The notes beneath the pieces were generated by a model, which was not told where the DNA came from, did not search any database, and saw only the letters and a list, made by a program, of their open reading frames with translations. Below are positions 1-64,000 of a stretch of 64,000 bases of DNA, piece by piece. The stretch is from the IMG/VR virus record IMGVR_UViG_3300023179_005186, positions 248,001-312,000 of that record. One strand, 5' to 3'. The position numbers and the translations under genes were made by a program. Every line of letters starts with the position of its first letter. Positions within the stretch are counted from its first letter, which is position 1.

Positions 1-154
1 GATTTTCAGGATTAGATAATCTTTTAGATTTATCATCTAAACCTTTAGTTCTAATTTTATCATATTTTGTTATAGATTGTAAATCTTGTGTTTTTTCAGA
101 ATTTAAAATTGTTTGATTATAGTTATTTAAATAATTATTTTGATATGATTGCAT
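1..154 (-). CDS. Hypothetical protein, 5' part only (runs off the window)
   Basis: ATG at 154; frame MQSYQNNYLNNYNQTILNSEKTQDLQ... stays open to position 1 (translated by hand). Confidence 0.55.
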   Translation of the reverse strand, partial: MQSYQNNYLNNYNQTILNSEKTQDLQSITKYDKIRTKGLDDKSKRLSNPEN

Positions 155-263
155 TAAAACTTTTATTATAAATATATATTTTCAAATAGTTAAATTTAAT
201 TTATTACATTTTAAATTTCAATCAAACTAATCTTAAATTTTTTTATACTAAGATTATATATAA

Positions 264-1457
264 ATGATTTATAAACGAACTTTAATAATGATATTGACAA
301 TAATATATTTAATAATTTATTATTATTTTACATTTATTGTTGAATATAGTAATAAAAATTATCAAAATAGTTATGAATTAGAATATACTAAAAATTTATT
401 AAATCAAGAAGAAAATTTATTTATTAAAGATATTCAAAATAATAAAAATTTTATTAATATAGAAAATGAATCTGATTCAAAAATACTAGATTTATTATCA
501 AATACAACTTTAAAAAATACAACTTTACCAGAAATGCTAAATACTAAAATAAATTCAGATGGTTCTGATATAGTAACTTATAAATATAAACCTTCAAATA
601 ATTTAATAGAGGTATTTGATAATACAGATAAAATTAAACCCTTATATCCAGAAATTAAAACTCCTAGATATATTTGGGTTTATTGGGAAAATATTAATAG
701 ATCAAAATATCCTACACATATAAAATTATGTTTAGATACAATGAAAAAACATTTAGATGCAAAATATAAATTAAAAATACTAAATGAAAAAACAATTAAA
801 GAATACTTGCCAAATATTAGAAATGACTTTGATAATTTAATGGTAGCACAAAAAGTAGACTATTATCGCATAGCATTATTATATAAATATGGAGGTATAT
901 GGTTAGATGCAGATATTATTATTATGAAAGATTTAGAACCTATATTTAAAAAGTTAGATCAAGGTTATGATTATGTTGGTTTTGGTTGTACAGGTGCTCA
1001 GTGTTCTTATGGTAAATTTAGACCATCTAATTGGGTATTAGGTGCAAGACCTCAAAGTGTACTAATGGAGTTAATTTTAAATAAATTAGATGAAAAATTA
1101 AATTCTCGTGATAAAAATCAAGATCAAGGAGATGATTCCTATCATGATTATGGTAAAATGGTATTATGGGAAGCATTAGATGATTTAAAATCAAAATCAT
1201 ATGATTATTATCATTTTTCATCAGAATATGATGGAACAAGAGATACAAATAAAAATTGGGTTCATACACCTAATTTTTTTCTTACTGATCCAACTAAATT
1301 ACTGGATGAATCTAAAGTATTATTTATTGTATTATACAATTCCGAAATTTCCAATAATAGTCTTTTACATTGGATAAGAGATTGTGATGATTCTAAATTA
1401 TTATATTCAAATATTTGGTTAGGACATTTATATAGAAAAGCGTTAGGTTTAATATAA
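264..1457 (+). CDS. Membrane-anchored GT32/capsular polysaccharide synthesis-type glycosyltransferase
   Basis: N-terminal TM helix; IWVYW, QKVDYYRIALLYKYGGIWLDAD (DxD). Confidence 0.85.
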   Translation: MIYKRTLIMILTIIYLIIYYYFTFIVEYSNKNYQNSYELEYTKNLLNQEENLFIKDIQNNKNFINIENESDSKILDLLSNTTLKNTTLPEMLNTKINSDGSDIVTYKYKPSNNLIEVFDNTDKIKPLYPEIKTPRYIWVYWENINRSKYPTHIKLCLDTMKKHLDAKYKLKILNEKTIKEYLPNIRNDFDNLMVAQKVDYYRIALLYKYGGIWLDADIIIMKDLEPIFKKLDQGYDYVGFGCTGAQCSYGKFRPSNWVLGARPQSVLMELILNKLDEKLNSRDKNQDQGDDSYHDYGKMVLWEALDDLKSKSYDYYHFSSEYDGTRDTNKNWVHTPNFFLTDPTKLLDESKVLFIVLYNSEISNNSLLHWIRDCDDSKLLYSNIWLGHLYRKALGLI

Positions 1458-1589
1458 AAAATTTTTTTATATAGTTATTATAAGTAGTTAATTTTTGGAA
1501 TAATTTTTATTATTCTATTGTTGATAATTTGTTAAAAATTTTATTAACAAATTATAATTTATTTATTAATATTATAATTATAAAATTAT

Positions 1590-4043
1590 ATGGAAAATAA
1601 TATAGAACCAAAAGAAGTAATTAATTACAATATATATTTAAATATAATATATAAGAATTTAAATTATAATGGATTAGTTGAGATTTTATTTATAACTAAA
1701 TTAGCAAGTGATTATATTGAAGTAGATGCATATGATATAGAGATAAATAAAGTATTTATTAATAATGTAATAGTAGATTATTTTATTAATAAATCTACAC
1801 ATAAATTAAAAATATATAATAGATTTGGCATAAATTCAAAATATAAAATTCAAATATTATTTTCAAATAATTTTTCTTCAAATCAAGAAGGTTTTATGGA
1901 ATATAAATATAAGGGTATTGAATATTTTTATACAGATCCTCAACCAGATGAAATTGTTAAAATTATTCCTTGTTTTGAAAATCCTAAATATAAAGCAACA
2001 ATGAATTTGATAGTTAGATTAGATAAAGAAGTAGATTGTTTATCAAATACATATCCTAAATTAATAAAAGTTTATGATAATAATAAGATTATAACATTTA
2101 ATGAGATACCCAAAATGTCTACTTATTTAATATCGTTAGCAGTTGGTAAATTTATTAAATATTTTGATAAACCATTTATATCGTTAAAAAATAAAGAACA
2201 TAACATATATTCAATTATTAAAAAAAGTGATGAATTTATTAGTATTTTTAAAAAATACATTATTACTTGTATGAATTACTATGAAGAATATTTTGAAAGA
2301 GAATATCCACTTGATAAATTAGATATTGTTTTATTACCAAGTTTAATACCTGGTGGTATTGAAAATATTGGTTTAATATTTATGAAAGATTTATATTTTA
2401 ATTGTAATATTAGTACATTATCAATATTATGTAGAATACTTTATCATGAAATAGTTCATCAATGGATTGGTAATTTAGTAACATTATCAAGTTGGAATTA
2501 TGTTTGGTTAAATGAATCATTGACTAATTGGATAACTTGGAAAGGCTTATTTAAAACACAAAATTATGAATTATATCAATATAATTATTTGAAAACTGAA
2601 TATTTTAATGCTCAATATTATGATAGTATGTTAAATACAAGTATAATTTATATTAAAGACAAAAAAGTAAAATCTGAAAACATTTTTACACATTTAATTT
2701 ATAACAAAGGAAGTTTAATATTTAAATATGTTAATAGTTTGATGGAAGATGCCGAATTCAGAAAGTTAATTGTAAATTATATAAATAAACATGAATTTGG
2801 ATCAGTTAACCCAGAAGATTTAATAGAAGAATTTAAAAAATATGAACAAAAATTACCTTTATCACAAATTTTAATTGAACAATTAAGCTCATACGGCTTT
2901 CCATTTATTGATGTAACTTGTATAAAACAAGATAAAATATCAGAAATATTAATAAAAAAATCAAGATTTATAAATAGTTCAGATATATCAAGATCTTATA
3001 ATATACCCATATATATAAAAATAGTTTATATAAATAATTCAAATAATAAAATAACTGAATTACTTAAAATTAAAAGTGAAACTTTAAAAATAAAAATTAA
3101 TTCAAATTCTTTTTATTTAAATCCATGTAATGATTTATTATGTGTGATTAGATATAATAATTATGATCCTATTAAAGAAATGAATGAATTTGAAATTATA
3201 AAATATTTAAATGATCTTTATATTTTAATGTTAGGAAACTATATAACTTTTATAGAATATTATAATAAAATTGTGCAATACATAAAATATTTTATATTGA
3301 TACAAAATTCATACTTAATATTAAAAGAAATTATAATTCAAATATTAAAATTATTAGAAATATTTTATTATAATAACAAATATAACTATATTAAAGAGAA
3401 ATTTGAATTTATAATACCAATTCTTGATGACAAAATAAAATTATATATTATGAATGATTATAATTATAAAGAAGAGTTTTTAAATAATATATTTATACTA
3501 ATAACAATATATTATCCTATCCCAAAATACATAAAATTATTAAAAAAATTATTTGAAAAAAATAATAAGATTATTACTAGTAGTTACATAAACATAATAT
3601 ATAATTATCCAGATGAATATTTCAAAGTATTAAATTTATTTAATAATTATGAAATAGATCCAATTAACATTGTAAATACTTTTGAATTTATAAATTATGA
3701 ACAATATAAATATTTTAAAAATAATTATATTAAGCAAATGGATAAAACAATATTAAGAAATGTTTATGATAAATTATCTAAAAATAAAATATTACAACCA
3801 GAAATAGTTAAATATCTTTTATCAGAAGATTTTTATTTATTTATCAATAATAAAAAAAACTATTTTGAAATTTTATTTAGAGTTACAGCAAATATTTTTG
3901 ATTCAAAATTATTAAATGAAATAGATTACGATTTAAATCATAAATATTTAAATTCTGATTTATTAATATGGAAAGATATAATTGATATAATAAATTATAA
4001 TAAATTTATTAACAACTGGATAAAAAATTTGTATAAAAATTAA
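1590..4043 (+). CDS. M1 family aminopeptidase
   Basis: GGIEN (GAMEN variant), HEIVHQW...WLNES zinc motif, IYNKG, PCFENP. Confidence 0.9.
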   Translation: MENNIEPKEVINYNIYLNIIYKNLNYNGLVEILFITKLASDYIEVDAYDIEINKVFINNVIVDYFINKSTHKLKIYNRFGINSKYKIQILFSNNFSSNQEGFMEYKYKGIEYFYTDPQPDEIVKIIPCFENPKYKATMNLIVRLDKEVDCLSNTYPKLIKVYDNNKIITFNEIPKMSTYLISLAVGKFIKYFDKPFISLKNKEHNIYSIIKKSDEFISIFKKYIITCMNYYEEYFEREYPLDKLDIVLLPSLIPGGIENIGLIFMKDLYFNCNISTLSILCRILYHEIVHQWIGNLVTLSSWNYVWLNESLTNWITWKGLFKTQNYELYQYNYLKTEYFNAQYYDSMLNTSIIYIKDKKVKSENIFTHLIYNKGSLIFKYVNSLMEDAEFRKLIVNYINKHEFGSVNPEDLIEEFKKYEQKLPLSQILIEQLSSYGFPFIDVTCIKQDKISEILIKKSRFINSSDISRSYNIPIYIKIVYINNSNNKITELLKIKSETLKIKINSNSFYLNPCNDLLCVIRYNNYDPIKEMNEFEIIKYLNDLYILMLGNYITFIEYYNKIVQYIKYFILIQNSYLILKEIIIQILKLLEIFYYNNKYNYIKEKFEFIIPILDDKIKLYIMNDYNYKEEFLNNIFILITIYYPIPKYIKLLKKLFEKNNKIITSSYINIIYNYPDEYFKVLNLFNNYEIDPINIVNTFEFINYEQYKYFKNNYIKQMDKTILRNVYDKLSKNKILQPEIVKYLLSEDFYLFINNKKNYFEILFRVTANIFDSKLLNEIDYDLNHKYLNSDLLIWKDIIDIINYNKFINNWIKNLYKN

Positions 4044-4441
4044 GTATTTTCATCTAATACTTTTTTAGATTGTTCATCTCTTTCAATCATTACTAATTCA
4101 ATAACTTTATTAATATTTTCAAGTATATCTTCTAAACAATGAATACCGTTATATTCTTTAATAATATTTCCATCAAAACAAAATTTAAAATGAGGGATTG
4201 AACTTATTTTAAAATCATAATATTTGGTTGAACTTACAATATCATCATGATCATCAACATCTAATTCAATAAATTGTATAAAATCATTATATTTTTGAGA
4301 TCCAATTTTTAATTGTTCATAATTATGTTTAAATTGTTCATTTTGACATGGTCCACACCATGATGCACTAAACTTAATAATAACACACTTTGTATTTTTA
4401 ATTAATATTGCCATATCTTTAGGATCTAAAATTTTATTCAT
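4040..4441 (-). CDS. Thioredoxin
   Basis: KFSASWCGPC active site; cis-Pro SSIP. Confidence 0.9.
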   Translation of the reverse strand: MNKILDPKDMAILIKNTKCVIIKFSASWCGPCQNEQFKHNYEQLKIGSQKYNDFIQFIELDVDDHDDIVSSTKYYDFKISSIPHFKFCFDGNIIKEYNGIHCLEDILENINKVIELVMIERDEQSKKVLDENT

Positions 4442-4483
4442 TTTTATTATAATTTTATAATTAATTTTATCTATAAATAATTT

Positions 4484-4909
4484 TTATTTATTTTTATACA
4501 AGAATAAGACTAATAATACAAATAAAATAATACTAATTAAGGTATTTAATTGTTCTTTACTTTTAGATTTATTAGATTCAAAGTTTTCAATTCCATTTAA
4601 TTCTCTTGTATTATATGCATCTTTAACACAAGGATTACCTCCAGCAGCTCCAAATCCACACATATATGGTTGTGTAAATATTAAAGGGTTAATTTGATCA
4701 CAAGTGCCATCAGAAACTCCCAATACACCCATATTACTGTTTACACCATATAACATTAAATTTTTAACGGGATCGTAAACAGTATTTTGATCAGAAGCAT
4801 ATTTATCTACTTTAGCACAATTAAAATGTTTAGATTGTCTACAATCCATTTTTTCATTTAAACGTTGTTCTCTTATTTTTGCATTTTCTTGTAAATAATC
4901 TGTATTCAT
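4484..4909 (-). CDS. Hypothetical Cys-containing protein with C-terminal TM helix
   Basis: ORF track; hydrophobic C-terminus; IENF motif. Confidence 0.6.
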   Translation of the reverse strand: MNTDYLQENAKIREQRLNEKMDCRQSKHFNCAKVDKYASDQNTVYDPVKNLMLYGVNSNMGVLGVSDGTCDQINPLIFTQPYMCGFGAAGGNPCVKDAYNTRELNGIENFESNKSKSKEQLNTLISIILFVLLVLFLYKNK

Positions 4910-4967
4910 ATTATATTTAAATTATAATATATCTCTATATAAAAAAAACGATTTCTAGAAAAAAATA

Positions 4968-6101
4968 TTATTTATATTTAACAAAAAATATTATATCAAT
5001 AACTAAATTTTTTGTATTAATAATTTCTACAGTTTTAATATGAGCTCTATATAAACTAGAACCAATTTGTTTTTTAAATTTTTGTATTTTTTTAAAATTT
5101 TTAAGACAAGAATTTAAAAATTTATCTTTATTATCTAATTCCTTTTCTATAACTTTATTTTCAGTATTTGATATTTCTAACCAATGACTATTTTCTGTTG
5201 TATTTATATATGCTTTAGGATCATTATAATTTCTATATAAATAACCTACTGTACATTTAGATTCACTTGATACATTAAATTTACTTAAATTTAATTTTAG
5301 TTTATCTATATTTAATTTATATATATTTTGTTCAATATTATAACCTCTTGTTGATTCTAAATAAATTTCTTTTTCTATTTTATTTAATAAAATTTTTACT
5401 AAATCTTTTTTTTTATAATTATGAATATCTATTTCTTTACTTTTTTCTTTTTTATTATCTAATTTATTTTTTATAACTTTATCATAAAATTTTTCTAATT
5501 TATTAAATTGCTTTTCTTTTGAATCAATATCTAATCTTTTTTTTTTATCTTTACTAAAAAATTGTTTAAATTCTTCATCAACGGATTCTATTTCTTTAAT
5601 ATTTTCAAATACAAGATTTTGTGAATTTTCACTATGATTTGATATAGTATCAACTAGACTAACAGATTCTTCATTAACATTTTGTTTAAATTTAGATTTT
5701 AATTCAGTATTAATTTCATTATTATTATTTTCTATTTTAGTAATATTTTGTAAATACATATTTTTAAGAATTAAAATATCTTTATTTAATCCAGATGAAT
5801 TTGTATAATTGTCAGAATTTGAAATATTATTATTAAAATTATTTTTTTCAAAAGTATTTTTATTATCTTCGCTAATATTTATAGATTTATGCTGATTAAT
5901 TTTATGTTTATCCAATTTATATTTTTTTGGATTTTTGGATTTTAAAATTTTTTTTAATTCAACAAAAACTTCTTGCTCAGAACTAATTTCATCAAGTTTA
6001 CATGAATTTTTATTATCTAATTCAATATTTTTATAATTATTATCGTCATCTTTTATCTTATTAAAAAAATCATTATATACAGGTTTAATTTCTAAATTCA
6101 T
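4968..6101 (-). CDS. Hypothetical K/N-rich protein
   Basis: 377 aa ORF, no recognised motif. Confidence 0.55.
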   Translation of the reverse strand: MNLEIKPVYNDFFNKIKDDDNNYKNIELDNKNSCKLDEISSEQEVFVELKKILKSKNPKKYKLDKHKINQHKSINISEDNKNTFEKNNFNNNISNSDNYTNSSGLNKDILILKNMYLQNITKIENNNNEINTELKSKFKQNVNEESVSLVDTISNHSENSQNLVFENIKEIESVDEEFKQFFSKDKKKRLDIDSKEKQFNKLEKFYDKVIKNKLDNKKEKSKEIDIHNYKKKDLVKILLNKIEKEIYLESTRGYNIEQNIYKLNIDKLKLNLSKFNVSSESKCTVGYLYRNYNDPKAYINTTENSHWLEISNTENKVIEKELDNKDKFLNSCLKNFKKIQKFKKQIGSSLYRAHIKTVEIINTKNLVIDIIFFVKYK

Positions 6102-6188
6102 TTATTAAATATATATTTATTTATATAAAAATTATTTCATAAATAAACTTTTTCACTTAATTAAAAAAATATTAATTTGTACAAATTA

Positions 6189-7121
6189 TTATCCTAATTT
6201 AAAAAATACAGAACCAACTCTATTTCCTTGAACTATAACATTTCCAGGAACTATAACATTGTGTCTAGGAACTATAACATTGTGTCCAGGAATTAAAAAA
6301 TGTGGTTCTATATATGGACTAGGTAAAATAAATTCTTTATTTACTTGAACTGATGTATTTTTCACTTTTTTAATTCTAATTGTAACTGGTATATCAAGTT
6401 TTTTAAGTGCAGATATATATTCTAGATAAGATTCTGAATTATTTACAGGAAATTCATCACCAGTTCTACTATTAATAATAGTGGTAATAACATGACCTAC
6501 TTTAAGTCCATTTGCTTCAGCTTCTGAACCAGGTTCTATTCTTAATATTTCAATATCTCGTTTCACAACAATACCAAATACTTTATTTAAGAAGGTTCTA
6601 TCGTAAGTATCATCTTCGTCATTGTTGGTATTAACAATATGATTAATAATATTTTGGTTGTGTGAAATTGTCAAGGTAGTAAATTCACTATTTTTTTTGG
6701 CGTTATTCCATTGATCCAAATTTGTTAAATTAACACCATTAATTTTTTTAACTTCGTCACCAATTTTAAGACCTAATAGTTCGGCTTGAGAATTTTCAAC
6801 AACTTTTATTACTTTAAATTTATTATCTACTTGAGAACCCCATAATTGACTATTATCAAAACATAATTCTTGATAATTATTATTTATAGGACTATTAATA
6901 CCTAAAATAGGAATACTTGAATTTTGATTAAAAATTTGTTTAGCTTTAACTTTGTTATTTCCCTTATCTGTATCACGAATATCATCTTTTACCGAAGATT
7001 GTAAAAATCTTACTCTTCTTTCTTCTGTAACTACGTCATTTAAATCATCAGTAGCATGACGAATTTTACCATTTACAACTTTAAAATCTGATGAAGAACC
7101 ACGACCACCACCTGCGAACAT
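6189..7121 (-). CDS. Tandem PDZ-like domain protein
   Basis: Two PDZ-like segments: VIKVVENSQAELLGLKIGDEVKKING and ILRIEPGSEAEANGLKVGHVITTI. Confidence 0.7.
   Translation of the reverse strand: MFAGGGRGSSSDFKVVNGKIRHATDDLNDVVTEERRVRFLQSSVKDDIRDTDKGNNKVKAKQIFNQNSSIPILGINSPINNNYQELCFDNSQLWGSQVDNKFKVIKVVENSQAELLGLKIGDEVKKINGVNLTNLDQWNNAKKNSEFTTLTISHNQNIINHIVNTNNDEDDTYDRTFLNKVFGIVVKRDIEILRIEPGSEAEANGLKVGHVITTIINSRTGDEFPVNNSESYLEYISALKKLDIPVTIRIKKVKNTSVQVNKEFILPSPYIEPHFLIPGHNVIVPRHNVIVPGNVIVQGNRVGSVFFKLG
6230..6292. repeat. Short coding tandem repeat (GAACTATAACATT core, 3 copies, 18-21 bp period)
   Basis: Encodes HNVIVPR-HNVIVPG-NVIVQG at the PDZ protein C-terminus. Confidence 0.75.
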
Positions 7122-7297
7122 TTTTTAAAATTACCTCTTAATTTAATTAAACACACAATAAACTTTTTTTTTAGTGGAATATAGTATAAATACTATTAAA
7201 CCTAATTTCAATATGATAGAACTTATCAATATGTTAAAAATTTCAATTTTTTTTAGTTAAATATACAATTAAATTATATGATATATATTTTATAGTA

Positions 7298-8926
7298 ATG
7301 ATAGAAGATTTTGTTTTATCAATACATAATATTATAAAGATATTAGATATTAATATAAAAAATTCACTGTTTATATCAAATGACATAACTATGGAATTAT
7401 ATATAAATTCAAAGATTTCTAGTAAAACTCTTGAAATTTATCATAAATTAAGGTTTAAGGATATATATTATATAATCAATAATCTTAAAAAAAAATTTGA
7501 ATTAATAGAATTAGATAGTAAGAATAAATTATACTTGATTAAAAAAAACAATGTTATTTCATACAAATTAGATTTGGTTAATAATATATATGTAATAAAG
7601 TTTATATATGCAGATATTAAATATTCTAATAATCATTTATCCAACATATATTTAAATTTATATGATAATTGTTTTGTTAATATAAATTCAAATGAAGAAA
7701 TAGAACAAATAAATTTAAAGTATTTAGATTATTTTGAGTTAATTACCGAAAGTATAATAGAAAGTGTTATAAATGATTTTGTAAATTTAATAGACTTGAT
7801 AAAATTATATTTTAAATATGAAAATAAATATTTCAAGTCTATTATAGAATACTTTATTAATAAAATTAATGAAGATAAAAAATTTAAAAAAAATATTAAA
7901 AGTACATATAAAGCAAATGATAATTTTGCTATAGTTTTTGAAATAATATATAAAATTCATAATAATTCAAATTTAAAAAAGTGGATAAAATTTATAAACA
8001 AGTATAAATTTTTTAATAAATTAATAAATGAAATTGATGATTTTAATACATATGGAAATGTAATAGATTCAATGGATAAATATATTATATTTTTATTAAT
8101 AAATAAATTAAAAATGATAAATAGTTCATATATAAATTATATAAATAACCTTGATATATTAAATAAAAGAAGTTTAATCGATTCGTCTGATTCATTTGAT
8201 TTAGATGATAATTTAAATAATGAAGTTAAATTAGATAATTCAATAGAATTATTAAATACAAATGAAGTATGTTATAATAATATTTTTAATGATTTTTTTG
8301 AAATACCTGAAATCAATACATCTTCTAATAACTTGGATACTTTTAAACCATCAATTTCATCATTTGATAAATTGTTTATAAACAAATTAGTGGAATATAG
8401 AAAAATTAAAAATATAGATATATTAGATAAATATCCAAAAATAAAAATAGATGATATTATTTATTTAAAAGTATGTATGCATATATTATCAATAATGTTT
8501 TTTACAGATAGTAATATAAATTATAACATAGAATATCTTAAATTAGGATATATTTATAAAACATATTGTTATATGGATAAAAGAATTATAGTAAGAATAT
8601 TTAATTTATATAGTAGTATAAAAAAAAGTTTAGAAATTGAAGATAAATTTTCATTAAATTACTTTTTTAATTTATTTGATAATAAAAAAATAAAAGAATA
8701 TGAATCAAATAAATTATTAAATTTACCAGAAGTAAAAAAAAATTTTGAATTTGAAAAAGATGTGATAGATATCATAGATTATCAGGATACATTTGGTTTA
8801 TTATATGAATATATAATAGAAAATGAATTAAATCTTGATGAATATAGTATAAAAGATTTGGATGATTTATTTGAATCACAAATATCAAATGTAAGATTCA
8901 ATAAATTAGTAGGAATAAATGATTAA
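7298..8926 (+). CDS. Hypothetical protein
   Basis: 542 aa ORF, no confident motif. Confidence 0.55.
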   Translation: MIEDFVLSIHNIIKILDINIKNSLFISNDITMELYINSKISSKTLEIYHKLRFKDIYYIINNLKKKFELIELDSKNKLYLIKKNNVISYKLDLVNNIYVIKFIYADIKYSNNHLSNIYLNLYDNCFVNINSNEEIEQINLKYLDYFELITESIIESVINDFVNLIDLIKLYFKYENKYFKSIIEYFINKINEDKKFKKNIKSTYKANDNFAIVFEIIYKIHNNSNLKKWIKFINKYKFFNKLINEIDDFNTYGNVIDSMDKYIIFLLINKLKMINSSYINYINNLDILNKRSLIDSSDSFDLDDNLNNEVKLDNSIELLNTNEVCYNNIFNDFFEIPEINTSSNNLDTFKPSISSFDKLFINKLVEYRKIKNIDILDKYPKIKIDDIIYLKVCMHILSIMFFTDSNINYNIEYLKLGYIYKTYCYMDKRIIVRIFNLYSSIKKSLEIEDKFSLNYFFNLFDNKKIKEYESNKLLNLPEVKKNFEFEKDVIDIIDYQDTFGLLYEYIIENELNLDEYSIKDLDDLFESQISNVRFNKLVGIND

Positions 8927-9753
8927 TTACAATTATTATGATCATCTCTTAAAATATTACGTTCATTAATACATGATTCTAAGACTTGATTAGGAGTACC
9001 TAATTTTTTCATATATTCATTTAATGCATTTGTATCTTTAGGAAAACATAATCCACCATAACTAATTTGACCATCAGGTCCTGGAATACTTGTATGCATA
9101 GAATTGATCCAATTATTTTCCAACATCATATTTTTAATTTTATTAAAATCACAAGAATTTTTTTCACATAATAGATATAGTTCTGTAAAGAATTGTACTT
9201 TTACTGCATAAAAACAATTACAAAAAATTTTCATACATTCAGATTCTAAAGATAAACAATCATTAATTTTAGCTTCAGGAAAATATTGATTATAAAAAAA
9301 CTTAACTTTTTCTAATTTATCATCGGAACATCTTAATCCTTTTCCCAATACAATATGTTTTTGATTATTAAAATCATCAAAAGCAGTTCTTGTTGTTAAA
9401 AATTCTGGATTATGTATAAATTCTAAATTAGAGAATGTATTTTCTAATTGATAGATAGTATTAGGTATAATTGTTGATTTTATAATAATAACACCATTAT
9501 AATTATTTTTTGATAAAAAATCACAACATTCGTTAATTGAATTTAATTCATATGATGATGTAATATTATTAAATGGAGTAGGTAAAGCTAGAAAAACTAT
9601 TTCACAATTTAGTGAATCATTAATATCACCAATACCTCCATTTTTATATTTATCATAACAAAAAAGATCAATATTTTTAGTTAGTCCTTTTGAAATAAAA
9701 CTATCAAACATAGCACTACCAACAAATCCTAGACCTATTATACAAATCTTCAT
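8923..9753 (-). CDS. UDP-glucose/GDP-mannose dehydrogenase family, short form
   Basis: IIGLGFVG Rossmann motif, LPTP, KST, NPEFL, catalytic YGGLCFPKD; ends without the C-terminal UDP-binding domain. Confidence 0.9.
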   Translation of the reverse strand: MKICIIGLGFVGSAMFDSFISKGLTKNIDLFCYDKYKNGGIGDINDSLNCEIVFLALPTPFNNITSSYELNSINECCDFLSKNNYNGVIIIKSTIIPNTIYQLENTFSNLEFIHNPEFLTTRTAFDDFNNQKHIVLGKGLRCSDDKLEKVKFFYNQYFPEAKINDCLSLESECMKIFCNCFYAVKVQFFTELYLLCEKNSCDFNKIKNMMLENNWINSMHTSIPGPDGQISYGGLCFPKDTNALNEYMKKLGTPNQVLESCINERNILRDDHNNCN

Positions 9754-9843
9754 TTATAAATATAAAAACGTTCTATAATAAATTTAATTAGATTATACGA
9801 ATATTTTTTTTTATTAAATAAATTAAATTAAATAGTTTAATAA

Positions 9844-10854
9844 ATGGAAAATCTTAATATAAAAACTATAGGTTTAAATAAAATAATTGATATTAATAAA
9901 AATTTTATTTTTAAAGTAAATAATAATTTTAAATCTAATAATGATTCAATAAAAAATAAAATTATATTAAATTCTTATAAACCAGTAATGATTCAATTTA
10001 AAATCAATACAAAATTAATAAATGAAATAACAGTTGAATATGAAGAAAAAAAATATTTATTAGAAAATATACCAATAGAAGGTATTTTAATTAATACTTA
10101 TTTAGATTTAGATAATAATTTTGAAATTTATTTAGATAATATAGACGATTGTTCAAGAATAAATTTATTTGATTTTGAAATATTAAATTATAATAAATTC
10201 AAAAAAATTAGTTGGGAAAAAATTTTTATTATAAATTTAAAAAGAAGAGTTGATAGAAAAATAGAAATTATAAATAAATTAAATAAATATTGTCTAAATA
10301 ATTATGAATTTATTGATGCAATAGATGGTAAAGAAAAAAATATATTAAATGAATATGATAAATTAAAAAATGATACTAATATTGTAAATAGTGGTCATTA
10401 TGGCTGTTTATTATCACATATCAAAGCAATAACTAGAGCAAAAAATGAAAATTTAAAATCAGTATTAATAATAGAAGATGATGTAATTTTTTCAGATGAT
10501 TTTTATTCAAAAATAAATTCTACATTAGTTCCAAAATATGATTTATTATATTTGGGTGGAATAATAGATGAGATAAAATTTTTTACATTAGGATGGGGTA
10601 AATCCACAGAAATTATGGGAGCATACGCATATATTATAAAAAAAAATATGTATGATATAGTTTTAAACTATTTAAACAAAAAAATTTATTGTGTCGATAT
10701 AGCGTATATAGAATATTTACAGAGTAGATACAATATTTTTATATTAGATGATTTAATAAAGACTAATTTAGATAGCTCAGATACTTCTGAAAAAAATAAA
10801 ATACTTGTTAAAATGCTTAAAAGAACGTGGATAAAACCAAAATTAATAGATTAA
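9844..10854 (+). CDS. GT25 family glycosyltransferase
   Basis: IINLKRRVDR, DAIDG, GCLLSH, LIIEDD. Confidence 0.85.
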   Translation: MENLNIKTIGLNKIIDINKNFIFKVNNNFKSNNDSIKNKIILNSYKPVMIQFKINTKLINEITVEYEEKKYLLENIPIEGILINTYLDLDNNFEIYLDNIDDCSRINLFDFEILNYNKFKKISWEKIFIINLKRRVDRKIEIINKLNKYCLNNYEFIDAIDGKEKNILNEYDKLKNDTNIVNSGHYGCLLSHIKAITRAKNENLKSVLIIEDDVIFSDDFYSKINSTLVPKYDLLYLGGIIDEIKFFTLGWGKSTEIMGAYAYIIKKNMYDIVLNYLNKKIYCVDIAYIEYLQSRYNIFILDDLIKTNLDSSDTSEKNKILVKMLKRTWIKPKLID

Positions 10855-10897
10855 GTAAAAAATGTTATATAAAGATATAAATTAATATATATTAAAA

Positions 10898-12235
10898 ATG
10901 GATGAAAATTTTTATAGAATTGTTTATGAATTAGATAAATCAGAAGATATAAATAAACATTGGTTATTTATAGGAAAAAAAAAAGGATATTTTAGAAATA
11001 TTAATGAGTTTAATGAAAAATTTAATAATTTTAAGTGTAATAAAACTGATAAAAATACTAAATTAAAGATAATAAAAAAATTTATAAATAATTATTCATA
11101 TAAATTAAAATATCAGCCATACTATGATAAAATATTTTTTGATTATATAAAAAGTATGGATTTAGAATCAATTTTAAAAAGTTATAATTTGAATTTAAAT
11201 AGTAAAATAATATATATTGATTATGATAGCGATAATCCAAAATTTAAAAATGCATTAAATGATATAAAGGATATTTTATTATCAATAAATACAATTTCAA
11301 GTGATTCATCAAAATCAATTACTATGTATTATGAAATAAAACAAATATTAGATAAAGATAATTTATCAGATTGTAAATACTTTATTAATTTAAAAGATAA
11401 TATTAATCAAAAATATTTAAAAAAATTTTATGAAAATAATATTCCTGTATTTTCTTTAGGAAAACCAAAATCTAATTTAAATAATTTTATAATATATTTT
11501 GATACATCAAATGAATTAGAAGAAATACTTAAAATTTATGAATTAGGAAAGACTTTTGATATAATAATTCCATGTTATAATACTGAATTATATATAAATA
11601 ATACAATAAAATCTATTTTTTCTCAAACATATAAAAATTTTTCATTATATCTAATAAATGATAATTCATCAGATAATACTTTAGAAATACTTAATGAATA
11701 TAAATTGCATCCAAAAGTTACAATAGTATCAAATCCTGAAAATATTGGTAAATATAATTCAATTAATATGATATCAAAATATTTGAAATCAGACTATTTT
11801 TTAATAGTAGATTCAGATGATTTTTTAGTTAAAAATAGACTTGTTTATGATTTAATAGGATTTTATAAAAATAATTCTTGTTTAATAAATCAAACAAAAT
11901 ATTACAGGTATAATGAATTAGATAATCGCTTAATATTAGAACCAAATTATGGTGAAAACATTGTAACTTTTAAAAATGAAATATTTGATTTAATTGGTAA
12001 ATTTTTTCCTACTAGATTTGGTGGTGACACTGAATATATTGAAAGAATATTAAAATTTTATGGAGAATCATATATAAATCAAATTGATAAAATTAGTTAT
12101 ATTTCAATAATTAGAAAAGATGAATCAAATTTAACTAAAAGTATATCAATTACTAATAGAATAAAATTTGTTAGAAAATATAAAAAATTACATGAGTTAA
12201 ATAATATTAATTTTTTTCTTAAATTAATTAAATAA
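10898..12235 (+). CDS. GT2 family glycosyltransferase with N-terminal extension
   Basis: IIIPCYNTE, INDNSSD, IVDSDD. Confidence 0.85.
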   Translation: MDENFYRIVYELDKSEDINKHWLFIGKKKGYFRNINEFNEKFNNFKCNKTDKNTKLKIIKKFINNYSYKLKYQPYYDKIFFDYIKSMDLESILKSYNLNLNSKIIYIDYDSDNPKFKNALNDIKDILLSINTISSDSSKSITMYYEIKQILDKDNLSDCKYFINLKDNINQKYLKKFYENNIPVFSLGKPKSNLNNFIIYFDTSNELEEILKIYELGKTFDIIIPCYNTELYINNTIKSIFSQTYKNFSLYLINDNSSDNTLEILNEYKLHPKVTIVSNPENIGKYNSINMISKYLKSDYFLIVDSDDFLVKNRLVYDLIGFYKNNSCLINQTKYYRYNELDNRLILEPNYGENIVTFKNEIFDLIGKFFPTRFGGDTEYIERILKFYGESYINQIDKISYISIIRKDESNLTKSISITNRIKFVRKYKKLHELNNINFFLKLIK

Positions 12236-12240
12236 TTTGT

Positions 12241-14907
12241 ATGGATAATTGTTTATTTACAAGCTTTTATAAAAATTGTTATAAAGATATTGAAAATTTA
12301 TCTGATAAAGAAGTTAAAAGACATTGGAATAAAATTGGTATTAAAGAAGGAAGATTACCTAATAAAATAATTTTTGATCAAAAATTTCCTAATTTTGATT
12401 ATAAATCATGGATAAAAATAAATAATAAATATAAATTTTCTAATAAATATGAAATATATGGTTGGGTATTTCTTAATAATAAAGAGATGTATAAAAAATA
12501 TCTTGTTTCAAATGGATATATTTTAAAAGAAAATTCATCTGATAATTTTAATAAAATAGAAAGTAATTTAGTTTCTAATGATATGTCTGAAATTAATAAG
12601 GATTTAAGTAATTTAATAATTACAAATAATATAAAAAAGATTTGGATATCAAATGCACTTAAACATTTTGAAGAAAGGATATTAAAAAAATATAATTTAG
12701 AACTTTATGATAAAATTAATGATATAAAATCTTCAACATTATTTTTTGGATTATATGATAAATATGATTTTGAAAGAATCGTGAAACATTATGGAAAGAA
12801 ATTTTTGATGTGGGGAGGAACAGATTGTGATGATAGATATAAAATAAGAAAAAATTCTATATTTGTTATTAAAAAAGTATCTAATTTAATACATATAGCA
12901 ATATCTGAATCAATTCACAATAGATTAAATAAATACTCTATTGAAAATCAACTTGTTAATTTTAATTTGGTTGATAAAAATTTATTTAAACCAGTAGATA
13001 ATACTGGAGATTGTATATACATATATAATGGCTTTACTAAGGGTAATGAATATATATATGGCGAGAGTATATATAAGCAAGTAGTTGAAAAACTTAAATT
13101 TGAAATTATATATAGTAATGAATTAAATGTATCTTGGGAAATTATGCCATCAATTTATTCAAAATGTTTTATTGGATTAAGATTAACAGAACAAGATGGA
13201 AATGCAAATACAGTTCAAGAATTTAATTCAATGAATATTCCAATTATTTTTAATGGGCCTGGTGGTATTAAATGGGAAAATACTGAAGATATAATTAAAA
13301 ATATTAAAAAAATTTATTATAATAAACATAAGAAAAATTTTGATATAACTGAAATAAATAACATTATGAATGAACCATTTAAATATGATTTTAGTTTAAC
13401 AAATCACTATAATACTAATTTAGAATTAGTATATAAAAATATTGATTCTTTTATAAATTTAATTAAAAATTTTACAAACATTCTTTTTATATGTTCAGAT
13501 CAACCAGGATATGGTGGAGCAGCAACAAATTGTTCAAAAATAGAAAATTTTATATCAAGTTATGGTCATAATTCTTTTAGTATATATTATTCATTTGATG
13601 AAAGTTTAAATGAATGTATTAATGAAAATAACATGATATTTACAACTAGATCTAAATTATATAATGAATTAAATAATTTATCATATCAGCCAGATTTAAT
13701 AATATTAAAAAGTTTTGTAGATTTTGATTTAAAAGAAATATTTATTTGTCCCGTATTTTATTTAATACCAGGTATATATACAAATGAATTAAATATTAAT
13801 TATAAAAATTTAAATACCAAAAATAAAAATGATGAATATATAAATGCTAGTGTATTAAAACAAATAAATTTAGCAGATTATTCTTTTTCAAATAGTTATC
13901 ATACTCATAAAATATTAAATGATATTTATAATATTAATACATTATTATTTTATTCAACATTTGTTTCTTTTTATAATAAAAAAATAAATATTGATGATGA
14001 ATTTGAAAATAGAAAATATAATTTTGCATTAATAATTTCAAATTTCAATAGAGAAATAAAAAATGCAGTAAAGTCATTAGAATATCTTGAAAATAAATTA
14101 AATGTATTATTAATTGGAGAAAATATACCTAATAAATATAAAAATTTTAGTAATTTTAAATGTATAGAAAAAGTTAAAAATGAAGAGATTATTAATTATT
14201 TATCAAATTGTAAATATATAATTCAAGATAGTTTTTATGAATCATGCAGTAATGTTATTATAGAAGCTTTATTTTCAGGATGTATACCAATTAGCTCACA
14301 TACTGAAAAATATAATGAATTGATAAAATATGGTACACCTAATAATTATAATTTATCGATTGATTATATAGAAAAAGTAAAAAATATTTATGATAAAGAT
14401 AAAATTAATTTTAAAAATACAATATTTTACTATATAGATATTATAGAAAATAATGATTTTATTGATGATAAAATGATTAAATATATTGAAAAATTAAATT
14501 CAAATATAATAATAATATATTCTCAAACAAAAATTTATATTGATCCTGAAATATTTAGTTCTAAAATAATATTAATATTAGAAGAATTTTTAAATAATAA
14601 TACATATAATTATTTAATAAAACAAATATTTTGTAATAAAGAATATGCTTTAGTTACTAATTATAAATTACCATATATTTTAAATAAATATATAGGATTA
14701 GAAAAATTTGTATATTTAGGTTTAGAAAATATACTAATAAAGAATTTTGAAAAAGTTATATATCAAAATTATATTTGTAAAGAATTTGATTCAAATATAC
14801 AAATATTATTTAAAACAGAAGAATTTTTTAACATAGATACTATTGATAAATATTTAGAATATATAATTAATAATAAATTATTAGATAAAATAATGTTGGT
14901 TAATTAA
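12241..14907 (+). CDS. Multidomain GT-B (GT4-like) glycosyltransferase
   Basis: PGYGGAATN; DSFYESCSNVIIEALFSGC (E-x7-E); an additional degenerate GT-B module (DGNANTVQE). Confidence 0.75.
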   Translation: MDNCLFTSFYKNCYKDIENLSDKEVKRHWNKIGIKEGRLPNKIIFDQKFPNFDYKSWIKINNKYKFSNKYEIYGWVFLNNKEMYKKYLVSNGYILKENSSDNFNKIESNLVSNDMSEINKDLSNLIITNNIKKIWISNALKHFEERILKKYNLELYDKINDIKSSTLFFGLYDKYDFERIVKHYGKKFLMWGGTDCDDRYKIRKNSIFVIKKVSNLIHIAISESIHNRLNKYSIENQLVNFNLVDKNLFKPVDNTGDCIYIYNGFTKGNEYIYGESIYKQVVEKLKFEIIYSNELNVSWEIMPSIYSKCFIGLRLTEQDGNANTVQEFNSMNIPIIFNGPGGIKWENTEDIIKNIKKIYYNKHKKNFDITEINNIMNEPFKYDFSLTNHYNTNLELVYKNIDSFINLIKNFTNILFICSDQPGYGGAATNCSKIENFISSYGHNSFSIYYSFDESLNECINENNMIFTTRSKLYNELNNLSYQPDLIILKSFVDFDLKEIFICPVFYLIPGIYTNELNINYKNLNTKNKNDEYINASVLKQINLADYSFSNSYHTHKILNDIYNINTLLFYSTFVSFYNKKINIDDEFENRKYNFALIISNFNREIKNAVKSLEYLENKLNVLLIGENIPNKYKNFSNFKCIEKVKNEEIINYLSNCKYIIQDSFYESCSNVIIEALFSGCIPISSHTEKYNELIKYGTPNNYNLSIDYIEKVKNIYDKDKINFKNTIFYYIDIIENNDFIDDKMIKYIEKLNSNIIIIYSQTKIYIDPEIFSSKIILILEEFLNNNTYNYLIKQIFCNKEYALVTNYKLPYILNKYIGLEKFVYLGLENILIKNFEKVIYQNYICKEFDSNIQILFKTEEFFNIDTIDKYLEYIINNKLLDKIMLVN

Positions 14908-15678
14908 TTATTGAATAATTTTATCAATTATATCATCTAATAAATTAATATTTTTATGATAATTTCTGATTATATGAAAATCAGAATATGTTAATATTTT
15001 ATCAAGAAATTCTTGTTTATTTTTTATTATATTTTCTAAAGACTTTGCACTTTTTCCATTTAATCTATTATATCCTATTAAATTATCTTCAAGAATAACA
15101 AGATATTCTGGATGTTTTGTTATATAATTATATAATAATTCTTGATCTGTATACCAACCAGGACAATTTTTTATACCAGTATATTCGTGATTATAATTAG
15201 TAATAAGAATATTATTAATATCATCTAAAGAATTTATTTTAAAAATATTTTTCCATATATTTGTATTTGCAAGATTGTAACAAATTGCTAGCATTTTTTG
15301 TTTTATATATCTATTAGTATAGGTGATAAACTTATTATCTGAAATATCGTTTATTGAATTAATAAAATAATTATGTGAAATAGGTATAATATCTACATCA
15401 GTAATTAATATATTTTTATCAGGGATTAAACAAGGATATAATATTCTAATTACCTGTGCAATATAACAAGTATTAATATTTGGAATTGGTTTAAATAAAA
15501 TAATAAAATCTTTGTACGGTTTTAAAATATCTGGAATTAAATTAATATTATCATCAAATATAAAAATCATATATAAATCTAAATTAAATCTTTTTTTCCA
15601 TACTTTAAATGCATATGGGAATAAATTATAATAATATGAATTATTATTACATGCAGTCAATACAAAATTAATTTTCAT
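14908..15678 (-). CDS. Putative GT-A fold glycan-modifying protein
   Basis: AQVIRILYP, ITDVDIIP (DxD), WYTDQ; lies within the GT island. Confidence 0.5.
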   Translation of the reverse strand: MKINFVLTACNNNSYYYNLFPYAFKVWKKRFNLDLYMIFIFDDNINLIPDILKPYKDFIILFKPIPNINTCYIAQVIRILYPCLIPDKNILITDVDIIPISHNYFINSINDISDNKFITYTNRYIKQKMLAICYNLANTNIWKNIFKINSLDDINNILITNYNHEYTGIKNCPGWYTDQELLYNYITKHPEYLVILEDNLIGYNRLNGKSAKSLENIIKNKQEFLDKILTYSDFHIIRNYHKNINLLDDIIDKIIQ

Positions 15679-15770
15679 ATTTTAAATTAAATTTATATTT
15701 TAAGTAATTTAAATAAACAATTTTATGAGGTTTAATAGAATAAAATTTTTATATATCATAATACAAGAAT

Positions 15771-18700
15771 ATGAATGTATTAATATTATCAACTCAATAT
15801 AATAGATATGGTGGAGCTGCAACATGTGCTTATGAAACACATAAATATTTAATAAATAGATCAATAAAATCGGCAATAATATTTTTTGATAATTATATTA
15901 TAAAAAATCCTGAAAAACTTAATATAGATAATTTACCAAATGTTTATTCTGCAGAATTATTAAATGATTATTTAGACGTTAATTTAAATATATCTTGTTA
16001 TAATGAACTTATTGATAATATAAATGATATATTATCTAATAATTTTATAATAATTGGATTTAATTATCTAGCTCCAGTAATAGGAAAAAAGTTATTTATT
16101 AATAAAACTTTATATTATATGATAACAGGCACATGTTATATTTCGGATAGAAATATAAGATGTGCTCAGGATTTAATTAATAATGAGTTTACAGAAGAAT
16201 ATAATATTAATGAAGAAAATGCAATAAAATATTCTGATTTTATAATACCAAATTCACATTTAATGAAAAACTTATTAACAAATATATATAATATACATAC
16301 AAATGAAATATATGATTTGCATGAAATTTATAATTATGAATTAAAAAAAGATATTACTAATTATTTAGAATTAGATTATATTAAAAAATGGGACATTATA
16401 TTTATTTGTTCTAATTTTACCAGAAAAGTAAAAAATATTGATTTGGTAAAAAAAATTTATGAATCAGAAGAATTAAAAGATTTGAAAAAAATAGTAATAG
16501 GTAAAAATTCAAAAGATTTTTTTAATGAATCTTTAAAAAATTTAACGATAATCGATTTTATTAACCAAGAAGAAATTTATAAATATTTAAAAAAATCAAA
16601 AATTGTAATAATACCTTCTTATATTGAAAGTTATAGTATCACAGGAATCGAAGCATGGGAAAATAGCTGTATTCCTTTAACATCTATTAATGTTGGATGT
16701 AATAAATTTATAAATAAATTTTATATAATTGATTCTTATGAACCATTAAAATGGATAGAAAAAATTAAAATTATTTCAAAAAATTATGTATATCATCAAA
16801 ACACATTTTATTTAAATTATAAAAAAGGTAATACTATTGATAAACTTATATTAAATAAAAAATCTAATAAAAAAAATGTATTATTTATTACTATAGACAC
16901 TCCAGGTATAGGTGGTGCAGCAACAAATACATATAATTTAATAAAAAATTTAGAAAATTATTTTAATATTTATTCAATATTTATAACTGATGATGATATA
17001 AATTTAATTGAAAATTTAGATAATTATTTTATTATAAAAAATAATTCAGATTTAATAGAAGAATTAATTAAAAAATATGAATATTTTAATTTAAATAGTA
17101 TAGAATTTCATGCAATATTTTGTAAAAATTATAAAGTTTTAATTAGTATAAAAAATATTTTTAAAAATACAAATATTATTTTTTCACCATCAGGTTTAAG
17201 ACATATTACTAATTTAGTTGAAAATAATTTTATAAATAATTTAGAAATTAAACCTATTTCAAATATAAATTATACTGATATATATTCTGTTACTAATTTT
17301 TTTACAACTAATGATATTTGTTTAGATTATTTAGCAATGATTTATAGTGATATAGTTATTGCTAATAGTATTTTAACAAATAATTTAATAAAAAAACTTT
17401 ATAAAAAATTTATGATAAATAAATTATTTAAACCAGTATATACAACTAATATAAATTATAAAAATATAGATCAAGAAAGTATTTCTTTAATTAAAAATTA
17501 TGATATATTATTTTGTTCATATTCCTGGTCAAGACTTTGTAAAAATGTAAATTTAGTTTATGATTTAATAAATAAATTAACTAATAAAAAAATAATTGTA
17601 ATTGGTAAAAGTTTTAAATTAGAATTAATAAAAAATAAATTAAATACAATAGAATATTATGAAAATTTATCCAATAATAATATGTTTGAAATTTATAAAA
17701 AATCTAAAATTTTAGTTATACCATCATTTTATGATTCAAATCCAAATGTATTGATAGAAGCAATATCTAATAATTGTGGTATTATTACATCAAATAATAT
17801 AGGAAATTCTGAAAATATTAATAAAGATAATTTAGTAGAAAATCCAACTGATATTAATGAATGGATTCAAAAAATAGAAAATTTATTAAAAAAAAATAAT
17901 TTTATTTATAACGGTCCAACATCAGAAGAAATAAAAAATAAATTAATAAATATTATAAATAACATAGAATATAAAAAATCGATAGTTTCAATTTATAAAA
18001 TAGATCCTGAATGGGATTCAGATAATGAAAAAAAAAAATTTGTATATTTTACATATGATATTAAAACTAATGAAAAATTTGTAAAAGATATTATTAATTA
18101 TGATATATATTTTGATATTACATATAAATTAGGTATAGAATTAGGATGTAATGATATAAATTATATAATAGTTGATACTGAAATCAATATTAACGAATGT
18201 TACTATGTATATAAAAATCTACCATATTTTGAAGATTATGTAAAGATATGGAAAATTAAATCAAAAAATGAATTATACTATTTTTCACAAGCAAATTATT
18301 ACTTTATTAGAGGAAATTATCATTATTTTTATTCAAATTTAATAGAATCAAGTTATTCTAAGGTAATATTTTATCCAGCAACATCCTTTAAACAATCAAT
18401 ATCAAAAATTAATTATGATATAACATATACAAATAATCCTTATAATGTTGTATTAATACATGAAGATCCAAAGTATAAAATTTTTTATAAAAAAAATGTA
18501 TGTTTAGAATTTAAAAAATTTGCACCTGATTCATTTATATATTTAGATTTAGAAAGAACATGGGATATTTGTTTTGTTGCAACTGAAAATCAATTAACTA
18601 AAAATCATCATTTATTTTTAAATTTTTTAGAGTATTTAGATAATAATTTTTATAATTTTAAAATAATATATATTGGCAATATTACAAAAATATCAAATGA

Positions 18701-19115
18701 TGAAAATTATTGTAATAAATTTAAAAATATTAAATTAGAATCAAAAATAAATGTGAGTAAAAAAAATTTAATAAAAATTTATAATCAATGTAGAATTAAC
18801 ATATTATTTTCAGGCAGAGATTCTTTTCCAAGGGTAATAACTGAATCATTAGCATGTGGATGTTTTAATATAGCATTAGATACTTTAAAAGATGGAATTT
18901 CTATATATAATGGATTTTTTGGTGAATTGGTTGGAGATTTATCTACTGATATAATAAATACTAATGGATCAAATTCATATATTGCATCAAAAAATTTATG
19001 GAAAAAAATAATTAAATTAATTAAAGAAGATTATCCACATTATAAAATATCCTGTGAATTTAAAAAATTATATAATATAAATAATTTTATTAATGAATTG
19101 AAGAATATTTTATAA
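15771..19115 (+). CDS. Triple GT-B (GT4-like) glycosyltransferase
   Basis: YGGAAT...PSYIESYSITGIEA; GIGGAATN...PSFYDSNPNVLIEA; SGRDSFPRVITESLACG. Confidence 0.8.
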   Translation: MNVLILSTQYNRYGGAATCAYETHKYLINRSIKSAIIFFDNYIIKNPEKLNIDNLPNVYSAELLNDYLDVNLNISCYNELIDNINDILSNNFIIIGFNYLAPVIGKKLFINKTLYYMITGTCYISDRNIRCAQDLINNEFTEEYNINEENAIKYSDFIIPNSHLMKNLLTNIYNIHTNEIYDLHEIYNYELKKDITNYLELDYIKKWDIIFICSNFTRKVKNIDLVKKIYESEELKDLKKIVIGKNSKDFFNESLKNLTIIDFINQEEIYKYLKKSKIVIIPSYIESYSITGIEAWENSCIPLTSINVGCNKFINKFYIIDSYEPLKWIEKIKIISKNYVYHQNTFYLNYKKGNTIDKLILNKKSNKKNVLFITIDTPGIGGAATNTYNLIKNLENYFNIYSIFITDDDINLIENLDNYFIIKNNSDLIEELIKKYEYFNLNSIEFHAIFCKNYKVLISIKNIFKNTNIIFSPSGLRHITNLVENNFINNLEIKPISNINYTDIYSVTNFFTTNDICLDYLAMIYSDIVIANSILTNNLIKKLYKKFMINKLFKPVYTTNINYKNIDQESISLIKNYDILFCSYSWSRLCKNVNLVYDLINKLTNKKIIVIGKSFKLELIKNKLNTIEYYENLSNNNMFEIYKKSKILVIPSFYDSNPNVLIEAISNNCGIITSNNIGNSENINKDNLVENPTDINEWIQKIENLLKKNNFIYNGPTSEEIKNKLINIINNIEYKKSIVSIYKIDPEWDSDNEKKKFVYFTYDIKTNEKFVKDIINYDIYFDITYKLGIELGCNDINYIIVDTEININECYYVYKNLPYFEDYVKIWKIKSKNELYYFSQANYYFIRGNYHYFYSNLIESSYSKVIFYPATSFKQSISKINYDITYTNNPYNVVLIHEDPKYKIFYKKNVCLEFKKFAPDSFIYLDLERTWDICFVATENQLTKNHHLFLNFLEYLDNNFYNFKIIYIGNITKISNDENYCNKFKNIKLESKINVSKKNLIKIYNQCRINILFSGRDSFPRVITESLACGCFNIALDTLKDGISIYNGFFGELVGDLSTDIINTNGSNSYIASKNLWKKIIKLIKEDYPHYKISCEFKKLYNINNFINELKNIL

Positions 19116-19119
19116 AAAA

Positions 19120-20403
19120 TTATACTTTGAATATTTCTTGAAGATCATTAATCATATTTTTTGCACGAATATCCCAATTTTCGTTTTGAATTGTTATTTT
19201 ACTAGCTTTTTTTCTATCAATAATAATTTGATCTAATTGTTTAATAGAATTAACATAATCATCAACATTTCCGATATTATTTATTAAAATACCATTATTT
19301 GCATTTGTAACTAGCCAAGAATTATTAACATTTGATTCTGATACTACTGGTAAACCTAACATACAGTATTCAAGTAATTTAGCATTTCCAGCTGTTGATT
19401 GAATATTATAAGGTCTTGAAGAAGAAAAATCAATACCAATATCAGCATACCAAAGATATCTATATATATCACTATGATTGAAAGGACAGTGGATAAAAAC
19501 ATTTTTAGATTCAGGAAATATTTTATTTTTAAGTATTTCTAAATGATTAGAATTGTTTGCGGAATATTTTTCAATTAGATTATTTTCATGATTATATATA
19601 CAAAAAGATCCAGGAAATATATGTAATTCATAATCATCACCTAATTTATTAATTATATCTTTAATTAAATAAATAATTTTACCAAAATCAGTTTTAATTC
19701 TCCCAATATAAATAATTTTTTTTCTTTTTTTATTTTTTAATTCTTCAATTTTATCAGGATTTTTTTCATAATATAATGGATATAATGCTAATCCAGCAAA
19801 AAGATTATTTTTATTTGTACAATATGAATAATCTTCAAGATATGGATTTACTAAATTATCATAATCAATAATTTTATTTGGAACAGCCATATTTGAAATA
19901 ATAAGTTTATTTTTATATACATTTTGTTTTAAAGCTAATTCATATAATTCTTTATTTTGAACACAAATAATATCAATATTATTATTAATCCATTTACAAA
20001 TAGAATTTTTAGATGCGTTTATTTTTTCAATATTAGATATATATTTTCTAAAATCTTTATTATTAATCCAAACAGAACTATCAGATTTAATTATAATCTT
20101 TGAATTTCTATTTTTATTAAAAAAAACTTTTTTGAGTTCTGTAAATTGTTCTAATATATCGTGTATAATCGCTTCTCTAATAATAATTATATAAGTATAT
20201 GAGTTAATTTTTTCTTCAGTTAGTTCTTTATAATTTAGATAATTTATACCATCTTCAAAATAATTTTCTGAATCAACAACATAATCTACTAAATAACCAT
20301 TATTTTTAATACCAATACCTAAATTTAATCCTTTATCTAAACTAAAATGTGTTATTTTTTTTGTTTTTATATCAACTATATCACTTATTATTAAAAAATT
20401 CAT
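19120..20403 (-). CDS. GT4-like glycosyltransferase
   Basis: IIYIGRI, KLLEYCMLGLPVV, ENWDIRAK. Confidence 0.7.
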   Translation of the reverse strand: MNFLIISDIVDIKTKKITHFSLDKGLNLGIGIKNNGYLVDYVVDSENYFEDGINYLNYKELTEEKINSYTYIIIIREAIIHDILEQFTELKKVFFNKNRNSKIIIKSDSSVWINNKDFRKYISNIEKINASKNSICKWINNNIDIICVQNKELYELALKQNVYKNKLIISNMAVPNKIIDYDNLVNPYLEDYSYCTNKNNLFAGLALYPLYYEKNPDKIEELKNKKRKKIIYIGRIKTDFGKIIYLIKDIINKLGDDYELHIFPGSFCIYNHENNLIEKYSANNSNHLEILKNKIFPESKNVFIHCPFNHSDIYRYLWYADIGIDFSSSRPYNIQSTAGNAKLLEYCMLGLPVVSESNVNNSWLVTNANNGILINNIGNVDDYVNSIKQLDQIIIDRKKASKITIQNENWDIRAKNMINDLQEIFKV

Positions 20404-20488
20404 TATTTTTATATATTATTAAAAAACAATATTTTTAATATTTTTAAACTTGGTTAAAGATAATTAAATTAATATTATTTATATTTAT

Positions 20489-21445
20489 ATGAAAATAGCA
20501 TATTATGAAGAAAATAATTATCATACAGAAATTTTAGGAACATTTTTAGAACCGTTTATTGAAAATAATAATGAAATAATTGTATTTAATGATTCTGATA
20601 AATCAGATTATATTAGTTATTTCCAAAAAATTATAAATTATGAAATAAAAAAAATTAATGAATTTATTAATTTATATAATTTATTTGATATAATTATAGT
20701 TGGAACTTCATCTACATGTTCTTTTTTAAATAATAAAAGTTTTGATTTATCTAATATTAAATCAAAAATATATTTGATTTCACATTTAACAGAAGATTTA
20801 GAAAAAGTAATAGAATTTAAAAATATTGTATTAACACCATTAAATAAAAATTTAAATAATTTTTATATTTTTCCAATAAATAGATTTTATACTAATATAA
20901 AAAAAGATAAAAATTTATGTATAACAATAGGTTTAGTTGGAAGATTTAAAGATACTAATCGCAGTATAATCGATTTAATTAATTTAATTACAAATTATTC
21001 TTATTTAAATTTTTGTATAAAAATATTTACTCGACACAAAAAATTTATTCCAAAAGAAATTAATATTTTACAATCAAAATATCCAAATAAAATTTTAATT
21101 TATTACAAAGTTTCTACTAATGACTTAATAAAACAATTAAATACAATTAATTATTTTTGTCCATTATCTTCTTCTAATTCATGGTATCTCAAAGATAGAT
21201 TATCAGGTATGATACCTTTTGCATATAATTTTAATACTCCATTATTATTAGATTATAAAACAAATGAAATATATAAACTAAAATCACCTATTATATATAA
21301 AATTTCTTTATGTGAAATTATTGAAAATATATGTGTAAAAAATGAAGCAGATTATAATAAATTAATTGAAGATTTAGTTCAAGAGAAAAGTGAAATTTTT
21401 TATTTGAATAATAATAAACTTAAAGAATTATTTGAATTGACATAA
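20489..21445 (+). CDS. Putative GT-B-like protein
   Basis: IGLVGR, RLSGMIPFAYNFNTPL; island context. Confidence 0.5.
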   Translation: MKIAYYEENNYHTEILGTFLEPFIENNNEIIVFNDSDKSDYISYFQKIINYEIKKINEFINLYNLFDIIIVGTSSTCSFLNNKSFDLSNIKSKIYLISHLTEDLEKVIEFKNIVLTPLNKNLNNFYIFPINRFYTNIKKDKNLCITIGLVGRFKDTNRSIIDLINLITNYSYLNFCIKIFTRHKKFIPKEINILQSKYPNKILIYYKVSTNDLIKQLNTINYFCPLSSSNSWYLKDRLSGMIPFAYNFNTPLLLDYKTNEIYKLKSPIIYKISLCEIIENICVKNEADYNKLIEDLVQEKSEIFYLNNNKLKELFELT

Positions 21446-21486
21446 ATTATGTTATTTTTATTTTTTTTTAATATATATTAATATTA

Positions 21487-23742
21487 ATGATATTTTTACT
21501 GATAACAGAACAATCTGAATATATAATATCAAATGAACTAGATAAAATAAATAAATTAAGTGGAATATATGGATATTTTATAAAAAAATATCTTGAACGT
21601 AAAAATATTAAAGTTATATGTTTAGAATTTAAAAAAATTTTAAATAATATTCCTGAAGCAAATAATTGTTTAATAACAGTGAGTAGAGGTGTAAGTAGTT
21701 TAGATTTAAATAGTTATAATAATTTAAGAAAAAAAATAAAAAATAAAATTATGACGATGTGTGAAAATAGTAAATTTGTAGGTAAGGAAGATATATTATT
21801 TTTTATAAATGGTAAAAAAAAATCAAAATGTATTAAAACAACATTTTTAGTTGATCAAGAATTATTTAAACTAAAAAAAGAATCAGATAAAATAATAATA
21901 ATAGTTGAAAATAAAAAATTAATAAATAATTTGTCTAATGTTGAATTAGATAAAACAGATTTTATTATAAATAGTTTATTAGAATTTAAAAATAAACCTG
22001 ATCGAGAAGATATTCAAATAATATATAAAGGTAAAAAATTATTTTATGAAATTAATGATATAATAGATTATGAATTAGCACAGATTGATGAAAATGATTC
22101 TGAATTTAATATTAAATTAGGTTATGATGAAATAATTGAATATTTTAATAAAGCTAATATATATGTAAATACACATTATAAATCATTTGGATTAACAAAT
22201 TTTGAATGTGCAATGTCTGGAACATTAATAGTAACTTTTGAAAATTTTATTAAAGAGACTAATATTAACTTGGTTAGAAATCATATTATAACTAAAGAAC
22301 AAGTTGAATTAAATAATATTGATTGGGATGAAATAATAAATAAAATTAATATTAAAGAATCAATTAATAAAGTTAAAAATTTTACTTATAAGAATATGGT
22401 TGATAAAATTGTTAATATTATTAATTTAGAACCTAAAGTAGCAATATGTTTTTCAGGAGCAATCCGTGATTTTGACAGATGTATTCCATCAATACAAAAA
22501 TATTTTTTAAATAATTTTAAAAATAAAGATATTTTTTTACATTTATGGACATTTAATAAAGATGAAAATAATAATTTAATCACAAATTTTAAATGGAGGA
22601 ATTCAATAATAAGTTCTGATAAAATTATAAATATTTTACAACCAGTAAGTTATCAAATTGATAATTATAATTCTGATTGGGAACAACAAATAATTTCTAA
22701 TAGTGGAATTGATTTAAATAAATTTGTTACTTTAGATGAAAAAAATTATGGAATAAATTGTTGTTCAATGTATTGGAAGATTTTAAAATGTTTTGAATTA
22801 ATGAATGAATATTCTAAAAAAAATAATATTAATTATGATTTAATAATAAGAGCAAGATTAGATTTTATATGGGAAGATTATATTTATCCAACTGATTTTA
22901 AGATTATTAATAATGTTGTTAATTTAATTAAAGATAGATACGCTATTCATTCTAATTTAATAACTAATGATAAATTTTTTGCAGGTAATTATAACGTTAT
23001 GGAAAAAATGTGTAATATATTTAATGAATTATCTAAATATCAAAAAAATCTTATAAAATTAGATGGGCAAGTTATTAATGAAATATTTATTTTAAATAAT
23101 AATTTTGATTGTAATTGGTTAGGTCATTATAATACTTATTATAAGCATATGAATAGACATAATATTATTTTAAAAAATACAAGTGTTCTAATAAATATTA
23201 TTCAAGATAAAATTTGCAATGAACTTATTTATAGTTTACTTAACAATGGTTATACAGTTACTAATTTAAATGATAATACTGATAATTATAATTTATTATT
23301 TGATAATTATAATTCATCAGTTGATTATAATAAAATTAAAAATCCAGATATAGTAATTAGTTTAGTTAATAATATAATACAGCTAAATGTATTTAAAAAA
23401 GAATTTAAATTAATTTTTTCTGATAATCTAATTTTAATAATAATAGATAATCCAAATTATCTAATTGATTTTATTAATAGTATTATTATTAATTTTTCAA
23501 ATAAAATTCCTTTAGAATATAATTTTATTATTTTTAAACAAATTATTAATATTAAAGAAAATGAAAAAATAATTTATAAATATATGGATCATGGATATTA
23601 TGAATCAAAAATTATATGTAAAGATATAAATAATAATTTTATTATAGATTTTAATAATAATCAAATTAGTATATCTAGAAATACATTTAAATTAAAAAAT
23701 ATAATTTTATATTATAAAAGTGGATATTTACCAATTAATTAA
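21487..23742 (+). CDS. GT4-like domain fused to a second putative glycan-modifying domain
   Basis: SFGLTNFECAMSGT; KVAICFSGAIR...YDLIIRARLD...NDKF. Confidence 0.65.
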   Translation: MIFLLITEQSEYIISNELDKINKLSGIYGYFIKKYLERKNIKVICLEFKKILNNIPEANNCLITVSRGVSSLDLNSYNNLRKKIKNKIMTMCENSKFVGKEDILFFINGKKKSKCIKTTFLVDQELFKLKKESDKIIIIVENKKLINNLSNVELDKTDFIINSLLEFKNKPDREDIQIIYKGKKLFYEINDIIDYELAQIDENDSEFNIKLGYDEIIEYFNKANIYVNTHYKSFGLTNFECAMSGTLIVTFENFIKETNINLVRNHIITKEQVELNNIDWDEIINKINIKESINKVKNFTYKNMVDKIVNIINLEPKVAICFSGAIRDFDRCIPSIQKYFLNNFKNKDIFLHLWTFNKDENNNLITNFKWRNSIISSDKIINILQPVSYQIDNYNSDWEQQIISNSGIDLNKFVTLDEKNYGINCCSMYWKILKCFELMNEYSKKNNINYDLIIRARLDFIWEDYIYPTDFKIINNVVNLIKDRYAIHSNLITNDKFFAGNYNVMEKMCNIFNELSKYQKNLIKLDGQVINEIFILNNNFDCNWLGHYNTYYKHMNRHNIILKNTSVLINIIQDKICNELIYSLLNNGYTVTNLNDNTDNYNLLFDNYNSSVDYNKIKNPDIVISLVNNIIQLNVFKKEFKLIFSDNLILIIIDNPNYLIDFINSIIINFSNKIPLEYNFIIFKQIINIKENEKIIYKYMDHGYYESKIICKDINNNFIIDFNNNQISISRNTFKLKNIILYYKSGYLPIN

Positions 23743-23788
23743 ATATAAATTTTAGTATATAAATTTGCGTTATATATAAATATTTAAT

Positions 23789-25672
23789 TTGAAAATATAT
23801 ATAAATATGAAACTAAATTTTTATTTAATATATCTATTTTTTTATTTAATGCAAATTACTTTTTCAAATTGTTATGTAAATTTATTAAATAATAAAAATA
23901 TTATAAAGCATAATTTTTTTAAAGCAAACTCACAAAAAAGAACATATCATTTATCTCAAAGATACATAGAAGAATTATTAAAAAAAATTAAATCTAATAA
24001 TAGTAGTAATATAAATAATAATGATTATAATTTGCTTAATGAAAGATATTATGAAACATTATTAAAAAAATTAAATTCAAAAAATATAACATTACAAAAT
24101 AATGTTATTTTAGGTAATGATGATAATAGAAATAATAGTATAGAATTTTTTATACCACATTTAAGGATAGTAACTAATAAAAGATCAAATAATAATTTTC
24201 TTTCTGGATTAGGAATAAAATTTGATCCTGTAGAAGAACAAATATCTGATTTTAATGAGGTATCAGATAATTCAGATTCTAATTTTGATATGAATAAAAG
24301 TATTTATACTAAAAGTAAAAATTTTGAAGTATTAAAAAATCCAAATTTTGATTTTAATGATGTTGGTGGATATGAAAATGTTAAAAATGAATTAAGACAA
24401 TGTGTTGATATATTAAAAAATTATAAAAAATATAAAAAATATAATGTAAGAATTCCAAAAGGTTTAATTTTAGAAGGACCTCCTGGTACTGGAAAAACAT
24501 TAATTGCTAAAGCTTTAGCAGGCGAAGCAAGATGCAGTTTTATTCCTGTTTCTGGTTCTGATTTTCAAGAAAAATATGTTGGTGTTGGACCAACAAGGAT
24601 TAAAGAATTATTTCGTTTAGCTCGAGAAAATATCCCTACTATAATTTTTATTGATGAAATTGATGCATTGGGAAGAAAAAGATCAAGTGATGGTGAAACT
24701 TCTAGTAATGAGCGAGATAGTACATTAAATTCTTTATTAGTTGAATTAGATGGTTTTAAAAATTCTACTGGAGTTTTTATGATTGCGGCAACAAATAGAG
24801 CTGATTTATTAGATAATGCTTTAACCCGTCCAGGAAGAATTGATAAAAAAATTTTTATTGGTTTACCAGATAAAAAAACAAGAGAAGCAATTATTAATAT
24901 TCATATTAATGGAAAACCCTATGACAATAATACAATTGATATACCTAATTTAGTAGAAATTACTGAAGGATTATCTGGAGCTCAAATAGAAAATTTATTG
25001 AATGAAGCTATGTTAAATGCACTACGCAATAATGTTACACAATTTAATTATAATGATTTTGATTTTATCATGAATAAAATGATTGCAGGTTGGCAGCCAA
25101 ACGAACACCAATTTACATCTGATATTATTGATCATATTGCTATTCATGAAATGGGTCATGCTGTTGTAGGTTTCTTATCAAAGCATCATTCAAAAATGTC
25201 TAAAGTTGTTATTAATTTATCATCACCAAAAAGTCCTGGATATACTACATTTGAAAGTTCTACTAGTAATATTTATATAAGAGAAGCTCTTTTTGAACAT
25301 TTAATGATATTATTATCTGGTAGAATTGCTGAAGAAGTATTTTATAATGTTTCGGTAACAACAGGAGCATTAAATGATTTTGAAGAAGCTTTAAAATTAG
25401 CAGAAAAAATGGTAATATATTATGGAATGGGTAGTAATATTATTTATCCAAGTAATAGTGAAAAATATAAAGAACTGATAGATAATGATGTAATTGAATT
25501 AATTAACAATGCATATAAATGTGCAAATATATTAATATTAGCCTGTAAAGATTTAATATATGAGACATCTGAAATATTAAAAAGAGATAAATTATTAAAA
25601 GCAGATTCATTAAATATTTTAATAAATGAAAAATATAAAGATTTATTAAATTTAAAAATGGAATTTGAATAA
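23789..25672 (+). CDS. ftsH: FtsH-like ATP-dependent zinc metalloprotease (likely start ATG 23807)
   Basis: [20 protein letters not shown]...[19 protein letters not shown]. Confidence 0.93.
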
Positions 25673-25724
25673 TATTGTATGTTTAATTTATAATATAAAT
25701 ATTTATTAATTTATATTTATAATA

Positions 25725-26657
25725 ATGCATATACTTGTTACAGGAGGAGCTGGATTTATTGGTTCAAATATAACAAAATACTTATTAGAACAAGGACATA
25801 AAGTTCGTGTACTTGATAATCTAATTACTGGTAATAAAGAAAATATTAAAGAATTTGAATCAAATTCCAATTTTGAATTTATGTATGGAGATATTACTAA
25901 TTTAGAAAATTTAAGAAAAGCATTAGATGGTATAAATGTTGTTACCCATCAAGCTGCTTTAGGTTCAGTTCCCAGATCTATTGTTGATCCATTAACTTCC
26001 CATAATGCGAATGTTAATGGATTTTTAAATTTATTAATTATTTGTAAAGAAAAAGGTATTAAGAGAATTGTTTATGCATCATCTTCTTCAGTTTATGGTG
26101 ATAATATTATTTTACCAAAAATAGAAGATTGTATTGGTAAACAACTTTCACCATATGCAATTACTAAATATATTGATGAACTTTATGCCAAAATTTTTTA
26201 TGAATTATATGATCTAGAATGTATTGGTTTAAGATATTTTAATGTATTTGGACCAAAACAAGATCCTAATGGAGTATATGCTGCAGTAATACCTAAATTT
26301 ATTAATAGTTTAAAATCAGACATCAATCCTAAAATTAATGGTGATGGTTCATATTCACGAGATTTTACTTATGTAGAAAATGTAGTTCAGGCAAATTATT
26401 TAGCTCTAACTACAAATAATAGCAAAACTTATGGAGAAATATTTAATATTGGAGCTGGTGGAAGAATTACTATACTTGAAATGTATAATATTATTAAAAA
26501 AACCATTAGATCTGATTTAGAACCTGAATTTGGATCTAATCGAATAGGTGATATACCACATTCTAATGCAGATATAACTAAAGCAAAAGAATTATTGGGA
26601 TATTTTCCAAAAATTAGTTTTGAGGAAGGAATACTTAAAACTATTGAATATTATTAA
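25725..26657 (+). CDS. NAD-dependent UDP-GlcNAc(A) 4-epimerase, WbpP/TviC-like
   Basis: TGGAGFIG, HQAALGSVPRS, YAITK (YxxxK), RYFNVFGPKQDPNGVYAAVIPK. Confidence 0.9.
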   Translation: MHILVTGGAGFIGSNITKYLLEQGHKVRVLDNLITGNKENIKEFESNSNFEFMYGDITNLENLRKALDGINVVTHQAALGSVPRSIVDPLTSHNANVNGFLNLLIICKEKGIKRIVYASSSSVYGDNIILPKIEDCIGKQLSPYAITKYIDELYAKIFYELYDLECIGLRYFNVFGPKQDPNGVYAAVIPKFINSLKSDINPKINGDGSYSRDFTYVENVVQANYLALTTNNSKTYGEIFNIGAGGRITILEMYNIIKKTIRSDLEPEFGSNRIGDIPHSNADITKAKELLGYFPKISFEEGILKTIEYY

Positions 26658-27043
26658 ACAACTTCTATTATAGTGTATGAAATATGTAAATTCTCAAGAA
26701 AAATTTTTTCTAAATTTATTATTGGTTCATAATCTTTATTCCAACTATTATACAATATAAATTTAATTTCATCAAACATATATATTAACATTTTTTTAAT
26801 TAATTCAAATTTATTAGAATATTTAAAATATTTTCTTTTACCCATATCACCATTTATTACAACTAATAATATATTTGATTCTATACATTCATCTAATTCC
26901 ATTTTATTAGCATTTTCTTCATTATATAGATCAACATAATAATTAATTATATTTAATAATAATGATTTAATTTCATTATCATTTTTACTTTTTATTTTTT
27001 CAAAAATATTATCTTTTGAAAAAATATTTACAATATTATTCAT
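26654..27043 (-). CDS. Hypothetical protein
   Basis: 129 aa ORF. Confidence 0.5.
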   Translation of the reverse strand: MNNIVNIFSKDNIFEKIKSKNDNEIKSLLLNIINYYVDLYNEENANKMELDECIESNILLVVINGDMGKRKYFKYSNKFELIKKMLIYMFDEIKFILYNSWNKDYEPIINLEKIFLENLHISYTIIEVV

Positions 27044-27053
27044 ATATATTATT

Positions 27054-28055
27054 TTAATTGAATATTTTTATTAATTTTAAACTAACTCTTGCTATAATTT
27101 CTGGATTATAACCTCCTTCTAATAAAAATATTATTTTTTTATTTTTTGATGTAAAATATTTGGTCATGTATATATAGTCATCATCTGTAAAATTTAATTT
27201 ATCAAATGGATCATCTTTATGTGCATCAAGTCCATTTGATATTATTATCAAATCAGTTTGTTCACATATTCTATCTAATAAAGGTACTATTTTATCTTGA
27301 AAATATTCTGAAAATATACTATACATTGTTTTATTTACAGGGAAATTGTAAATATTAGATAATCTTTTTTCCTCAGGATTAAATTTATAATCATTACCCG
27401 TTCTTGGATAAAAATCATCTGAATAATAATGTGTTGATACAAAGAATATATTGTAATTATCTGATGACAATATACAATTTTGTGTACCATTTCCATGATG
27501 TAGATCCCAATCAAATATTAAAACATTTTTTACTATTGATCTTAATAAAAGTTCTGATGCTAAAATATAAGCATTATTAACAATACAAAAACCTTCATTA
27601 TTATCAATATATGCATGATGACCAGGTGGTCTTATTAATGCATATGCATTTTGATAAATATTATAGTTTTCTATTAAATAATTTAATACTTTTGATACTT
27701 GCATTAATTCATTTTGTGTATTTTCTGTTATTATAGTATCTGGATCATCTTTTAGCATTTTTCTTAATTTTTTATTAAATTCCTTTTTACAATATTTACA
27801 TTTTTTATCATTTATAAAATTTTTACTTAAACAATGATTACAAAGAGTAAATTCTGGATTTACAACAAATTTATCTAAATAATCTTTACTATTATATTTA
27901 TATAAAAGATTCATTGGATTTTTTATAAATACTTCATTGGAATTTAATGGGATAATACCATTTTTTTCTAAATATTCCACAGGATATTTTATTCTATTAG
28001 AATTTTCTAAACTAGCTGTTTCTATATAGTATATATGTGAATATATCGTTAACAT
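27054..28055 (-). CDS. Zinc-dependent histone deacetylase family protein (class II-like)
   Basis: RPPGHH, GFCIVNN, DWDLHHGNGTQ, GLDAH, LEGGY. Confidence 0.92.
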   Translation of the reverse strand: MLTIYSHIYYIETASLENSNRIKYPVEYLEKNGIIPLNSNEVFIKNPMNLLYKYNSKDYLDKFVVNPEFTLCNHCLSKNFINDKKCKYCKKEFNKKLRKMLKDDPDTIITENTQNELMQVSKVLNYLIENYNIYQNAYALIRPPGHHAYIDNNEGFCIVNNAYILASELLLRSIVKNVLIFDWDLHHGNGTQNCILSSDNYNIFFVSTHYYSDDFYPRTGNDYKFNPEEKRLSNIYNFPVNKTMYSIFSEYFQDKIVPLLDRICEQTDLIIISNGLDAHKDDPFDKLNFTDDDYIYMTKYFTSKNKKIIFLLEGGYNPEIIARVSLKLIKIFN

Positions 28056-28421
28056 ATATTAATATTTAATATAATATAATAATTTAATGTTAAATATATT
28101 TTTTTCAAAATTTTTTAGTTATTACAGTTTTGTCAATTTTATAATTGACAAAAGATAAATATATTTTATCCTATTTTTTATAGTTATATTTACAAATATC
28201 ATTGTAAATTTATGTTCACAAATATTATTAACAAGTTTTTATTTTTATTATTATACAATAAAATATAATTACTTATTGTAATATTTATTAAATGAGTAAA
28301 TCATTATAGAACCTTATAACTATTCTTTACTAATATTATATTATTAATATTTCTTTAAATATTTTTAATATATAAATAAAAATTGATAAATTAATTAAAT
28401 ATTTTTAAAATATTAAAAAAA

Positions 28422-28964
28422 ATGGAAAATATTTTATATTATGATTTAATCTGTAAATATTTTGATCAAATATTTGCAGGTAATATTTTATTATGTGGAA
28501 CAATATTATTATTTTTACATAGTTTTTTACACCATTTATATCTTTATTTTAATAATGAATTATTTAAGTATTATTTAAAAATAAAAAATGATGATTTATT
28601 TTTTTCTGAATTTATAGCAAATAATTTAATTATTGCAATAATTGAACAATCATTATTTGTGGTATATTTATCAGAATATTTAAGTATTTCTGAAATTTCT
28701 AATAATTTAATTAGAATATTTATAAGTATATTGTATTGTATTATACATACAATATTATTTAATTCATTTTATAAATATCAAACAATTTTATTACAATTAA
28801 TAAATTCATTTTGCATGATGATGATTTATCTTAGAACAGAAATTTTATTAGCGTTAATTCTTAATATATACTATAATTTATTATGGGTTATAATTAGTTG
28901 TATTGTATACAAATTTTTATTAATAAATAAATTTTATGATAATTTATTAGATAGAGATAAATAA
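28422..28964 (+). CDS. Multi-TM membrane protein, possibly a degenerate CAAX/Abi protease
   Basis: Several hydrophobic helices; AIIEQSLF resembles the EExxF motif; CIIH. Confidence 0.45.
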   Translation: MENILYYDLICKYFDQIFAGNILLCGTILLFLHSFLHHLYLYFNNELFKYYLKIKNDDLFFSEFIANNLIIAIIEQSLFVVYLSEYLSISEISNNLIRIFISILYCIIHTILFNSFYKYQTILLQLINSFCMMMIYLRTEILLALILNIYYNLLWVIISCIVYKFLLINKFYDNLLDRDK

Positions 28965-29015
28965 TAATTAACAATAAAACTTTTTTTATATAAATTTATA
29001 TATGTAAAAATAAAT

Positions 29016-30449
29016 ATGAAAAATTTTAAATTTAATGTAAATTCAATAATAAGTTTATGGCAAAATCCTAATTATTTAAATATTTTATTAAATTTTTATA
29101 TAATAGTTAATAAATATTTAAATACTGGTATTATTAATGTTTCAGATATAATATTAGATAAAATAGATATGAATAAAATTGAATTTGAAGCTTTTATTAT
29201 TAAATATATAAATTCACTTAATAAAATATTATATAAAAAACCAATGGAATCAATTATTTTATATAGAGGTGAGATAAGATCTGAATTTGATATTAAAATA
29301 AATGATATATTATTATATAAAAATTTTCATTCAAGTACAGATTCAATATCATTTGCATTTAATTTTAGTAAGTATTCTAATTTAGAAACAGATTTTTCAA
29401 AAATAAGATTACTATTAGTTTTAAAAATTCCAAATGGATTTAATTATATTAAATTAAATAAACCTTTAATAAACTATAATGAAAAAAGTAAAATTACAGA
29501 TTATTATAATGAATATGAATATCTAATACCACCCAATTGTTATTATCAGGTGACTAATGTAGTTAAATTAGCAAATAACGTTAGATTAGTCAAAGCGATA
29601 TTAATTAAACAAGAAAAATATATTATTCCAGAAATTAAAGCTTATAATGGTGATTTAACAGAAAATAAAGTAAAAAATAATTTTTATATACCTACACAAC
29701 CATCATTAAAAAATTTAAATGATTTTAAGGATTTACATACTAATAATTTTATTTCACAATTTTATGAATATTATAAGTATCTAGAAATTTTAGATAATTT
29801 AAAAGATTATCATATACCAAATATTTTATTTAAAATGTTATCTAATCCATTATACTCAAATTTTTTTAATCTAAATATTTCTATAATTTTAGAATATGGT
29901 AATAAAATTAATGATGATAACTTTTTTTATATAATGCATACTTTAAAACAACTAGGATTTCCATATAAAAAAAAAGATCTGATAAAACCTCAAATATATA
30001 TTAAAACATTAAAGGCATTAGCAAACTCAAATATTTCATCATTAAATTATATTAACAATATGAAAGTTTTTTATTCTGAATATAATAATATTAGTAACGA
30101 AAAACCTAAATTTATTAAATTATTAGATGAAAAACCAGAAGGAATTTATAAATATATATTAGAATGTTCAGTAATTCCTGAATGTAATTATTATGATTGT
30201 GTAATAAATGATATTTATCCAAATTTAACTTTGGAAAAAAATAATAAAAAAACTTTAATTTATATAAAATATATTGTTGAATTTGAACTAAATAATATTA
30301 AAATAGCTATTTCAGATGAAAGTAAAAATATGTTTATTGATAAAGTATTACTTATACCTAATTTTACATACAAAGTTATTTCTAAAGTTAAATCAAAAAA
30401 TAAATTTAATAAAGAGATTATTATTTATAAAATTATTTTAGAAGAATAG
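29016..30449 (+). CDS. VIP2/C3-like ADP-ribosyltransferase domain protein
   Basis: R-S-E motifs LYRG, FHSST, EYEYLIPP; second degenerate ART-like half (DKVLLIPNFTYKV). Confidence 0.75.
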   Translation: MKNFKFNVNSIISLWQNPNYLNILLNFYIIVNKYLNTGIINVSDIILDKIDMNKIEFEAFIIKYINSLNKILYKKPMESIILYRGEIRSEFDIKINDILLYKNFHSSTDSISFAFNFSKYSNLETDFSKIRLLLVLKIPNGFNYIKLNKPLINYNEKSKITDYYNEYEYLIPPNCYYQVTNVVKLANNVRLVKAILIKQEKYIIPEIKAYNGDLTENKVKNNFYIPTQPSLKNLNDFKDLHTNNFISQFYEYYKYLEILDNLKDYHIPNILFKMLSNPLYSNFFNLNISIILEYGNKINDDNFFYIMHTLKQLGFPYKKKDLIKPQIYIKTLKALANSNISSLNYINNMKVFYSEYNNISNEKPKFIKLLDEKPEGIYKYILECSVIPECNYYDCVINDIYPNLTLEKNNKKTLIYIKYIVEFELNNIKIAISDESKNMFIDKVLLIPNFTYKVISKVKSKNKFNKEIIIYKIILEE

Positions 30450-30462
30450 TTGCTGTATTTGA

Positions 30463-30828
30463 TTAATTATCAAAATTTTCATAATCATCATTTAATTTAT
30501 TATTATAAAGTGAATTCATGCGAATAGCACAGGGACATACAAATCCTTCTTTTATTTTTTCTGAATTAATTTCAGGAATTACTGTATTACATTTTTTTTC
30601 ATAATAATTAGATTTCAAATCAGGCATACCAAAACCTTCAATTTGACCACATTTTTTTTCATAATAATTAGATTTCAAATCAGGCATACCAAAACCTTCA
30701 ATTTGACCACATTTTTTTTCATAATAATTAGATTTTAAATCAGGCATACCAAAATTCTCTTTGCTATCTAATAAATAAATTATAATAACAATTACTAAAA
30801 GCCATAATATTAAAGCATTTTTATCCAT
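30463..30828 (-). CDS. Small N-anchored membrane protein with 20-aa repeats
   Basis: TM helix, then FGMPDLKSNYYEKKC three times. Confidence 0.75.
   Translation of the reverse strand: MDKNALILWLLVIVIIIYLLDSKENFGMPDLKSNYYEKKCGQIEGFGMPDLKSNYYEKKCGQIEGFGMPDLKSNYYEKKCNTVIPEINSEKIKEGFVCPCAIRMNSLYNNKLNDDYENFDN
30589..30754. repeat. 60-bp tandem repeat, ~2.8 copies, near identical
   Basis: Lines 30601 and 30661 are identical; the third partial copy has one substitution. Confidence 0.95.
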
Positions 30829-30904
30829 AATAATTCTATTATATATATAAATAAATCATAAATAAAAAAATAATAAATTATATCTTTTTTTAATTTTGAT
30901 ATAA

Positions 30905-31916
30905 TTATACATGTTCATTTTTAAATAATCTTTCTAAAAACTTATCTTTATTTCTATCTTCATTCATATAAATATTTATTATTTCAGCTGGTGAATAAAA
31001 ATCTTCTTGTATATTTTGTAATTTTTCTATTTCAATAATTTCGTTAAATAAATTTGTATACATTTCTTTTATAATTTGACGTGATGTATTTGATAATTCA
31101 AGTGTAATATCAATTCTTCCTGGTCTAATTAAAGCAGGATCTAAATCATAATAATGATTAGAGGAAATTATCATTATTCTACCAGGAGTTTCACGTATAC
31201 CATCCCATAAATTTAAAATATCATCTAAAGTTATTGGTTCATCTTCATTTAAAATTCTTGGAATTTTGTATTCTTTATCAATATCTTTTTCTGTAACAGC
31301 AATTGTTTCTAATAAATCGCCGATATTTATATTTGAGGTATTAGATAATTCATCAAAATCTAATTTTTTTCCAAATCCAAAAGTATTTTTATTTTTTTGT
31401 TTTTCTCTGTCTAAAACAATATCACCTATACAATCTATATCTTCAAAAACAATAATTTTTTTATCAAACCCAATACTATTTTTTTTATTATCTAAATTAT
31501 AACGTTCTTCAAAAAATATACTATCTAATTGTTTCTTTGTTTTTATTAGTTTTAATGAAATAACAATAATATGTCGATTTGTATAATTTGCAATTGCTTT
31601 TATTAAAGATGTTTTACCTGTACCAGGAGGTCCATGTAAACCAATTCCAATTGAATATGGAATTCCTTTTTCATAATACCAATTCTTATTATTTAGAAAA
31701 AAATCTATTTTATCAATCAATTTGTCTTTATCTTTAAAAAAAATATTACTAAATTTTCTAGTACTTGAAAATATATTTTCATCCCATATTTCATATTTGT
31801 TTTCATCATGTTTAACTTTAGTTAATGTATAAATAAAATTTTTATTATCTCTAAATTCATCTATTGATGCTAAATAATTATTAGTTATATTTTCAACATA
31901 TTCTTTAATTGTATTA
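30905..31916 (-). pseudogene. BCS1-like AAA+ ATPase, 3' part (disrupted by element 1)
   Basis: [36 protein letters not shown]; frame stays open from 31720 up to the element boundary. Confidence 0.9.
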
Positions 31917-31941
31917 CACCCATTTACAAAAAAATGGGACA
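31917..31941 (+). repeat. Left TIR of element 1
   Basis: cacccatttacaaaaaaatgggaca; reverse complement of 35977-36001 with one mismatch. Confidence 0.92.
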
Positions 31942-31944
31942 GTT

Positions 31945-32853
31945 TTATTTATGTTTTTTTAAAAATTCATTTGCTCTTAAAAACAAATAATTAATATAAT
32001 TTTCTAAATGTTCTTTTTTAATATCATTTTTTATTATTTCTTTAGTATCTCTAATTATTTCCAAATAATTTTGAGGACTTTTTAATTTTAAATAATGTTT
32101 TAATTGATTAAATAAACCCTCAATCGGATTTGTATTAGGTCTATATCTTACACTATACAAATAATTATTTTCCGTCTCTTCTATTTTACTTTTCACTTCT
32201 TTTGATTTATGAAATATTGCATTATCTAATATTATTACATGATTTTTATATTTATCTTCTATAAATTCCTCAATAAAACTTATAAATTTTTCTTTATTTA
32301 TTCCTCCTGTTTCTTCATAAATTTTTATTCCTATTATTTTTCCATATTTTATTGCACATAAACAATTATATTTTTTATATGGATATAAACCAGTATTATA
32401 ATATGCTCTTCTTCCTTTATCATTTCTTCCATGTTCTCTAACCATATTTACATAAATTGCTGTTTCATCTATTGATATTATTTTATCTTTTGAATGTTTA
32501 ATAAGTATTTTATAAAATGTTTTTAATTCTTGTATTTCATTACCTTTTGATGGAAAATATCTATGTCTTAATTTTTTATATGTTATATTTAGTTCTTTTG
32601 CTAATTGTTTTAATGTTACATTTGGATGTTCTTTTATATGTTGTTTTATAAATTTTTTTTGTTCTTCATTAAATATAATTTTCTTTTTACTATGTTTTTT
32701 TTCTAAATTGTTAGTTTTACTATATTTATCAACCCACCTATTTAATGATGATTTTGAGCATTTAAAAATATCACAAGTTTTTCTATAACTTTGATTATCT
32801 AAATAATATTTTACTGCTGTTAATTTATAATCTATAGAATGATGACTACTCAT
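31945..32853 (-). CDS. IS630/Tc1-mariner family transposase (DD34E)
   Basis: N-terminal HTH (DYKLTAVKYY...SLNRWV); SIDET, ILDNA, NPIE with 34 residues between D and E. Confidence 0.92.
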   Translation of the reverse strand: MSSHHSIDYKLTAVKYYLDNQSYRKTCDIFKCSKSSLNRWVDKYSKTNNLEKKHSKKKIIFNEEQKKFIKQHIKEHPNVTLKQLAKELNITYKKLRHRYFPSKGNEIQELKTFYKILIKHSKDKIISIDETAIYVNMVREHGRNDKGRRAYYNTGLYPYKKYNCLCAIKYGKIIGIKIYEETGGINKEKFISFIEEFIEDKYKNHVIILDNAIFHKSKEVKSKIEETENNYLYSVRYRPNTNPIEGLFNQLKHYLKLKSPQNYLEIIRDTKEIIKNDIKKEHLENYINYLFLRANEFLKKHK

Positions 32854-32874
32854 ATATATAAATAATTTTATAAA

Positions 32875-32882
32875 AAAATTGA
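32875..32882 (+). promoter_or_regulatory. AAAATTGA early-promoter motif inside element 1
   Basis: Exact Mimivirus-type motif ~50 bp upstream of ATG 32933. Confidence 0.6.
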
Positions 32883-32932
32883 AAAACAGTTATAATAAAT
32901 ACTAAAATCATTAAAAAAAATAATACTTAAAA

Positions 32933-33227
32933 ATGAGTTCAATTACTGAAGAAATACAACAATTACAAATAAAATTAAATGAATTAGAAAAGCAAAAAAA
33001 AAGAAAATGAAGAAAATAATAAAAAAACATCTATTAGTTATAATTTTGAAGTTATTAACAATTTATTAAATGAAAAGAAAATAGCAATTACAAATAATAG
33101 ATATTCAAAATCTGTTCCATTAGCAAGATATTATGATCAAGAATTAGTTACACATCTTGAAGCAATTTATAATATACTGCAAGTTTTTAATGAGAGATTA
33201 GATAAATTAGAAAATAATAATAAATAA
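32933..33227 (+). pseudogene. Small coiled-coil ORF (~97 aa) interrupted at an A9 run; not in the ORF track
   Basis: MSSITEEIQQLQIKLNELEKQKK / ENEENNKKTSISYNF...LDKLENNNK*; removing one A at 32994-33002 joins the frames; AAAATTGA at 32875. Confidence 0.7.
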
Positions 33228-33269
33228 TTTTAAACATTATTAAATTTAAAATAAATTTTTATAACAAAT

Positions 33270-33620
33270 TTATTTATGTCTAATTTGATTTATTTTATGC
33301 CTGTCAGTGATTAAATGACGTTCAAATAAATCTTTTGATATTGAACCATAATCACATATTTTACAATAATGTTTAAATCCTTTTTCTCTTTCTTCTAAAG
33401 TTGAATGTTCATTTAATATGTGTTGTTCTAAAATTAATCTATTTTTGGTTTTATAATCACATTTATCACATTTAGTAGGTTCTTTACAATCAGTTCTCTT
33501 TTTTCTTTGTCCTGTTTTATGTAATTCGGTTTTTATATGTGCTTCCCATCGTGCTTTTGTATTACATTTAAAATTACATTTTTCACAATTATATTTTATT
33601 TTTTTTTCATTATTTTCCAT
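33270..33620 (-). CDS. Triple C2H2 zinc-finger protein (element 1 accessory gene)
   Basis: CEKC..HIKTELH, CDKC..HILNEH, CKIC..HLITDRH. Confidence 0.88.
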   Translation of the reverse strand: MENNEKKIKYNCEKCNFKCNTKARWEAHIKTELHKTGQRKKRTDCKEPTKCDKCDYKTKNRLILEQHILNEHSTLEEREKGFKHYCKICDYGSISKDLFERHLITDRHKINQIRHK

Positions 33621-33753
33621 TTAAATATATAAATTATATAAATATATTTTTAAATAAAATTTATAAATATATATTTTAACAGAAAATAAAATATTATAGT
33701 TTATTTAAATTGAAAATGATTTAAAAATTTATTTTTATCTAATATTATAATAT

Positions 33754-35943
33754 ATGAGTATTCCAAAAAAACCACCCGATAAATTTATCACCATTAAATA
33801 TGTTTTGGATAAAATTATTATTAACGATAAACCTGATTGTGAATTAAAAAAAGATGATATTAAAACTATTTTAAATGATACTTGTTTTAGAACAAATCAA
33901 ATTGTTATTCATACTTATCAATTTTTAAGATTATGGATTTTAAATAAATATCATAATAAATTAGATATTCCTATTATCACAGAGGAGCTTATTAAAATGG
34001 TTATGAATACATTATCTATTAAAGATAATAGAGGTAATAAACCTACTGATGAAAATTTAATATTATTAAACGAATTTAATAAATTTTATGAAGAACATTA
34101 TAAAAATTTAAATTATGAAAATAAAATTAACAGTTCATATTTATCCCAAATAATTAATTCAATGGCTACTGATATACTTACCAACATTGAAAATAATATT
34201 AAAATGCATTTTTTAAAATATGTTAATAGATTTGTTAATTCATCATTTAAGAAAATAAATAATAATTTATTGGAAAAAGCAAAAGAAGGAACAAAAACAA
34301 AATTAAGAAAAGAATTAAATAAAGATCTATATGAAATTAAACAAGATTTAATTAATAATACATTGAAATCAAATGAAAAATATCATAAATGGATTAATTC
34401 CCATAGAGACAACATATTTCATAAAGATTTTGTTAATTCCTATGAATTTGATATTCAAAATAATCCACAACGATATTTAAAATCAATGATTTATATGTGC
34501 GAACAAATAGAAAAATTAGAAACAAAATCATTCCAGTTCTTTCCATTAAGAACAGATATTATAAACAAATTTATTCCGATTGACACCAAAAGTTTAATTG
34601 AATTATTTATTAAAAAAGATAAAGCAAAATATTTAGATGATGTTGAATCATATAAAGAACCTGTATGGTCTATGTTATTTGATATAAATAAAGATATGTT
34701 TAAACAATCAAATTATATATTTGATTATAAAATATATACAGATGGTTATTCGGTATCAATTCAAATGTTATTAAATGATAAAGTTAAAGATGAAAAACAA
34801 AAAAAACAAAATATGAAAAATAAAAGAAAAGAAAATAAAGAATTAACAAAAAATATGACTGAAGAACAAAAAACAGAATTTAAAAAGAAATGCGAGGAAC
34901 AAAAGAAAAAACAAGATAAAGAGTTTAAATTAAAGTTAAAAGAGCAAAAAGATAAAGAGAAAGAAGAATTTAAAAAATTACCAAAAGAAGAACAAAATAA
35001 GATATTAGAAAAGAGAAAACAAGAAATTAAGGAAGCGAAAATATTAAATGGAACAGACTTTTTATATTTGGAAGATTTAAATGATAAACAATTAGAAGAA
35101 GTTAAAAATAATAATTTTTTATGTTGCGATCCTGGAAAGAATACCTTACTCCATATGAAAGATAAAAATGGTAAAAAATACAGATATACAAACAGAAAGC
35201 ATGCTAAATTAACTAAAAGATTAAAATATCAAAGACTTATTCAAAATTATAAAGATAAAAATGATATATCAAAAGTTGAAAATGAATTAACTAAATATAA
35301 CTCAAGAACTTGTGATTTAAATAAATTTAAAGAATTTATTAAAAATAAAAACAAAATTAATGCTATGTTATTTGAAAAGTATAATAAAGAAATATTTAGA
35401 AAATATAAATGGTATGGTTTTTTAAATAGAAAACACACAGAAACTAAAATGATAAAAGAAATTAAAAATACATTTGGTAAAAATTCAATAATATTTTATG
35501 GTGATTTTGGATTTAAAACAAATTGTCATAAAGGTAATATATCAACACCAAATAATAGATTAAAAAGATTAATTGGAAAACAAATGAAATTATATAATTT
35601 AGATGAATTTAGAACCTCAAAATTAAATTATAAAACAGAAGAAGTGTGTGAAAATTTATATTTACTAGATTTAAAAGGAAAGTCAAGAAAATTACATTCA
35701 GTTTTAACATATAAAATGGAAAACAAACAAATTGGATGTATAAATCGTGATGAGAATGCGGTAAATAACATGATAAAAATAGTAAATCATTATCTGAATA
35801 AAAAAGAGAGATTATTAAAATATCGAAGGGATTATGATTTAGAGAAAGGCGAATTAAAAGCTGAAACCAAACAAAAGGTGATAACCTCCATCAAAAATGA
35901 CACTAAAAATCGGGAGGTCAAGTATCAACCATGCTCGAAATGA
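33754..35943 (+). CDS. Fanzor (Fanzor1-like, TnpB-related RNA-guided nuclease)
   Basis: RuvC triad CCDPG / LDEFRTSK / NRDENA; IYTDGYSVSI; FFPLR; 729 aa; lies within the TIRs. Confidence 0.9.
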   Translation: MSIPKKPPDKFITIKYVLDKIIINDKPDCELKKDDIKTILNDTCFRTNQIVIHTYQFLRLWILNKYHNKLDIPIITEELIKMVMNTLSIKDNRGNKPTDENLILLNEFNKFYEEHYKNLNYENKINSSYLSQIINSMATDILTNIENNIKMHFLKYVNRFVNSSFKKINNNLLEKAKEGTKTKLRKELNKDLYEIKQDLINNTLKSNEKYHKWINSHRDNIFHKDFVNSYEFDIQNNPQRYLKSMIYMCEQIEKLETKSFQFFPLRTDIINKFIPIDTKSLIELFIKKDKAKYLDDVESYKEPVWSMLFDINKDMFKQSNYIFDYKIYTDGYSVSIQMLLNDKVKDEKQKKQNMKNKRKENKELTKNMTEEQKTEFKKKCEEQKKKQDKEFKLKLKEQKDKEKEEFKKLPKEEQNKILEKRKQEIKEAKILNGTDFLYLEDLNDKQLEEVKNNNFLCCDPGKNTLLHMKDKNGKKYRYTNRKHAKLTKRLKYQRLIQNYKDKNDISKVENELTKYNSRTCDLNKFKEFIKNKNKINAMLFEKYNKEIFRKYKWYGFLNRKHTETKMIKEIKNTFGKNSIIFYGDFGFKTNCHKGNISTPNNRLKRLIGKQMKLYNLDEFRTSKLNYKTEEVCENLYLLDLKGKSRKLHSVLTYKMENKQIGCINRDENAVNNMIKIVNHYLNKKERLLKYRRDYDLEKGELKAETKQKVITSIKNDTKNREVKYQPCSK

Positions 35944-36021
35944 GTGCAATTATACCTTTAATTTACAAAAAAAGAGTGTCCCAATTTTTTGTAAATGGGT
36001 GTAATATCACTTTTATAAGAA
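35874..36021 (+). ncRNA. Putative Fanzor omegaRNA of element 1 (scaffold plus flank-derived guide); boundaries approximate
   Basis: Nested stems in a locally GC-richer stretch between the Fanzor 3' end and the right TIR; position expected for TnpB/Fanzor RNAs. Confidence 0.65.
35977..36001 (-). repeat. Right TIR of element 1
   Basis: tgtcccaattttttgtaaatgggtg followed by TA. Confidence 0.92.
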
Positions 36022-36557
36022 AATAGTTGTATAATAATTTTTTCTATTCTATTTTTTTTAGATTTATTATCATCATCAATTTCATTATTTATAATTGTTA
36101 AAGCATATATTTGATGTTTTTTTGAAATTAAAAATTTTTTATTTTGAACTACCATATAAATACCAAAATCTCTTTTATTTTTATTTATATAATTATCAAA
36201 GGAATATTCCTTAATATGTTTTATGGTTTGATTATCACTTAAATTATTCATAATATTTATCCATAATGCTTTGAATCTATTACTAAAAGAATTTGTTTGA
36301 TTTAGATTATTATCATAATAAGTTGTGGTTAAAGCTATTTTTCCTTCATATTCAACTATATTTTTATTATAAAAATATAGTTCATAGTCACATGTTTTTA
36401 TAAAACTAATAAATTTATCAACATTATCTTTAATATATTGAAAAAAATATGAAAATATTGTTAATACAATAGTAGTTACAAATACATCAATTACTGGTAT
36501 ACCAATTTTAAATTTATCATATAATATCATATTAAGAATTTTTTCTAATTGAATCAT
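36002..36557 (-). pseudogene. BCS1-like AAA+ ATPase, 5' part
   Basis: N-terminal TM; ...LFSYKSDI joins in frame to NTIKEYVENI...KLIDKIDFF after removing the element and one TA. Confidence 0.88.
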
Positions 36558-36600
36558 ACTTTACATACAATAAATAATGTATTAATCTTTATATTTAATT

Positions 36601-36768
36601 TTAATCAATTGGAAAATTTTTACATTTTGTATAATCGGGTCGATAATCATTACAATTACCATCTTCATTATAAATTTGATTAACATAAATAAAACCTTCT
36701 TTAGTATTTAATATTTTTATAATAATAAGAATTAACAATAATAAAATAATAATATTATCTTTATCCAT
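36601..36768 (-). CDS. 55-aa TM + KEGF-motif microprotein; not in the ORF track
   Basis: MDKDNIIILLLLILIIIKILNTKEGFIYVNQIYNEDGNCNDYRPDYTKCKNFPID*. Confidence 0.7.
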   Translation of the reverse strand: MDKDNIIILLLLILIIIKILNTKEGFIYVNQIYNEDGNCNDYRPDYTKCKNFPID

Positions 36769-36878
36769 GATATAATAATATTGATAAAATATTTTTTATA
36801 ATAAAATAAACTTATTGGGTGGAGAATTAAACTTTATAATTCCACTATAATAAAGTTTTTTTTTATATTATAAATTAT

Positions 36879-38033
36879 ATGGAAAAAAAATCACAATCTA
36901 CTATTAATACTTCTAATAAAAAAAATTCAGATAATGAAAATTCATTATTACCATCAAAAAAAATGGAAATTAATTATGAAAATCTTCAAAAAAGTAAAAA
37001 TTATGTTATTAAAAATAATTATTGGAATGATAAACACGAATCAATTTTACAAAATTTACAAAAAAATTCTAATAAATTATACAGAGAATATCAAAAGGCT
37101 CATATTGTATATAAAAAAAAGTTAAGATTATACAGAATTCCAATTATTATAATGTCAGGTTTAAGTGGATTTCTATCTATTTCTAATAGTGGATATATAC
37201 CAACTGACTATCAACAGTGGATATCATTATTTGTTGGTTTTGTAAATTTAATGGTAACAATAATTTCTTTAATAGAAAATTTTAAGAAAATAGATGTTAA
37301 TGTTAATAAAACATACATATCATACATGGAATTTAAGAAATTACACGATGAAATTTCCTTAATATTAAATACTCCACAAAATGAACGTGATGGAAATGGT
37401 TATGATGTTTCATTAATATTCTTTAATAGATATGAAGCATATATTGCAGATGCACCAATATTACAAAAAGTTATGCATGATTATTTAGATAATAATTCAC
37501 CAGATAATAAAAGTCAAACAATTATTGATAGTGGATCTGATGATTTAACTGATAATATTATTGTTATGAATGATGATGATATTGAATCTCGATACATTCC
37601 AAGTAAAGAAAAATTAAAACAAATATTGTTTAATACTAAATCTGATAATTCAAATAAAATTAAAAATATTGATGTTTTTAAAAAAATTCAAGAAAATAAA
37701 ATATCAAACAAAACAATAAATTCTGATCGTATAAAAAAAGTAAATAGATTTCAAGAACAATTTGAATCAATGGATCAAGAGGTTAATAAAAAAATAGATG
37801 AAAATATAAACAAAGTAAATTTAGAAAATAATTTAACAATAAATAAAGAAAATTTTCCTAAACTAAAAAATATTAAACCAAATTATGATGAAGAAATAAT
37901 TTTTAATGAATTAACAGAAATTAAATTTAGTAATATAGATGATAATTTAATTAATTTAATTGAAGATTCAGGCGATGATTTAGTTGAAGAAGTTATAAAA
38001 AATAATGATTCTGATAGTTCAACTGAATATTAA
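36879..38033 (+). CDS. Two-TM SLATT-like protein with a charged tail
   Basis: W..KHESIL...YRIPIIIMSGLSGFLS, second TM helix, then the pattern typical of the giant-virus SLATT-like family. Confidence 0.55.
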   Translation: MEKKSQSTINTSNKKNSDNENSLLPSKKMEINYENLQKSKNYVIKNNYWNDKHESILQNLQKNSNKLYREYQKAHIVYKKKLRLYRIPIIIMSGLSGFLSISNSGYIPTDYQQWISLFVGFVNLMVTIISLIENFKKIDVNVNKTYISYMEFKKLHDEISLILNTPQNERDGNGYDVSLIFFNRYEAYIADAPILQKVMHDYLDNNSPDNKSQTIIDSGSDDLTDNIIVMNDDDIESRYIPSKEKLKQILFNTKSDNSNKIKNIDVFKKIQENKISNKTINSDRIKKVNRFQEQFESMDQEVNKKIDENINKVNLENNLTINKENFPKLKNIKPNYDEEIIFNELTEIKFSNIDDNLINLIEDSGDDLVEEVIKNNDSDSSTEY

Positions 38034-38614
38034 AAATTATAATAAATTATAGAAATTGCTAATCCAAAAAAAAGTGTCCCAGTTCCAAATAATCTAGTAT
38101 TTTTCATTACATTTATTAACTCATTTTTACTTGGTTCATTTGAAACTGGACATGATTTTTTAAAAAAATCTAATGTTTGTGATTGATCTTTATTATAATA
38201 TAATTCTTGACAACCCATATGTATAAGAGATAATACTAATAATGTAATTATAAAAGGTAAAATCTCAAAAAATTTTTTTGAATTTATAATATACATAGCT
38301 GTTAAAATTGATAAAAATTTTAAGATATCTGAAATATGATCATAATAATCACCAAATATTGTTACCATATTATATTTTCTTGCCATATGTCCATCTAAAC
38401 AATCAAAAAAATACGATACAATTACAAAAAATGCTGCTAAATAATATTGTGATTTAAATAATAAGATAACAACAATTATTGCAACAATATTTGATAAAGT
38501 CGTAATTGTATTTGGTTGAAAACCATAATCATAAACAACTGGTAATGTTATATCTGATAATTCTATTATATAATTGTCAAAAGGATTTTCTATTTCTATA
38601 GGTATTTTCCTCAT
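38030..38614 (-). CDS. CDP-alcohol phosphatidyltransferase
   Basis: PNTITT; DCLDGHMARKYNMVTIFGDYYDHISD signature. Confidence 0.9.
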   Translation of the reverse strand: MRKIPIEIENPFDNYIIELSDITLPVVYDYGFQPNTITTLSNIVAIIVVILLFKSQYYLAAFFVIVSYFFDCLDGHMARKYNMVTIFGDYYDHISDILKFLSILTAMYIINSKKFFEILPFIITLLVLSLIHMGCQELYYNKDQSQTLDFFKKSCPVSNEPSKNELINVMKNTRLFGTGTLFFGLAISIIYYNF

Positions 38615-38740
38615 ATAAATTATATTTATATTATAAAAAAATACATTACAAAATATTGAAATTTACATGCTAAAAATTTAAAAAAAAATAATATTTTAGA
38701 ATGAAAATAATTATTTTTTTTTATATAAGTAAACTTAATA

Positions 38741-40894
38741 ATGAATTTAAAAAAAGATAATGTAAAAGATGATTTAGAAAAAGAATTAAACTTGTTAGAA
38801 AATAATCAAGCAATTATAGATATTGTTTTATCCATGGAACAAGAATTAATTGTTGAATCAAATAATAATATATTAGTTGATGCTGTTGCAGGTTCTGGGA
38901 AAACAACTACTATTTTACATATGGCATTGAGACATCCAAACGCGAATATAATACAAATAACTTATAATAATATGTTAAAAAGAGAAGTTAGAAAAAAAGT
39001 AAATAGATTAGCAATTAAAAATATGATAATTCATACATATCATAGTTTAGCTGTAAATTTTTATGATGAATCAGCATATACAGATGAAGAAATAAAAAGA
39101 TTATTGTTTCAAAATAAACCTATAAAATATAAAGATATTAAACCAATTGATATTTTATTAATTGATGAAACTCAAGATATGGCTCAAGATTATTATAATT
39201 TAGTAAGAAAATTTATTAATGATACAAAATCGATACCAAGAATCGTAATTTTAGGCGATAGATATCAAGCTATATATGAATTTAAGGGAGCTGATTCAAA
39301 ATTTTTAACTTTAGCTGATAAAATATGGAATATTGAATTTGAAAAGTTAAATTTAACAACATCATATAGATTAACCGATCAAATTTCATGGTTTGTAAAT
39401 AAAATTATGTTGAATAAAAAAAGAATTTGTACAGTAAAATCTGGTCCTCCTGTAGATTATTATGTAGGTAATTCTTATACTCTATACAGAAAATTAGGTA
39501 AACAAATTAGATCAATGATTAAAAAAGAAGGAATTAAAGAAGAGGATATATTTATTTTATCACCTAGTATTAAATCATTAGAACCACCTTTTAAAAAATT
39601 AGAAAATTATTTAGTAAAACATGGTCTAAAATGTATAACACCAGTATCAGATGATTCTAAGTTAGATGAAAAGGTAATATCAAATAAAATAGTTTTTACA
39701 ACATATCATCAAGCAAAGGGTCGTGAAAGAAAAGTAATAATTTTATATAATTTTGATGATTCATATACACAATTTTTTTTAAAGTCAAATGATTCTAATA
39801 ATATATGTCCAAATATTTTATATGTGGGTGCTACTAGATCATCATATAAACTTATAGTTATTCAAGATAATAAATATAAACCATTAAATTTTTTAAATAT
39901 TAAATATCTTAAACAAAATGAAAATTTAAATTATATTATTGTTAATGAACAAATTTTAGAAAATATTAATTTAGGATTAAAATCTACACAAATAAAAAAA
40001 ACAAGTGTAACAGATTTAATTAAATTTTTAAATCCCAAAACTATTGATTTAATTCTAAATATTATTACTTATTCAAAAGAAAATAATTTATATGAAATAA
40101 TTAAAAAACCATCTATAAAAATAGATATACCTAATAAAATTAAAATTACAAATATTATTTCAAATAAAGAAGTTATTACATGGGAAGATGTTTCAGATTT
40201 AAATGGTCTTGTAATACCTGCTATATATGAAAGAATTTTATTAAAAAAAAATTCTACAATTGAAAATTATTTAGAAACACAAATATCTGAATTAAATCCA
40301 ATTTTAGATGATTTAAAAAAATATATTAAAAAATTAAAAATCCCTGCTACTAAACCTGAAGATTTTTTATTAATTGGTAATATATATCAGGCATTAAATA
40401 ATAAATTATATGCAAAAATTGCTCAAATAAAAAAATATGATTGGTTAGATATAAATCATGTTTTTCAATGTCATAATTATATGAATTTTATTTTAGATCC
40501 AAATATTAAATTTGAAGTTCCTCTAATATCATCAAATCAAGAAAATTGTTTTATTTACGAACATAAAGAATTTGGTAATATACATATTACATCAAGACTA
40601 GATGCCATTGATTCTAAAAATATTTGGGAATTTAAATGTGTAGATCATTTAAATTTAGATCATAAATTACAATTAATTATATATTATTGGATTTATTCTA
40701 AATGTTTTATGCAAAAAATTTATGGAAAAAAAGATTTTATTTTGTTAAATATTAAATCTGGTGAAATGTTAAAATTAAAACCAGATAATTATTTAATTGA
40801 AAATATAATTGAATTAATCTTACAGGATAAGTATGGTGAAAAAAAACAATTAGATGATGATGAATTTATAAATTTAATTGTAAATAAAAATTGA
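38741..40894 (+). CDS. UvrD-like SF1 helicase with a C-terminal PD-(D/E)XK nuclease-like domain
   Basis: AVAGSGKTT, IDETQD, LGDRYQAIY, SYR, TYHQAKGRE, LYVGATR; RLDAID..WEFK..LQLIIY. Confidence 0.85.
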   Translation: MNLKKDNVKDDLEKELNLLENNQAIIDIVLSMEQELIVESNNNILVDAVAGSGKTTTILHMALRHPNANIIQITYNNMLKREVRKKVNRLAIKNMIIHTYHSLAVNFYDESAYTDEEIKRLLFQNKPIKYKDIKPIDILLIDETQDMAQDYYNLVRKFINDTKSIPRIVILGDRYQAIYEFKGADSKFLTLADKIWNIEFEKLNLTTSYRLTDQISWFVNKIMLNKKRICTVKSGPPVDYYVGNSYTLYRKLGKQIRSMIKKEGIKEEDIFILSPSIKSLEPPFKKLENYLVKHGLKCITPVSDDSKLDEKVISNKIVFTTYHQAKGRERKVIILYNFDDSYTQFFLKSNDSNNICPNILYVGATRSSYKLIVIQDNKYKPLNFLNIKYLKQNENLNYIIVNEQILENINLGLKSTQIKKTSVTDLIKFLNPKTIDLILNIITYSKENNLYEIIKKPSIKIDIPNKIKITNIISNKEVITWEDVSDLNGLVIPAIYERILLKKNSTIENYLETQISELNPILDDLKKYIKKLKIPATKPEDFLLIGNIYQALNNKLYAKIAQIKKYDWLDINHVFQCHNYMNFILDPNIKFEVPLISSNQENCFIYEHKEFGNIHITSRLDAIDSKNIWEFKCVDHLNLDHKLQLIIYYWIYSKCFMQKIYGKKDFILLNIKSGEMLKLKPDNYLIENIIELILQDKYGEKKQLDDDEFINLIVNKN

Positions 40895-41430
40895 TTTTTA
40901 TAGATTATATAATTTTTAATAATTATAAAATGAATATTATTCTGTTAGTACTTTTAGGTTGTAATATAATAGATATATTATATGATAGAGTAAATACTTC
41001 AATAGACTTTGTTAAAAAATTTAATTTACAAAATGAATATAAAATTGATTGGTTATTAACTGGTGGTAATAAAAATTCAACTCTAGAAATAACTGAGGCT
41101 CAATTAATGTTTAATGAACTTAATAATAACGCTTTTATTAAAAAAAATAATTTTATAATTGATTATAATTCTACTAATACTGTTGAAAATTTTATATTCT
41201 TAAAAAAATATCTAAATAATACTAAAAATAACTATGATTTAGTATATATTGTTACGTCTGATTTTCATTATGAAAGAGCAAATAAAATTTCATCTAAAAT
41301 TATTCCAAAAAATAACTTTCAATGGATTTTAAGTATGAAAGAACAAAATAATCTTCGATTACTTGAAAAATATTATATAAATAATATCGATATTGATATT
41401 CAAAAAGTAGTTAATTTAACATATAGTTAA
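40891..41430 (+). CDS. DUF218 (YdcF/ElyC-like) protein; likely start ATG 40930
   Basis: VLLG, LTGG, TEAQLM, STNTVEN, IVTSDFHYERA. Confidence 0.85.
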   Translation: MIFIDYIIFNNYKMNIILLVLLGCNIIDILYDRVNTSIDFVKKFNLQNEYKIDWLLTGGNKNSTLEITEAQLMFNELNNNAFIKKNNFIIDYNSTNTVENFIFLKKYLNNTKNNYDLVYIVTSDFHYERANKISSKIIPKNNFQWILSMKEQNNLRLLEKYYINNIDIDIQKVVNLTYS

Positions 41431-42251
41431 TTATTTTTACACCATTCACTTACTAAACATTTTATACTACCAAGTTCATCCCAGGTATATTTAACAAGAT
41501 CAAAAGGTATTTTTAAATTTTTATAATTACTTTTTGTTCTTTTTTTAACTGGTAAGATTTTATCTAAATAATTAATTAATTCTTTTAATTTTTCTAAATT
41601 TTTAAATCTAATATTCATGCATTCAAGGATTTCAATTATTGATAAATTACGATGATGAATAATATTATCATCTATAGTATCATTAATAATACCAATTTTT
41701 TTTTTTATATTAATATTATTTCGAAAAATACAATTATATTTTAGATATTTATATAATTCTTCAACTGATTCAAATAATTGATAATTTGAAAATTTATTTA
41801 TAAAATCACAAATGATTTCTGTAATTTTATTTTTGATTTTTAATTCATCAATACCGTATTCTTTAAAATCTATTGTATTATCAATAATATCAAATTTATC
41901 AACCCATCTTAAATATATAGTTTTTGAATCCTGTTCAATACTCCATATTATATCATAATAATAATTTGAAGAATTATCCATATAACATTCTATATCAAAA
42001 ATTTCTTTCTTCAAATAATATGATATCGTTATAATATTTGGTGTATTTATTAAAGGAAATTGTTTAGTAACATTTTCTAAAAATATATCCACAATATTTT
42101 GACAATGTTCTTTAATAAAATTTGAATTCTTACTTTTAATTTTTAAATTAATAGTTGATGGATCAAAATTAATTTCTTTTATATTCAATCTATTTGATTT
42201 CATCTCACGTTCTAAATCTTTAACACACACTATTTTATTAAAATTTTCCAT
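41427..42251 (-). CDS. Hypothetical protein
   Basis: 274 aa ORF; AAAATTGA upstream at 42285-42292. Confidence 0.55.
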   Translation of the reverse strand: MENFNKIVCVKDLEREMKSNRLNIKEINFDPSTINLKIKSKNSNFIKEHCQNIVDIFLENVTKQFPLINTPNIITISYYLKKEIFDIECYMDNSSNYYYDIIWSIEQDSKTIYLRWVDKFDIIDNTIDFKEYGIDELKIKNKITEIICDFINKFSNYQLFESVEELYKYLKYNCIFRNNINIKKKIGIINDTIDDNIIHHRNLSIIEILECMNIRFKNLEKLKELINYLDKILPVKKRTKSNYKNLKIPFDLVKYTWDELGSIKCLVSEWCKNN

Positions 42252-42315
42252 TATTAATTATTACTATTTAGTATAAATAAAAATTCAATTTTTTTTTAAT
42301 TATTAGTCTATAACA

Positions 42316-42428
42316 CTATATGTTACTAATATCCATTTTACTTTTTATTATATTAATAATTTCGTTAGTAACTTTACTAATTGTGATTTTTATTAATATA
42401 TCAATTCTTTTTTTTTTATTACTTTTTA
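42316..42428 (-). pseudogene. Orphaned 3' end of the gene disrupted by element 2
   Basis: After excision ...KKELTIL continues KSNKKKRIDILIKITISKVTNEIINIIKSKMDISNI* (TAG 42316-18). Confidence 0.7.
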
Positions 42429-42432
42429 CACC

Positions 42433-42470
42433 TTTGCACATTTAAAATGCTGACCTTTTAAATATGCAAA
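42433..42470 (-). terminator. 15-bp hairpin directly after the transposase stop codon, overlapping the left TIR
   Basis: tttgcacatttaaaa-(8 nt)-ttttaaatatgcaaa; the single mismatch is a G-U pair on the minus-strand transcript. Confidence 0.55.
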
Positions 42471-43487
42471 TTATTTATAATTTTTTAATGTTTTTCTTCT
42501 ATTTGAAGGTTTCTTAACATATTTTTCAGTTCTATTATATGTTCCTTTTATGATATTTTCATATTTTTCTTTTGGTATTTCTTTAACTACCTTATTAATA
42601 TTTTCTTTTAGTTCTTTATGAGTTAAACCATCTAATTTATACAATCTTGATTTCATCATACTAAAGTAATTTTCAATACTATTTGTAAAATGTTGATATG
42701 GAACACTATATAATAATGTGTTATGCTTATTCACTAATTCCTTTATTTTTGCGTTTCTATGACTACTTGCATTATCTAAAATTATTAATTTATTTTTATA
42801 TTTTGTAGTAATGTGTTTTTCTAAAAATTCATATAATCTATCACTATCAATGCCACCTTTTTCATATAAATCCCAACCTAAAACACCATTATAAGATATT
42901 GCAAATATTCCAGTATATTTTTTGAATACTTCTTGTGATTGTGTTTTTATTACACATCTTTTACCTAATTCACTATAATATTGATGTCTTTTCTGTAATC
43001 CACTAATACTTGTCTCATCAATACATATAATATCTTCTAATTTATGCTTTTTTATTTCATCATAGAATTCTTTTAATTTTTGATTTATATTTATTTCTTT
43101 TCCAAATCTCTTTTCTGGTTCATGTCTTATTCTTGTTATTTTTAATGTAATATTGTTATCATTAACAATTCTATTGATATGAAAACGACTTAATTCAATC
43201 TTAAAATTTTCTTTTAATTTATGTTTTAATTCTGTAATTGTAATTGTTTTATTCTTTTTAATTTCATATAATAAAAATTTAACATGTTCTTTATGAACTT
43301 TATATGCAACTGGTTTTCTATTTTCTCTTTTTATTTCACCATCTTTTTTATATTTTTCAACCCATCTTATTAAACTTCTTGGACTACATTTAAATATTTC
43401 ACATACTTCTAATTGTAATTTATCACCGACCAAATAATATTCTACGGCAGATAATTTATAATCTTCGCTTTTATGTTTAGATGTCAT
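42471..43487 (-). CDS. IS630/Tc1-mariner family transposase (DD33E)
   Basis: DYKLSAVEYY...SLIRWV HTH; CIDET, ILDNA, NSIE with 33 residues between D and E. Confidence 0.92.
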   Translation of the reverse strand: MTSKHKSEDYKLSAVEYYLVGDKLQLEVCEIFKCSPRSLIRWVEKYKKDGEIKRENRKPVAYKVHKEHVKFLLYEIKKNKTITITELKHKLKENFKIELSRFHINRIVNDNNITLKITRIRHEPEKRFGKEININQKLKEFYDEIKKHKLEDIICIDETSISGLQKRHQYYSELGKRCVIKTQSQEVFKKYTGIFAISYNGVLGWDLYEKGGIDSDRLYEFLEKHITTKYKNKLIILDNASSHRNAKIKELVNKHNTLLYSVPYQHFTNSIENYFSMMKSRLYKLDGLTHKELKENINKVVKEIPKEKYENIIKGTYNRTEKYVKKPSNRRKTLKNYK

Positions 43488-43551
43488 ATACTTAATATTA
43501 TGGCATAAAATATTTAAAATTATGTTATAATATAATTATAGTAAATAAAAT

Positions 43552-43816
43552 ATGAATGAAGAAATTGATATTTTGAAACTTGAAATTGAAGAACTCAAAA
43601 AAAAAGAATGTTGAGTTAGAAGAAAAATTAAAGTTATATACTAATCCAGAACGGAATAAAAAATATTATGAAAAGAATAGTAATGTTGTTAAAGAAAAAG
43701 CAAAAACGTATATGGAGAAAATAAAAGAAACAAATCCAGAAAAATTAAAAGAATGGAGACATACAGCATACTTAAATAGAAAGGCAAAATTAAAAAGTCA
43801 AACTGAAATTAATTAA
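43552..43816 (+). pseudogene. Small coiled-coil/basic ORF (~87 aa) interrupted at an A9 run
   Basis: MNEEIDILKLEIEELKKK / NVELEEKLKLYTNPERNKKYY...; removing one A at 43597-43605 joins the frames. Confidence 0.7.
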
Positions 43817-44453
43817 TAAAATTTTCATATTCATTATTTTTACACATATAAATATTTTGAATAATATTGTCTGTTTTTATTTTTTCAATATTATTTATTA
43901 ATTCAGTTTTCCAATCATATATATCGTTGAATACATCTGATTGTAATATACGAATAACAGAATAACCATTATTATTTGCGCATTTTTCTTTGTATTTATC
44001 ATTTTCTAATTGTTCTTCTGGAGATGACCAATTGCTTACTTGTTCAAAATGTTGTCTTCCATCAAGTTCAATAATAATTTTATTTTCTTCAATACAAAAG
44101 TCAAAAGGAATAAATCTTATATTTTTACACCAAACAACTTTATATTGCTTTATTATATTTACATATATATTATATAAATATTCATATAATATTGTTTCAG
44201 TTTTATTTTGACAATGAGGACAACCAGTATTATTAGATAAATATTTATTATAATCATTTCCACATTTATCGCAATCAAATATAAATTCTTTATAACAAAC
44301 TTTAAAAACATTTCGTGGTTTAATAATATTTTTTATGCTCCACTTTATAACATCTTTGTGAGATGCATATGATTTATTGAAACAATCAAGACAGTCTTCA
44401 TTATAACATAATTTTTTATTTGCACAATAAGGACACCAAACACCATTGTTACA
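43809..44453 (-). pseudogene. Zinc-ribbon + DUF559/Vsr-like PD-(D/E)XK endonuclease, 3' part; not in the ORF track
   Basis: ~215 open codons with no start: WCPYCANKKLC..CLDCFNKSYASH..W..KPRNVFK..FDCDKCG..GCPHC..PFDFCIEENKIIIELDGRQHF..NDKYK..GYSVIRI. Confidence 0.85.
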
Positions 44454-44525
44454 ATAAAGAAATATTATAAAGCAATTTTAACTTTTTAAGCATTATAAAT
44501 TTTTTATCTAATATACTATTATAAT

Positions 44526-45055
44526 ATGAATATTTTTAAAACATTAATACATAAGAAAATCAAATATAAATATGTTTTTGTGATATTTGCGGACTAATTT
44601 CATTTTTTAAATTAGATAAAAAATTTATTACTAATTTTGAAAGTTTATTAAAGAAACATAGACCAAGTGATATAAATTTTACTTATACAAAAATTTTAGA
44701 TGAAGATATTTTGTCATACCTAAATTATAATCATAAAGTTTTTTATCAAATTATATACAACCCTGTTAATTATGATATTATTACAATTGCTAGTATATCA
44801 ATGATTTCGATCGATAAATGTGTTTTAACAATGGTACACACTAATGAGAAATACAGAAATCTAAAATTTTGTCAAAAAAATATTAATTTACTTATTAAAA
44901 ATATGTTTGATAATTTTAAAAATATTAAAAAATATATTTTGTATGTCGATAAGGACAATATATATGCAATTAAATGTTATGAAAAATGTAATTTTATTAT
45001 AATTGAACTTAAGAAAGATAATAAATATTTAATGGAATTAAATAAAATAAGATAA
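44526..45055 (+). pseudogene. GNAT acetyltransferase, frameshifted near 44575 (captured cargo)
   Basis: VHTNEKYRNLKFC, LYVDKDNIYAIKCYEKCNF; upstream ATG 44526 is one base out of frame at a T5 run. Confidence 0.7.
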
Positions 45056-45066
45056 ATTTACTGATA

Positions 45067-46197
45067 TTAAATTAGTTCACCAACACCAACAATTGTTATC
45101 ATTGGTTGTTTTCTACAAATTAAAATTTTTGAATCTTTACTAATGCATGTTGGTTTAATTAATTGTATTGAAAACCTTGTTCCTTTAATTTTTGTAAGTC
45201 GAGCTTCAGATGTCATATTTTCAATTTGTAAAAATATTTGATCTCCATTTTTTGGTTCCCATATGTCATTAATTTTTGTAAATTGAATATCAATGTCATG
45301 ATAAACCTCTGGTAATTGTCCTACAGGTCCTAGTACATTTCCACATAACATATTATTACCTTTACAAAAATACGGATCAACAGTTGTACGAATAGCAACT
45401 AATCCACCTGGATTTATTTCTTCAATAATATTATTATTAGTTTCAAATGATAATGTTGTTAAAATTGGTTCAGAAGTATATCTTCCATTTTTACCTTTTG
45501 TTAAAATACCAGGTCTTATTTCAACTTCATCATTAATTTTTAAATTTCCTGAAACTAATGTTCCTCCTAAACATCCACCTAATACTTCATTATATGGCGT
45601 ACCTGGTTTATTAATATCAAATGTTCTTGTAATTCTGAATAATGTATTTCCTGTTGAAGTTTGATTATTACTAAAATATTTATCAATTGCTTCAATAAGA
45701 AAATTTTTACCACAACTGTTTGTAAATGATGTGGGTATAATAATATTAGGTATAATTCCTAATTCTAATAAAATATCATTTAATTCATTATATCTTTCAA
45801 TAACAATACTTTTACTTTGTAAATCACATTTATTCAAACAAATAATTATATTGGAGATATTTGCCAATTTAGCTGTTAATAAATGTTGTCTTAGTTGAGG
45901 TTTTTCTTTTAAACTGGTTTCTACTGAAACAATTACGATTGCTCCTTTCATTAACGCTACTGAACTCATCATTGTTGTTATTAATTCCTGATGCCCAGGG
46001 CAATCGGCAAATGAAATATATTTAATTAAATTACAATTATTACTACATGTTTCACAATTATATTCTAATAATTTTTCTCCTGATGAATATTTAGCTTGAC
46101 AAATATCACACTTCCAAATTTTTAAATTTGCATAACCAGCATTAATTGTAATATTTTTAATTAATTATCTACTATCTCGTTGTGTTTTTCTCCGGTT
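45067..46197 (-). pseudogene. Translation initiation factor eIF2-gamma, 5'-truncated with an internal stop (captured cargo)
   Basis: KTQRDSR*LIKNITINAGYANLKIWKC..C..C..C..ISFADCPGH, NKCD, RTFDINKPG, EIRPG; P-loop absent. Confidence 0.88.
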
Positions 46198-46294
46198 TAA
46201 TATTTTCAGGTTTTAATTCATTTTTATCGCTCCAATATTTTGCTTTTTCATGTGATGCAAATGATTTTTCAAAAGGTATTTTATTATCTGTCAT
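46198..46294 (-). pseudogene. 5' end of the zinc-ribbon endonuclease gene
   Basis: MTDNKIPFEKSFASHEKAKYWSDKNELKPENI matches the repeat FNKSYASHKDVIKWSIKNIIKPRNV in the 3' part; AAAATTGA at 46333-46340. Confidence 0.8.
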
Positions 46295-46332
46295 TATATA
46301 ATTTAATAATTATTAATTTATATAATTTTATA

Positions 46333-46340
46333 TCAATTTT
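46333..46340 (-). promoter_or_regulatory. AAAATTGA early-promoter motif inside element 2
   Basis: Exact motif ~40 bp upstream of ATG 46294. Confidence 0.6.
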
Positions 46341-46403
46341 TTATTAATAATTTTTAATGCGTAAAACTATTTAAAATATAATCTTTAGTAATAATATATA
46401 GAA

Positions 46404-48398
46404 ATGAAAAAATCAAAACCAAAAGTTAAAGAAAAGAAAAAAGATGAAGAAAATTTTGATTACATGAAAACTAATAAGGACAATATTAAGAATGTTATAA
46501 GAGATAATGATTTATTACCAGTTATTAATGATATTACCATAAGAACCAATAAAATTGTTATTCATTCATACCAATTCTTAAAATTATATTTATTGCATCT
46601 TTATGAAAATAATCAACCTTTTCCAGTTTTAGATAAAGAATATATTTGTGATATTTTTAAAGTTATTACAAAACGTAAATGTAATAGTGGTGGTTATACT
46701 GAAGAAAAAATGCCTCAACAATTAAAAACACTAAATGACTTTTATAAAAATCATTATTTATTAACTATTGCTAATAATGAAGTTCTTTATTATGATAAAT
46801 TATCATATATTCTTGCTTATGAAGCGATAGATATGATTACTAATATTACAAATAATATTCAAGAACATTTTATTGACCATCTTAATAGATATGTTAATAT
46901 TGTATTTGATATTAAGGCAAAACGTGAAGAAATAACTAAAAATAATAAAGATAAGGAAATTAGAAAGCAATTACATAAGGTATTATATGAAGAAATAAAT
47001 AAAGTTAAGAAAGATTTAATTACATTTGGAGAATTTACAAGTGATGTTAAATATCATAATTGGATTAAGGAACAAAAATTAAAATTATTTCCAAATAAAA
47101 CAGAATTTGAAGAAAATAATATTTATTATGAACTTAAATTAAATACACAATACTTTCTTTATGGTATGTTTCATATTTCAACTGAATTAGAAAAAAACAA
47201 TAATATAAGAATTCAAAATGATGAAAAACAAATAAGATTATTTAATGTATTACCATTAAGAACTAATATTATTCCTAAAAATGTATGTATAGACACATGT
47301 GGATTAATTCAAAATTTTATGGGTGATGAATACGATAGCAAATTATTAACAACTTATAAAAAAGAAAATAAATATTTTGAATTATGGAATAAATATTTTA
47401 AGTTAAATAAAAGAGTATTCAAAAAAGGTAAAAATTATACATTTTCTTACATGATAAGAACTGATGGTATATCATGCTGTGTATTATTTGTAAAAGTTGA
47501 TAAAAATGGAAAACCATTAGCAAAAACATATGCAAATAAAAAATGTTGTCAAGAAGAAAATATTGATTATATTGAAAAAGCAAATGTAGATAATATTAAA
47601 CATAAAAAGTTTGTTGTTGCTGACCCCAATTACAGCGATTTAATATATTGTGGTTATAAAGATGAAAATGATAATTTAATAACATTTCGTTATACACAAA
47701 ACCAAAGAAGATTAGAAACACGAATGAAAAAATATAGTAAAATTAAAGATAAATTAAATAAAGAAACTATTATAAATGAAAAGTCAGTAAAAGAATTAGA
47801 AACAACACTATCAAAATTAAATTCAAAAACATGTTCTTATGACAAATTTAAAACATATTGTGTTGAAAAGAATAAATTAAATTATCAACTATATTCACAT
47901 TATGAACAAAGATGTTTTAGAAAATTTAAATTAAATGCATTTACAAATACTCAAAAAAGCGAAAATAAAATGATAAATAATTTTCAAAAAAAATATGGAA
48001 AACCAGAAGAAACTATATTTGTTATGGGAGATTACGATAAAGGCGATTATAATATGAAGGGAAAAGAACCAGTAATATGTAAAAAATTTAGAAGAATATT
48101 TAGAAATGCTGGTTATACCACATTTTTAGTAAATGAATTTAGAACATCAAAATTATGTAATTGTTGTAATGCAGAATTAGAATATTTTTTGGAAAGACCA
48201 AGCAAGAAACCAAAATTAATAAAAGAGGGAAAAACAGAAATATGTCATGGATTATTACGATGTAAGTCGGTTAAGCATAAAAGCGAAATATTCCATAACA
48301 GAGATAAGAATGCTGTGCAAAATATGTTAAATATAGTCAAATCGGTTCTACGAACAGGAAAACGACCAGATATATTTTGTAGAGAAATACATTCTTAA
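46404..48398 (+). CDS. Fanzor (Fanzor1-like, TnpB-related RNA-guided nuclease)
   Basis: VADPN / VNEFRTSKLCNCC / HNRDKNA; IRTDGISC; homologous to 33754-35943 (RTNKIVIHSYQFLKL vs RTNQIVIHTYQFLRL). Confidence 0.9.
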   Translation: MKKSKPKVKEKKKDEENFDYMKTNKDNIKNVIRDNDLLPVINDITIRTNKIVIHSYQFLKLYLLHLYENNQPFPVLDKEYICDIFKVITKRKCNSGGYTEEKMPQQLKTLNDFYKNHYLLTIANNEVLYYDKLSYILAYEAIDMITNITNNIQEHFIDHLNRYVNIVFDIKAKREEITKNNKDKEIRKQLHKVLYEEINKVKKDLITFGEFTSDVKYHNWIKEQKLKLFPNKTEFEENNIYYELKLNTQYFLYGMFHISTELEKNNNIRIQNDEKQIRLFNVLPLRTNIIPKNVCIDTCGLIQNFMGDEYDSKLLTTYKKENKYFELWNKYFKLNKRVFKKGKNYTFSYMIRTDGISCCVLFVKVDKNGKPLAKTYANKKCCQEENIDYIEKANVDNIKHKKFVVADPNYSDLIYCGYKDENDNLITFRYTQNQRRLETRMKKYSKIKDKLNKETIINEKSVKELETTLSKLNSKTCSYDKFKTYCVEKNKLNYQLYSHYEQRCFRKFKLNAFTNTQKSENKMINNFQKKYGKPEETIFVMGDYDKGDYNMKGKEPVICKKFRRIFRNAGYTTFLVNEFRTSKLCNCCNAELEYFLERPSKKPKLIKEGKTEICHGLLRCKSVKHKSEIFHNRDKNAVQNMLNIVKSVLRTGKRPDIFCREIHS

Positions 48399-48512
48399 AA
48401 TTCATATCCGTTTCAAGACGGATTATAATCAAATTTTTGCATTTTTGTTTATTTTTTCGTCGTTAATTCGGCGTTTTAAATGTGCAAAGGTGTAAAATAG
48501 TTAATTCTTTCT
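48355..48512 (+). ncRNA. Putative Fanzor omegaRNA of element 2; boundaries approximate
   Basis: Hairpins atccgt/acggat (48406-48423) and cgtcg/cggcg (48458-48473); possible aacgac/gtcgtt pairing; abuts the right TIR. Confidence 0.55.
48469..48492 (-). repeat. Right TIR of element 2
   Basis: cggcgttttaaatgtgcaaaggtg followed by TA. Confidence 0.92.
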
Positions 48513-49382
48513 TTTTATCTTGTGTATTTTTATTCTCTAATAATTTTTTCTCAATTTCATTTACAGAAATAACTTTGACTGATTCTATATTTGCTTTTTT
48601 AGATTTCTTCTTTTTAAAATTATTTATAATTTCACAATATTTTAAAGATTCATTTACATCAAATCCATCATCATCTTTATGAAGATAAGGACAACCTAAA
48701 TTGATACGACGACAGCCTTCAATTTTAGATTCATCAGCACAAGATTTTTTTTTACTAATGTTTCTTGATTCTAAAGACATTCTTTCAGAAGATAATCTTT
48801 TCCTATTTTCACAAAGTTTTTTTAATGCAATATCTGCATCAAATTTATGATTACAAATTATATCATCTCTAATTAAAATCAGTACATCAAAAACAGTTTG
48901 AATTATCGCCAATGCTGTATTTTCATCAGTTCTGGTTATATTATTATTCATTATATTATTATCTAAATGAACTCCCATACATCCAAAATCTCTTAAAATT
49001 CTTAAAGGATTAGAAAGAATTTTATTCATTTGAGTTATTTTATGAATAGCTTCTCCCAAATTAATTGGTCTTTCTCCTAACATATAGGTACAAACAGCTT
49101 CAACGATAACTCTGGCTTCCATTGCAACAGGATCAAATAATTGTTTTGATGCATAATCCTGAATATTCCACATGGATTTTGCCAATAAAATTACTACTTT
49201 TTTATAATCATCAAGCTTAAATCCTTTATTAATTGATGATTCAGATATGGCCATAACGCCAATAAACCAAAATAAATCTCTAGTATCTTCCCATTCAAAA
49301 AAATCAAACTTTAGCTTTCCCTTTTTTTTTCAAGAGGAGGACCTGGGAAATGCCAAGGTAATGTATTTTTATCATACTCCAT
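48493..49382 (-). pseudogene. DUF4145/HEPN-like + CCCH zinc-finger protein, 5' part (disrupted by element 2; A9 frameshift near the start)
   Basis: ARVIVEAVC...LRDFGCMGVH; CADESKIEGCRRINLGCPYLH; ATG 49382 joins the frame if the run at 49322-49330 gains one base. Confidence 0.6.
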
Positions 49383-49565
49383 AGGTTATATATATTAAAA
49401 AAGAATGTAATATAAGATAATATAATATTTAAAAATCATTTTTTTAAATAAAATTAGCTAATATAATTTTTCAATTTTTTAATTGTATAAAGTATTTTCT
49501 ATATATAGTAATAAAAAGAGATAATTACTAAAAATACTAATAACACGATAATTTATCTAAAAAAA

Positions 49566-49922
49566 ATGAGTTCAGAATTATTAAATAATACAGCTTACTA
49601 CTTATTTGATTATGAAAATAAAAAATTAATGGATAATTTTTTAAATAATAGTTTGTTTACATTTAATATTGTATTAAAAGCAATTAATAATGAAAAAAAA
49701 AGTAAATATAGTATTATATTAAATTTTATACATAATTATATATTTTTTCCATGGAATTTAGATAATCTATTCAAACTATTACCACAACTTAAAATTATTA
49801 TATTAAATTATCCTAAAAATACCTGGTGTAATATTGAATTATCTGTAAAAATAAATAATGATAAAAAATATAAATTATTAACTATTTTATTTTATAATAA
49901 CTTTTTAACTAAAATTTATTAA
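49566..49922 (+). CDS. Hypothetical protein
   Basis: 118 aa ORF. Confidence 0.5.
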   Translation: MSSELLNNTAYYLFDYENKKLMDNFLNNSLFTFNIVLKAINNEKKSKYSIILNFIHNYIFFPWNLDNLFKLLPQLKIIILNYPKNTWCNIELSVKINNDKKYKLLTILFYNNFLTKIY

Positions 49923-49924
49923 GA

Positions 49925-50407
49925 TTAATTATTTAATTCACTTATTATTTCATTTTGAGTTTCTACTTTTGAGTGATTTAATAATTCTGTTTCTATATTT
50001 TTCATTTCACTATCTAAATTATTTATCTTTTTAAGTTGTTTTTCAATTATCTTTGGATCATTTTGATATATATCATTATTCTTTAATTCATAAATTAATT
50101 GTTCTTTTATTTTTTTTAATTGTTTATACTTTTCAATAGTTTTTTTCTCAAATTTTACGATGTGTTCTGTTGTATAAAAAAAACTATGAATACCAATAAA
50201 TAATAATAAAATTATTAAGATTGTGTAAAAATCTGTATTTTTTCTTAATTTTAATTTTTTATAATTTTCCTTCAAATTATATAAAACATAAATTAATAAT
50301 CCTATATATAACAACATTGTAATTAAAGGATATTTATCAGTAAATTTTATATAATGCTTATTTTCAGTATAATTAATTAATTTATTTATTTCTTCATTAA
50401 AATTCAT
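49925..50407 (-). CDS. Two-TM protein with a coiled-coil tail
   Basis: Two hydrophobic helices. Confidence 0.55.
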   Translation of the reverse strand: MNFNEEINKLINYTENKHYIKFTDKYPLITMLLYIGLLIYVLYNLKENYKKLKLRKNTDFYTILIILLLFIGIHSFFYTTEHIVKFEKKTIEKYKQLKKIKEQLIYELKNNDIYQNDPKIIEKQLKKINNLDSEMKNIETELLNHSKVETQNEIISELNN

Positions 50408-50496
50408 TATTTTAATATATATTTAACTATTTATAATTTTTATAAATAAAATGTTTATTAAATAAATTTTAATTATTATGTTTATATAAAATAAAT

Positions 50497-50901
50497 ATGA
50501 TTATACCCATAAATAAAAAAAATAATAGTAAAAAAAAATCAAAAAAAAATTTAGAAAAAAAAGAATGTATAATATGTTATAAATTAAATCCAACAAAAAA
50601 ATTATGTATAAATTGTAATTACTTATATTGTGTAAAATGTGCAAAAAAATTAGCAAATATTTGTTCAATTTGTAAGAAAGATAATTTTCCATTAAGAATT
50701 AATTTTAGAACAACAACTAATTATAGATTTATATTTACAAATATAATATATATATTTGGATATATTTCAATTATATTCGGATTATTTATATTTTTAAAAT
50801 TTTTTTTTAATTCTATATTTATAAATTATAACTCTAATTTAGAAATAAAAATATTAATATTTTCAATATATTTAATTTATTATTTTAGAAATTTTATTTA
50901 A
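50497..50901 (+). CDS. RING-like zinc finger membrane protein (putative E3 ligase)
   Basis: CIIC..CINC..CVKC..CSIC plus C-terminal TM helices. Confidence 0.65.
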   Translation: MIIPINKKNNSKKKSKKNLEKKECIICYKLNPTKKLCINCNYLYCVKCAKKLANICSICKKDNFPLRINFRTTTNYRFIFTNIIYIFGYISIIFGLFIFLKFFFNSIFINYNSNLEIKILIFSIYLIYYFRNFI

Positions 50902-52995
50902 CTATTTATATACTACATTATTTATTGGTATTTCTAAATAATATGAAGATCTTAAATTTAAATTAAATATTACATTTAATAAATCAACAGTTGATCTAAA
51001 ATCTATATTAGTAGACACGTTGATATGTGTTACATTTATTTCTAAAATTTTAACATTAATATACATTTTTATATAAGATTGTATGAATTTAGACTCATGA
51101 TTATACATATTTTTAATATAAGGATAAATCCAATTATTAATATTTTCTAATAATTGAATATGATTAGAATTTAAAGATCTAATATTTTTTAGAAATCTTA
51201 TTTTATTATTGGAATCGATTATAAATGGATAAATTTTTAAATACATTTCTTTTGGATTATTTATATTTTTCCATTCATCAGCCTTTGTTAAAATACACCC
51301 ACTATTATTCCAACGTTTATATTTATATATTTTATTTTCATCAGATCCTATTGATATATCTGTAAGTTCTTTAATATCAACTAATTGATTAATTTCTTTA
51401 AATATTTCTTCATCCTCACAATATATTTCATCTTTTTTATTAATTTTTAAAATGTTTTTTAATATATCTGTAATTGGATAATTTTTTTCTATAATTTTTT
51501 TTTTTAAGATATATTCTAAATTAGTTGAAATTTCACTTTCAGTTAATATACCATTAAGAATTAAATTTGATGAATAAAATTCATAAACTGAACTATTATA
51601 TGTATCATTACTAATTAATTTATCTATAACTAATTTAATATTTTTTCTTATATTTTGAGATAAATTATCATCAGGCTTAAAAGTATAAAATTTAGAATTA
51701 TGGATAAATTCAAACTTAAAATCATTTTTAATATATTTATCTGTATTTTTATGCGATAATCCAACTAAGTTGTTATTATCATAAATTTTTATTGTTTTAA
51801 TAGTTTCTACAGATGTAGATTCTATTTTTTTTAAATAATTTTGATATTCACTTGTTTTATATCTAGTTATAATTTCACAATTTCTATAATATTCTGAATC
51901 AATCTCTAAATTATAAATAACTTTATCTAAATCATGATTATCATACATTGTACTTAAAAAATTTTTAGAATCTACATGCGATACACCTATTCTAAAATAT
52001 TTTGATTTTAACATATTTTCAATATAAAAGCTTATATATTCTTGAGTTATTCCATATTTATTATTAAAAAATTCAAGAACTTTTAACTTAACATTTTTTA
52101 TAAATGTTAAATGTATTGATGATAAATTTCGAAGAGTTGGATTTTCTGGCCAAATTAAAGGACAAATATAAAATTCAAAATTTAATATTTGATCTAGATT
52201 TAAGTCAATCTTTTTATCATCATTTTTACAATATTTTAAATCACTGCTAGTACGAATTATTATAAAATTATTTGTTTCATCAATATAAAGAATACTTTTT
52301 TCATTACAATATTTTTCTAAATTTATTAAATTATCTTTATTTTTATGATATCCAGTAATTATATTTGAAATCCAATTCTCCTTTAATTCTATTTTTTCCT
52401 CTTTATAATTTTCATATTTTATTTCATAAAAATTAATCAGATCTAAATTTATATCATTTTGATTTATATATAATTTATTTAATGATGTATTTGTTGTAAT
52501 TAATTCTTTATTAATTTCAATTTGAGGATTTATATTAATTATATTCTCAATTGATGGTAATTTAGGTGATTTTGATAAATCTTTTGAATATGAAAATACT
52601 TTGTATAAAGTACCATTTAATACACATTCTACTTTGATTCCTGATTCTACTTTGATTCCTGATTCTAAATTTAAAACTTCAGATTTATTTTTTATTCTAA
52701 ATATATTTTGTGTTCTAGAAGATACAAAAGTATATTTAAACACATTTAATATATGTTTATCATATTTATTATCAGAAAAACTAATTTCAAACGGTTTAAT
52801 TAAAAAATAATTTGAAATATTTGAATTTTTAACTAAATCATTTAAATTTAAATCAAAATAATTAAATTTTTTTTTATTATTTCTACATTCAATATTTTCA
52901 GACTTTTTTGCTATAGTTTCTTCATTATATTTTTTTAAATTTGAAGAATTATAATTCCTTACTAAAAAGGAAAAGTTATTTTCAAAGTTTGTCAT
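50902..52995 (-). CDS. Tandem DcpS (scavenger decapping)-like domain protein lacking HIT triads
   Basis: LRNLSSIHLTFI...LDKVIYNLEIDSEYY and IRSLNSNHIQLLENI...LLNVIFNLNLRSSYY resemble the DcpS C-terminal domain. Confidence 0.6.
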   Translation of the reverse strand: MTNFENNFSFLVRNYNSSNLKKYNEETIAKKSENIECRNNKKKFNYFDLNLNDLVKNSNISNYFLIKPFEISFSDNKYDKHILNVFKYTFVSSRTQNIFRIKNKSEVLNLESGIKVESGIKVECVLNGTLYKVFSYSKDLSKSPKLPSIENIININPQIEINKELITTNTSLNKLYINQNDINLDLINFYEIKYENYKEEKIELKENWISNIITGYHKNKDNLINLEKYCNEKSILYIDETNNFIIIRTSSDLKYCKNDDKKIDLNLDQILNFEFYICPLIWPENPTLRNLSSIHLTFIKNVKLKVLEFFNNKYGITQEYISFYIENMLKSKYFRIGVSHVDSKNFLSTMYDNHDLDKVIYNLEIDSEYYRNCEIITRYKTSEYQNYLKKIESTSVETIKTIKIYDNNNLVGLSHKNTDKYIKNDFKFEFIHNSKFYTFKPDDNLSQNIRKNIKLVIDKLISNDTYNSSVYEFYSSNLILNGILTESEISTNLEYILKKKIIEKNYPITDILKNILKINKKDEIYCEDEEIFKEINQLVDIKELTDISIGSDENKIYKYKRWNNSGCILTKADEWKNINNPKEMYLKIYPFIIDSNNKIRFLKNIRSLNSNHIQLLENINNWIYPYIKNMYNHESKFIQSYIKMYINVKILEINVTHINVSTNIDFRSTVDLLNVIFNLNLRSSYYLEIPINNVVYK
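52627..52667. repeat. 18-bp tandem duplication
   Basis: ttctactttgattcctga twice plus ttcta; encodes ESGIKV twice. Confidence 0.85.
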
Positions 52996-53030
52996 ATTAT
53001 ATTGATTAATTATTTATATTATTCTAATTT

Positions 53031-53038
53031 TCAATTTT
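53031..53038 (-). promoter_or_regulatory. AAAATTGA early-promoter motif (representative copy)
   Basis: Also at 7243(-), 28379(+), 42285(-), 49471(-), 54563(-), 55436(+), 57746(-), 58474(-), 61230(-); each is intergenic and oriented toward a nearby start codon. Confidence 0.7.
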
Positions 53039-53132
53039 TCTATATATAGCTATTATTTTTTACAAATATATCATCAGTGTTAAATATAATAATATGATTT
53101 TAATAAAAATAAATTGTATAAATATAATATAA

Positions 53133-53273
53133 ATGGATGATATTAATATAAATAATATAAATGATTTAGATTCAATTCATAATAATTACTATTTAGTACT
53201 TTATCTAATAATTATTATTATAATATTCTTTTCAATTAAATTGATAAGTTATTATACTTGTAATATATCATAA
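53133..53273 (+). CDS. 46-aa single-TM microprotein; not in the ORF track
   Basis: MDDININNINDLDSIHNNYYLVLYLIIIIIIFFSIKLISYYTCNIS*. Confidence 0.5.
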   Translation: MDDININNINDLDSIHNNYYLVLYLIIIIIIFFSIKLISYYTCNIS

Positions 53274-53330
53274 AATTAATATTAAATAAATTTATTATAA
53301 AATAATTTTCAATATATAATTATATATATA

Positions 53331-53555
53331 ATGGTTAAATATTTAATTCAAAATGATAATAAATCAGATTGTGAAATGGATCTAACTACTTGGATTATAG
53401 TAATTATACTTGTTTTAAGCTTAATATATTATTTAATGAATATGTTTGCTAAAAAAAAGAATCCAGATGGTACTCCAGTTAAAAATAATTCTAAAATGAA
53501 TTGGTTAGTAATTATTGCACTACTTGTATCAGCAATTTATCTTATTTTAACATAA
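53331..53555 (+). CDS. Small two-TM protein
   Basis: Two hydrophobic helices separated by a basic loop. Confidence 0.6.
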   Translation: MVKYLIQNDNKSDCEMDLTTWIIVIILVLSLIYYLMNMFAKKKNPDGTPVKNNSKMNWLVIIALLVSAIYLILT

Positions 53556-53557
53556 AT

Positions 53558-54526
53558 TTAATTATCAACAATAGTTATATTTTTAGCAATATTGCAATAT
53601 TTACTATATTTTGGTGGATTTATACCTAATTTAATTAACTCATAAATTATTTTATTATTATCATAAGCAATATTTTCATAATTATTAGTTAAATGAATTA
53701 ATTTTTCTTTAATTTTATAATTACTGTAAGAATATTTTAATAAAATTATTTTTTTAAAAATAAATTTAAATAATTTATAGTTAGCTAATTCAATTAGTTT
53801 ACAAATAATATCATCAATAGCATATTTATTAATTAAAATATCTGAATTAATAATTTCAAATAAATAATATATTATTTCTATTTTTTTATTTTTAATTAAC
53901 TCTAATAATATTATTAATTTATAATTATTATTAATTTTCTCAATTAGTAAGTTTTTAAAATCATCAATACTAAAATTAAATTTTTTTAAAATTCTATTTA
54001 AATTTTCTAAATCTGCATATCCTAAAAATAAATAATCATAAATTATTTTCTTTTTTATCAAAATATCTAATATTAACATATCATTTTCTATTAGCCAATA
54101 ATATACATTTTTATCACAAATTTCTTTAATTTGTAATTTATTACAATTTATAGAATTATTATTAATTCCATTATTTTTTCTAAACTCTATATAACTTTTT
54201 ACAAATCTTATATTCTTTTTTAAAATAAATTTATTTAAATATTCTTTTTTTAATAAAATATTATTAAAATTAGGATTATACTCATTTATTACTTCTATAA
54301 ATTGATTAAAATAAATTTCACCAGAAAAATCAGTAATAAATCTTGTAATCAATTCTTCTTTGGATAAAGGTATTCTTTTCATCATATATTTAAACATATC
54401 AATTTGTTCATCACTTAAAATTGTTGTATATATTCTATGTTTATAATTAGATAATTTAGATGTTGGTAATAAATCAAAATAGGTTTCATACCCATCAGAC
54501 AAATAATCTAAAAACGAAATATCCAT
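53558..54526 (-). CDS. Hypothetical helical-repeat (degenerate ankyrin-like) protein
   Basis: IKNKKIEIIYYLFE, ELANYKLFKFI; AAAATTGA upstream. Confidence 0.45.
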   Translation of the reverse strand: MDISFLDYLSDGYETYFDLLPTSKLSNYKHRIYTTILSDEQIDMFKYMMKRIPLSKEELITRFITDFSGEIYFNQFIEVINEYNPNFNNILLKKEYLNKFILKKNIRFVKSYIEFRKNNGINNNSINCNKLQIKEICDKNVYYWLIENDMLILDILIKKKIIYDYLFLGYADLENLNRILKKFNFSIDDFKNLLIEKINNNYKLIILLELIKNKKIEIIYYLFEIINSDILINKYAIDDIICKLIELANYKLFKFIFKKIILLKYSYSNYKIKEKLIHLTNNYENIAYDNNKIIYELIKLGINPPKYSKYCNIAKNITIVDN

Positions 54527-54592
54527 TTTATATTAGAATACATTTCAAATATAATAATAATATCAATTTTTATATAATATATAGGATAATAT

Positions 54593-55027
54593 ATGGAAAA
54601 ATCTACTGTTTTTTATGAAAATGTTGAAGAAGAAACCAAAAAAAATGATTTATACAGAAAAGTTGTTTATACTGGAAAACAACAATTTGTATATATGAGT
54701 ATTGAACCAAACGATGGTATCCACCTAGAAACACATCCGGATCATGATCAGTTTATAAGGATAGAAGAAGGCAAAGGAGTAGCAATTATTGATGATAAAG
54801 TACACAAATTATTCGATGGTATAGGTATAATAATTCCAGCAGGATGTAAACATGAAATAAAAAATACTAGTTCTAAAAAAAAATTAAAATTATATTCTAT
54901 CTATTCACCTCCAGAACATGATAAAGATAGAATTGATAAAACAAATCCAGATAAAACAAATGTAAATTTACAAAAAAAATACTTAAAATATAAAAAAAAG
55001 TATTTTTCACTTAAAGAAAAATTTTAA
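54593..55027 (+). CDS. Cupin domain protein with a KYLKYK tail
   Basis: ETHPDHDQFIRIEEG, IIPAGCKHEIKN, LYSIYSPPEH; C-terminal KKYLKYKKKY. Confidence 0.85.
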   Translation: MEKSTVFYENVEEETKKNDLYRKVVYTGKQQFVYMSIEPNDGIHLETHPDHDQFIRIEEGKGVAIIDDKVHKLFDGIGIIIPAGCKHEIKNTSSKKKLKLYSIYSPPEHDKDRIDKTNPDKTNVNLQKKYLKYKKKYFSLKEKF

Positions 55028-55425
55028 CATCTTGGAGGTCTTACTAATGTAACATTACCTGAAACTTTTTGAAATTTTTTAGAATCATAATAACAAAAAG
55101 AGTGAATAACAACACAGTTATCTTTAAAATAAGTTGTTGAGAAACCATTACCAACATTACTAGGTGTATCAATACTTTTAGTTTTATTATTATAAAAACC
55201 AAATAATGAATATAATTCTCTTCCTTCTAAACTACCAATAGAAAGTTTATAGTTATTTTTACTAATTTCAGTAACTTCTACTCTAACTTCTGTTTCTGAA
55301 GTATTAACACTATCATTACTTTCAATTACAGTAACTAAACCTTTACCAACCCAAGGACCAACAAATTCCATATATAATTTACATATATATAAAAATATTT
55401 TATATGGTTTATAAAAAATTATCAT
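55024..55425 (-). CDS. Hypothetical beta-rich protein (likely start at MEFVGPW)
   Basis: ORF track. Confidence 0.5.
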   Translation of the reverse strand: MIIFYKPYKIFLYICKLYMEFVGPWVGKGLVTVIESNDSVNTSETEVRVEVTEISKNNYKLSIGSLEGRELYSLFGFYNNKTKSIDTPSNVGNGFSTTYFKDNCVVIHSFCYYDSKKFQKVSGNVTLVRPPRC

Positions 55426-55497
55426 TCAATTATAAAAAATTGAATATCTTATATTATTAAATATTTAATATAATATTTTTACTAATTCTTAATTAAA

Positions 55498-56118
55498 ATG
55501 AGTATTATAAGTAATTATTCATTTTTAAATATATTTGTAAATAAAAGCAATGAAAATCTAATAGATTTTGATGATAATAAAAATTATAATGATTTTATTA
55601 ATTTTAATTATTATAAACCTAAAAAAACAACGCCAATACCAATTCCTTTACCATTAAAAGACATTAATACTACAATAAAAAAATTATCTTTATTAATTTT
55701 GTATGATAACAATATTTTAGTTGGTATTGCAAAAGATAAACTAATTTTACCAAATTCTGAAATATATTCTTGTAATTTTAATAAAGAAATTATTAGAATA
55801 ATGAATGAAGATCTAGGGATAAAGGAAACATTTGAATATAATATTATATATAAATATAAAAGTAATTCTCATTATTATATTAATTTTAAGAGTAAACCTT
55901 TTATAAATGGACCAATTGAATCTAAACAAAAAAATTATGAACAATCAAATCAATTAATAAAAGATTTTGAAAGTGAATTAATTTTAAATTATAATGGATA
56001 TAATTCTGGATTATGTTGGGTACCAATTAAAGAAATCATTAATTCAAATAATAAATATGTTGTCGAATCGTCATATGTAAAAGTAATTAGTTATTATTAT
56101 CATCAATTTATTATTTAA
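55498..56118 (+). CDS. Hypothetical protein, possible degenerate NUDIX fold
   Basis: ILVG...LILP...IRIMNEDLGI...WVPIKEI echoes NUDIX spacing without the catalytic Glu pattern. Confidence 0.4.
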   Translation: MSIISNYSFLNIFVNKSNENLIDFDDNKNYNDFINFNYYKPKKTTPIPIPLPLKDINTTIKKLSLLILYDNNILVGIAKDKLILPNSEIYSCNFNKEIIRIMNEDLGIKETFEYNIIYKYKSNSHYYINFKSKPFINGPIESKQKNYEQSNQLIKDFESELILNYNGYNSGLCWVPIKEIINSNNKYVVESSYVKVISYYYHQFII

Positions 56119-56146
56119 TAAATTATAATTTCTTTATTATATTATA

Positions 56147-56800
56147 ATGATTCAAGAATCTGCAAATATTTCTTTATTTATACAATTTATAACTGGTATA
56201 ATTGATTTTTACGGGTTAAGTATTGATGTACCAGAAGATAAACAAATCTTTAAAGAATTATTAAAAATTGAACTAGGTGTACAGACTGTAGAATTTTTCT
56301 ATTATTATTGGATGGTAAATAATTTATCATCTTCTAAAAATATAACTCCTACTAGATATTTTGATTGGATTATAACAACTCCAACAATGTTGGTTACTTT
56401 AATGGCATATTTAGATACAGGTAATACAAAAAATATAAATTCATTTATTAAATCTAATGAAAATATTATTGTAGAAGTTATTGTTCTAAATCTTTTAATG
56501 TTAATTTTTGGATTAATTAGTGAAATAAATCTATTAAATACAAAAACTGCAGTTGCGTTAGGATTTATTCCATTCGCATTATACTTTAAAATTATTTATG
56601 ATAAATATATTACTAAAGATAGTACAATTGATCAAATTGGAATGTATGTATTTTTTGTTATAAGTTGGTCAATGTATGGAATAGCTGCTTTATTGTCTTA
56701 CGATAAAAAAAACACTATGTATAATATTTTAGATTTATTTGCTAAAAACTTTTTAGGTATTTTCTTAGTATATATACTTTGGACCAATAGAATCAAATAA
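56147..56800 (+). CDS. Viral (type 1) rhodopsin, DTT motif, group-1-like
   Basis: 7 TM; RYFDWIITTPTMLVT (helix C); WSMYG; YNILDLFAKN with the retinal lysine. Confidence 0.93.
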   Translation: MIQESANISLFIQFITGIIDFYGLSIDVPEDKQIFKELLKIELGVQTVEFFYYYWMVNNLSSSKNITPTRYFDWIITTPTMLVTLMAYLDTGNTKNINSFIKSNENIIVEVIVLNLLMLIFGLISEINLLNTKTAVALGFIPFALYFKIIYDKYITKDSTIDQIGMYVFFVISWSMYGIAALLSYDKKNTMYNILDLFAKNFLGIFLVYILWTNRIK

Positions 56801-56802
56801 TT

Positions 56803-57459
56803 TTAATTATACTCTCTAAAATATTTTAATGAATAAAAAGTAGTGTTTTTAACAATTATTTTTAAATGTTTTTTATCTAATAAATTAATAAATTGTTCAG
56901 TTAAATATCTTTCATTAATAAAATTTAATCCAGTATCAGCAAGTTCATCTTTTGAAATATTTTTAATAGCATCTTTTCTTAAAATACTAAATCTAATTAT
57001 ATAAATAATTATATTTTTATAATCAATAAAATCATTTTCATCCTTAGGAATAAATCTTTTAATTCCTTCTAAAACTGAATAAACTTTATCTATTAAATTA
57101 TCTTCTAATGTATCCACTTCTAATTCTTTTTTTAATAATTCAAAATCGTCTTTAGTTGGTACTGAAAGAAAATCATCATAACTAATTTCAATAATATCTT
57201 CTGAATCAAAACAATAATTATCCCAAATAACTTGTTTATTAACTTTATAAAATTCATTAATAATATTTATAATATCCAAAGAATAAATTTCTTCTGATAT
57301 ATTTTCCTCAATATATTTTTCTTTTAACTCATGTATAAAGTTATCAAAAAAATTATTATTTTCAATACAAATACCAGATTTAACTTTAGTGATATAATCT
57401 TTTTGATAATTTTCAATTATTTCACAAATTTTTGGAGGATAAGAATAAAATTCACTCAT
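56803..57459 (-). CDS. Hypothetical protein
   Basis: 218 aa ORF. Confidence 0.55.
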   Translation of the reverse strand: MSEFYSYPPKICEIIENYQKDYITKVKSGICIENNNFFDNFIHELKEKYIEENISEEIYSLDIINIINEFYKVNKQVIWDNYCFDSEDIIEISYDDFLSVPTKDDFELLKKELEVDTLEDNLIDKVYSVLEGIKRFIPKDENDFIDYKNIIIYIIRFSILRKDAIKNISKDELADTGLNFINERYLTEQFINLLDKKHLKIIVKNTTFYSLKYFREYN

Positions 57460-57510
57460 TTTAATATATTAAATAAAAATATTAAAAATTTATAAATAAA
57501 ACACAATAAT

Positions 57511-57708
57511 TTAGTTATTTATATAATAAAAATTATCATTTTCACAATATGTTTTTCTACAAAATTGTCTAGGATTAGTTGGACCCATATCTTGACCACA
57601 TATAATACAATGCCATGAATCAGTTAAAATATTATATCCTCTTATTACAATTACTTTTTTTTCCATAATTGATTTATAAAATTCAGTAATTAATGTCTGT
57701 CGTTTCAT
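57511..57708 (-). CDS. Small four-Cys zinc-binding protein
   Basis: WHCIICGQDMGPTNPRQFCRKTYC; AAAATTGA upstream. Confidence 0.7.
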   Translation of the reverse strand: MKRQTLITEFYKSIMEKKVIVIRGYNILTDSWHCIICGQDMGPTNPRQFCRKTYCENDNFYYINN

Positions 57709-57818
57709 AATTATTATTATTTATATAATTATAATTAATTATTTTTCAATTTTTATATTAAATTTTAGTGTAATATACCAACCAGTCATATTATATTTTA
57801 TATAATTATTATATATAA

Positions 57819-58079
57819 ATGCCAAATTGTAGTTGTCAAAATTCAAAAATTAATACTAAATACAATAATCAATTAGTTGATTCTGTACCTACTTGTTCTT
57901 GTAGATTAAAAAAATTATCTAAACATATATCCAATAAAAAATACAAATGCTCTAAAGATATTTATATTCCATTTCCAGTAACTAATAATTATTGTGATGG
58001 ACCAAAAGTGTTAGGTATATCACAAGGAAATGTTGAAATTGCATCTAAAGCTTGTGATAACATTAATGATTATTATTAG
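57819..58079 (+). CDS. Small Cys-rich protein
   Basis: CSC twice, 7 Cys in total. Confidence 0.55.
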   Translation: MPNCSCQNSKINTKYNNQLVDSVPTCSCRLKKLSKHISNKKYKCSKDIYIPFPVTNNYCDGPKVLGISQGNVEIASKACDNINDYY

Positions 58080-58099
58080 ATTTTATAAATAAAATTAAT

Positions 58100-58435
58100 T
58101 TAATCAATACATTTATCATAAATTATATAAGAATTTAATTTTTTTTCATCTATTTTGTACCAATTAAATTTATTTTTTTTTACATAAATTATAATTAAAC
58201 CATATTTTTTTGAATTATAAAGATAATAATAATAATTTAAGGTTTTATATAAGAACATAAAAGTTTCTGATATTTGTTTAATTGTATTAAACAGTTGATA
58301 TTCAGTATAAGATAATTCAATATGATTTAATAATGGATAAAATTTACTTTCTTTAATATTCATTTTTTCTATTGTAATAATGTAATTTTTAATTTCTTTT
58401 TTATTAAAATTTTCAATATATTTTTGAAAATCCAT
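58100..58435 (-). CDS. Hypothetical protein
   Basis: 111 aa ORF; AAAATTGA upstream. Confidence 0.5.
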   Translation of the reverse strand: MDFQKYIENFNKKEIKNYIITIEKMNIKESKFYPLLNHIELSYTEYQLFNTIKQISETFMFLYKTLNYYYYLYNSKKYGLIIIYVKKNKFNWYKIDEKKLNSYIIYDKCID

Positions 58436-58547
58436 TTTTTTTCTTATAATAAATTAAATAATTAAAATATTATTCAATTTTTATTTATTAGTAATCTCTA
58501 ATGTGTTTTTTTTTTAAATATATTTTATTTTATAAATTTAATGAAAA

Positions 58548-59003
58548 ATGAAAAATAATAAAAAACTTAGTAACATTAAAATATTAATTAAAAATGATAT
58601 TTTAATATTAAATTTTAAAAATAATTTTTCGCTTATGAATGCTATTCTTGATCCTATATCTAATATATACGAGGAAACATATTATAATAGAATTGGTCAT
58701 AATTTTCCTTCTGAATATATTCCTAACAATCATATTTTATCTCAATACAAAAATAAATGTAAATATGTAATTGGTATATCAAATTATAAAGATTTATCTC
58801 ATGAACTAGCACATGCAAAATTTTATTTAGATAGTGATTATAGGAATAAAATTATTATTGAGTGGAATAGCTTAGATTTATATAAACAAAATTATTTATA
58901 TAATTTCCTTAAAAAATTAGGATATTCGGATAAAGTAATAATTGATGAATATCAAGCATATAAATATACTGAACCACATAATTTTTTTGGTATAAAATTA
59001 TAA
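58548..59003 (+). CDS. Small HExxH putative zinc metallopeptidase
   Basis: SHELAHAKFY and a downstream IDEYQAY third ligand. Confidence 0.6.
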   Translation: MKNNKKLSNIKILIKNDILILNFKNNFSLMNAILDPISNIYEETYYNRIGHNFPSEYIPNNHILSQYKNKCKYVIGISNYKDLSHELAHAKFYLDSDYRNKIIIEWNSLDLYKQNYLYNFLKKLGYSDKVIIDEYQAYKYTEPHNFFGIKL

Positions 59004-59034
59004 AAAGTTTTTGTATATATAAATTAAAAACTGA

Positions 59035-59286
59035 ATGAATAAAAAATCATTATATTATAAATTTTTATTATGTTTAATACATTTTTTTCAAATGAATTTA
59101 GGTAAAGAAGATTGTGAAGATATAAATTATAATAATTATAATTGTAATAATTTACAAGAAGATCTTATAACTGAACCAAAAATTAATAATTTAGATAATA
59201 TTTCTGACAGATTTTATAGTGTAGATTTAGAGGATAAATGTTATAATAAAAATAATTTGAATTCAAACATAATTTATAATTATTAA
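59035..59286 (+). CDS. Hypothetical protein
   Basis: 83 aa ORF. Confidence 0.4.
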   Translation: MNKKSLYYKFLLCLIHFFQMNLGKEDCEDINYNNYNCNNLQEDLITEPKINNLDNISDRFYSVDLEDKCYNKNNLNSNIIYNY

Positions 59287-59807
59287 TTAACTTTTTTATG
59301 TAATAATAAAGATTTTTTATATATTTTTATTGCTTCTTCTTTATCAAAAATATTACCTATTTTTACTTCTTTTTTTTCTAAATCTTTATAATGTTTATAA
59401 AAATAAATAACTTTTTCAATAAATAATGCAGGTAAATCATTAATTGAATTAATTTTTGATTCATTTGGTGATACTTTTTTAGATGGTACTAGAATTAATT
59501 TAGCATCTTCACCTTTTTCATCAGATGTTTCTAAACATCCAATAATTCTACATTTTATATAACAACCTGGTATTAATTCTTGTTCCATATAAATTAATGC
59601 ATCTAATGGATCACCATCACCACTTAATGTTTGTGGAATAAAACCATAATTAAATGGAAATAAAAAAGGTGTGTACAAAATTCGGTCACAAATAATTGTA
59701 TTTAAAATTGGATCAAATTCATATTTAATATTACTATTTTTAGCAATTTCAACATAAACTAATACTTCATCAGGATTAATTTCATTAATAAAACTTAATT
59801 CTTCCAT
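59283..59807 (-). CDS. ppa: Family I inorganic pyrophosphatase
   Basis: KYEFD, DR, NYGFIPQTLSGDGDPLD, DEKGEDAK, YKDLE. Confidence 0.95.
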   Translation of the reverse strand: MEELSFINEINPDEVLVYVEIAKNSNIKYEFDPILNTIICDRILYTPFLFPFNYGFIPQTLSGDGDPLDALIYMEQELIPGCYIKCRIIGCLETSDEKGEDAKLILVPSKKVSPNESKINSINDLPALFIEKVIYFYKHYKDLEKKEVKIGNIFDKEEAIKIYKKSLLLHKKVN

Positions 59808-59839
59808 TTTTATATACTATTATATAAATTATTTTTAAA

Positions 59840-60679
59840 TTATTTGCACAAGTTTTGAATACCTTTTGAATATGCATAAGGACTATTACCATCAGGACTA
59901 GTTGAATCAATATCAGCATCCCATGTCATTACTCCTAATAAACCTTTATCAATTGCAAAAGTTGTTAAATTAAGAGCATCTTCTAAACTTAAGTTTCTAT
60001 TCATATCATCTGATCCAGGCATTAATCCAAGAATCATTTTACTAGGATCAACTTTCCAATTATCTAAATAAAAATTTAAATCATATTCTATTTGATTAGA
60101 ATATGTAGATCCAGATTCAACCCATAAATCATATTCCATTGGTTGCCAAGCTGATAAATTTCCAATTGTAAGATTAAGTAAAGTTTGTTGATAACATCCT
60201 GTAGCCCATGCTTGGGCAGGTGTAGTTAAACTTATATATAATCCAGAATTTAGATTTCTTAAAGTATTTATTAGAGATGCTGCTTGTAATGCAAAATCAG
60301 ATGGTACCACAGAATATGAATCTTCTATATCAAAGTCAACACCATCAAATCCACATTTTTGAACTATTTCATTTATATTTGAAGCTAAATCGCCTGGTCT
60401 TAAATATAAATCAGAGTTAGCAAATGGATAAGTTGCACCACCAACTGATAAACTAATTTTACTACCATGAGAATGAACTAAATTAGTAATTTCTTGAACT
60501 TCATTCATTGATATATTACCAAATCCTGGAATATAATCAGTTGAATCAAAATTAAAGCTTGCAAAAGCTAAAATAATTCTAGTTTCAGAATTCAAAACAG
60601 AATTATTTATCATATCTTGAACTTGTATCAATGGATCAGTTCCCCAAGTTGTAACGTAAGTAGAATAAGTTAAAGTCAT
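59840..60679 (-). CDS. GH18 chitinase catalytic domain
   Basis: LAFA, LSVGGA, FDGVDFDIE (DxDxE), MEYD, GVMTW. Confidence 0.9.
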   Translation of the reverse strand: MTLTYSTYVTTWGTDPLIQVQDMINNSVLNSETRIILAFASFNFDSTDYIPGFGNISMNEVQEITNLVHSHGSKISLSVGGATYPFANSDLYLRPGDLASNINEIVQKCGFDGVDFDIEDSYSVVPSDFALQAASLINTLRNLNSGLYISLTTPAQAWATGCYQQTLLNLTIGNLSAWQPMEYDLWVESGSTYSNQIEYDLNFYLDNWKVDPSKMILGLMPGSDDMNRNLSLEDALNLTTFAIDKGLLGVMTWDADIDSTSPDGNSPYAYSKGIQNLCK

Positions 60680-60713
60680 TATAAATTATATATTTATAAT
60701 AAAAAATTTATGT

Positions 60714-61178
60714 TTAAAAAAATATTTTTTTATAAAATTCATTAATATCACCTAAAAATTTGTTATCATCAAAAATCCACGAGTCATTGTCATATAAATA
60801 TTTTGGATCATTAATATATTTTTTATATATTAAATCTAATGTTTCTTTTGAAAATGAATTTTTATTTATAAATATTCCTGTTTTTTCATTATGTTTCATA
60901 TCTTCAATTAATAAATAATTTTTATGATTTTTAGGTCCTATTATATAATAAAATGGCTTATATTTGTCTATCAATTCTAAATTTATTAAATCAGCATCAT
61001 AATGTATATATGTTTCAAATAAATCTTTATCTAAATTAAAAAATTTTTTAGAATTTTTTTCTGGTAAACTATCACTATCACATAAAAGATTTAATCTAAA
61101 TTTTTTTAAATTATTATTTTTAACAAAAAATGTACTTACAAATATTATATTTAATAAAATAAATAATATTATTAGCAT
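60714..61178 (-). CDS. Hypothetical protein with a signal peptide
   Basis: Hydrophobic N-terminus followed by a basic N/K/F-rich stretch. Confidence 0.55.
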   Translation of the reverse strand: MLIILFILLNIIFVSTFFVKNNNLKKFRLNLLCDSDSLPEKNSKKFFNLDKDLFETYIHYDADLINLELIDKYKPFYYIIGPKNHKNYLLIEDMKHNEKTGIFINKNSFSKETLDLIYKKYINDPKYLYDNDSWIFDDNKFLGDINEFYKKIFF

Positions 61179-61280
61179 TATTATTTAATATATTTATTTT
61201 TATTTTTAACTATTTTTAATAATTAAATTTCAATTTTTTATAAATTTGATAAAAAGAATATAATAATTTATATATATAAA

Positions 61281-61856
61281 ATGAATTCTATAAATCAGGT
61301 AAGAGAATGGATTAGATATTTTAATGCTAATATTTATAATCGTGAAAAAAAAATATATACTTATGAATATGCTATTGATATTTCAAAAAGAATTATTGAT
61401 AATTTAATGGAAAAAAAATCAGATGATATAATATTTATAGGTACAACAATAAGAACAGATTTTTATGAAAAATCAAATAAAGTTATTCATACATTAGTTT
61501 TAATTACTTATAAAGTTTATGATAATAAATATTATGTTATAAATAATTATTATAAAATTGATGATAAAATTACAATTGATTATTTACATTATATATATTG
61601 CAAAAAAATGGTTAAAATGAATCTAGATGATTTAATTCTTGATGAATATTCTTATTATGATGAAGGATTTTTTTATAAAGGTAGATACGTTAAAAAAAGA
61701 TATAATTATATAAAATTTAAAAAAGAGCAAACTTTTGTTTATTATAATGGTCTTTACATAAATGATAATTTCAATACAAATAAAATAAATATATTTTATC
61801 CTAATTTTTCTTCAAAATATCTTTCAACAAGTATTTCTATTTTTGATATGTTATAA
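61281..61856 (+). CDS. Hypothetical protein
   Basis: 191 aa ORF. Confidence 0.5.
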   Translation: MNSINQVREWIRYFNANIYNREKKIYTYEYAIDISKRIIDNLMEKKSDDIIFIGTTIRTDFYEKSNKVIHTLVLITYKVYDNKYYVINNYYKIDDKITIDYLHYIYCKKMVKMNLDDLILDEYSYYDEGFFYKGRYVKKRYNYIKFKKEQTFVYYNGLYINDNFNTNKINIFYPNFSSKYLSTSISIFDML

Positions 61857-61891
61857 ATAATCTAAAAATAATTTCTTATATTATTATACTT

Positions 61892-62092
61892 ATGCAAATT
61901 ATAAAAAATCTTTTAAAAAAATTTTTACCATTAAATGAACTTAAACCACTTGGTAGATGGAATATTGATTATTGTAATAAAAAAATTAATAAAAAAATTG
62001 ATTTATCTAATGAAGATCATTGTGGACCATGTGGACAATATAGAACATTTATTATAAAAAAAAATATAAATGATAAAATTAAAAATTTATAA
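61892..62092 (+). CDS. Small LGRW...DHCG protein
   Basis: PLGRW and SNEDHCGPCG, a pattern I recall from algal giant viruses. Confidence 0.65.
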   Translation: MQIIKNLLKKFLPLNELKPLGRWNIDYCNKKINKKIDLSNEDHCGPCGQYRTFIIKKNINDKIKNL

Positions 62093-62106
62093 ATATATAT
62101 ATATAT

Positions 62107-63186
62107 ATGAATTACGAACAAAAATATTTAAAATATAAAAATAAATATATTAATCTAAAATTAAAAATTAAACAAAAAGGAGGAGATGATCCAATAAAAC
62201 AAACTACTAATACTGTACAAGAAAATACTGTACAAGATAAACCGGTACAATCAACTGAACAAAATTACTTAATTGTATCACATAATACAAGAATAAGATG
62301 TTTTATAAATACATTATTAGATGCAAATAATCAACAATTGAATATTGTAAAAAAAATATTAAATATTATAAATATAACTAATCAAAAAAAAGAAACAGAA
62401 ATAAGATTTCAAAATGGTGCGGTTCTTAAATTAACTTTAAAAGCAAATTCTGATATAGGTACATTAGAACTATTTCATAGTGGTGAAGTTACTGATGCAG
62501 ATAGATTATATTTTGACAAAGTTAAAGGAAATAAAAGAATAGAATTTCCCAAAATTGAATTTGATTATGTTAAAAGTTTTAAAATGGATAAATTAGAAAA
62601 AAATATTAATTTTTATTTAGTTAGACATGGAGAAGGTGTCCATAATAATCTTAGTACAATTGAAAAAGGTATAAATTTTATAACAAGATCAGGTAAGGAT
62701 CCAAAACTTACAGCTATTGGAATAGAACAAGCAAAAAAAACAGGTGAAGTATTAAAAGAAATTAATTTTAGTAAAATTTTTGTATCTAAATTAGAAAGAA
62801 CGTGGGAAACTGCTTATTGGATATTGAAAGATAATATTAGTAAATCTAATGTTAAAATAAATTATATAGTATTACCATGCTCTCATGAATTAACTAATTA
62901 TTCAGATACAAAAAATTGTGATGAAGCTAATTCTGGTGTTCCTGTTGGAACTGAAAATATAAGTAACTGTGAATCAATATTATCTTCTAGAATAGAAAAA
63001 TGTGATGAATTTAAATATAATAATGAAACAATTAAAATAAATTGGTTTTATTACAATGAATTTTATTCAGAAAAAATACAACTCTATGGTGATTTTGGTG
63101 CAGTACAGTCTGATACATATAAAAAAAGTAATAATAAATGTAGAGATTCGAATATGATACTTCAAGCATTAATTACTTTAGATTAA
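62107..63186 (+). CDS. Histidine phosphatase (PGM-like) family protein with a KYLKYK leader
   Basis: LVRHGEGVHN, DPKLTAIGIEQA, VSKLERTWETA; LIVSH located N-terminally. Confidence 0.8.
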   Translation: MNYEQKYLKYKNKYINLKLKIKQKGGDDPIKQTTNTVQENTVQDKPVQSTEQNYLIVSHNTRIRCFINTLLDANNQQLNIVKKILNIINITNQKKETEIRFQNGAVLKLTLKANSDIGTLELFHSGEVTDADRLYFDKVKGNKRIEFPKIEFDYVKSFKMDKLEKNINFYLVRHGEGVHNNLSTIEKGINFITRSGKDPKLTAIGIEQAKKTGEVLKEINFSKIFVSKLERTWETAYWILKDNISKSNVKINYIVLPCSHELTNYSDTKNCDEANSGVPVGTENISNCESILSSRIEKCDEFKYNNETIKINWFYYNEFYSEKIQLYGDFGAVQSDTYKKSNNKCRDSNMILQALITLD

Positions 63187-63203
63187 AATTTTTATATAAA
63201 AAT

Positions 63204-64000
63204 TTATTTTATTTCTAATAATTTTTTTTTAAGATTAGGTGATGCATATTTTAAAAAAGATTCAGATCTTTTGATTGCTAATGATACTATTTCTAAATTA
63301 TTTTTAAGATTAGGAGATACATATTTTAAAGCTGAACCACATCTTGAAACAGCGATCATTGTAATATGAAAATTATTTTTAAGATTTTCAGAGGCATATT
63401 TTAAAACTGCTCCGGATTTTTTAACAGCAGTATGAACAATCTTAAAATTATTTTTAAGATTATCAGAGGCATATCTTAATGTAGATGGGTCTTTTTTAAC
63501 AGCAGTATAAATTATTTTAAAATTATTTCTAAGATTTTTAGAAGCAAATTGAATAGAATTACTAGAATTATTAATAGCAGTTAAAACAATTTTATAGTCA
63601 TTTTGTAGATCTTCAGAAATAAACTTTAAAGCATATCCATCTTTTTTAACAGCAAACATTGCTATTTCATAATAATTTATTATTGTATTTGAAACATATT
63701 TTAATGCAAAAATACTATTTTTAATTGCATTTAATACAACTTCTGGATCATTTTTAAGATTAGGAGAAGCATATTCTAAGGATAATCCGCATTTACTAAC
63801 TGCTGTTAATACAATTTCTTTATCATCTCTAAATTGTTCAGGAACATAATTTAAATATGAACCAAACATTTTTACTGCAGTTAATGTGATTTCTCTATTA
63901 GATTTTATTCTATAAGATAAGTTAGAGTAATTTAATTTATTATTATTTAAAGAATATATTACAAATTGTATTTCTTCTAAATTTAATGGTATTTTATTAT
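63204..64000 (-). CDS. DUF4116 repeat protein (5' end beyond the window)
   Basis: ~25-aa repeats such as ALKYASENLKNNFHITMIAV; frame stays open from 63869 to the window edge. Confidence 0.85.
   Translation of the reverse strand, partial: NKIPLNLEEIQFVIYSLNNNKLNYSNLSYRIKSNREITLTAVKMFGSYLNYVPEQFRDDKEIVLTAVSKCGLSLEYASPNLKNDPEVVLNAIKNSIFALKYVSNTIINYYEIAMFAVKKDGYALKFISEDLQNDYKIVLTAINNSSNSIQFASKNLRNNFKIIYTAVKKDPSTLRYASDNLKNNFKIVHTAVKKSGAVLKYASENLKNNFHITMIAVSRCGSALKYVSPNLKNNLEIVSLAIKRSESFLKYASPNLKKKLLEIK

Follow-up and report, generated by a model that had tools for sequence, protein, structure and literature searches.

Two Fanzor1 transposons in a giant-virus genome and evidence for a transposon family with one small accessory gene and interchangeable cargo

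The analysed window comprises 64,000 nucleotides of the IMG/VR virus record IMGVR_UViG_3300023179_005186 and contains two transposons (Table 1), each with an IS630/Tc1-type DD34-35E transposase gene on the minus strand, a Fanzor1 gene on the plus strand and then a structured 3' RNA. Element 1 (31917-36001) has inverted ends with a TA on either side. The arms of its terminal inverted repeat (TIR) extend over 39 nt including flank and are 90% complementary, and the 24-nt TIR core occurs twice in the window, with 0 occurrences expected. In-silico excision of the element together with one TA yields a 521-aa AAA-ATPase ORF, and relatives carry this gene without interruption as empty-site orthologues, one example being a 536-aa orthologue at locus L183:2206-3816. 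The motifs IDET, LDNA and NPIE are found in the transposase translation, and all Cys and His residues of the 3xC2H2 protein are invariant in the family alignment. The Fanzor of element 1 has kept the motifs DPG, EFRTS and NRD and has partly lost its zinc-finger cysteines. Support for the presumed omega-RNA comes from six copies of the element-1 lineage, in which compensatory changes (ACCTCC/GGAGGT to ACTCCC/GGGAGT and GCTC/GAGT to GCCC/GGGT) fall in the 3' end of the Fanzor ORF; the folding energy of this region is by itself not significant (z -0.13). A 1-nt insertion brings the small ORF termed sm1 to a stop after 25 codons; the ORF is intact (98 aa) only in the sister copy L209. No homologue was found among the other collected loci, and the closest relatives of element 1 carry a kinase-like or beta-lactamase-like gene at this position. 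The sm1 ORF is cargo and no component of the family.

Table 1. Features of the two elements and of the interrupted host gene
Feature	Coordinates	Strand	Remarks
Host BCS1-like AAA-ATPase gene split by element 1, 3' part	30905-31916	-	
TA target-site duplication, element 1 left	31915-31916	.	Host ORF restored on removal of element plus one TA
Element 1 left TIR (CACCCATTTACAAAAAAATGGGAC...)	31917-31950	+	Imperfect inverted-repeat match
Element 1 transposase, IS630/Tc1-type, 302 aa	31945-32853	-	ORF intact; DD35E (read from sequence); Pfam DDE_3 (E 7e-19) and HTH_28/HTH_23
sm1, small lineage-specific ORF, broken	32933-33227	+	Intact in L209
3xC2H2 zinc-finger protein, 116 aa	33270-33620	-	pI ~9.3; Pfam zf-C2H2
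Element 1 Fanzor1, 729 aa	33754-35943	+	ORF intact; SpuFz1 8GKH match, E 6e-19
Presumed omega-RNA scaffold, element 1	35860-36001	+	Overlaps Fanzor 3' end and right TIR
Element 1 right TIR	35968-36001	-	Imperfect inverted-repeat match
TA target-site duplication, element 1 right	36002-36003	.	
Host BCS1-like AAA-ATPase gene split by element 1, 5' part	36004-36557	-	
TA left of element 2	42427-42428	.	Flank TTTTA
Element 2 left TIR (CACCTTTGCACATTTAAAA...)	42429-42453	+	Perfect 19 nt at 42429-42447
Element 2 transposase, IS630/Tc1-type, 338 aa	42471-43487	-	ORF intact; DD34E (read from sequence); Pfam DDE_3 (E 2e-15) and HTH
c2 gene of element 2, frameshifted	43552-43816	+	ATG at 43552; break at A9 run 43597-43605
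DUF4379 (zinc-ribbon) and DUF559 (PD-(D/E)XK-like) homing-endonuclease-like gene, C-terminal piece	43827-44442	-	Pfam DUF559 (E 1.7e-7), DUF4379
Foreign filler in element 2, 1,766 bp	44443-46208	.	Replaces 774 bp of endonuclease gene
GNAT C-terminal fragment in filler	44711-45055	+	
eIF2-gamma pseudogene in filler	45067 to about 46200	-	Interrupted by in-frame stop codons; lacks about 20 residues at the N-terminus
DUF4379-DUF559 endonuclease-like gene, N-terminal piece	46209-46294	-	Matches 75-88%
Element 2 Fanzor1, 664 aa	46404-48398	+	ORF intact; SpuFz1 8GKH, E 1.4e-44; weak Pfam Cas12f1-like_TNB
Hairpin 1 of presumed omega-RNA (ATCCGT/ACGGAT)	48406-48423	+	Directly after Fanzor stop
Hairpin 2 (CGTCG/CGGCG)	48458-48473	+	Runs into right TIR
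Element 2 right TIR	48468-48492	-	Perfect 19 nt at 48474-48492
TA right of element 2	48493-48494	.	Flank TAAAA

Element 2 (42429-48492) also has inverted ends with a TA on either side, and its perfect 19-nt TIR is matched twice in the window (0.04 matches expected). Its transposase is 94% identical to that of the related locus L030. The frameshifted small gene, termed c2, has as its sole open remainder a TTG-started stretch at 43580-43816. Homology of the endonuclease-like gene with L030 stops at 44442, and the gene was destroyed when fragments of captured viral genes, 1.77 kb in all, took the place of 774 bp. The Fanzor carries DPN, EFRTS and NRD motifs and a CxxC...C...C zinc finger. Five of the six pairs of hairpin 1 are changed on both sides in a compensatory manner and pairing is 100%, and folding of 48300-48492 gave a z value of -4.5. 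In an RNA run, 76% of the words of element 2 were present, a figure that reports word presence and not read placement.

The two transposases are 35% identical, the Fanzors are 30-33% identical and the TIRs have CACC alone in common. This divergence had been described in an earlier note on this DNA, whose recognition of two elements with TIRs, transposase, Fanzor and structured RNA was borne out by the TIR and TA signals, the Pfam and 8GKH matches and covariation. The range that it assigned to the elements (31917-48492) also spans the 6.4 kb of ordinary viral genes that separate them. Of the four-gene architecture that both elements were said to share, the outline of gene order and strands stands, but the small ORFs sm1 and c2 show no homology (hhalign probability 0.6%) and are both frameshifted. 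The domains reported for the third slot, C2H2 fingers in element 1 and a zinc-ribbon PD-(D/E)XK protein in element 2, are present, but the element 2 gene is split by the filler, which the note had not mentioned. Both elements are real yet partly decayed, with open transposase and Fanzor ORFs and broken accessory or cargo genes; the frameshifts could stem from misassembly of A-rich runs. The elements are independent insertions, element 1 belonging to the C2H2 type and element 2 to the c2 type.

These types recur across the collected loci. Among 72 evaluable Fanzor loci on giant-virus contigs, c2 is present in 54, C2H2 in 12, neither in six and both in none; when all samples were pooled (n = 119), the corresponding numbers were 80, 32, 7 and 0. 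The conserved accessory is one small basic protein in two unrelated forms, c2 or 3xC2H2, which are mutually exclusive, and C2H2 is therefore the equivalent of c2 and not of the endonuclease. The c2 protein (~88 aa) is all-helical, with an acidic coiled-coil N-terminus (pI 4.7) and a basic C-terminus (pI 10.0), and its AF2 model consists of four helices (pLDDT 87). As neither a PDB fold match nor a family match was obtained for c2, charge and shape only suggest that it may bind nucleic acid. A Fanzor lies downstream in 57 of 76 c2-anchored loci (three of these having lost the transposase side at a contig end), and a divergent Fanzor is found in 36 of 75 C2H2-anchored loci. Within elements, c2 has a dN/dS of 0.10-0.27, like transposase and Fanzor, which indicates purifying selection. 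Distances of c2 correlate with transposase distances at rho 0.87 and with Fanzor distances at rho 0.81, values that derive from related sequences and are dominated by few deep splits; the correlation between C2H2 and Fanzor distances is weak (rho 0.28). Elements of the form TIR-c2-Fanzor-TIR that contain no transposase were identified at three loci (L145, L163 and L166). One element (L046) consists of a Fanzor only, and together with the six loci with neither form it demonstrates that persistence, at least, does not require the small gene.

An alternative that we regard as unlikely is that c2 and C2H2 have no role and are passengers, ordinary small giant-virus genes captured early by two lineages; their constancy would then reflect ancestry and the fact that homing endonucleases land at them. 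Such an origin would fit the large size of the c2 family (446 representatives at the 50% identity level; at 90%, the clusters number more than 3,600) and the stand-alone c2 genes, which lie in conserved viral synteny, have no TIRs and therefore make a virus-level role apart from transposition possible, perhaps after a single ancestral capture. It would also fit the 19 of 75 C2H2-anchored loci with neither transposase nor Fanzor, where DUF7487 is often a neighbour, and the decay tolerated in the window, where c2 is frameshifted and transposase and Fanzor are intact. However, even between lineages that share only ~40% Fanzor identity, c2 is under purifying selection equal to that on the transposase and the Fanzor, and it is retained in minimal 2.5-kb transposase-less elements stripped of all other cargo. 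In alternative lineages the equivalent place is taken by one or the other of two unrelated small basic proteins, which are never found together. All other cargo turns over fast.

Such turnover is evident between c2 and Fanzor, where 91 units were compared: 12 are empty (70-130 nt), 32 hold DUF4379-DUF559, always on the minus strand, 17 hold DUF7487, on either strand, and 30 hold other genes. According to Pfam and PHROG, the occupants represent a dozen or more unrelated genes, inserted in one or the other orientation, which besides these two include GIY-YIG (in the relative L066), ParB, helicase, M24 peptidase and P-loop kinase genes. The divergence of the endonuclease does not follow that of the element (Spearman 0.15-0.36, versus 0.90 for transposase and Fanzor); between L030 and L031, the Fanzor differs by 5% and the endonuclease by 74%. 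HNH-like, DUF7487-type and PD-(D/E)XK-like genes are also located directly after stand-alone c2 genes. The intergenic stretches beside the small gene are hot spots of unrelated cargo, mostly free-standing homing-endonuclease-like genes. Since the slot is empty or variably filled and its occupants diverge without regard to the divergence of the element, the core consists of three genes and the RNA, to which a cargo hot spot is added.

The earlier note had proposed that both internal slots are conserved in a four-gene element and that their non-homologous products may regulate transposition or Fanzor homing. In favor of this model, order and strands are superficially alike in the two window elements, the arrangement transposase(-)/c2(+)/DUF4379-DUF559(-)/Fanzor(+) occurs in the 32 units mentioned and PGv-1 and its relatives have a nuclease between transposase and third gene (PMC3627910). 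The model is nevertheless very improbable and largely refuted by the census, as the small ORFs are unrelated, sm1 is replaced by other genes in the nearest relatives of element 1, the supposed zinc slot can be empty or hold non-zinc genes, DUF7487 is found on either strand, the endonuclease diverges independently of the element and C2H2 corresponds to c2. Delimiting the collected loci by TIR and TA and tabulating their gene order did reveal a large multi-component family with a conserved extra gene; the mapping of the slots was wrong, and the other two of the paired genes, sm1 and the endonuclease-like gene of element 2, are cargo. We favor, with a probability of roughly 70%, a large IS630/Tc1-mariner-superfamily Fanzor1 transposon family of Nucleocytoviricota with a core of a transposase on one strand, a Fanzor on the other whose structured RNA extends into the right TIR, and either c2 or C2H2, into which mostly endonuclease-like cargo is swapped. 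At least 32 type-B copies with differing flanks were found.

Mariner-Fanzor elements with an endonuclease gene have been known since 2013, when PGv-1 of Phaeocystis globosa virus 12T was described with a Mariner transposase, a GIY-YIG endonuclease and Fanzor1 (Bao & Jurka 2013, PMC3627910). PGv-1 and related viral Mariner elements resemble the present ones in their Tc1/mariner transposase and Fanzor1 within TIRs, TA duplications, giant-virus genome and chimeric, modular build, and PGv-1 has the endonuclease in the same place, of the GIY-YIG type as in L066. The endonucleases here differ in being of the DUF4379-DUF559 and DUF7487 types and are optional cargo by census, and c2 or C2H2 is a near-constant third gene, whereas three proteins per element and no conserved small protein are mentioned for the published elements (PMC3627910). 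The earlier note knew of no characterisation of such accessory genes, which holds for the small proteins, as no description of c2 or 3xC2H2 was found in the literature, but not for the endonuclease published in PGv-1. An endogenous giant virus of Chlamydomonas contains full-length IS630-Tc1-Mariner/Fanzor1 elements of several families in one genome, together with Fanzor-only and non-autonomous derivatives comparable to L046, L145 and L163 (bioRxiv 10.1101/2024.09.03.611062). Unlike the present elements, those are described, in the text consulted, with neither a small accessory gene nor a slot for cargo; the preprint does offer expression and virion-packaging data where the present analysis offers sequence. 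The solved Fanzor1 structures (SpuFz1 8GKH, PpFz1 9CF0 and GtFz1 9CER) share homology over the WED/RuvC half and the D...E...D motifs, whereas the element 1 Fanzor is short of some zinc-finger cysteines. The structured 3' RNA that reaches the transposon end recalls the TnpB/omega-RNA homing model, with RNA-guided cleavage being putative in these elements. PIF/Harbinger transposons encode a transposase and a separate Myb-like DNA-binding protein and are, by analogy only, likewise DDE transposons with a constant second small, presumably DNA-binding protein. They differ in transposase superfamily and accessory fold, end-binding or transposase recruitment by c2 or C2H2 is only putative, and c2 stays with the Fanzor once the transposase is lost. 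The cargo resembles the free-standing homing endonuclease genes found in phages and giant viruses: genes that combine a nuclease with DNA-binding repeats occupy an intergenic gap beside a conserved gene, are patchily distributed and variably oriented, and have a phylogeny that departs from that of their neighbours; here, unlike there, the host of the predicted endonucleases is a transposon within a virus.

Going by the protein families, the transposase of such an element would cut and paste it into a TA inside an AT-rich palindrome (TATTAATA for element 1 and TTTTAAAA for the element-2 type). The Fanzor ribonucleoprotein, with the flank beyond the right end as its guide, would cut unoccupied copies of the site, and repair of the cut site would restore or spread the element. 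The small protein might act as a nucleic-acid-binding cofactor or regulator of the Fanzor/transposon module, and the endonuclease genes, rather than regulating the element, may be selfish passengers whose homing targets the conserved surroundings of the small gene.

Two separate transposons, each with a transposase and a Fanzor1 gene, lie in the window (G+C about 18%) among neighbour genes typical of giant viruses (UvrD-like helicase, CDP-alcohol phosphatidyltransferase and AAA ATPase), and near-identical sequence is present in freshwater and lake metagenome runs. The transposase and Fanzor reading frames of both elements are intact. The inverted arms of element 1, flank included, span 39 nt and are 90% complementary, and the 24-nt core of its terminal inverted repeat (TIR) occurs twice in the window with no occurrence expected. 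The 19-nt end of element 2 was likewise found twice, against 0.04 expected occurrences. Between the two elements the transposases are 35% and the Fanzors 30-33% identical. Domains, structure matches and end counts thus bore out what the earlier note had said of the transposon and Fanzor identities, the differing TIRs and the divergence, while the small ORFs and the zinc-ribbon gene of element 2 were found not to be as described. A single composite transposon spanning 31917-48492 was ruled out because the TIRs differ, each element has TA flanks of its own and ordinary viral genes occupy the intervening 6.4 kb.

Features of the two transposons in the window
Feature	Position	Strand	Remarks
Element 1	31917-36001		inverted-repeat ends, TA on both sides
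Element 1 transposase	31945-32853	minus	302 aa, DDE_3/HTH
Element 1 C2H2 protein	33270-33620	minus	116 aa, three C2H2 fingers
Element 1 Fanzor	33754-35943	plus	729 aa
Element 2	42429-48492		perfect 19-nt inverted ends, TA on both sides
Element 2 transposase	42471-43487	minus	338 aa
GNAT acetyltransferase, C-terminal part	44711-45055	plus	within foreign DNA of element 2
eIF2-gamma-like GTPase pseudogene		minus	within foreign DNA of element 2; in-frame stops, about 20 N-terminal residues missing
Element 2 Fanzor	46404-48398	plus	664 aa

Both transposases matched Pfam DDE_3 (E-values of 7e-19 for element 1 and 2e-15 for element 2) together with HTH_28/23/32, and the translations give a D, D, E motif spacing of 35 in element 1 and 34 in element 2. 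The combination of a DDE_3 domain bearing a DD34-35E triad, an HTH, TIRs and TA target-site duplication places the elements in the IS630/Tc1/mariner superfamily; the duplication is seen against an empty site for element 1 only, and for element 2 it is represented by TA on both sides and by 32 of 32 TA-flanked relatives. The window Fanzors matched SpuFz1 (8GKH; 1.4e-44 for element 2 and 6.1e-19 for element 1) as well as PpFz1 and GtFz1, and their RuvC D...E...D residues (DPN/DPG, EFRTS and NRD motifs) align with those of SpuFz1. Element 2 encodes a complete Fanzor zinc finger. That of element 1 is degenerate: its Fanzor (window 35650-35800, residues about 615-660) is without the CxxC pair retained in element 2 and SpuFz1 and has kept the RuvC motifs.

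Element 1 is an insertion into a viral gene for a BCS1-like AAA-ATPase, the two parts of which now lie at 30905-31916 and 36004-36557 on the minus strand. In-silico removal of 31917-36001 and one TA fuses the ORF at 35958-36557 (minus) with the ORF at 30905-31720 (minus) into a single frame encoding a 521-aa BCS1-like AAA-ATPase, and orthologues that are about 80% identical on other giant-virus contigs read through the site uninterrupted, such as the 536-aa gene at L183:2206-3816. In this virus the ATPase copy appears to be knocked out. The target of the insertion is TATTAATA, of which the central TA was duplicated; as the empty site already contains them, the bases flanking the element belong to the target. 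Just outside the interrupted gene, three to four tandem 60-nt repeats (30567-30768, 98-100% identical) fall within a 121-aa ORF (30463-30828, minus) that has no family match.

To survey relatives, 106 loci were collected with the two window Fanzors as queries, and further loci were obtained with profiles of the two small proteins discussed below: 76 with that of c2, the small helical protein family represented by the small ORF of element 2, and 75 with that of the 3xC2H2 zinc-finger protein of element 1 (C2H2). About 50 elements yielded TIR pairs, which fall into three end types, namely type A (CACCC/CACCGACC...), which includes element 1, type B (CACCTTTGCACATTTAAAA...), which includes element 2, and type C (CAGCGGGGAC...). 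Type A elements are flanked by ATTA on the left and TAAT on the right in 8 of 8 copies. Type B elements (window 42424-42428 and 48493-48497; L030, L033 and L008, for example) have TTTTA before the left end and TAAAA after the right end; the right-hand TAAAA is the same in all 32 copies, and the left flank has T at positions -5, -4, -3 and -2 in 29, 23, 31 and 32 copies. The flanks of about 40 elements show that the target sites are AT palindromes specific to the end type, and the many copies at different sites lend indirect support to a transposase that would drive excision and integration.

When the ORFs inside the TIRs were clustered, three recurrent families emerged, the transposase, the Fanzor and c2 (present in 43 of 51 TIR-delimited elements), together with many sporadic families. 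The set anchored on Fanzor introduces no bias as to the small genes and comprised 77 distinct Fanzor genes, 72 of which could be evaluated. Here c2 was located upstream on the same strand in 54 cases and C2H2 upstream on the opposite strand in 12, with neither gene in six and both in none, so that 92% of the giant-virus Fanzor genes of this clade are paired with one or the other. In the pooled samples (n=119), c2 was present in 80, C2H2 in 32, neither in seven and both in none. The C2H2 gene adjoins the Fanzor in the lineage of element 1 and the transposase in type C, where the cargo is on the other side. By position and distribution the C2H2 gene of element 1 is therefore the counterpart of c2 in element 2, and not of the zinc-ribbon endonuclease with which the earlier note had aligned it.

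The family of c2 is a large one: clustering at 90% identity yields more than 3,600 clusters, each of them viral and annotated as hypothetical, and at 50% identity 446 representatives remain. The protein has about 88 residues, of which 16 are invariant across lineages, and is predicted by AlphaFold to be all-helical (pLDDT 87), with a 28-residue N-terminal helix followed by three more helices; an acidic N-terminal part (pI 4.7) is followed by a basic remainder (pI 10.0). No Pfam, PHROG, protein-atlas or PDB-fold match was obtained. When 1.8 billion cluster representatives were searched with a c2 profile, the best 150 matches listed were all proteins of 52-173 aa, and none of these was a fusion hinting at function. 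Within the same element pairs, c2 has the same dN/dS (0.10-0.27) as the transposase and the Fanzor, and its pairwise distances follow theirs (rho 0.81-0.87). The C2H2 proteins measure 110-116 aa and every zinc ligand is invariant.

Transposase and Fanzor do not always accompany the small genes. In 43 of the 76 c2-anchored loci the small gene lies next to a divergent transposase and upstream of a Fanzor; in 11 only the Fanzor is present. Three of the latter (L145, L163 and L166) are clean TIR-c2-Fanzor-TIR elements without a transposase. These non-autonomous forms measure about 2.6 kb at L145:7901-10467 and L163:7888-10462 and carry a DUF7487 insert at L166:7807-11969. In L046:7749-10051, a TIR-Fanzor-TIR element of 2.3 kb, no more than a remnant of the transposase is left. 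Eight of the 76 loci have neither transposase nor Fanzor, and in those examined c2 stands alone. Stand-alone genes with a shared, conserved viral neighbourhood were observed at L155:7989-8252, L172:5135-5380, L173:7980-8249 and L178:2981-3229. Four stand-alone genes, three of them from this syntenic set, were checked for inverted repeats and no TIRs were found around them, by which their interpretation as miniature elements was rejected. Conserved synteny without TIRs indicates that c2 is also an ordinary viral gene family. A Fanzor lies on the opposite strand in 36 of the 75 C2H2-anchored loci, in most cases at a distance of 110-300 nt; 19 loci have both transposase and Fanzor, and 19 have neither, often with an adjoining DUF7487 gene.

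Two further arrangements were observed in the collection. More than 10 separate matches to the Fanzor or C2H2 queries come from one metagenome-assembled genome, IMGVR_UViG_GVMAG-M-3300013127-27 (L002, L004, L026, L081, L209, L211, L215, L220, L221, L224, L226, L227 and L263), which suggests either that the elements have multiplied strongly within a single genome or that the assembly broke at repeated copies. L036:1620-6436 and L120 show, in this order, a complete Fanzor, a partial one and an inverted Fanzor fragment with a transposase tail, an arrangement that looks as if related elements had inserted into one another or tail to tail.

The space between c2 and the Fanzor is a site of cargo turnover. 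In 91 distinct c2-to-Fanzor units, the two genes are separated by just 70-130 nt in 12 cases; a DUF4379-DUF559 gene, always on the minus strand, is present in 32, a DUF7487 gene on either strand in 17, and other content in 30. Other occupants, of this gap or of the cargo positions in type C, include a GIY-YIG nuclease, ParB-like, M24 peptidase and P-loop kinase genes and a DEAD/SNF2-type helicase with HA domains. DUF7487 matches PHROG families annotated as homing endonucleases (E 9e-69). The divergence of the endonuclease is barely correlated with that of Fanzor, c2 and transposase (Spearman rho 0.15-0.36), compared with 0.90 for transposase against Fanzor in the same subset; between L030 and L031, for example, the Fanzor differs by 5% and the endonuclease C-terminus by 74%. 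The DUF4379-DUF559 gene, with its Pfam DUF559 and DUF4379 domains, patchy occurrence and decoupled divergence, has the properties of a free-standing homing endonuclease, and its cleavage activity is predicted. HNH-like and other endonuclease-like genes (DUF7487-type, PD-(D/E)XK-like) also follow stand-alone c2 genes (L154, L141 and L182). As the endonucleases are patchy, decoupled and found beside stand-alone c2 as well, the slot is best understood as a homing site for free-standing endonucleases and other cargo, and not as a second accessory position. The gap between transposase and C2H2 in the lineage of element 1, filled by a 98-aa ORF, a kinase-like or beta-lactamase-like gene or another insert, behaves like it. 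The proposal that conserved internal slots define a multi-component family with regulatory accessory proteins therefore survives in part: a multi-gene family with a near-constant small gene is present, but the census identifies the zinc-ribbon slot of element 2 as turnover cargo.

Both elements of the window are partly decayed copies. The small plus-strand ORF of element 1 starts with the ATG at 32933 and is stopped after 25 codons, while the same ORF is intact (98 aa) in the sister copy L209, and the comparison reveals a 1-nt insertion in the window. The codon differences between these copies, 11 synonymous and nine non-synonymous, suggest that the ORF was recently a real gene; Pfam, PHROG, protein-atlas and PDB-fold searches returned nothing for it. 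The small ORF of element 2 (c2, ATG at 43552) is frameshifted at an A9 run (43597-43605), and its orthologues are intact with 82-110 aa. The small ORFs, which had been regarded as a slot common to both elements, are unrelated (hhalign probability 0.6%), each being frameshifted in the window. The zinc-ribbon PD-(D/E)XK gene noticed in element 2 does exist, but in two pieces with foreign DNA between them. Homology to the intact 5,095-bp relative L030 covers 42429-44442 and 46209-48492; L030 encodes an intact endonuclease of 495 aa (DUF4379x5-DUF559), which is destroyed in element 2, where 774 bp of DUF4379 repeats were swapped for 1,766 bp of foreign DNA (44443-46208) containing fragments of a GNAT and an eIF2-gamma gene. 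Full-length viral versions of eIF2-gamma (402-412 aa, 71% identical) are located on other contigs with other neighbours, and a search for a donor gene on the same contig found only the copy inside element 2.

In types B and C, the 80-100 nt from the Fanzor stop codon to the right end are conserved. A 6-bp hairpin directly follows the stop (window 48406-48423) and occurs in the forms ATCCGT/ACGGAT, AGTCAT/ATGACT, ACCTGT/ACAGGT, ACACAT/ATGTGT and TCACAT/ATGTGA. Changes on both sides were found at five of its six pairs, all 19 sequences pair, and the covariation score of 0.388 compares with 0.204 for shuffled alignments (0 of 500 shuffles as high) and 0.051-0.134 for slid controls. A second helix of 5 bp (48458-48473) runs into the TIR and has weaker support. 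RNAalifold alone recovered only this second helix; six sequences are without the 5' arm of the first in the aligned stretch. A third, long-range pairing of an upstream TTTGCA with TGCAAA in the TIR was dropped, since the upstream part varies while the TIR does not. The folding z-score of 48300-48492 is -4.5. The lineage of element 1 has only 58 nt between stop and end, and the conserved part lies within the 3' end of the ORF; two helices have compensatory changes among six copies, and folding energy alone is not significant. The layout of the 3' region matches that of the omega-RNA of Fanzor1/TnpB systems, and the corresponding transcript is a predicted one. Of the sampled words of element 2 (42429-48428), 76% were present in a 2015 freshwater metatranscriptome run and 20-69% in several lake metagenomes.

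Family resemblance suggests how the parts would act together. The DD34-35E transposase would cut and paste the element, and the Fanzor ribonucleoprotein would cleave unoccupied sites, whose repair would restore or spread it; such a cleavage-and-repair model is established for TnpB and is summarised in PMC13565253. The TTTTA and TAAAA flanks of type B offer a candidate T-rich TAM, in which the left TTT could mark empty sites. The flank matching the guide would then be preceded by TTT at an empty site and by GGTG at an occupied one, the difference that TAM-based discrimination of empty and filled sites would require.

Elements of this kind are known. Bao and Jurka (2013; PMC3627910) described PGv-1 of Phaeocystis globosa virus, which consists of a Mariner transposase, a GIY-YIG endonuclease and Fanzor1, and pointed to parallel viral Mariners with three genes. 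The ancestry of element 2 includes a form with an endonuclease gene between transposase and Fanzor, intact in L030 and destroyed in the window. Element 1 lacks a nuclease gene, and across the family such a gene is optional. A 2024 preprint on the endogenous giant virus of Chlamydomonas (10.1101/2024.09.03.611062) reported IS630-Tc1-Mariner/Fanzor1 elements with Fanzor-only and non-autonomous forms, and Jiang et al. (2023) listed Mariner/Tc1 associations of Fanzor1c. The literature searched makes no mention of a conserved small protein of Fanzor elements, and a search for Fanzor with C2H2 gave nothing relevant. The novelty lies in a core of three genes in which one or the other of two small proteins takes the third place, in the hot spot for cargo and in the captured gene fragments. 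Two-component PIF/Harbinger transposons pair a PIF/Harbinger-type transposase with a Myb/SANT-like partner, but the window transposases are of the DDE_3/IS630 type and the partners are a helical protein without family match or a C2H2 protein; the likeness is functional only.

The biology of the window itself is modest, with two partly decayed copies, one of which disrupts a viral AAA-ATPase gene. A three-level nesting of selfish DNA is documented, with homing-endonuclease genes in a transposon in a virus, and the capture of eIF2-gamma and GNAT fragments by an element bears on gene shuffling in giant-virus genomes. Fanzors are in development as compact genome editors. The properties of c2 and C2H2 weakly suggest that they may be nucleic-acid-binding partners or regulators of the module, and their persistence with the Fanzor in minimal, transposase-less elements points towards a role on the Fanzor side. 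The main rival explanation treats them as viral genes that were captured and then simply inherited with the elements, and c2 does have stand-alone viral relatives; the retention of the small protein with the Fanzor after loss of the transposase would be explained by a working partnership. We consider it possible, with a probability of roughly one in five, that Fanzor1 systems of this giant-virus clade have three working parts, in which a small basic partner, c2 in most lineages and the unrelated 3xC2H2 protein replacing it in others, works with the Fanzor and its omega-RNA. The partner might, for instance, help to handle the RNA or the target, or act in expression or in packaging within the viral factory. 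If true, this would give OMEGA-type nucleases their first protein cofactor.
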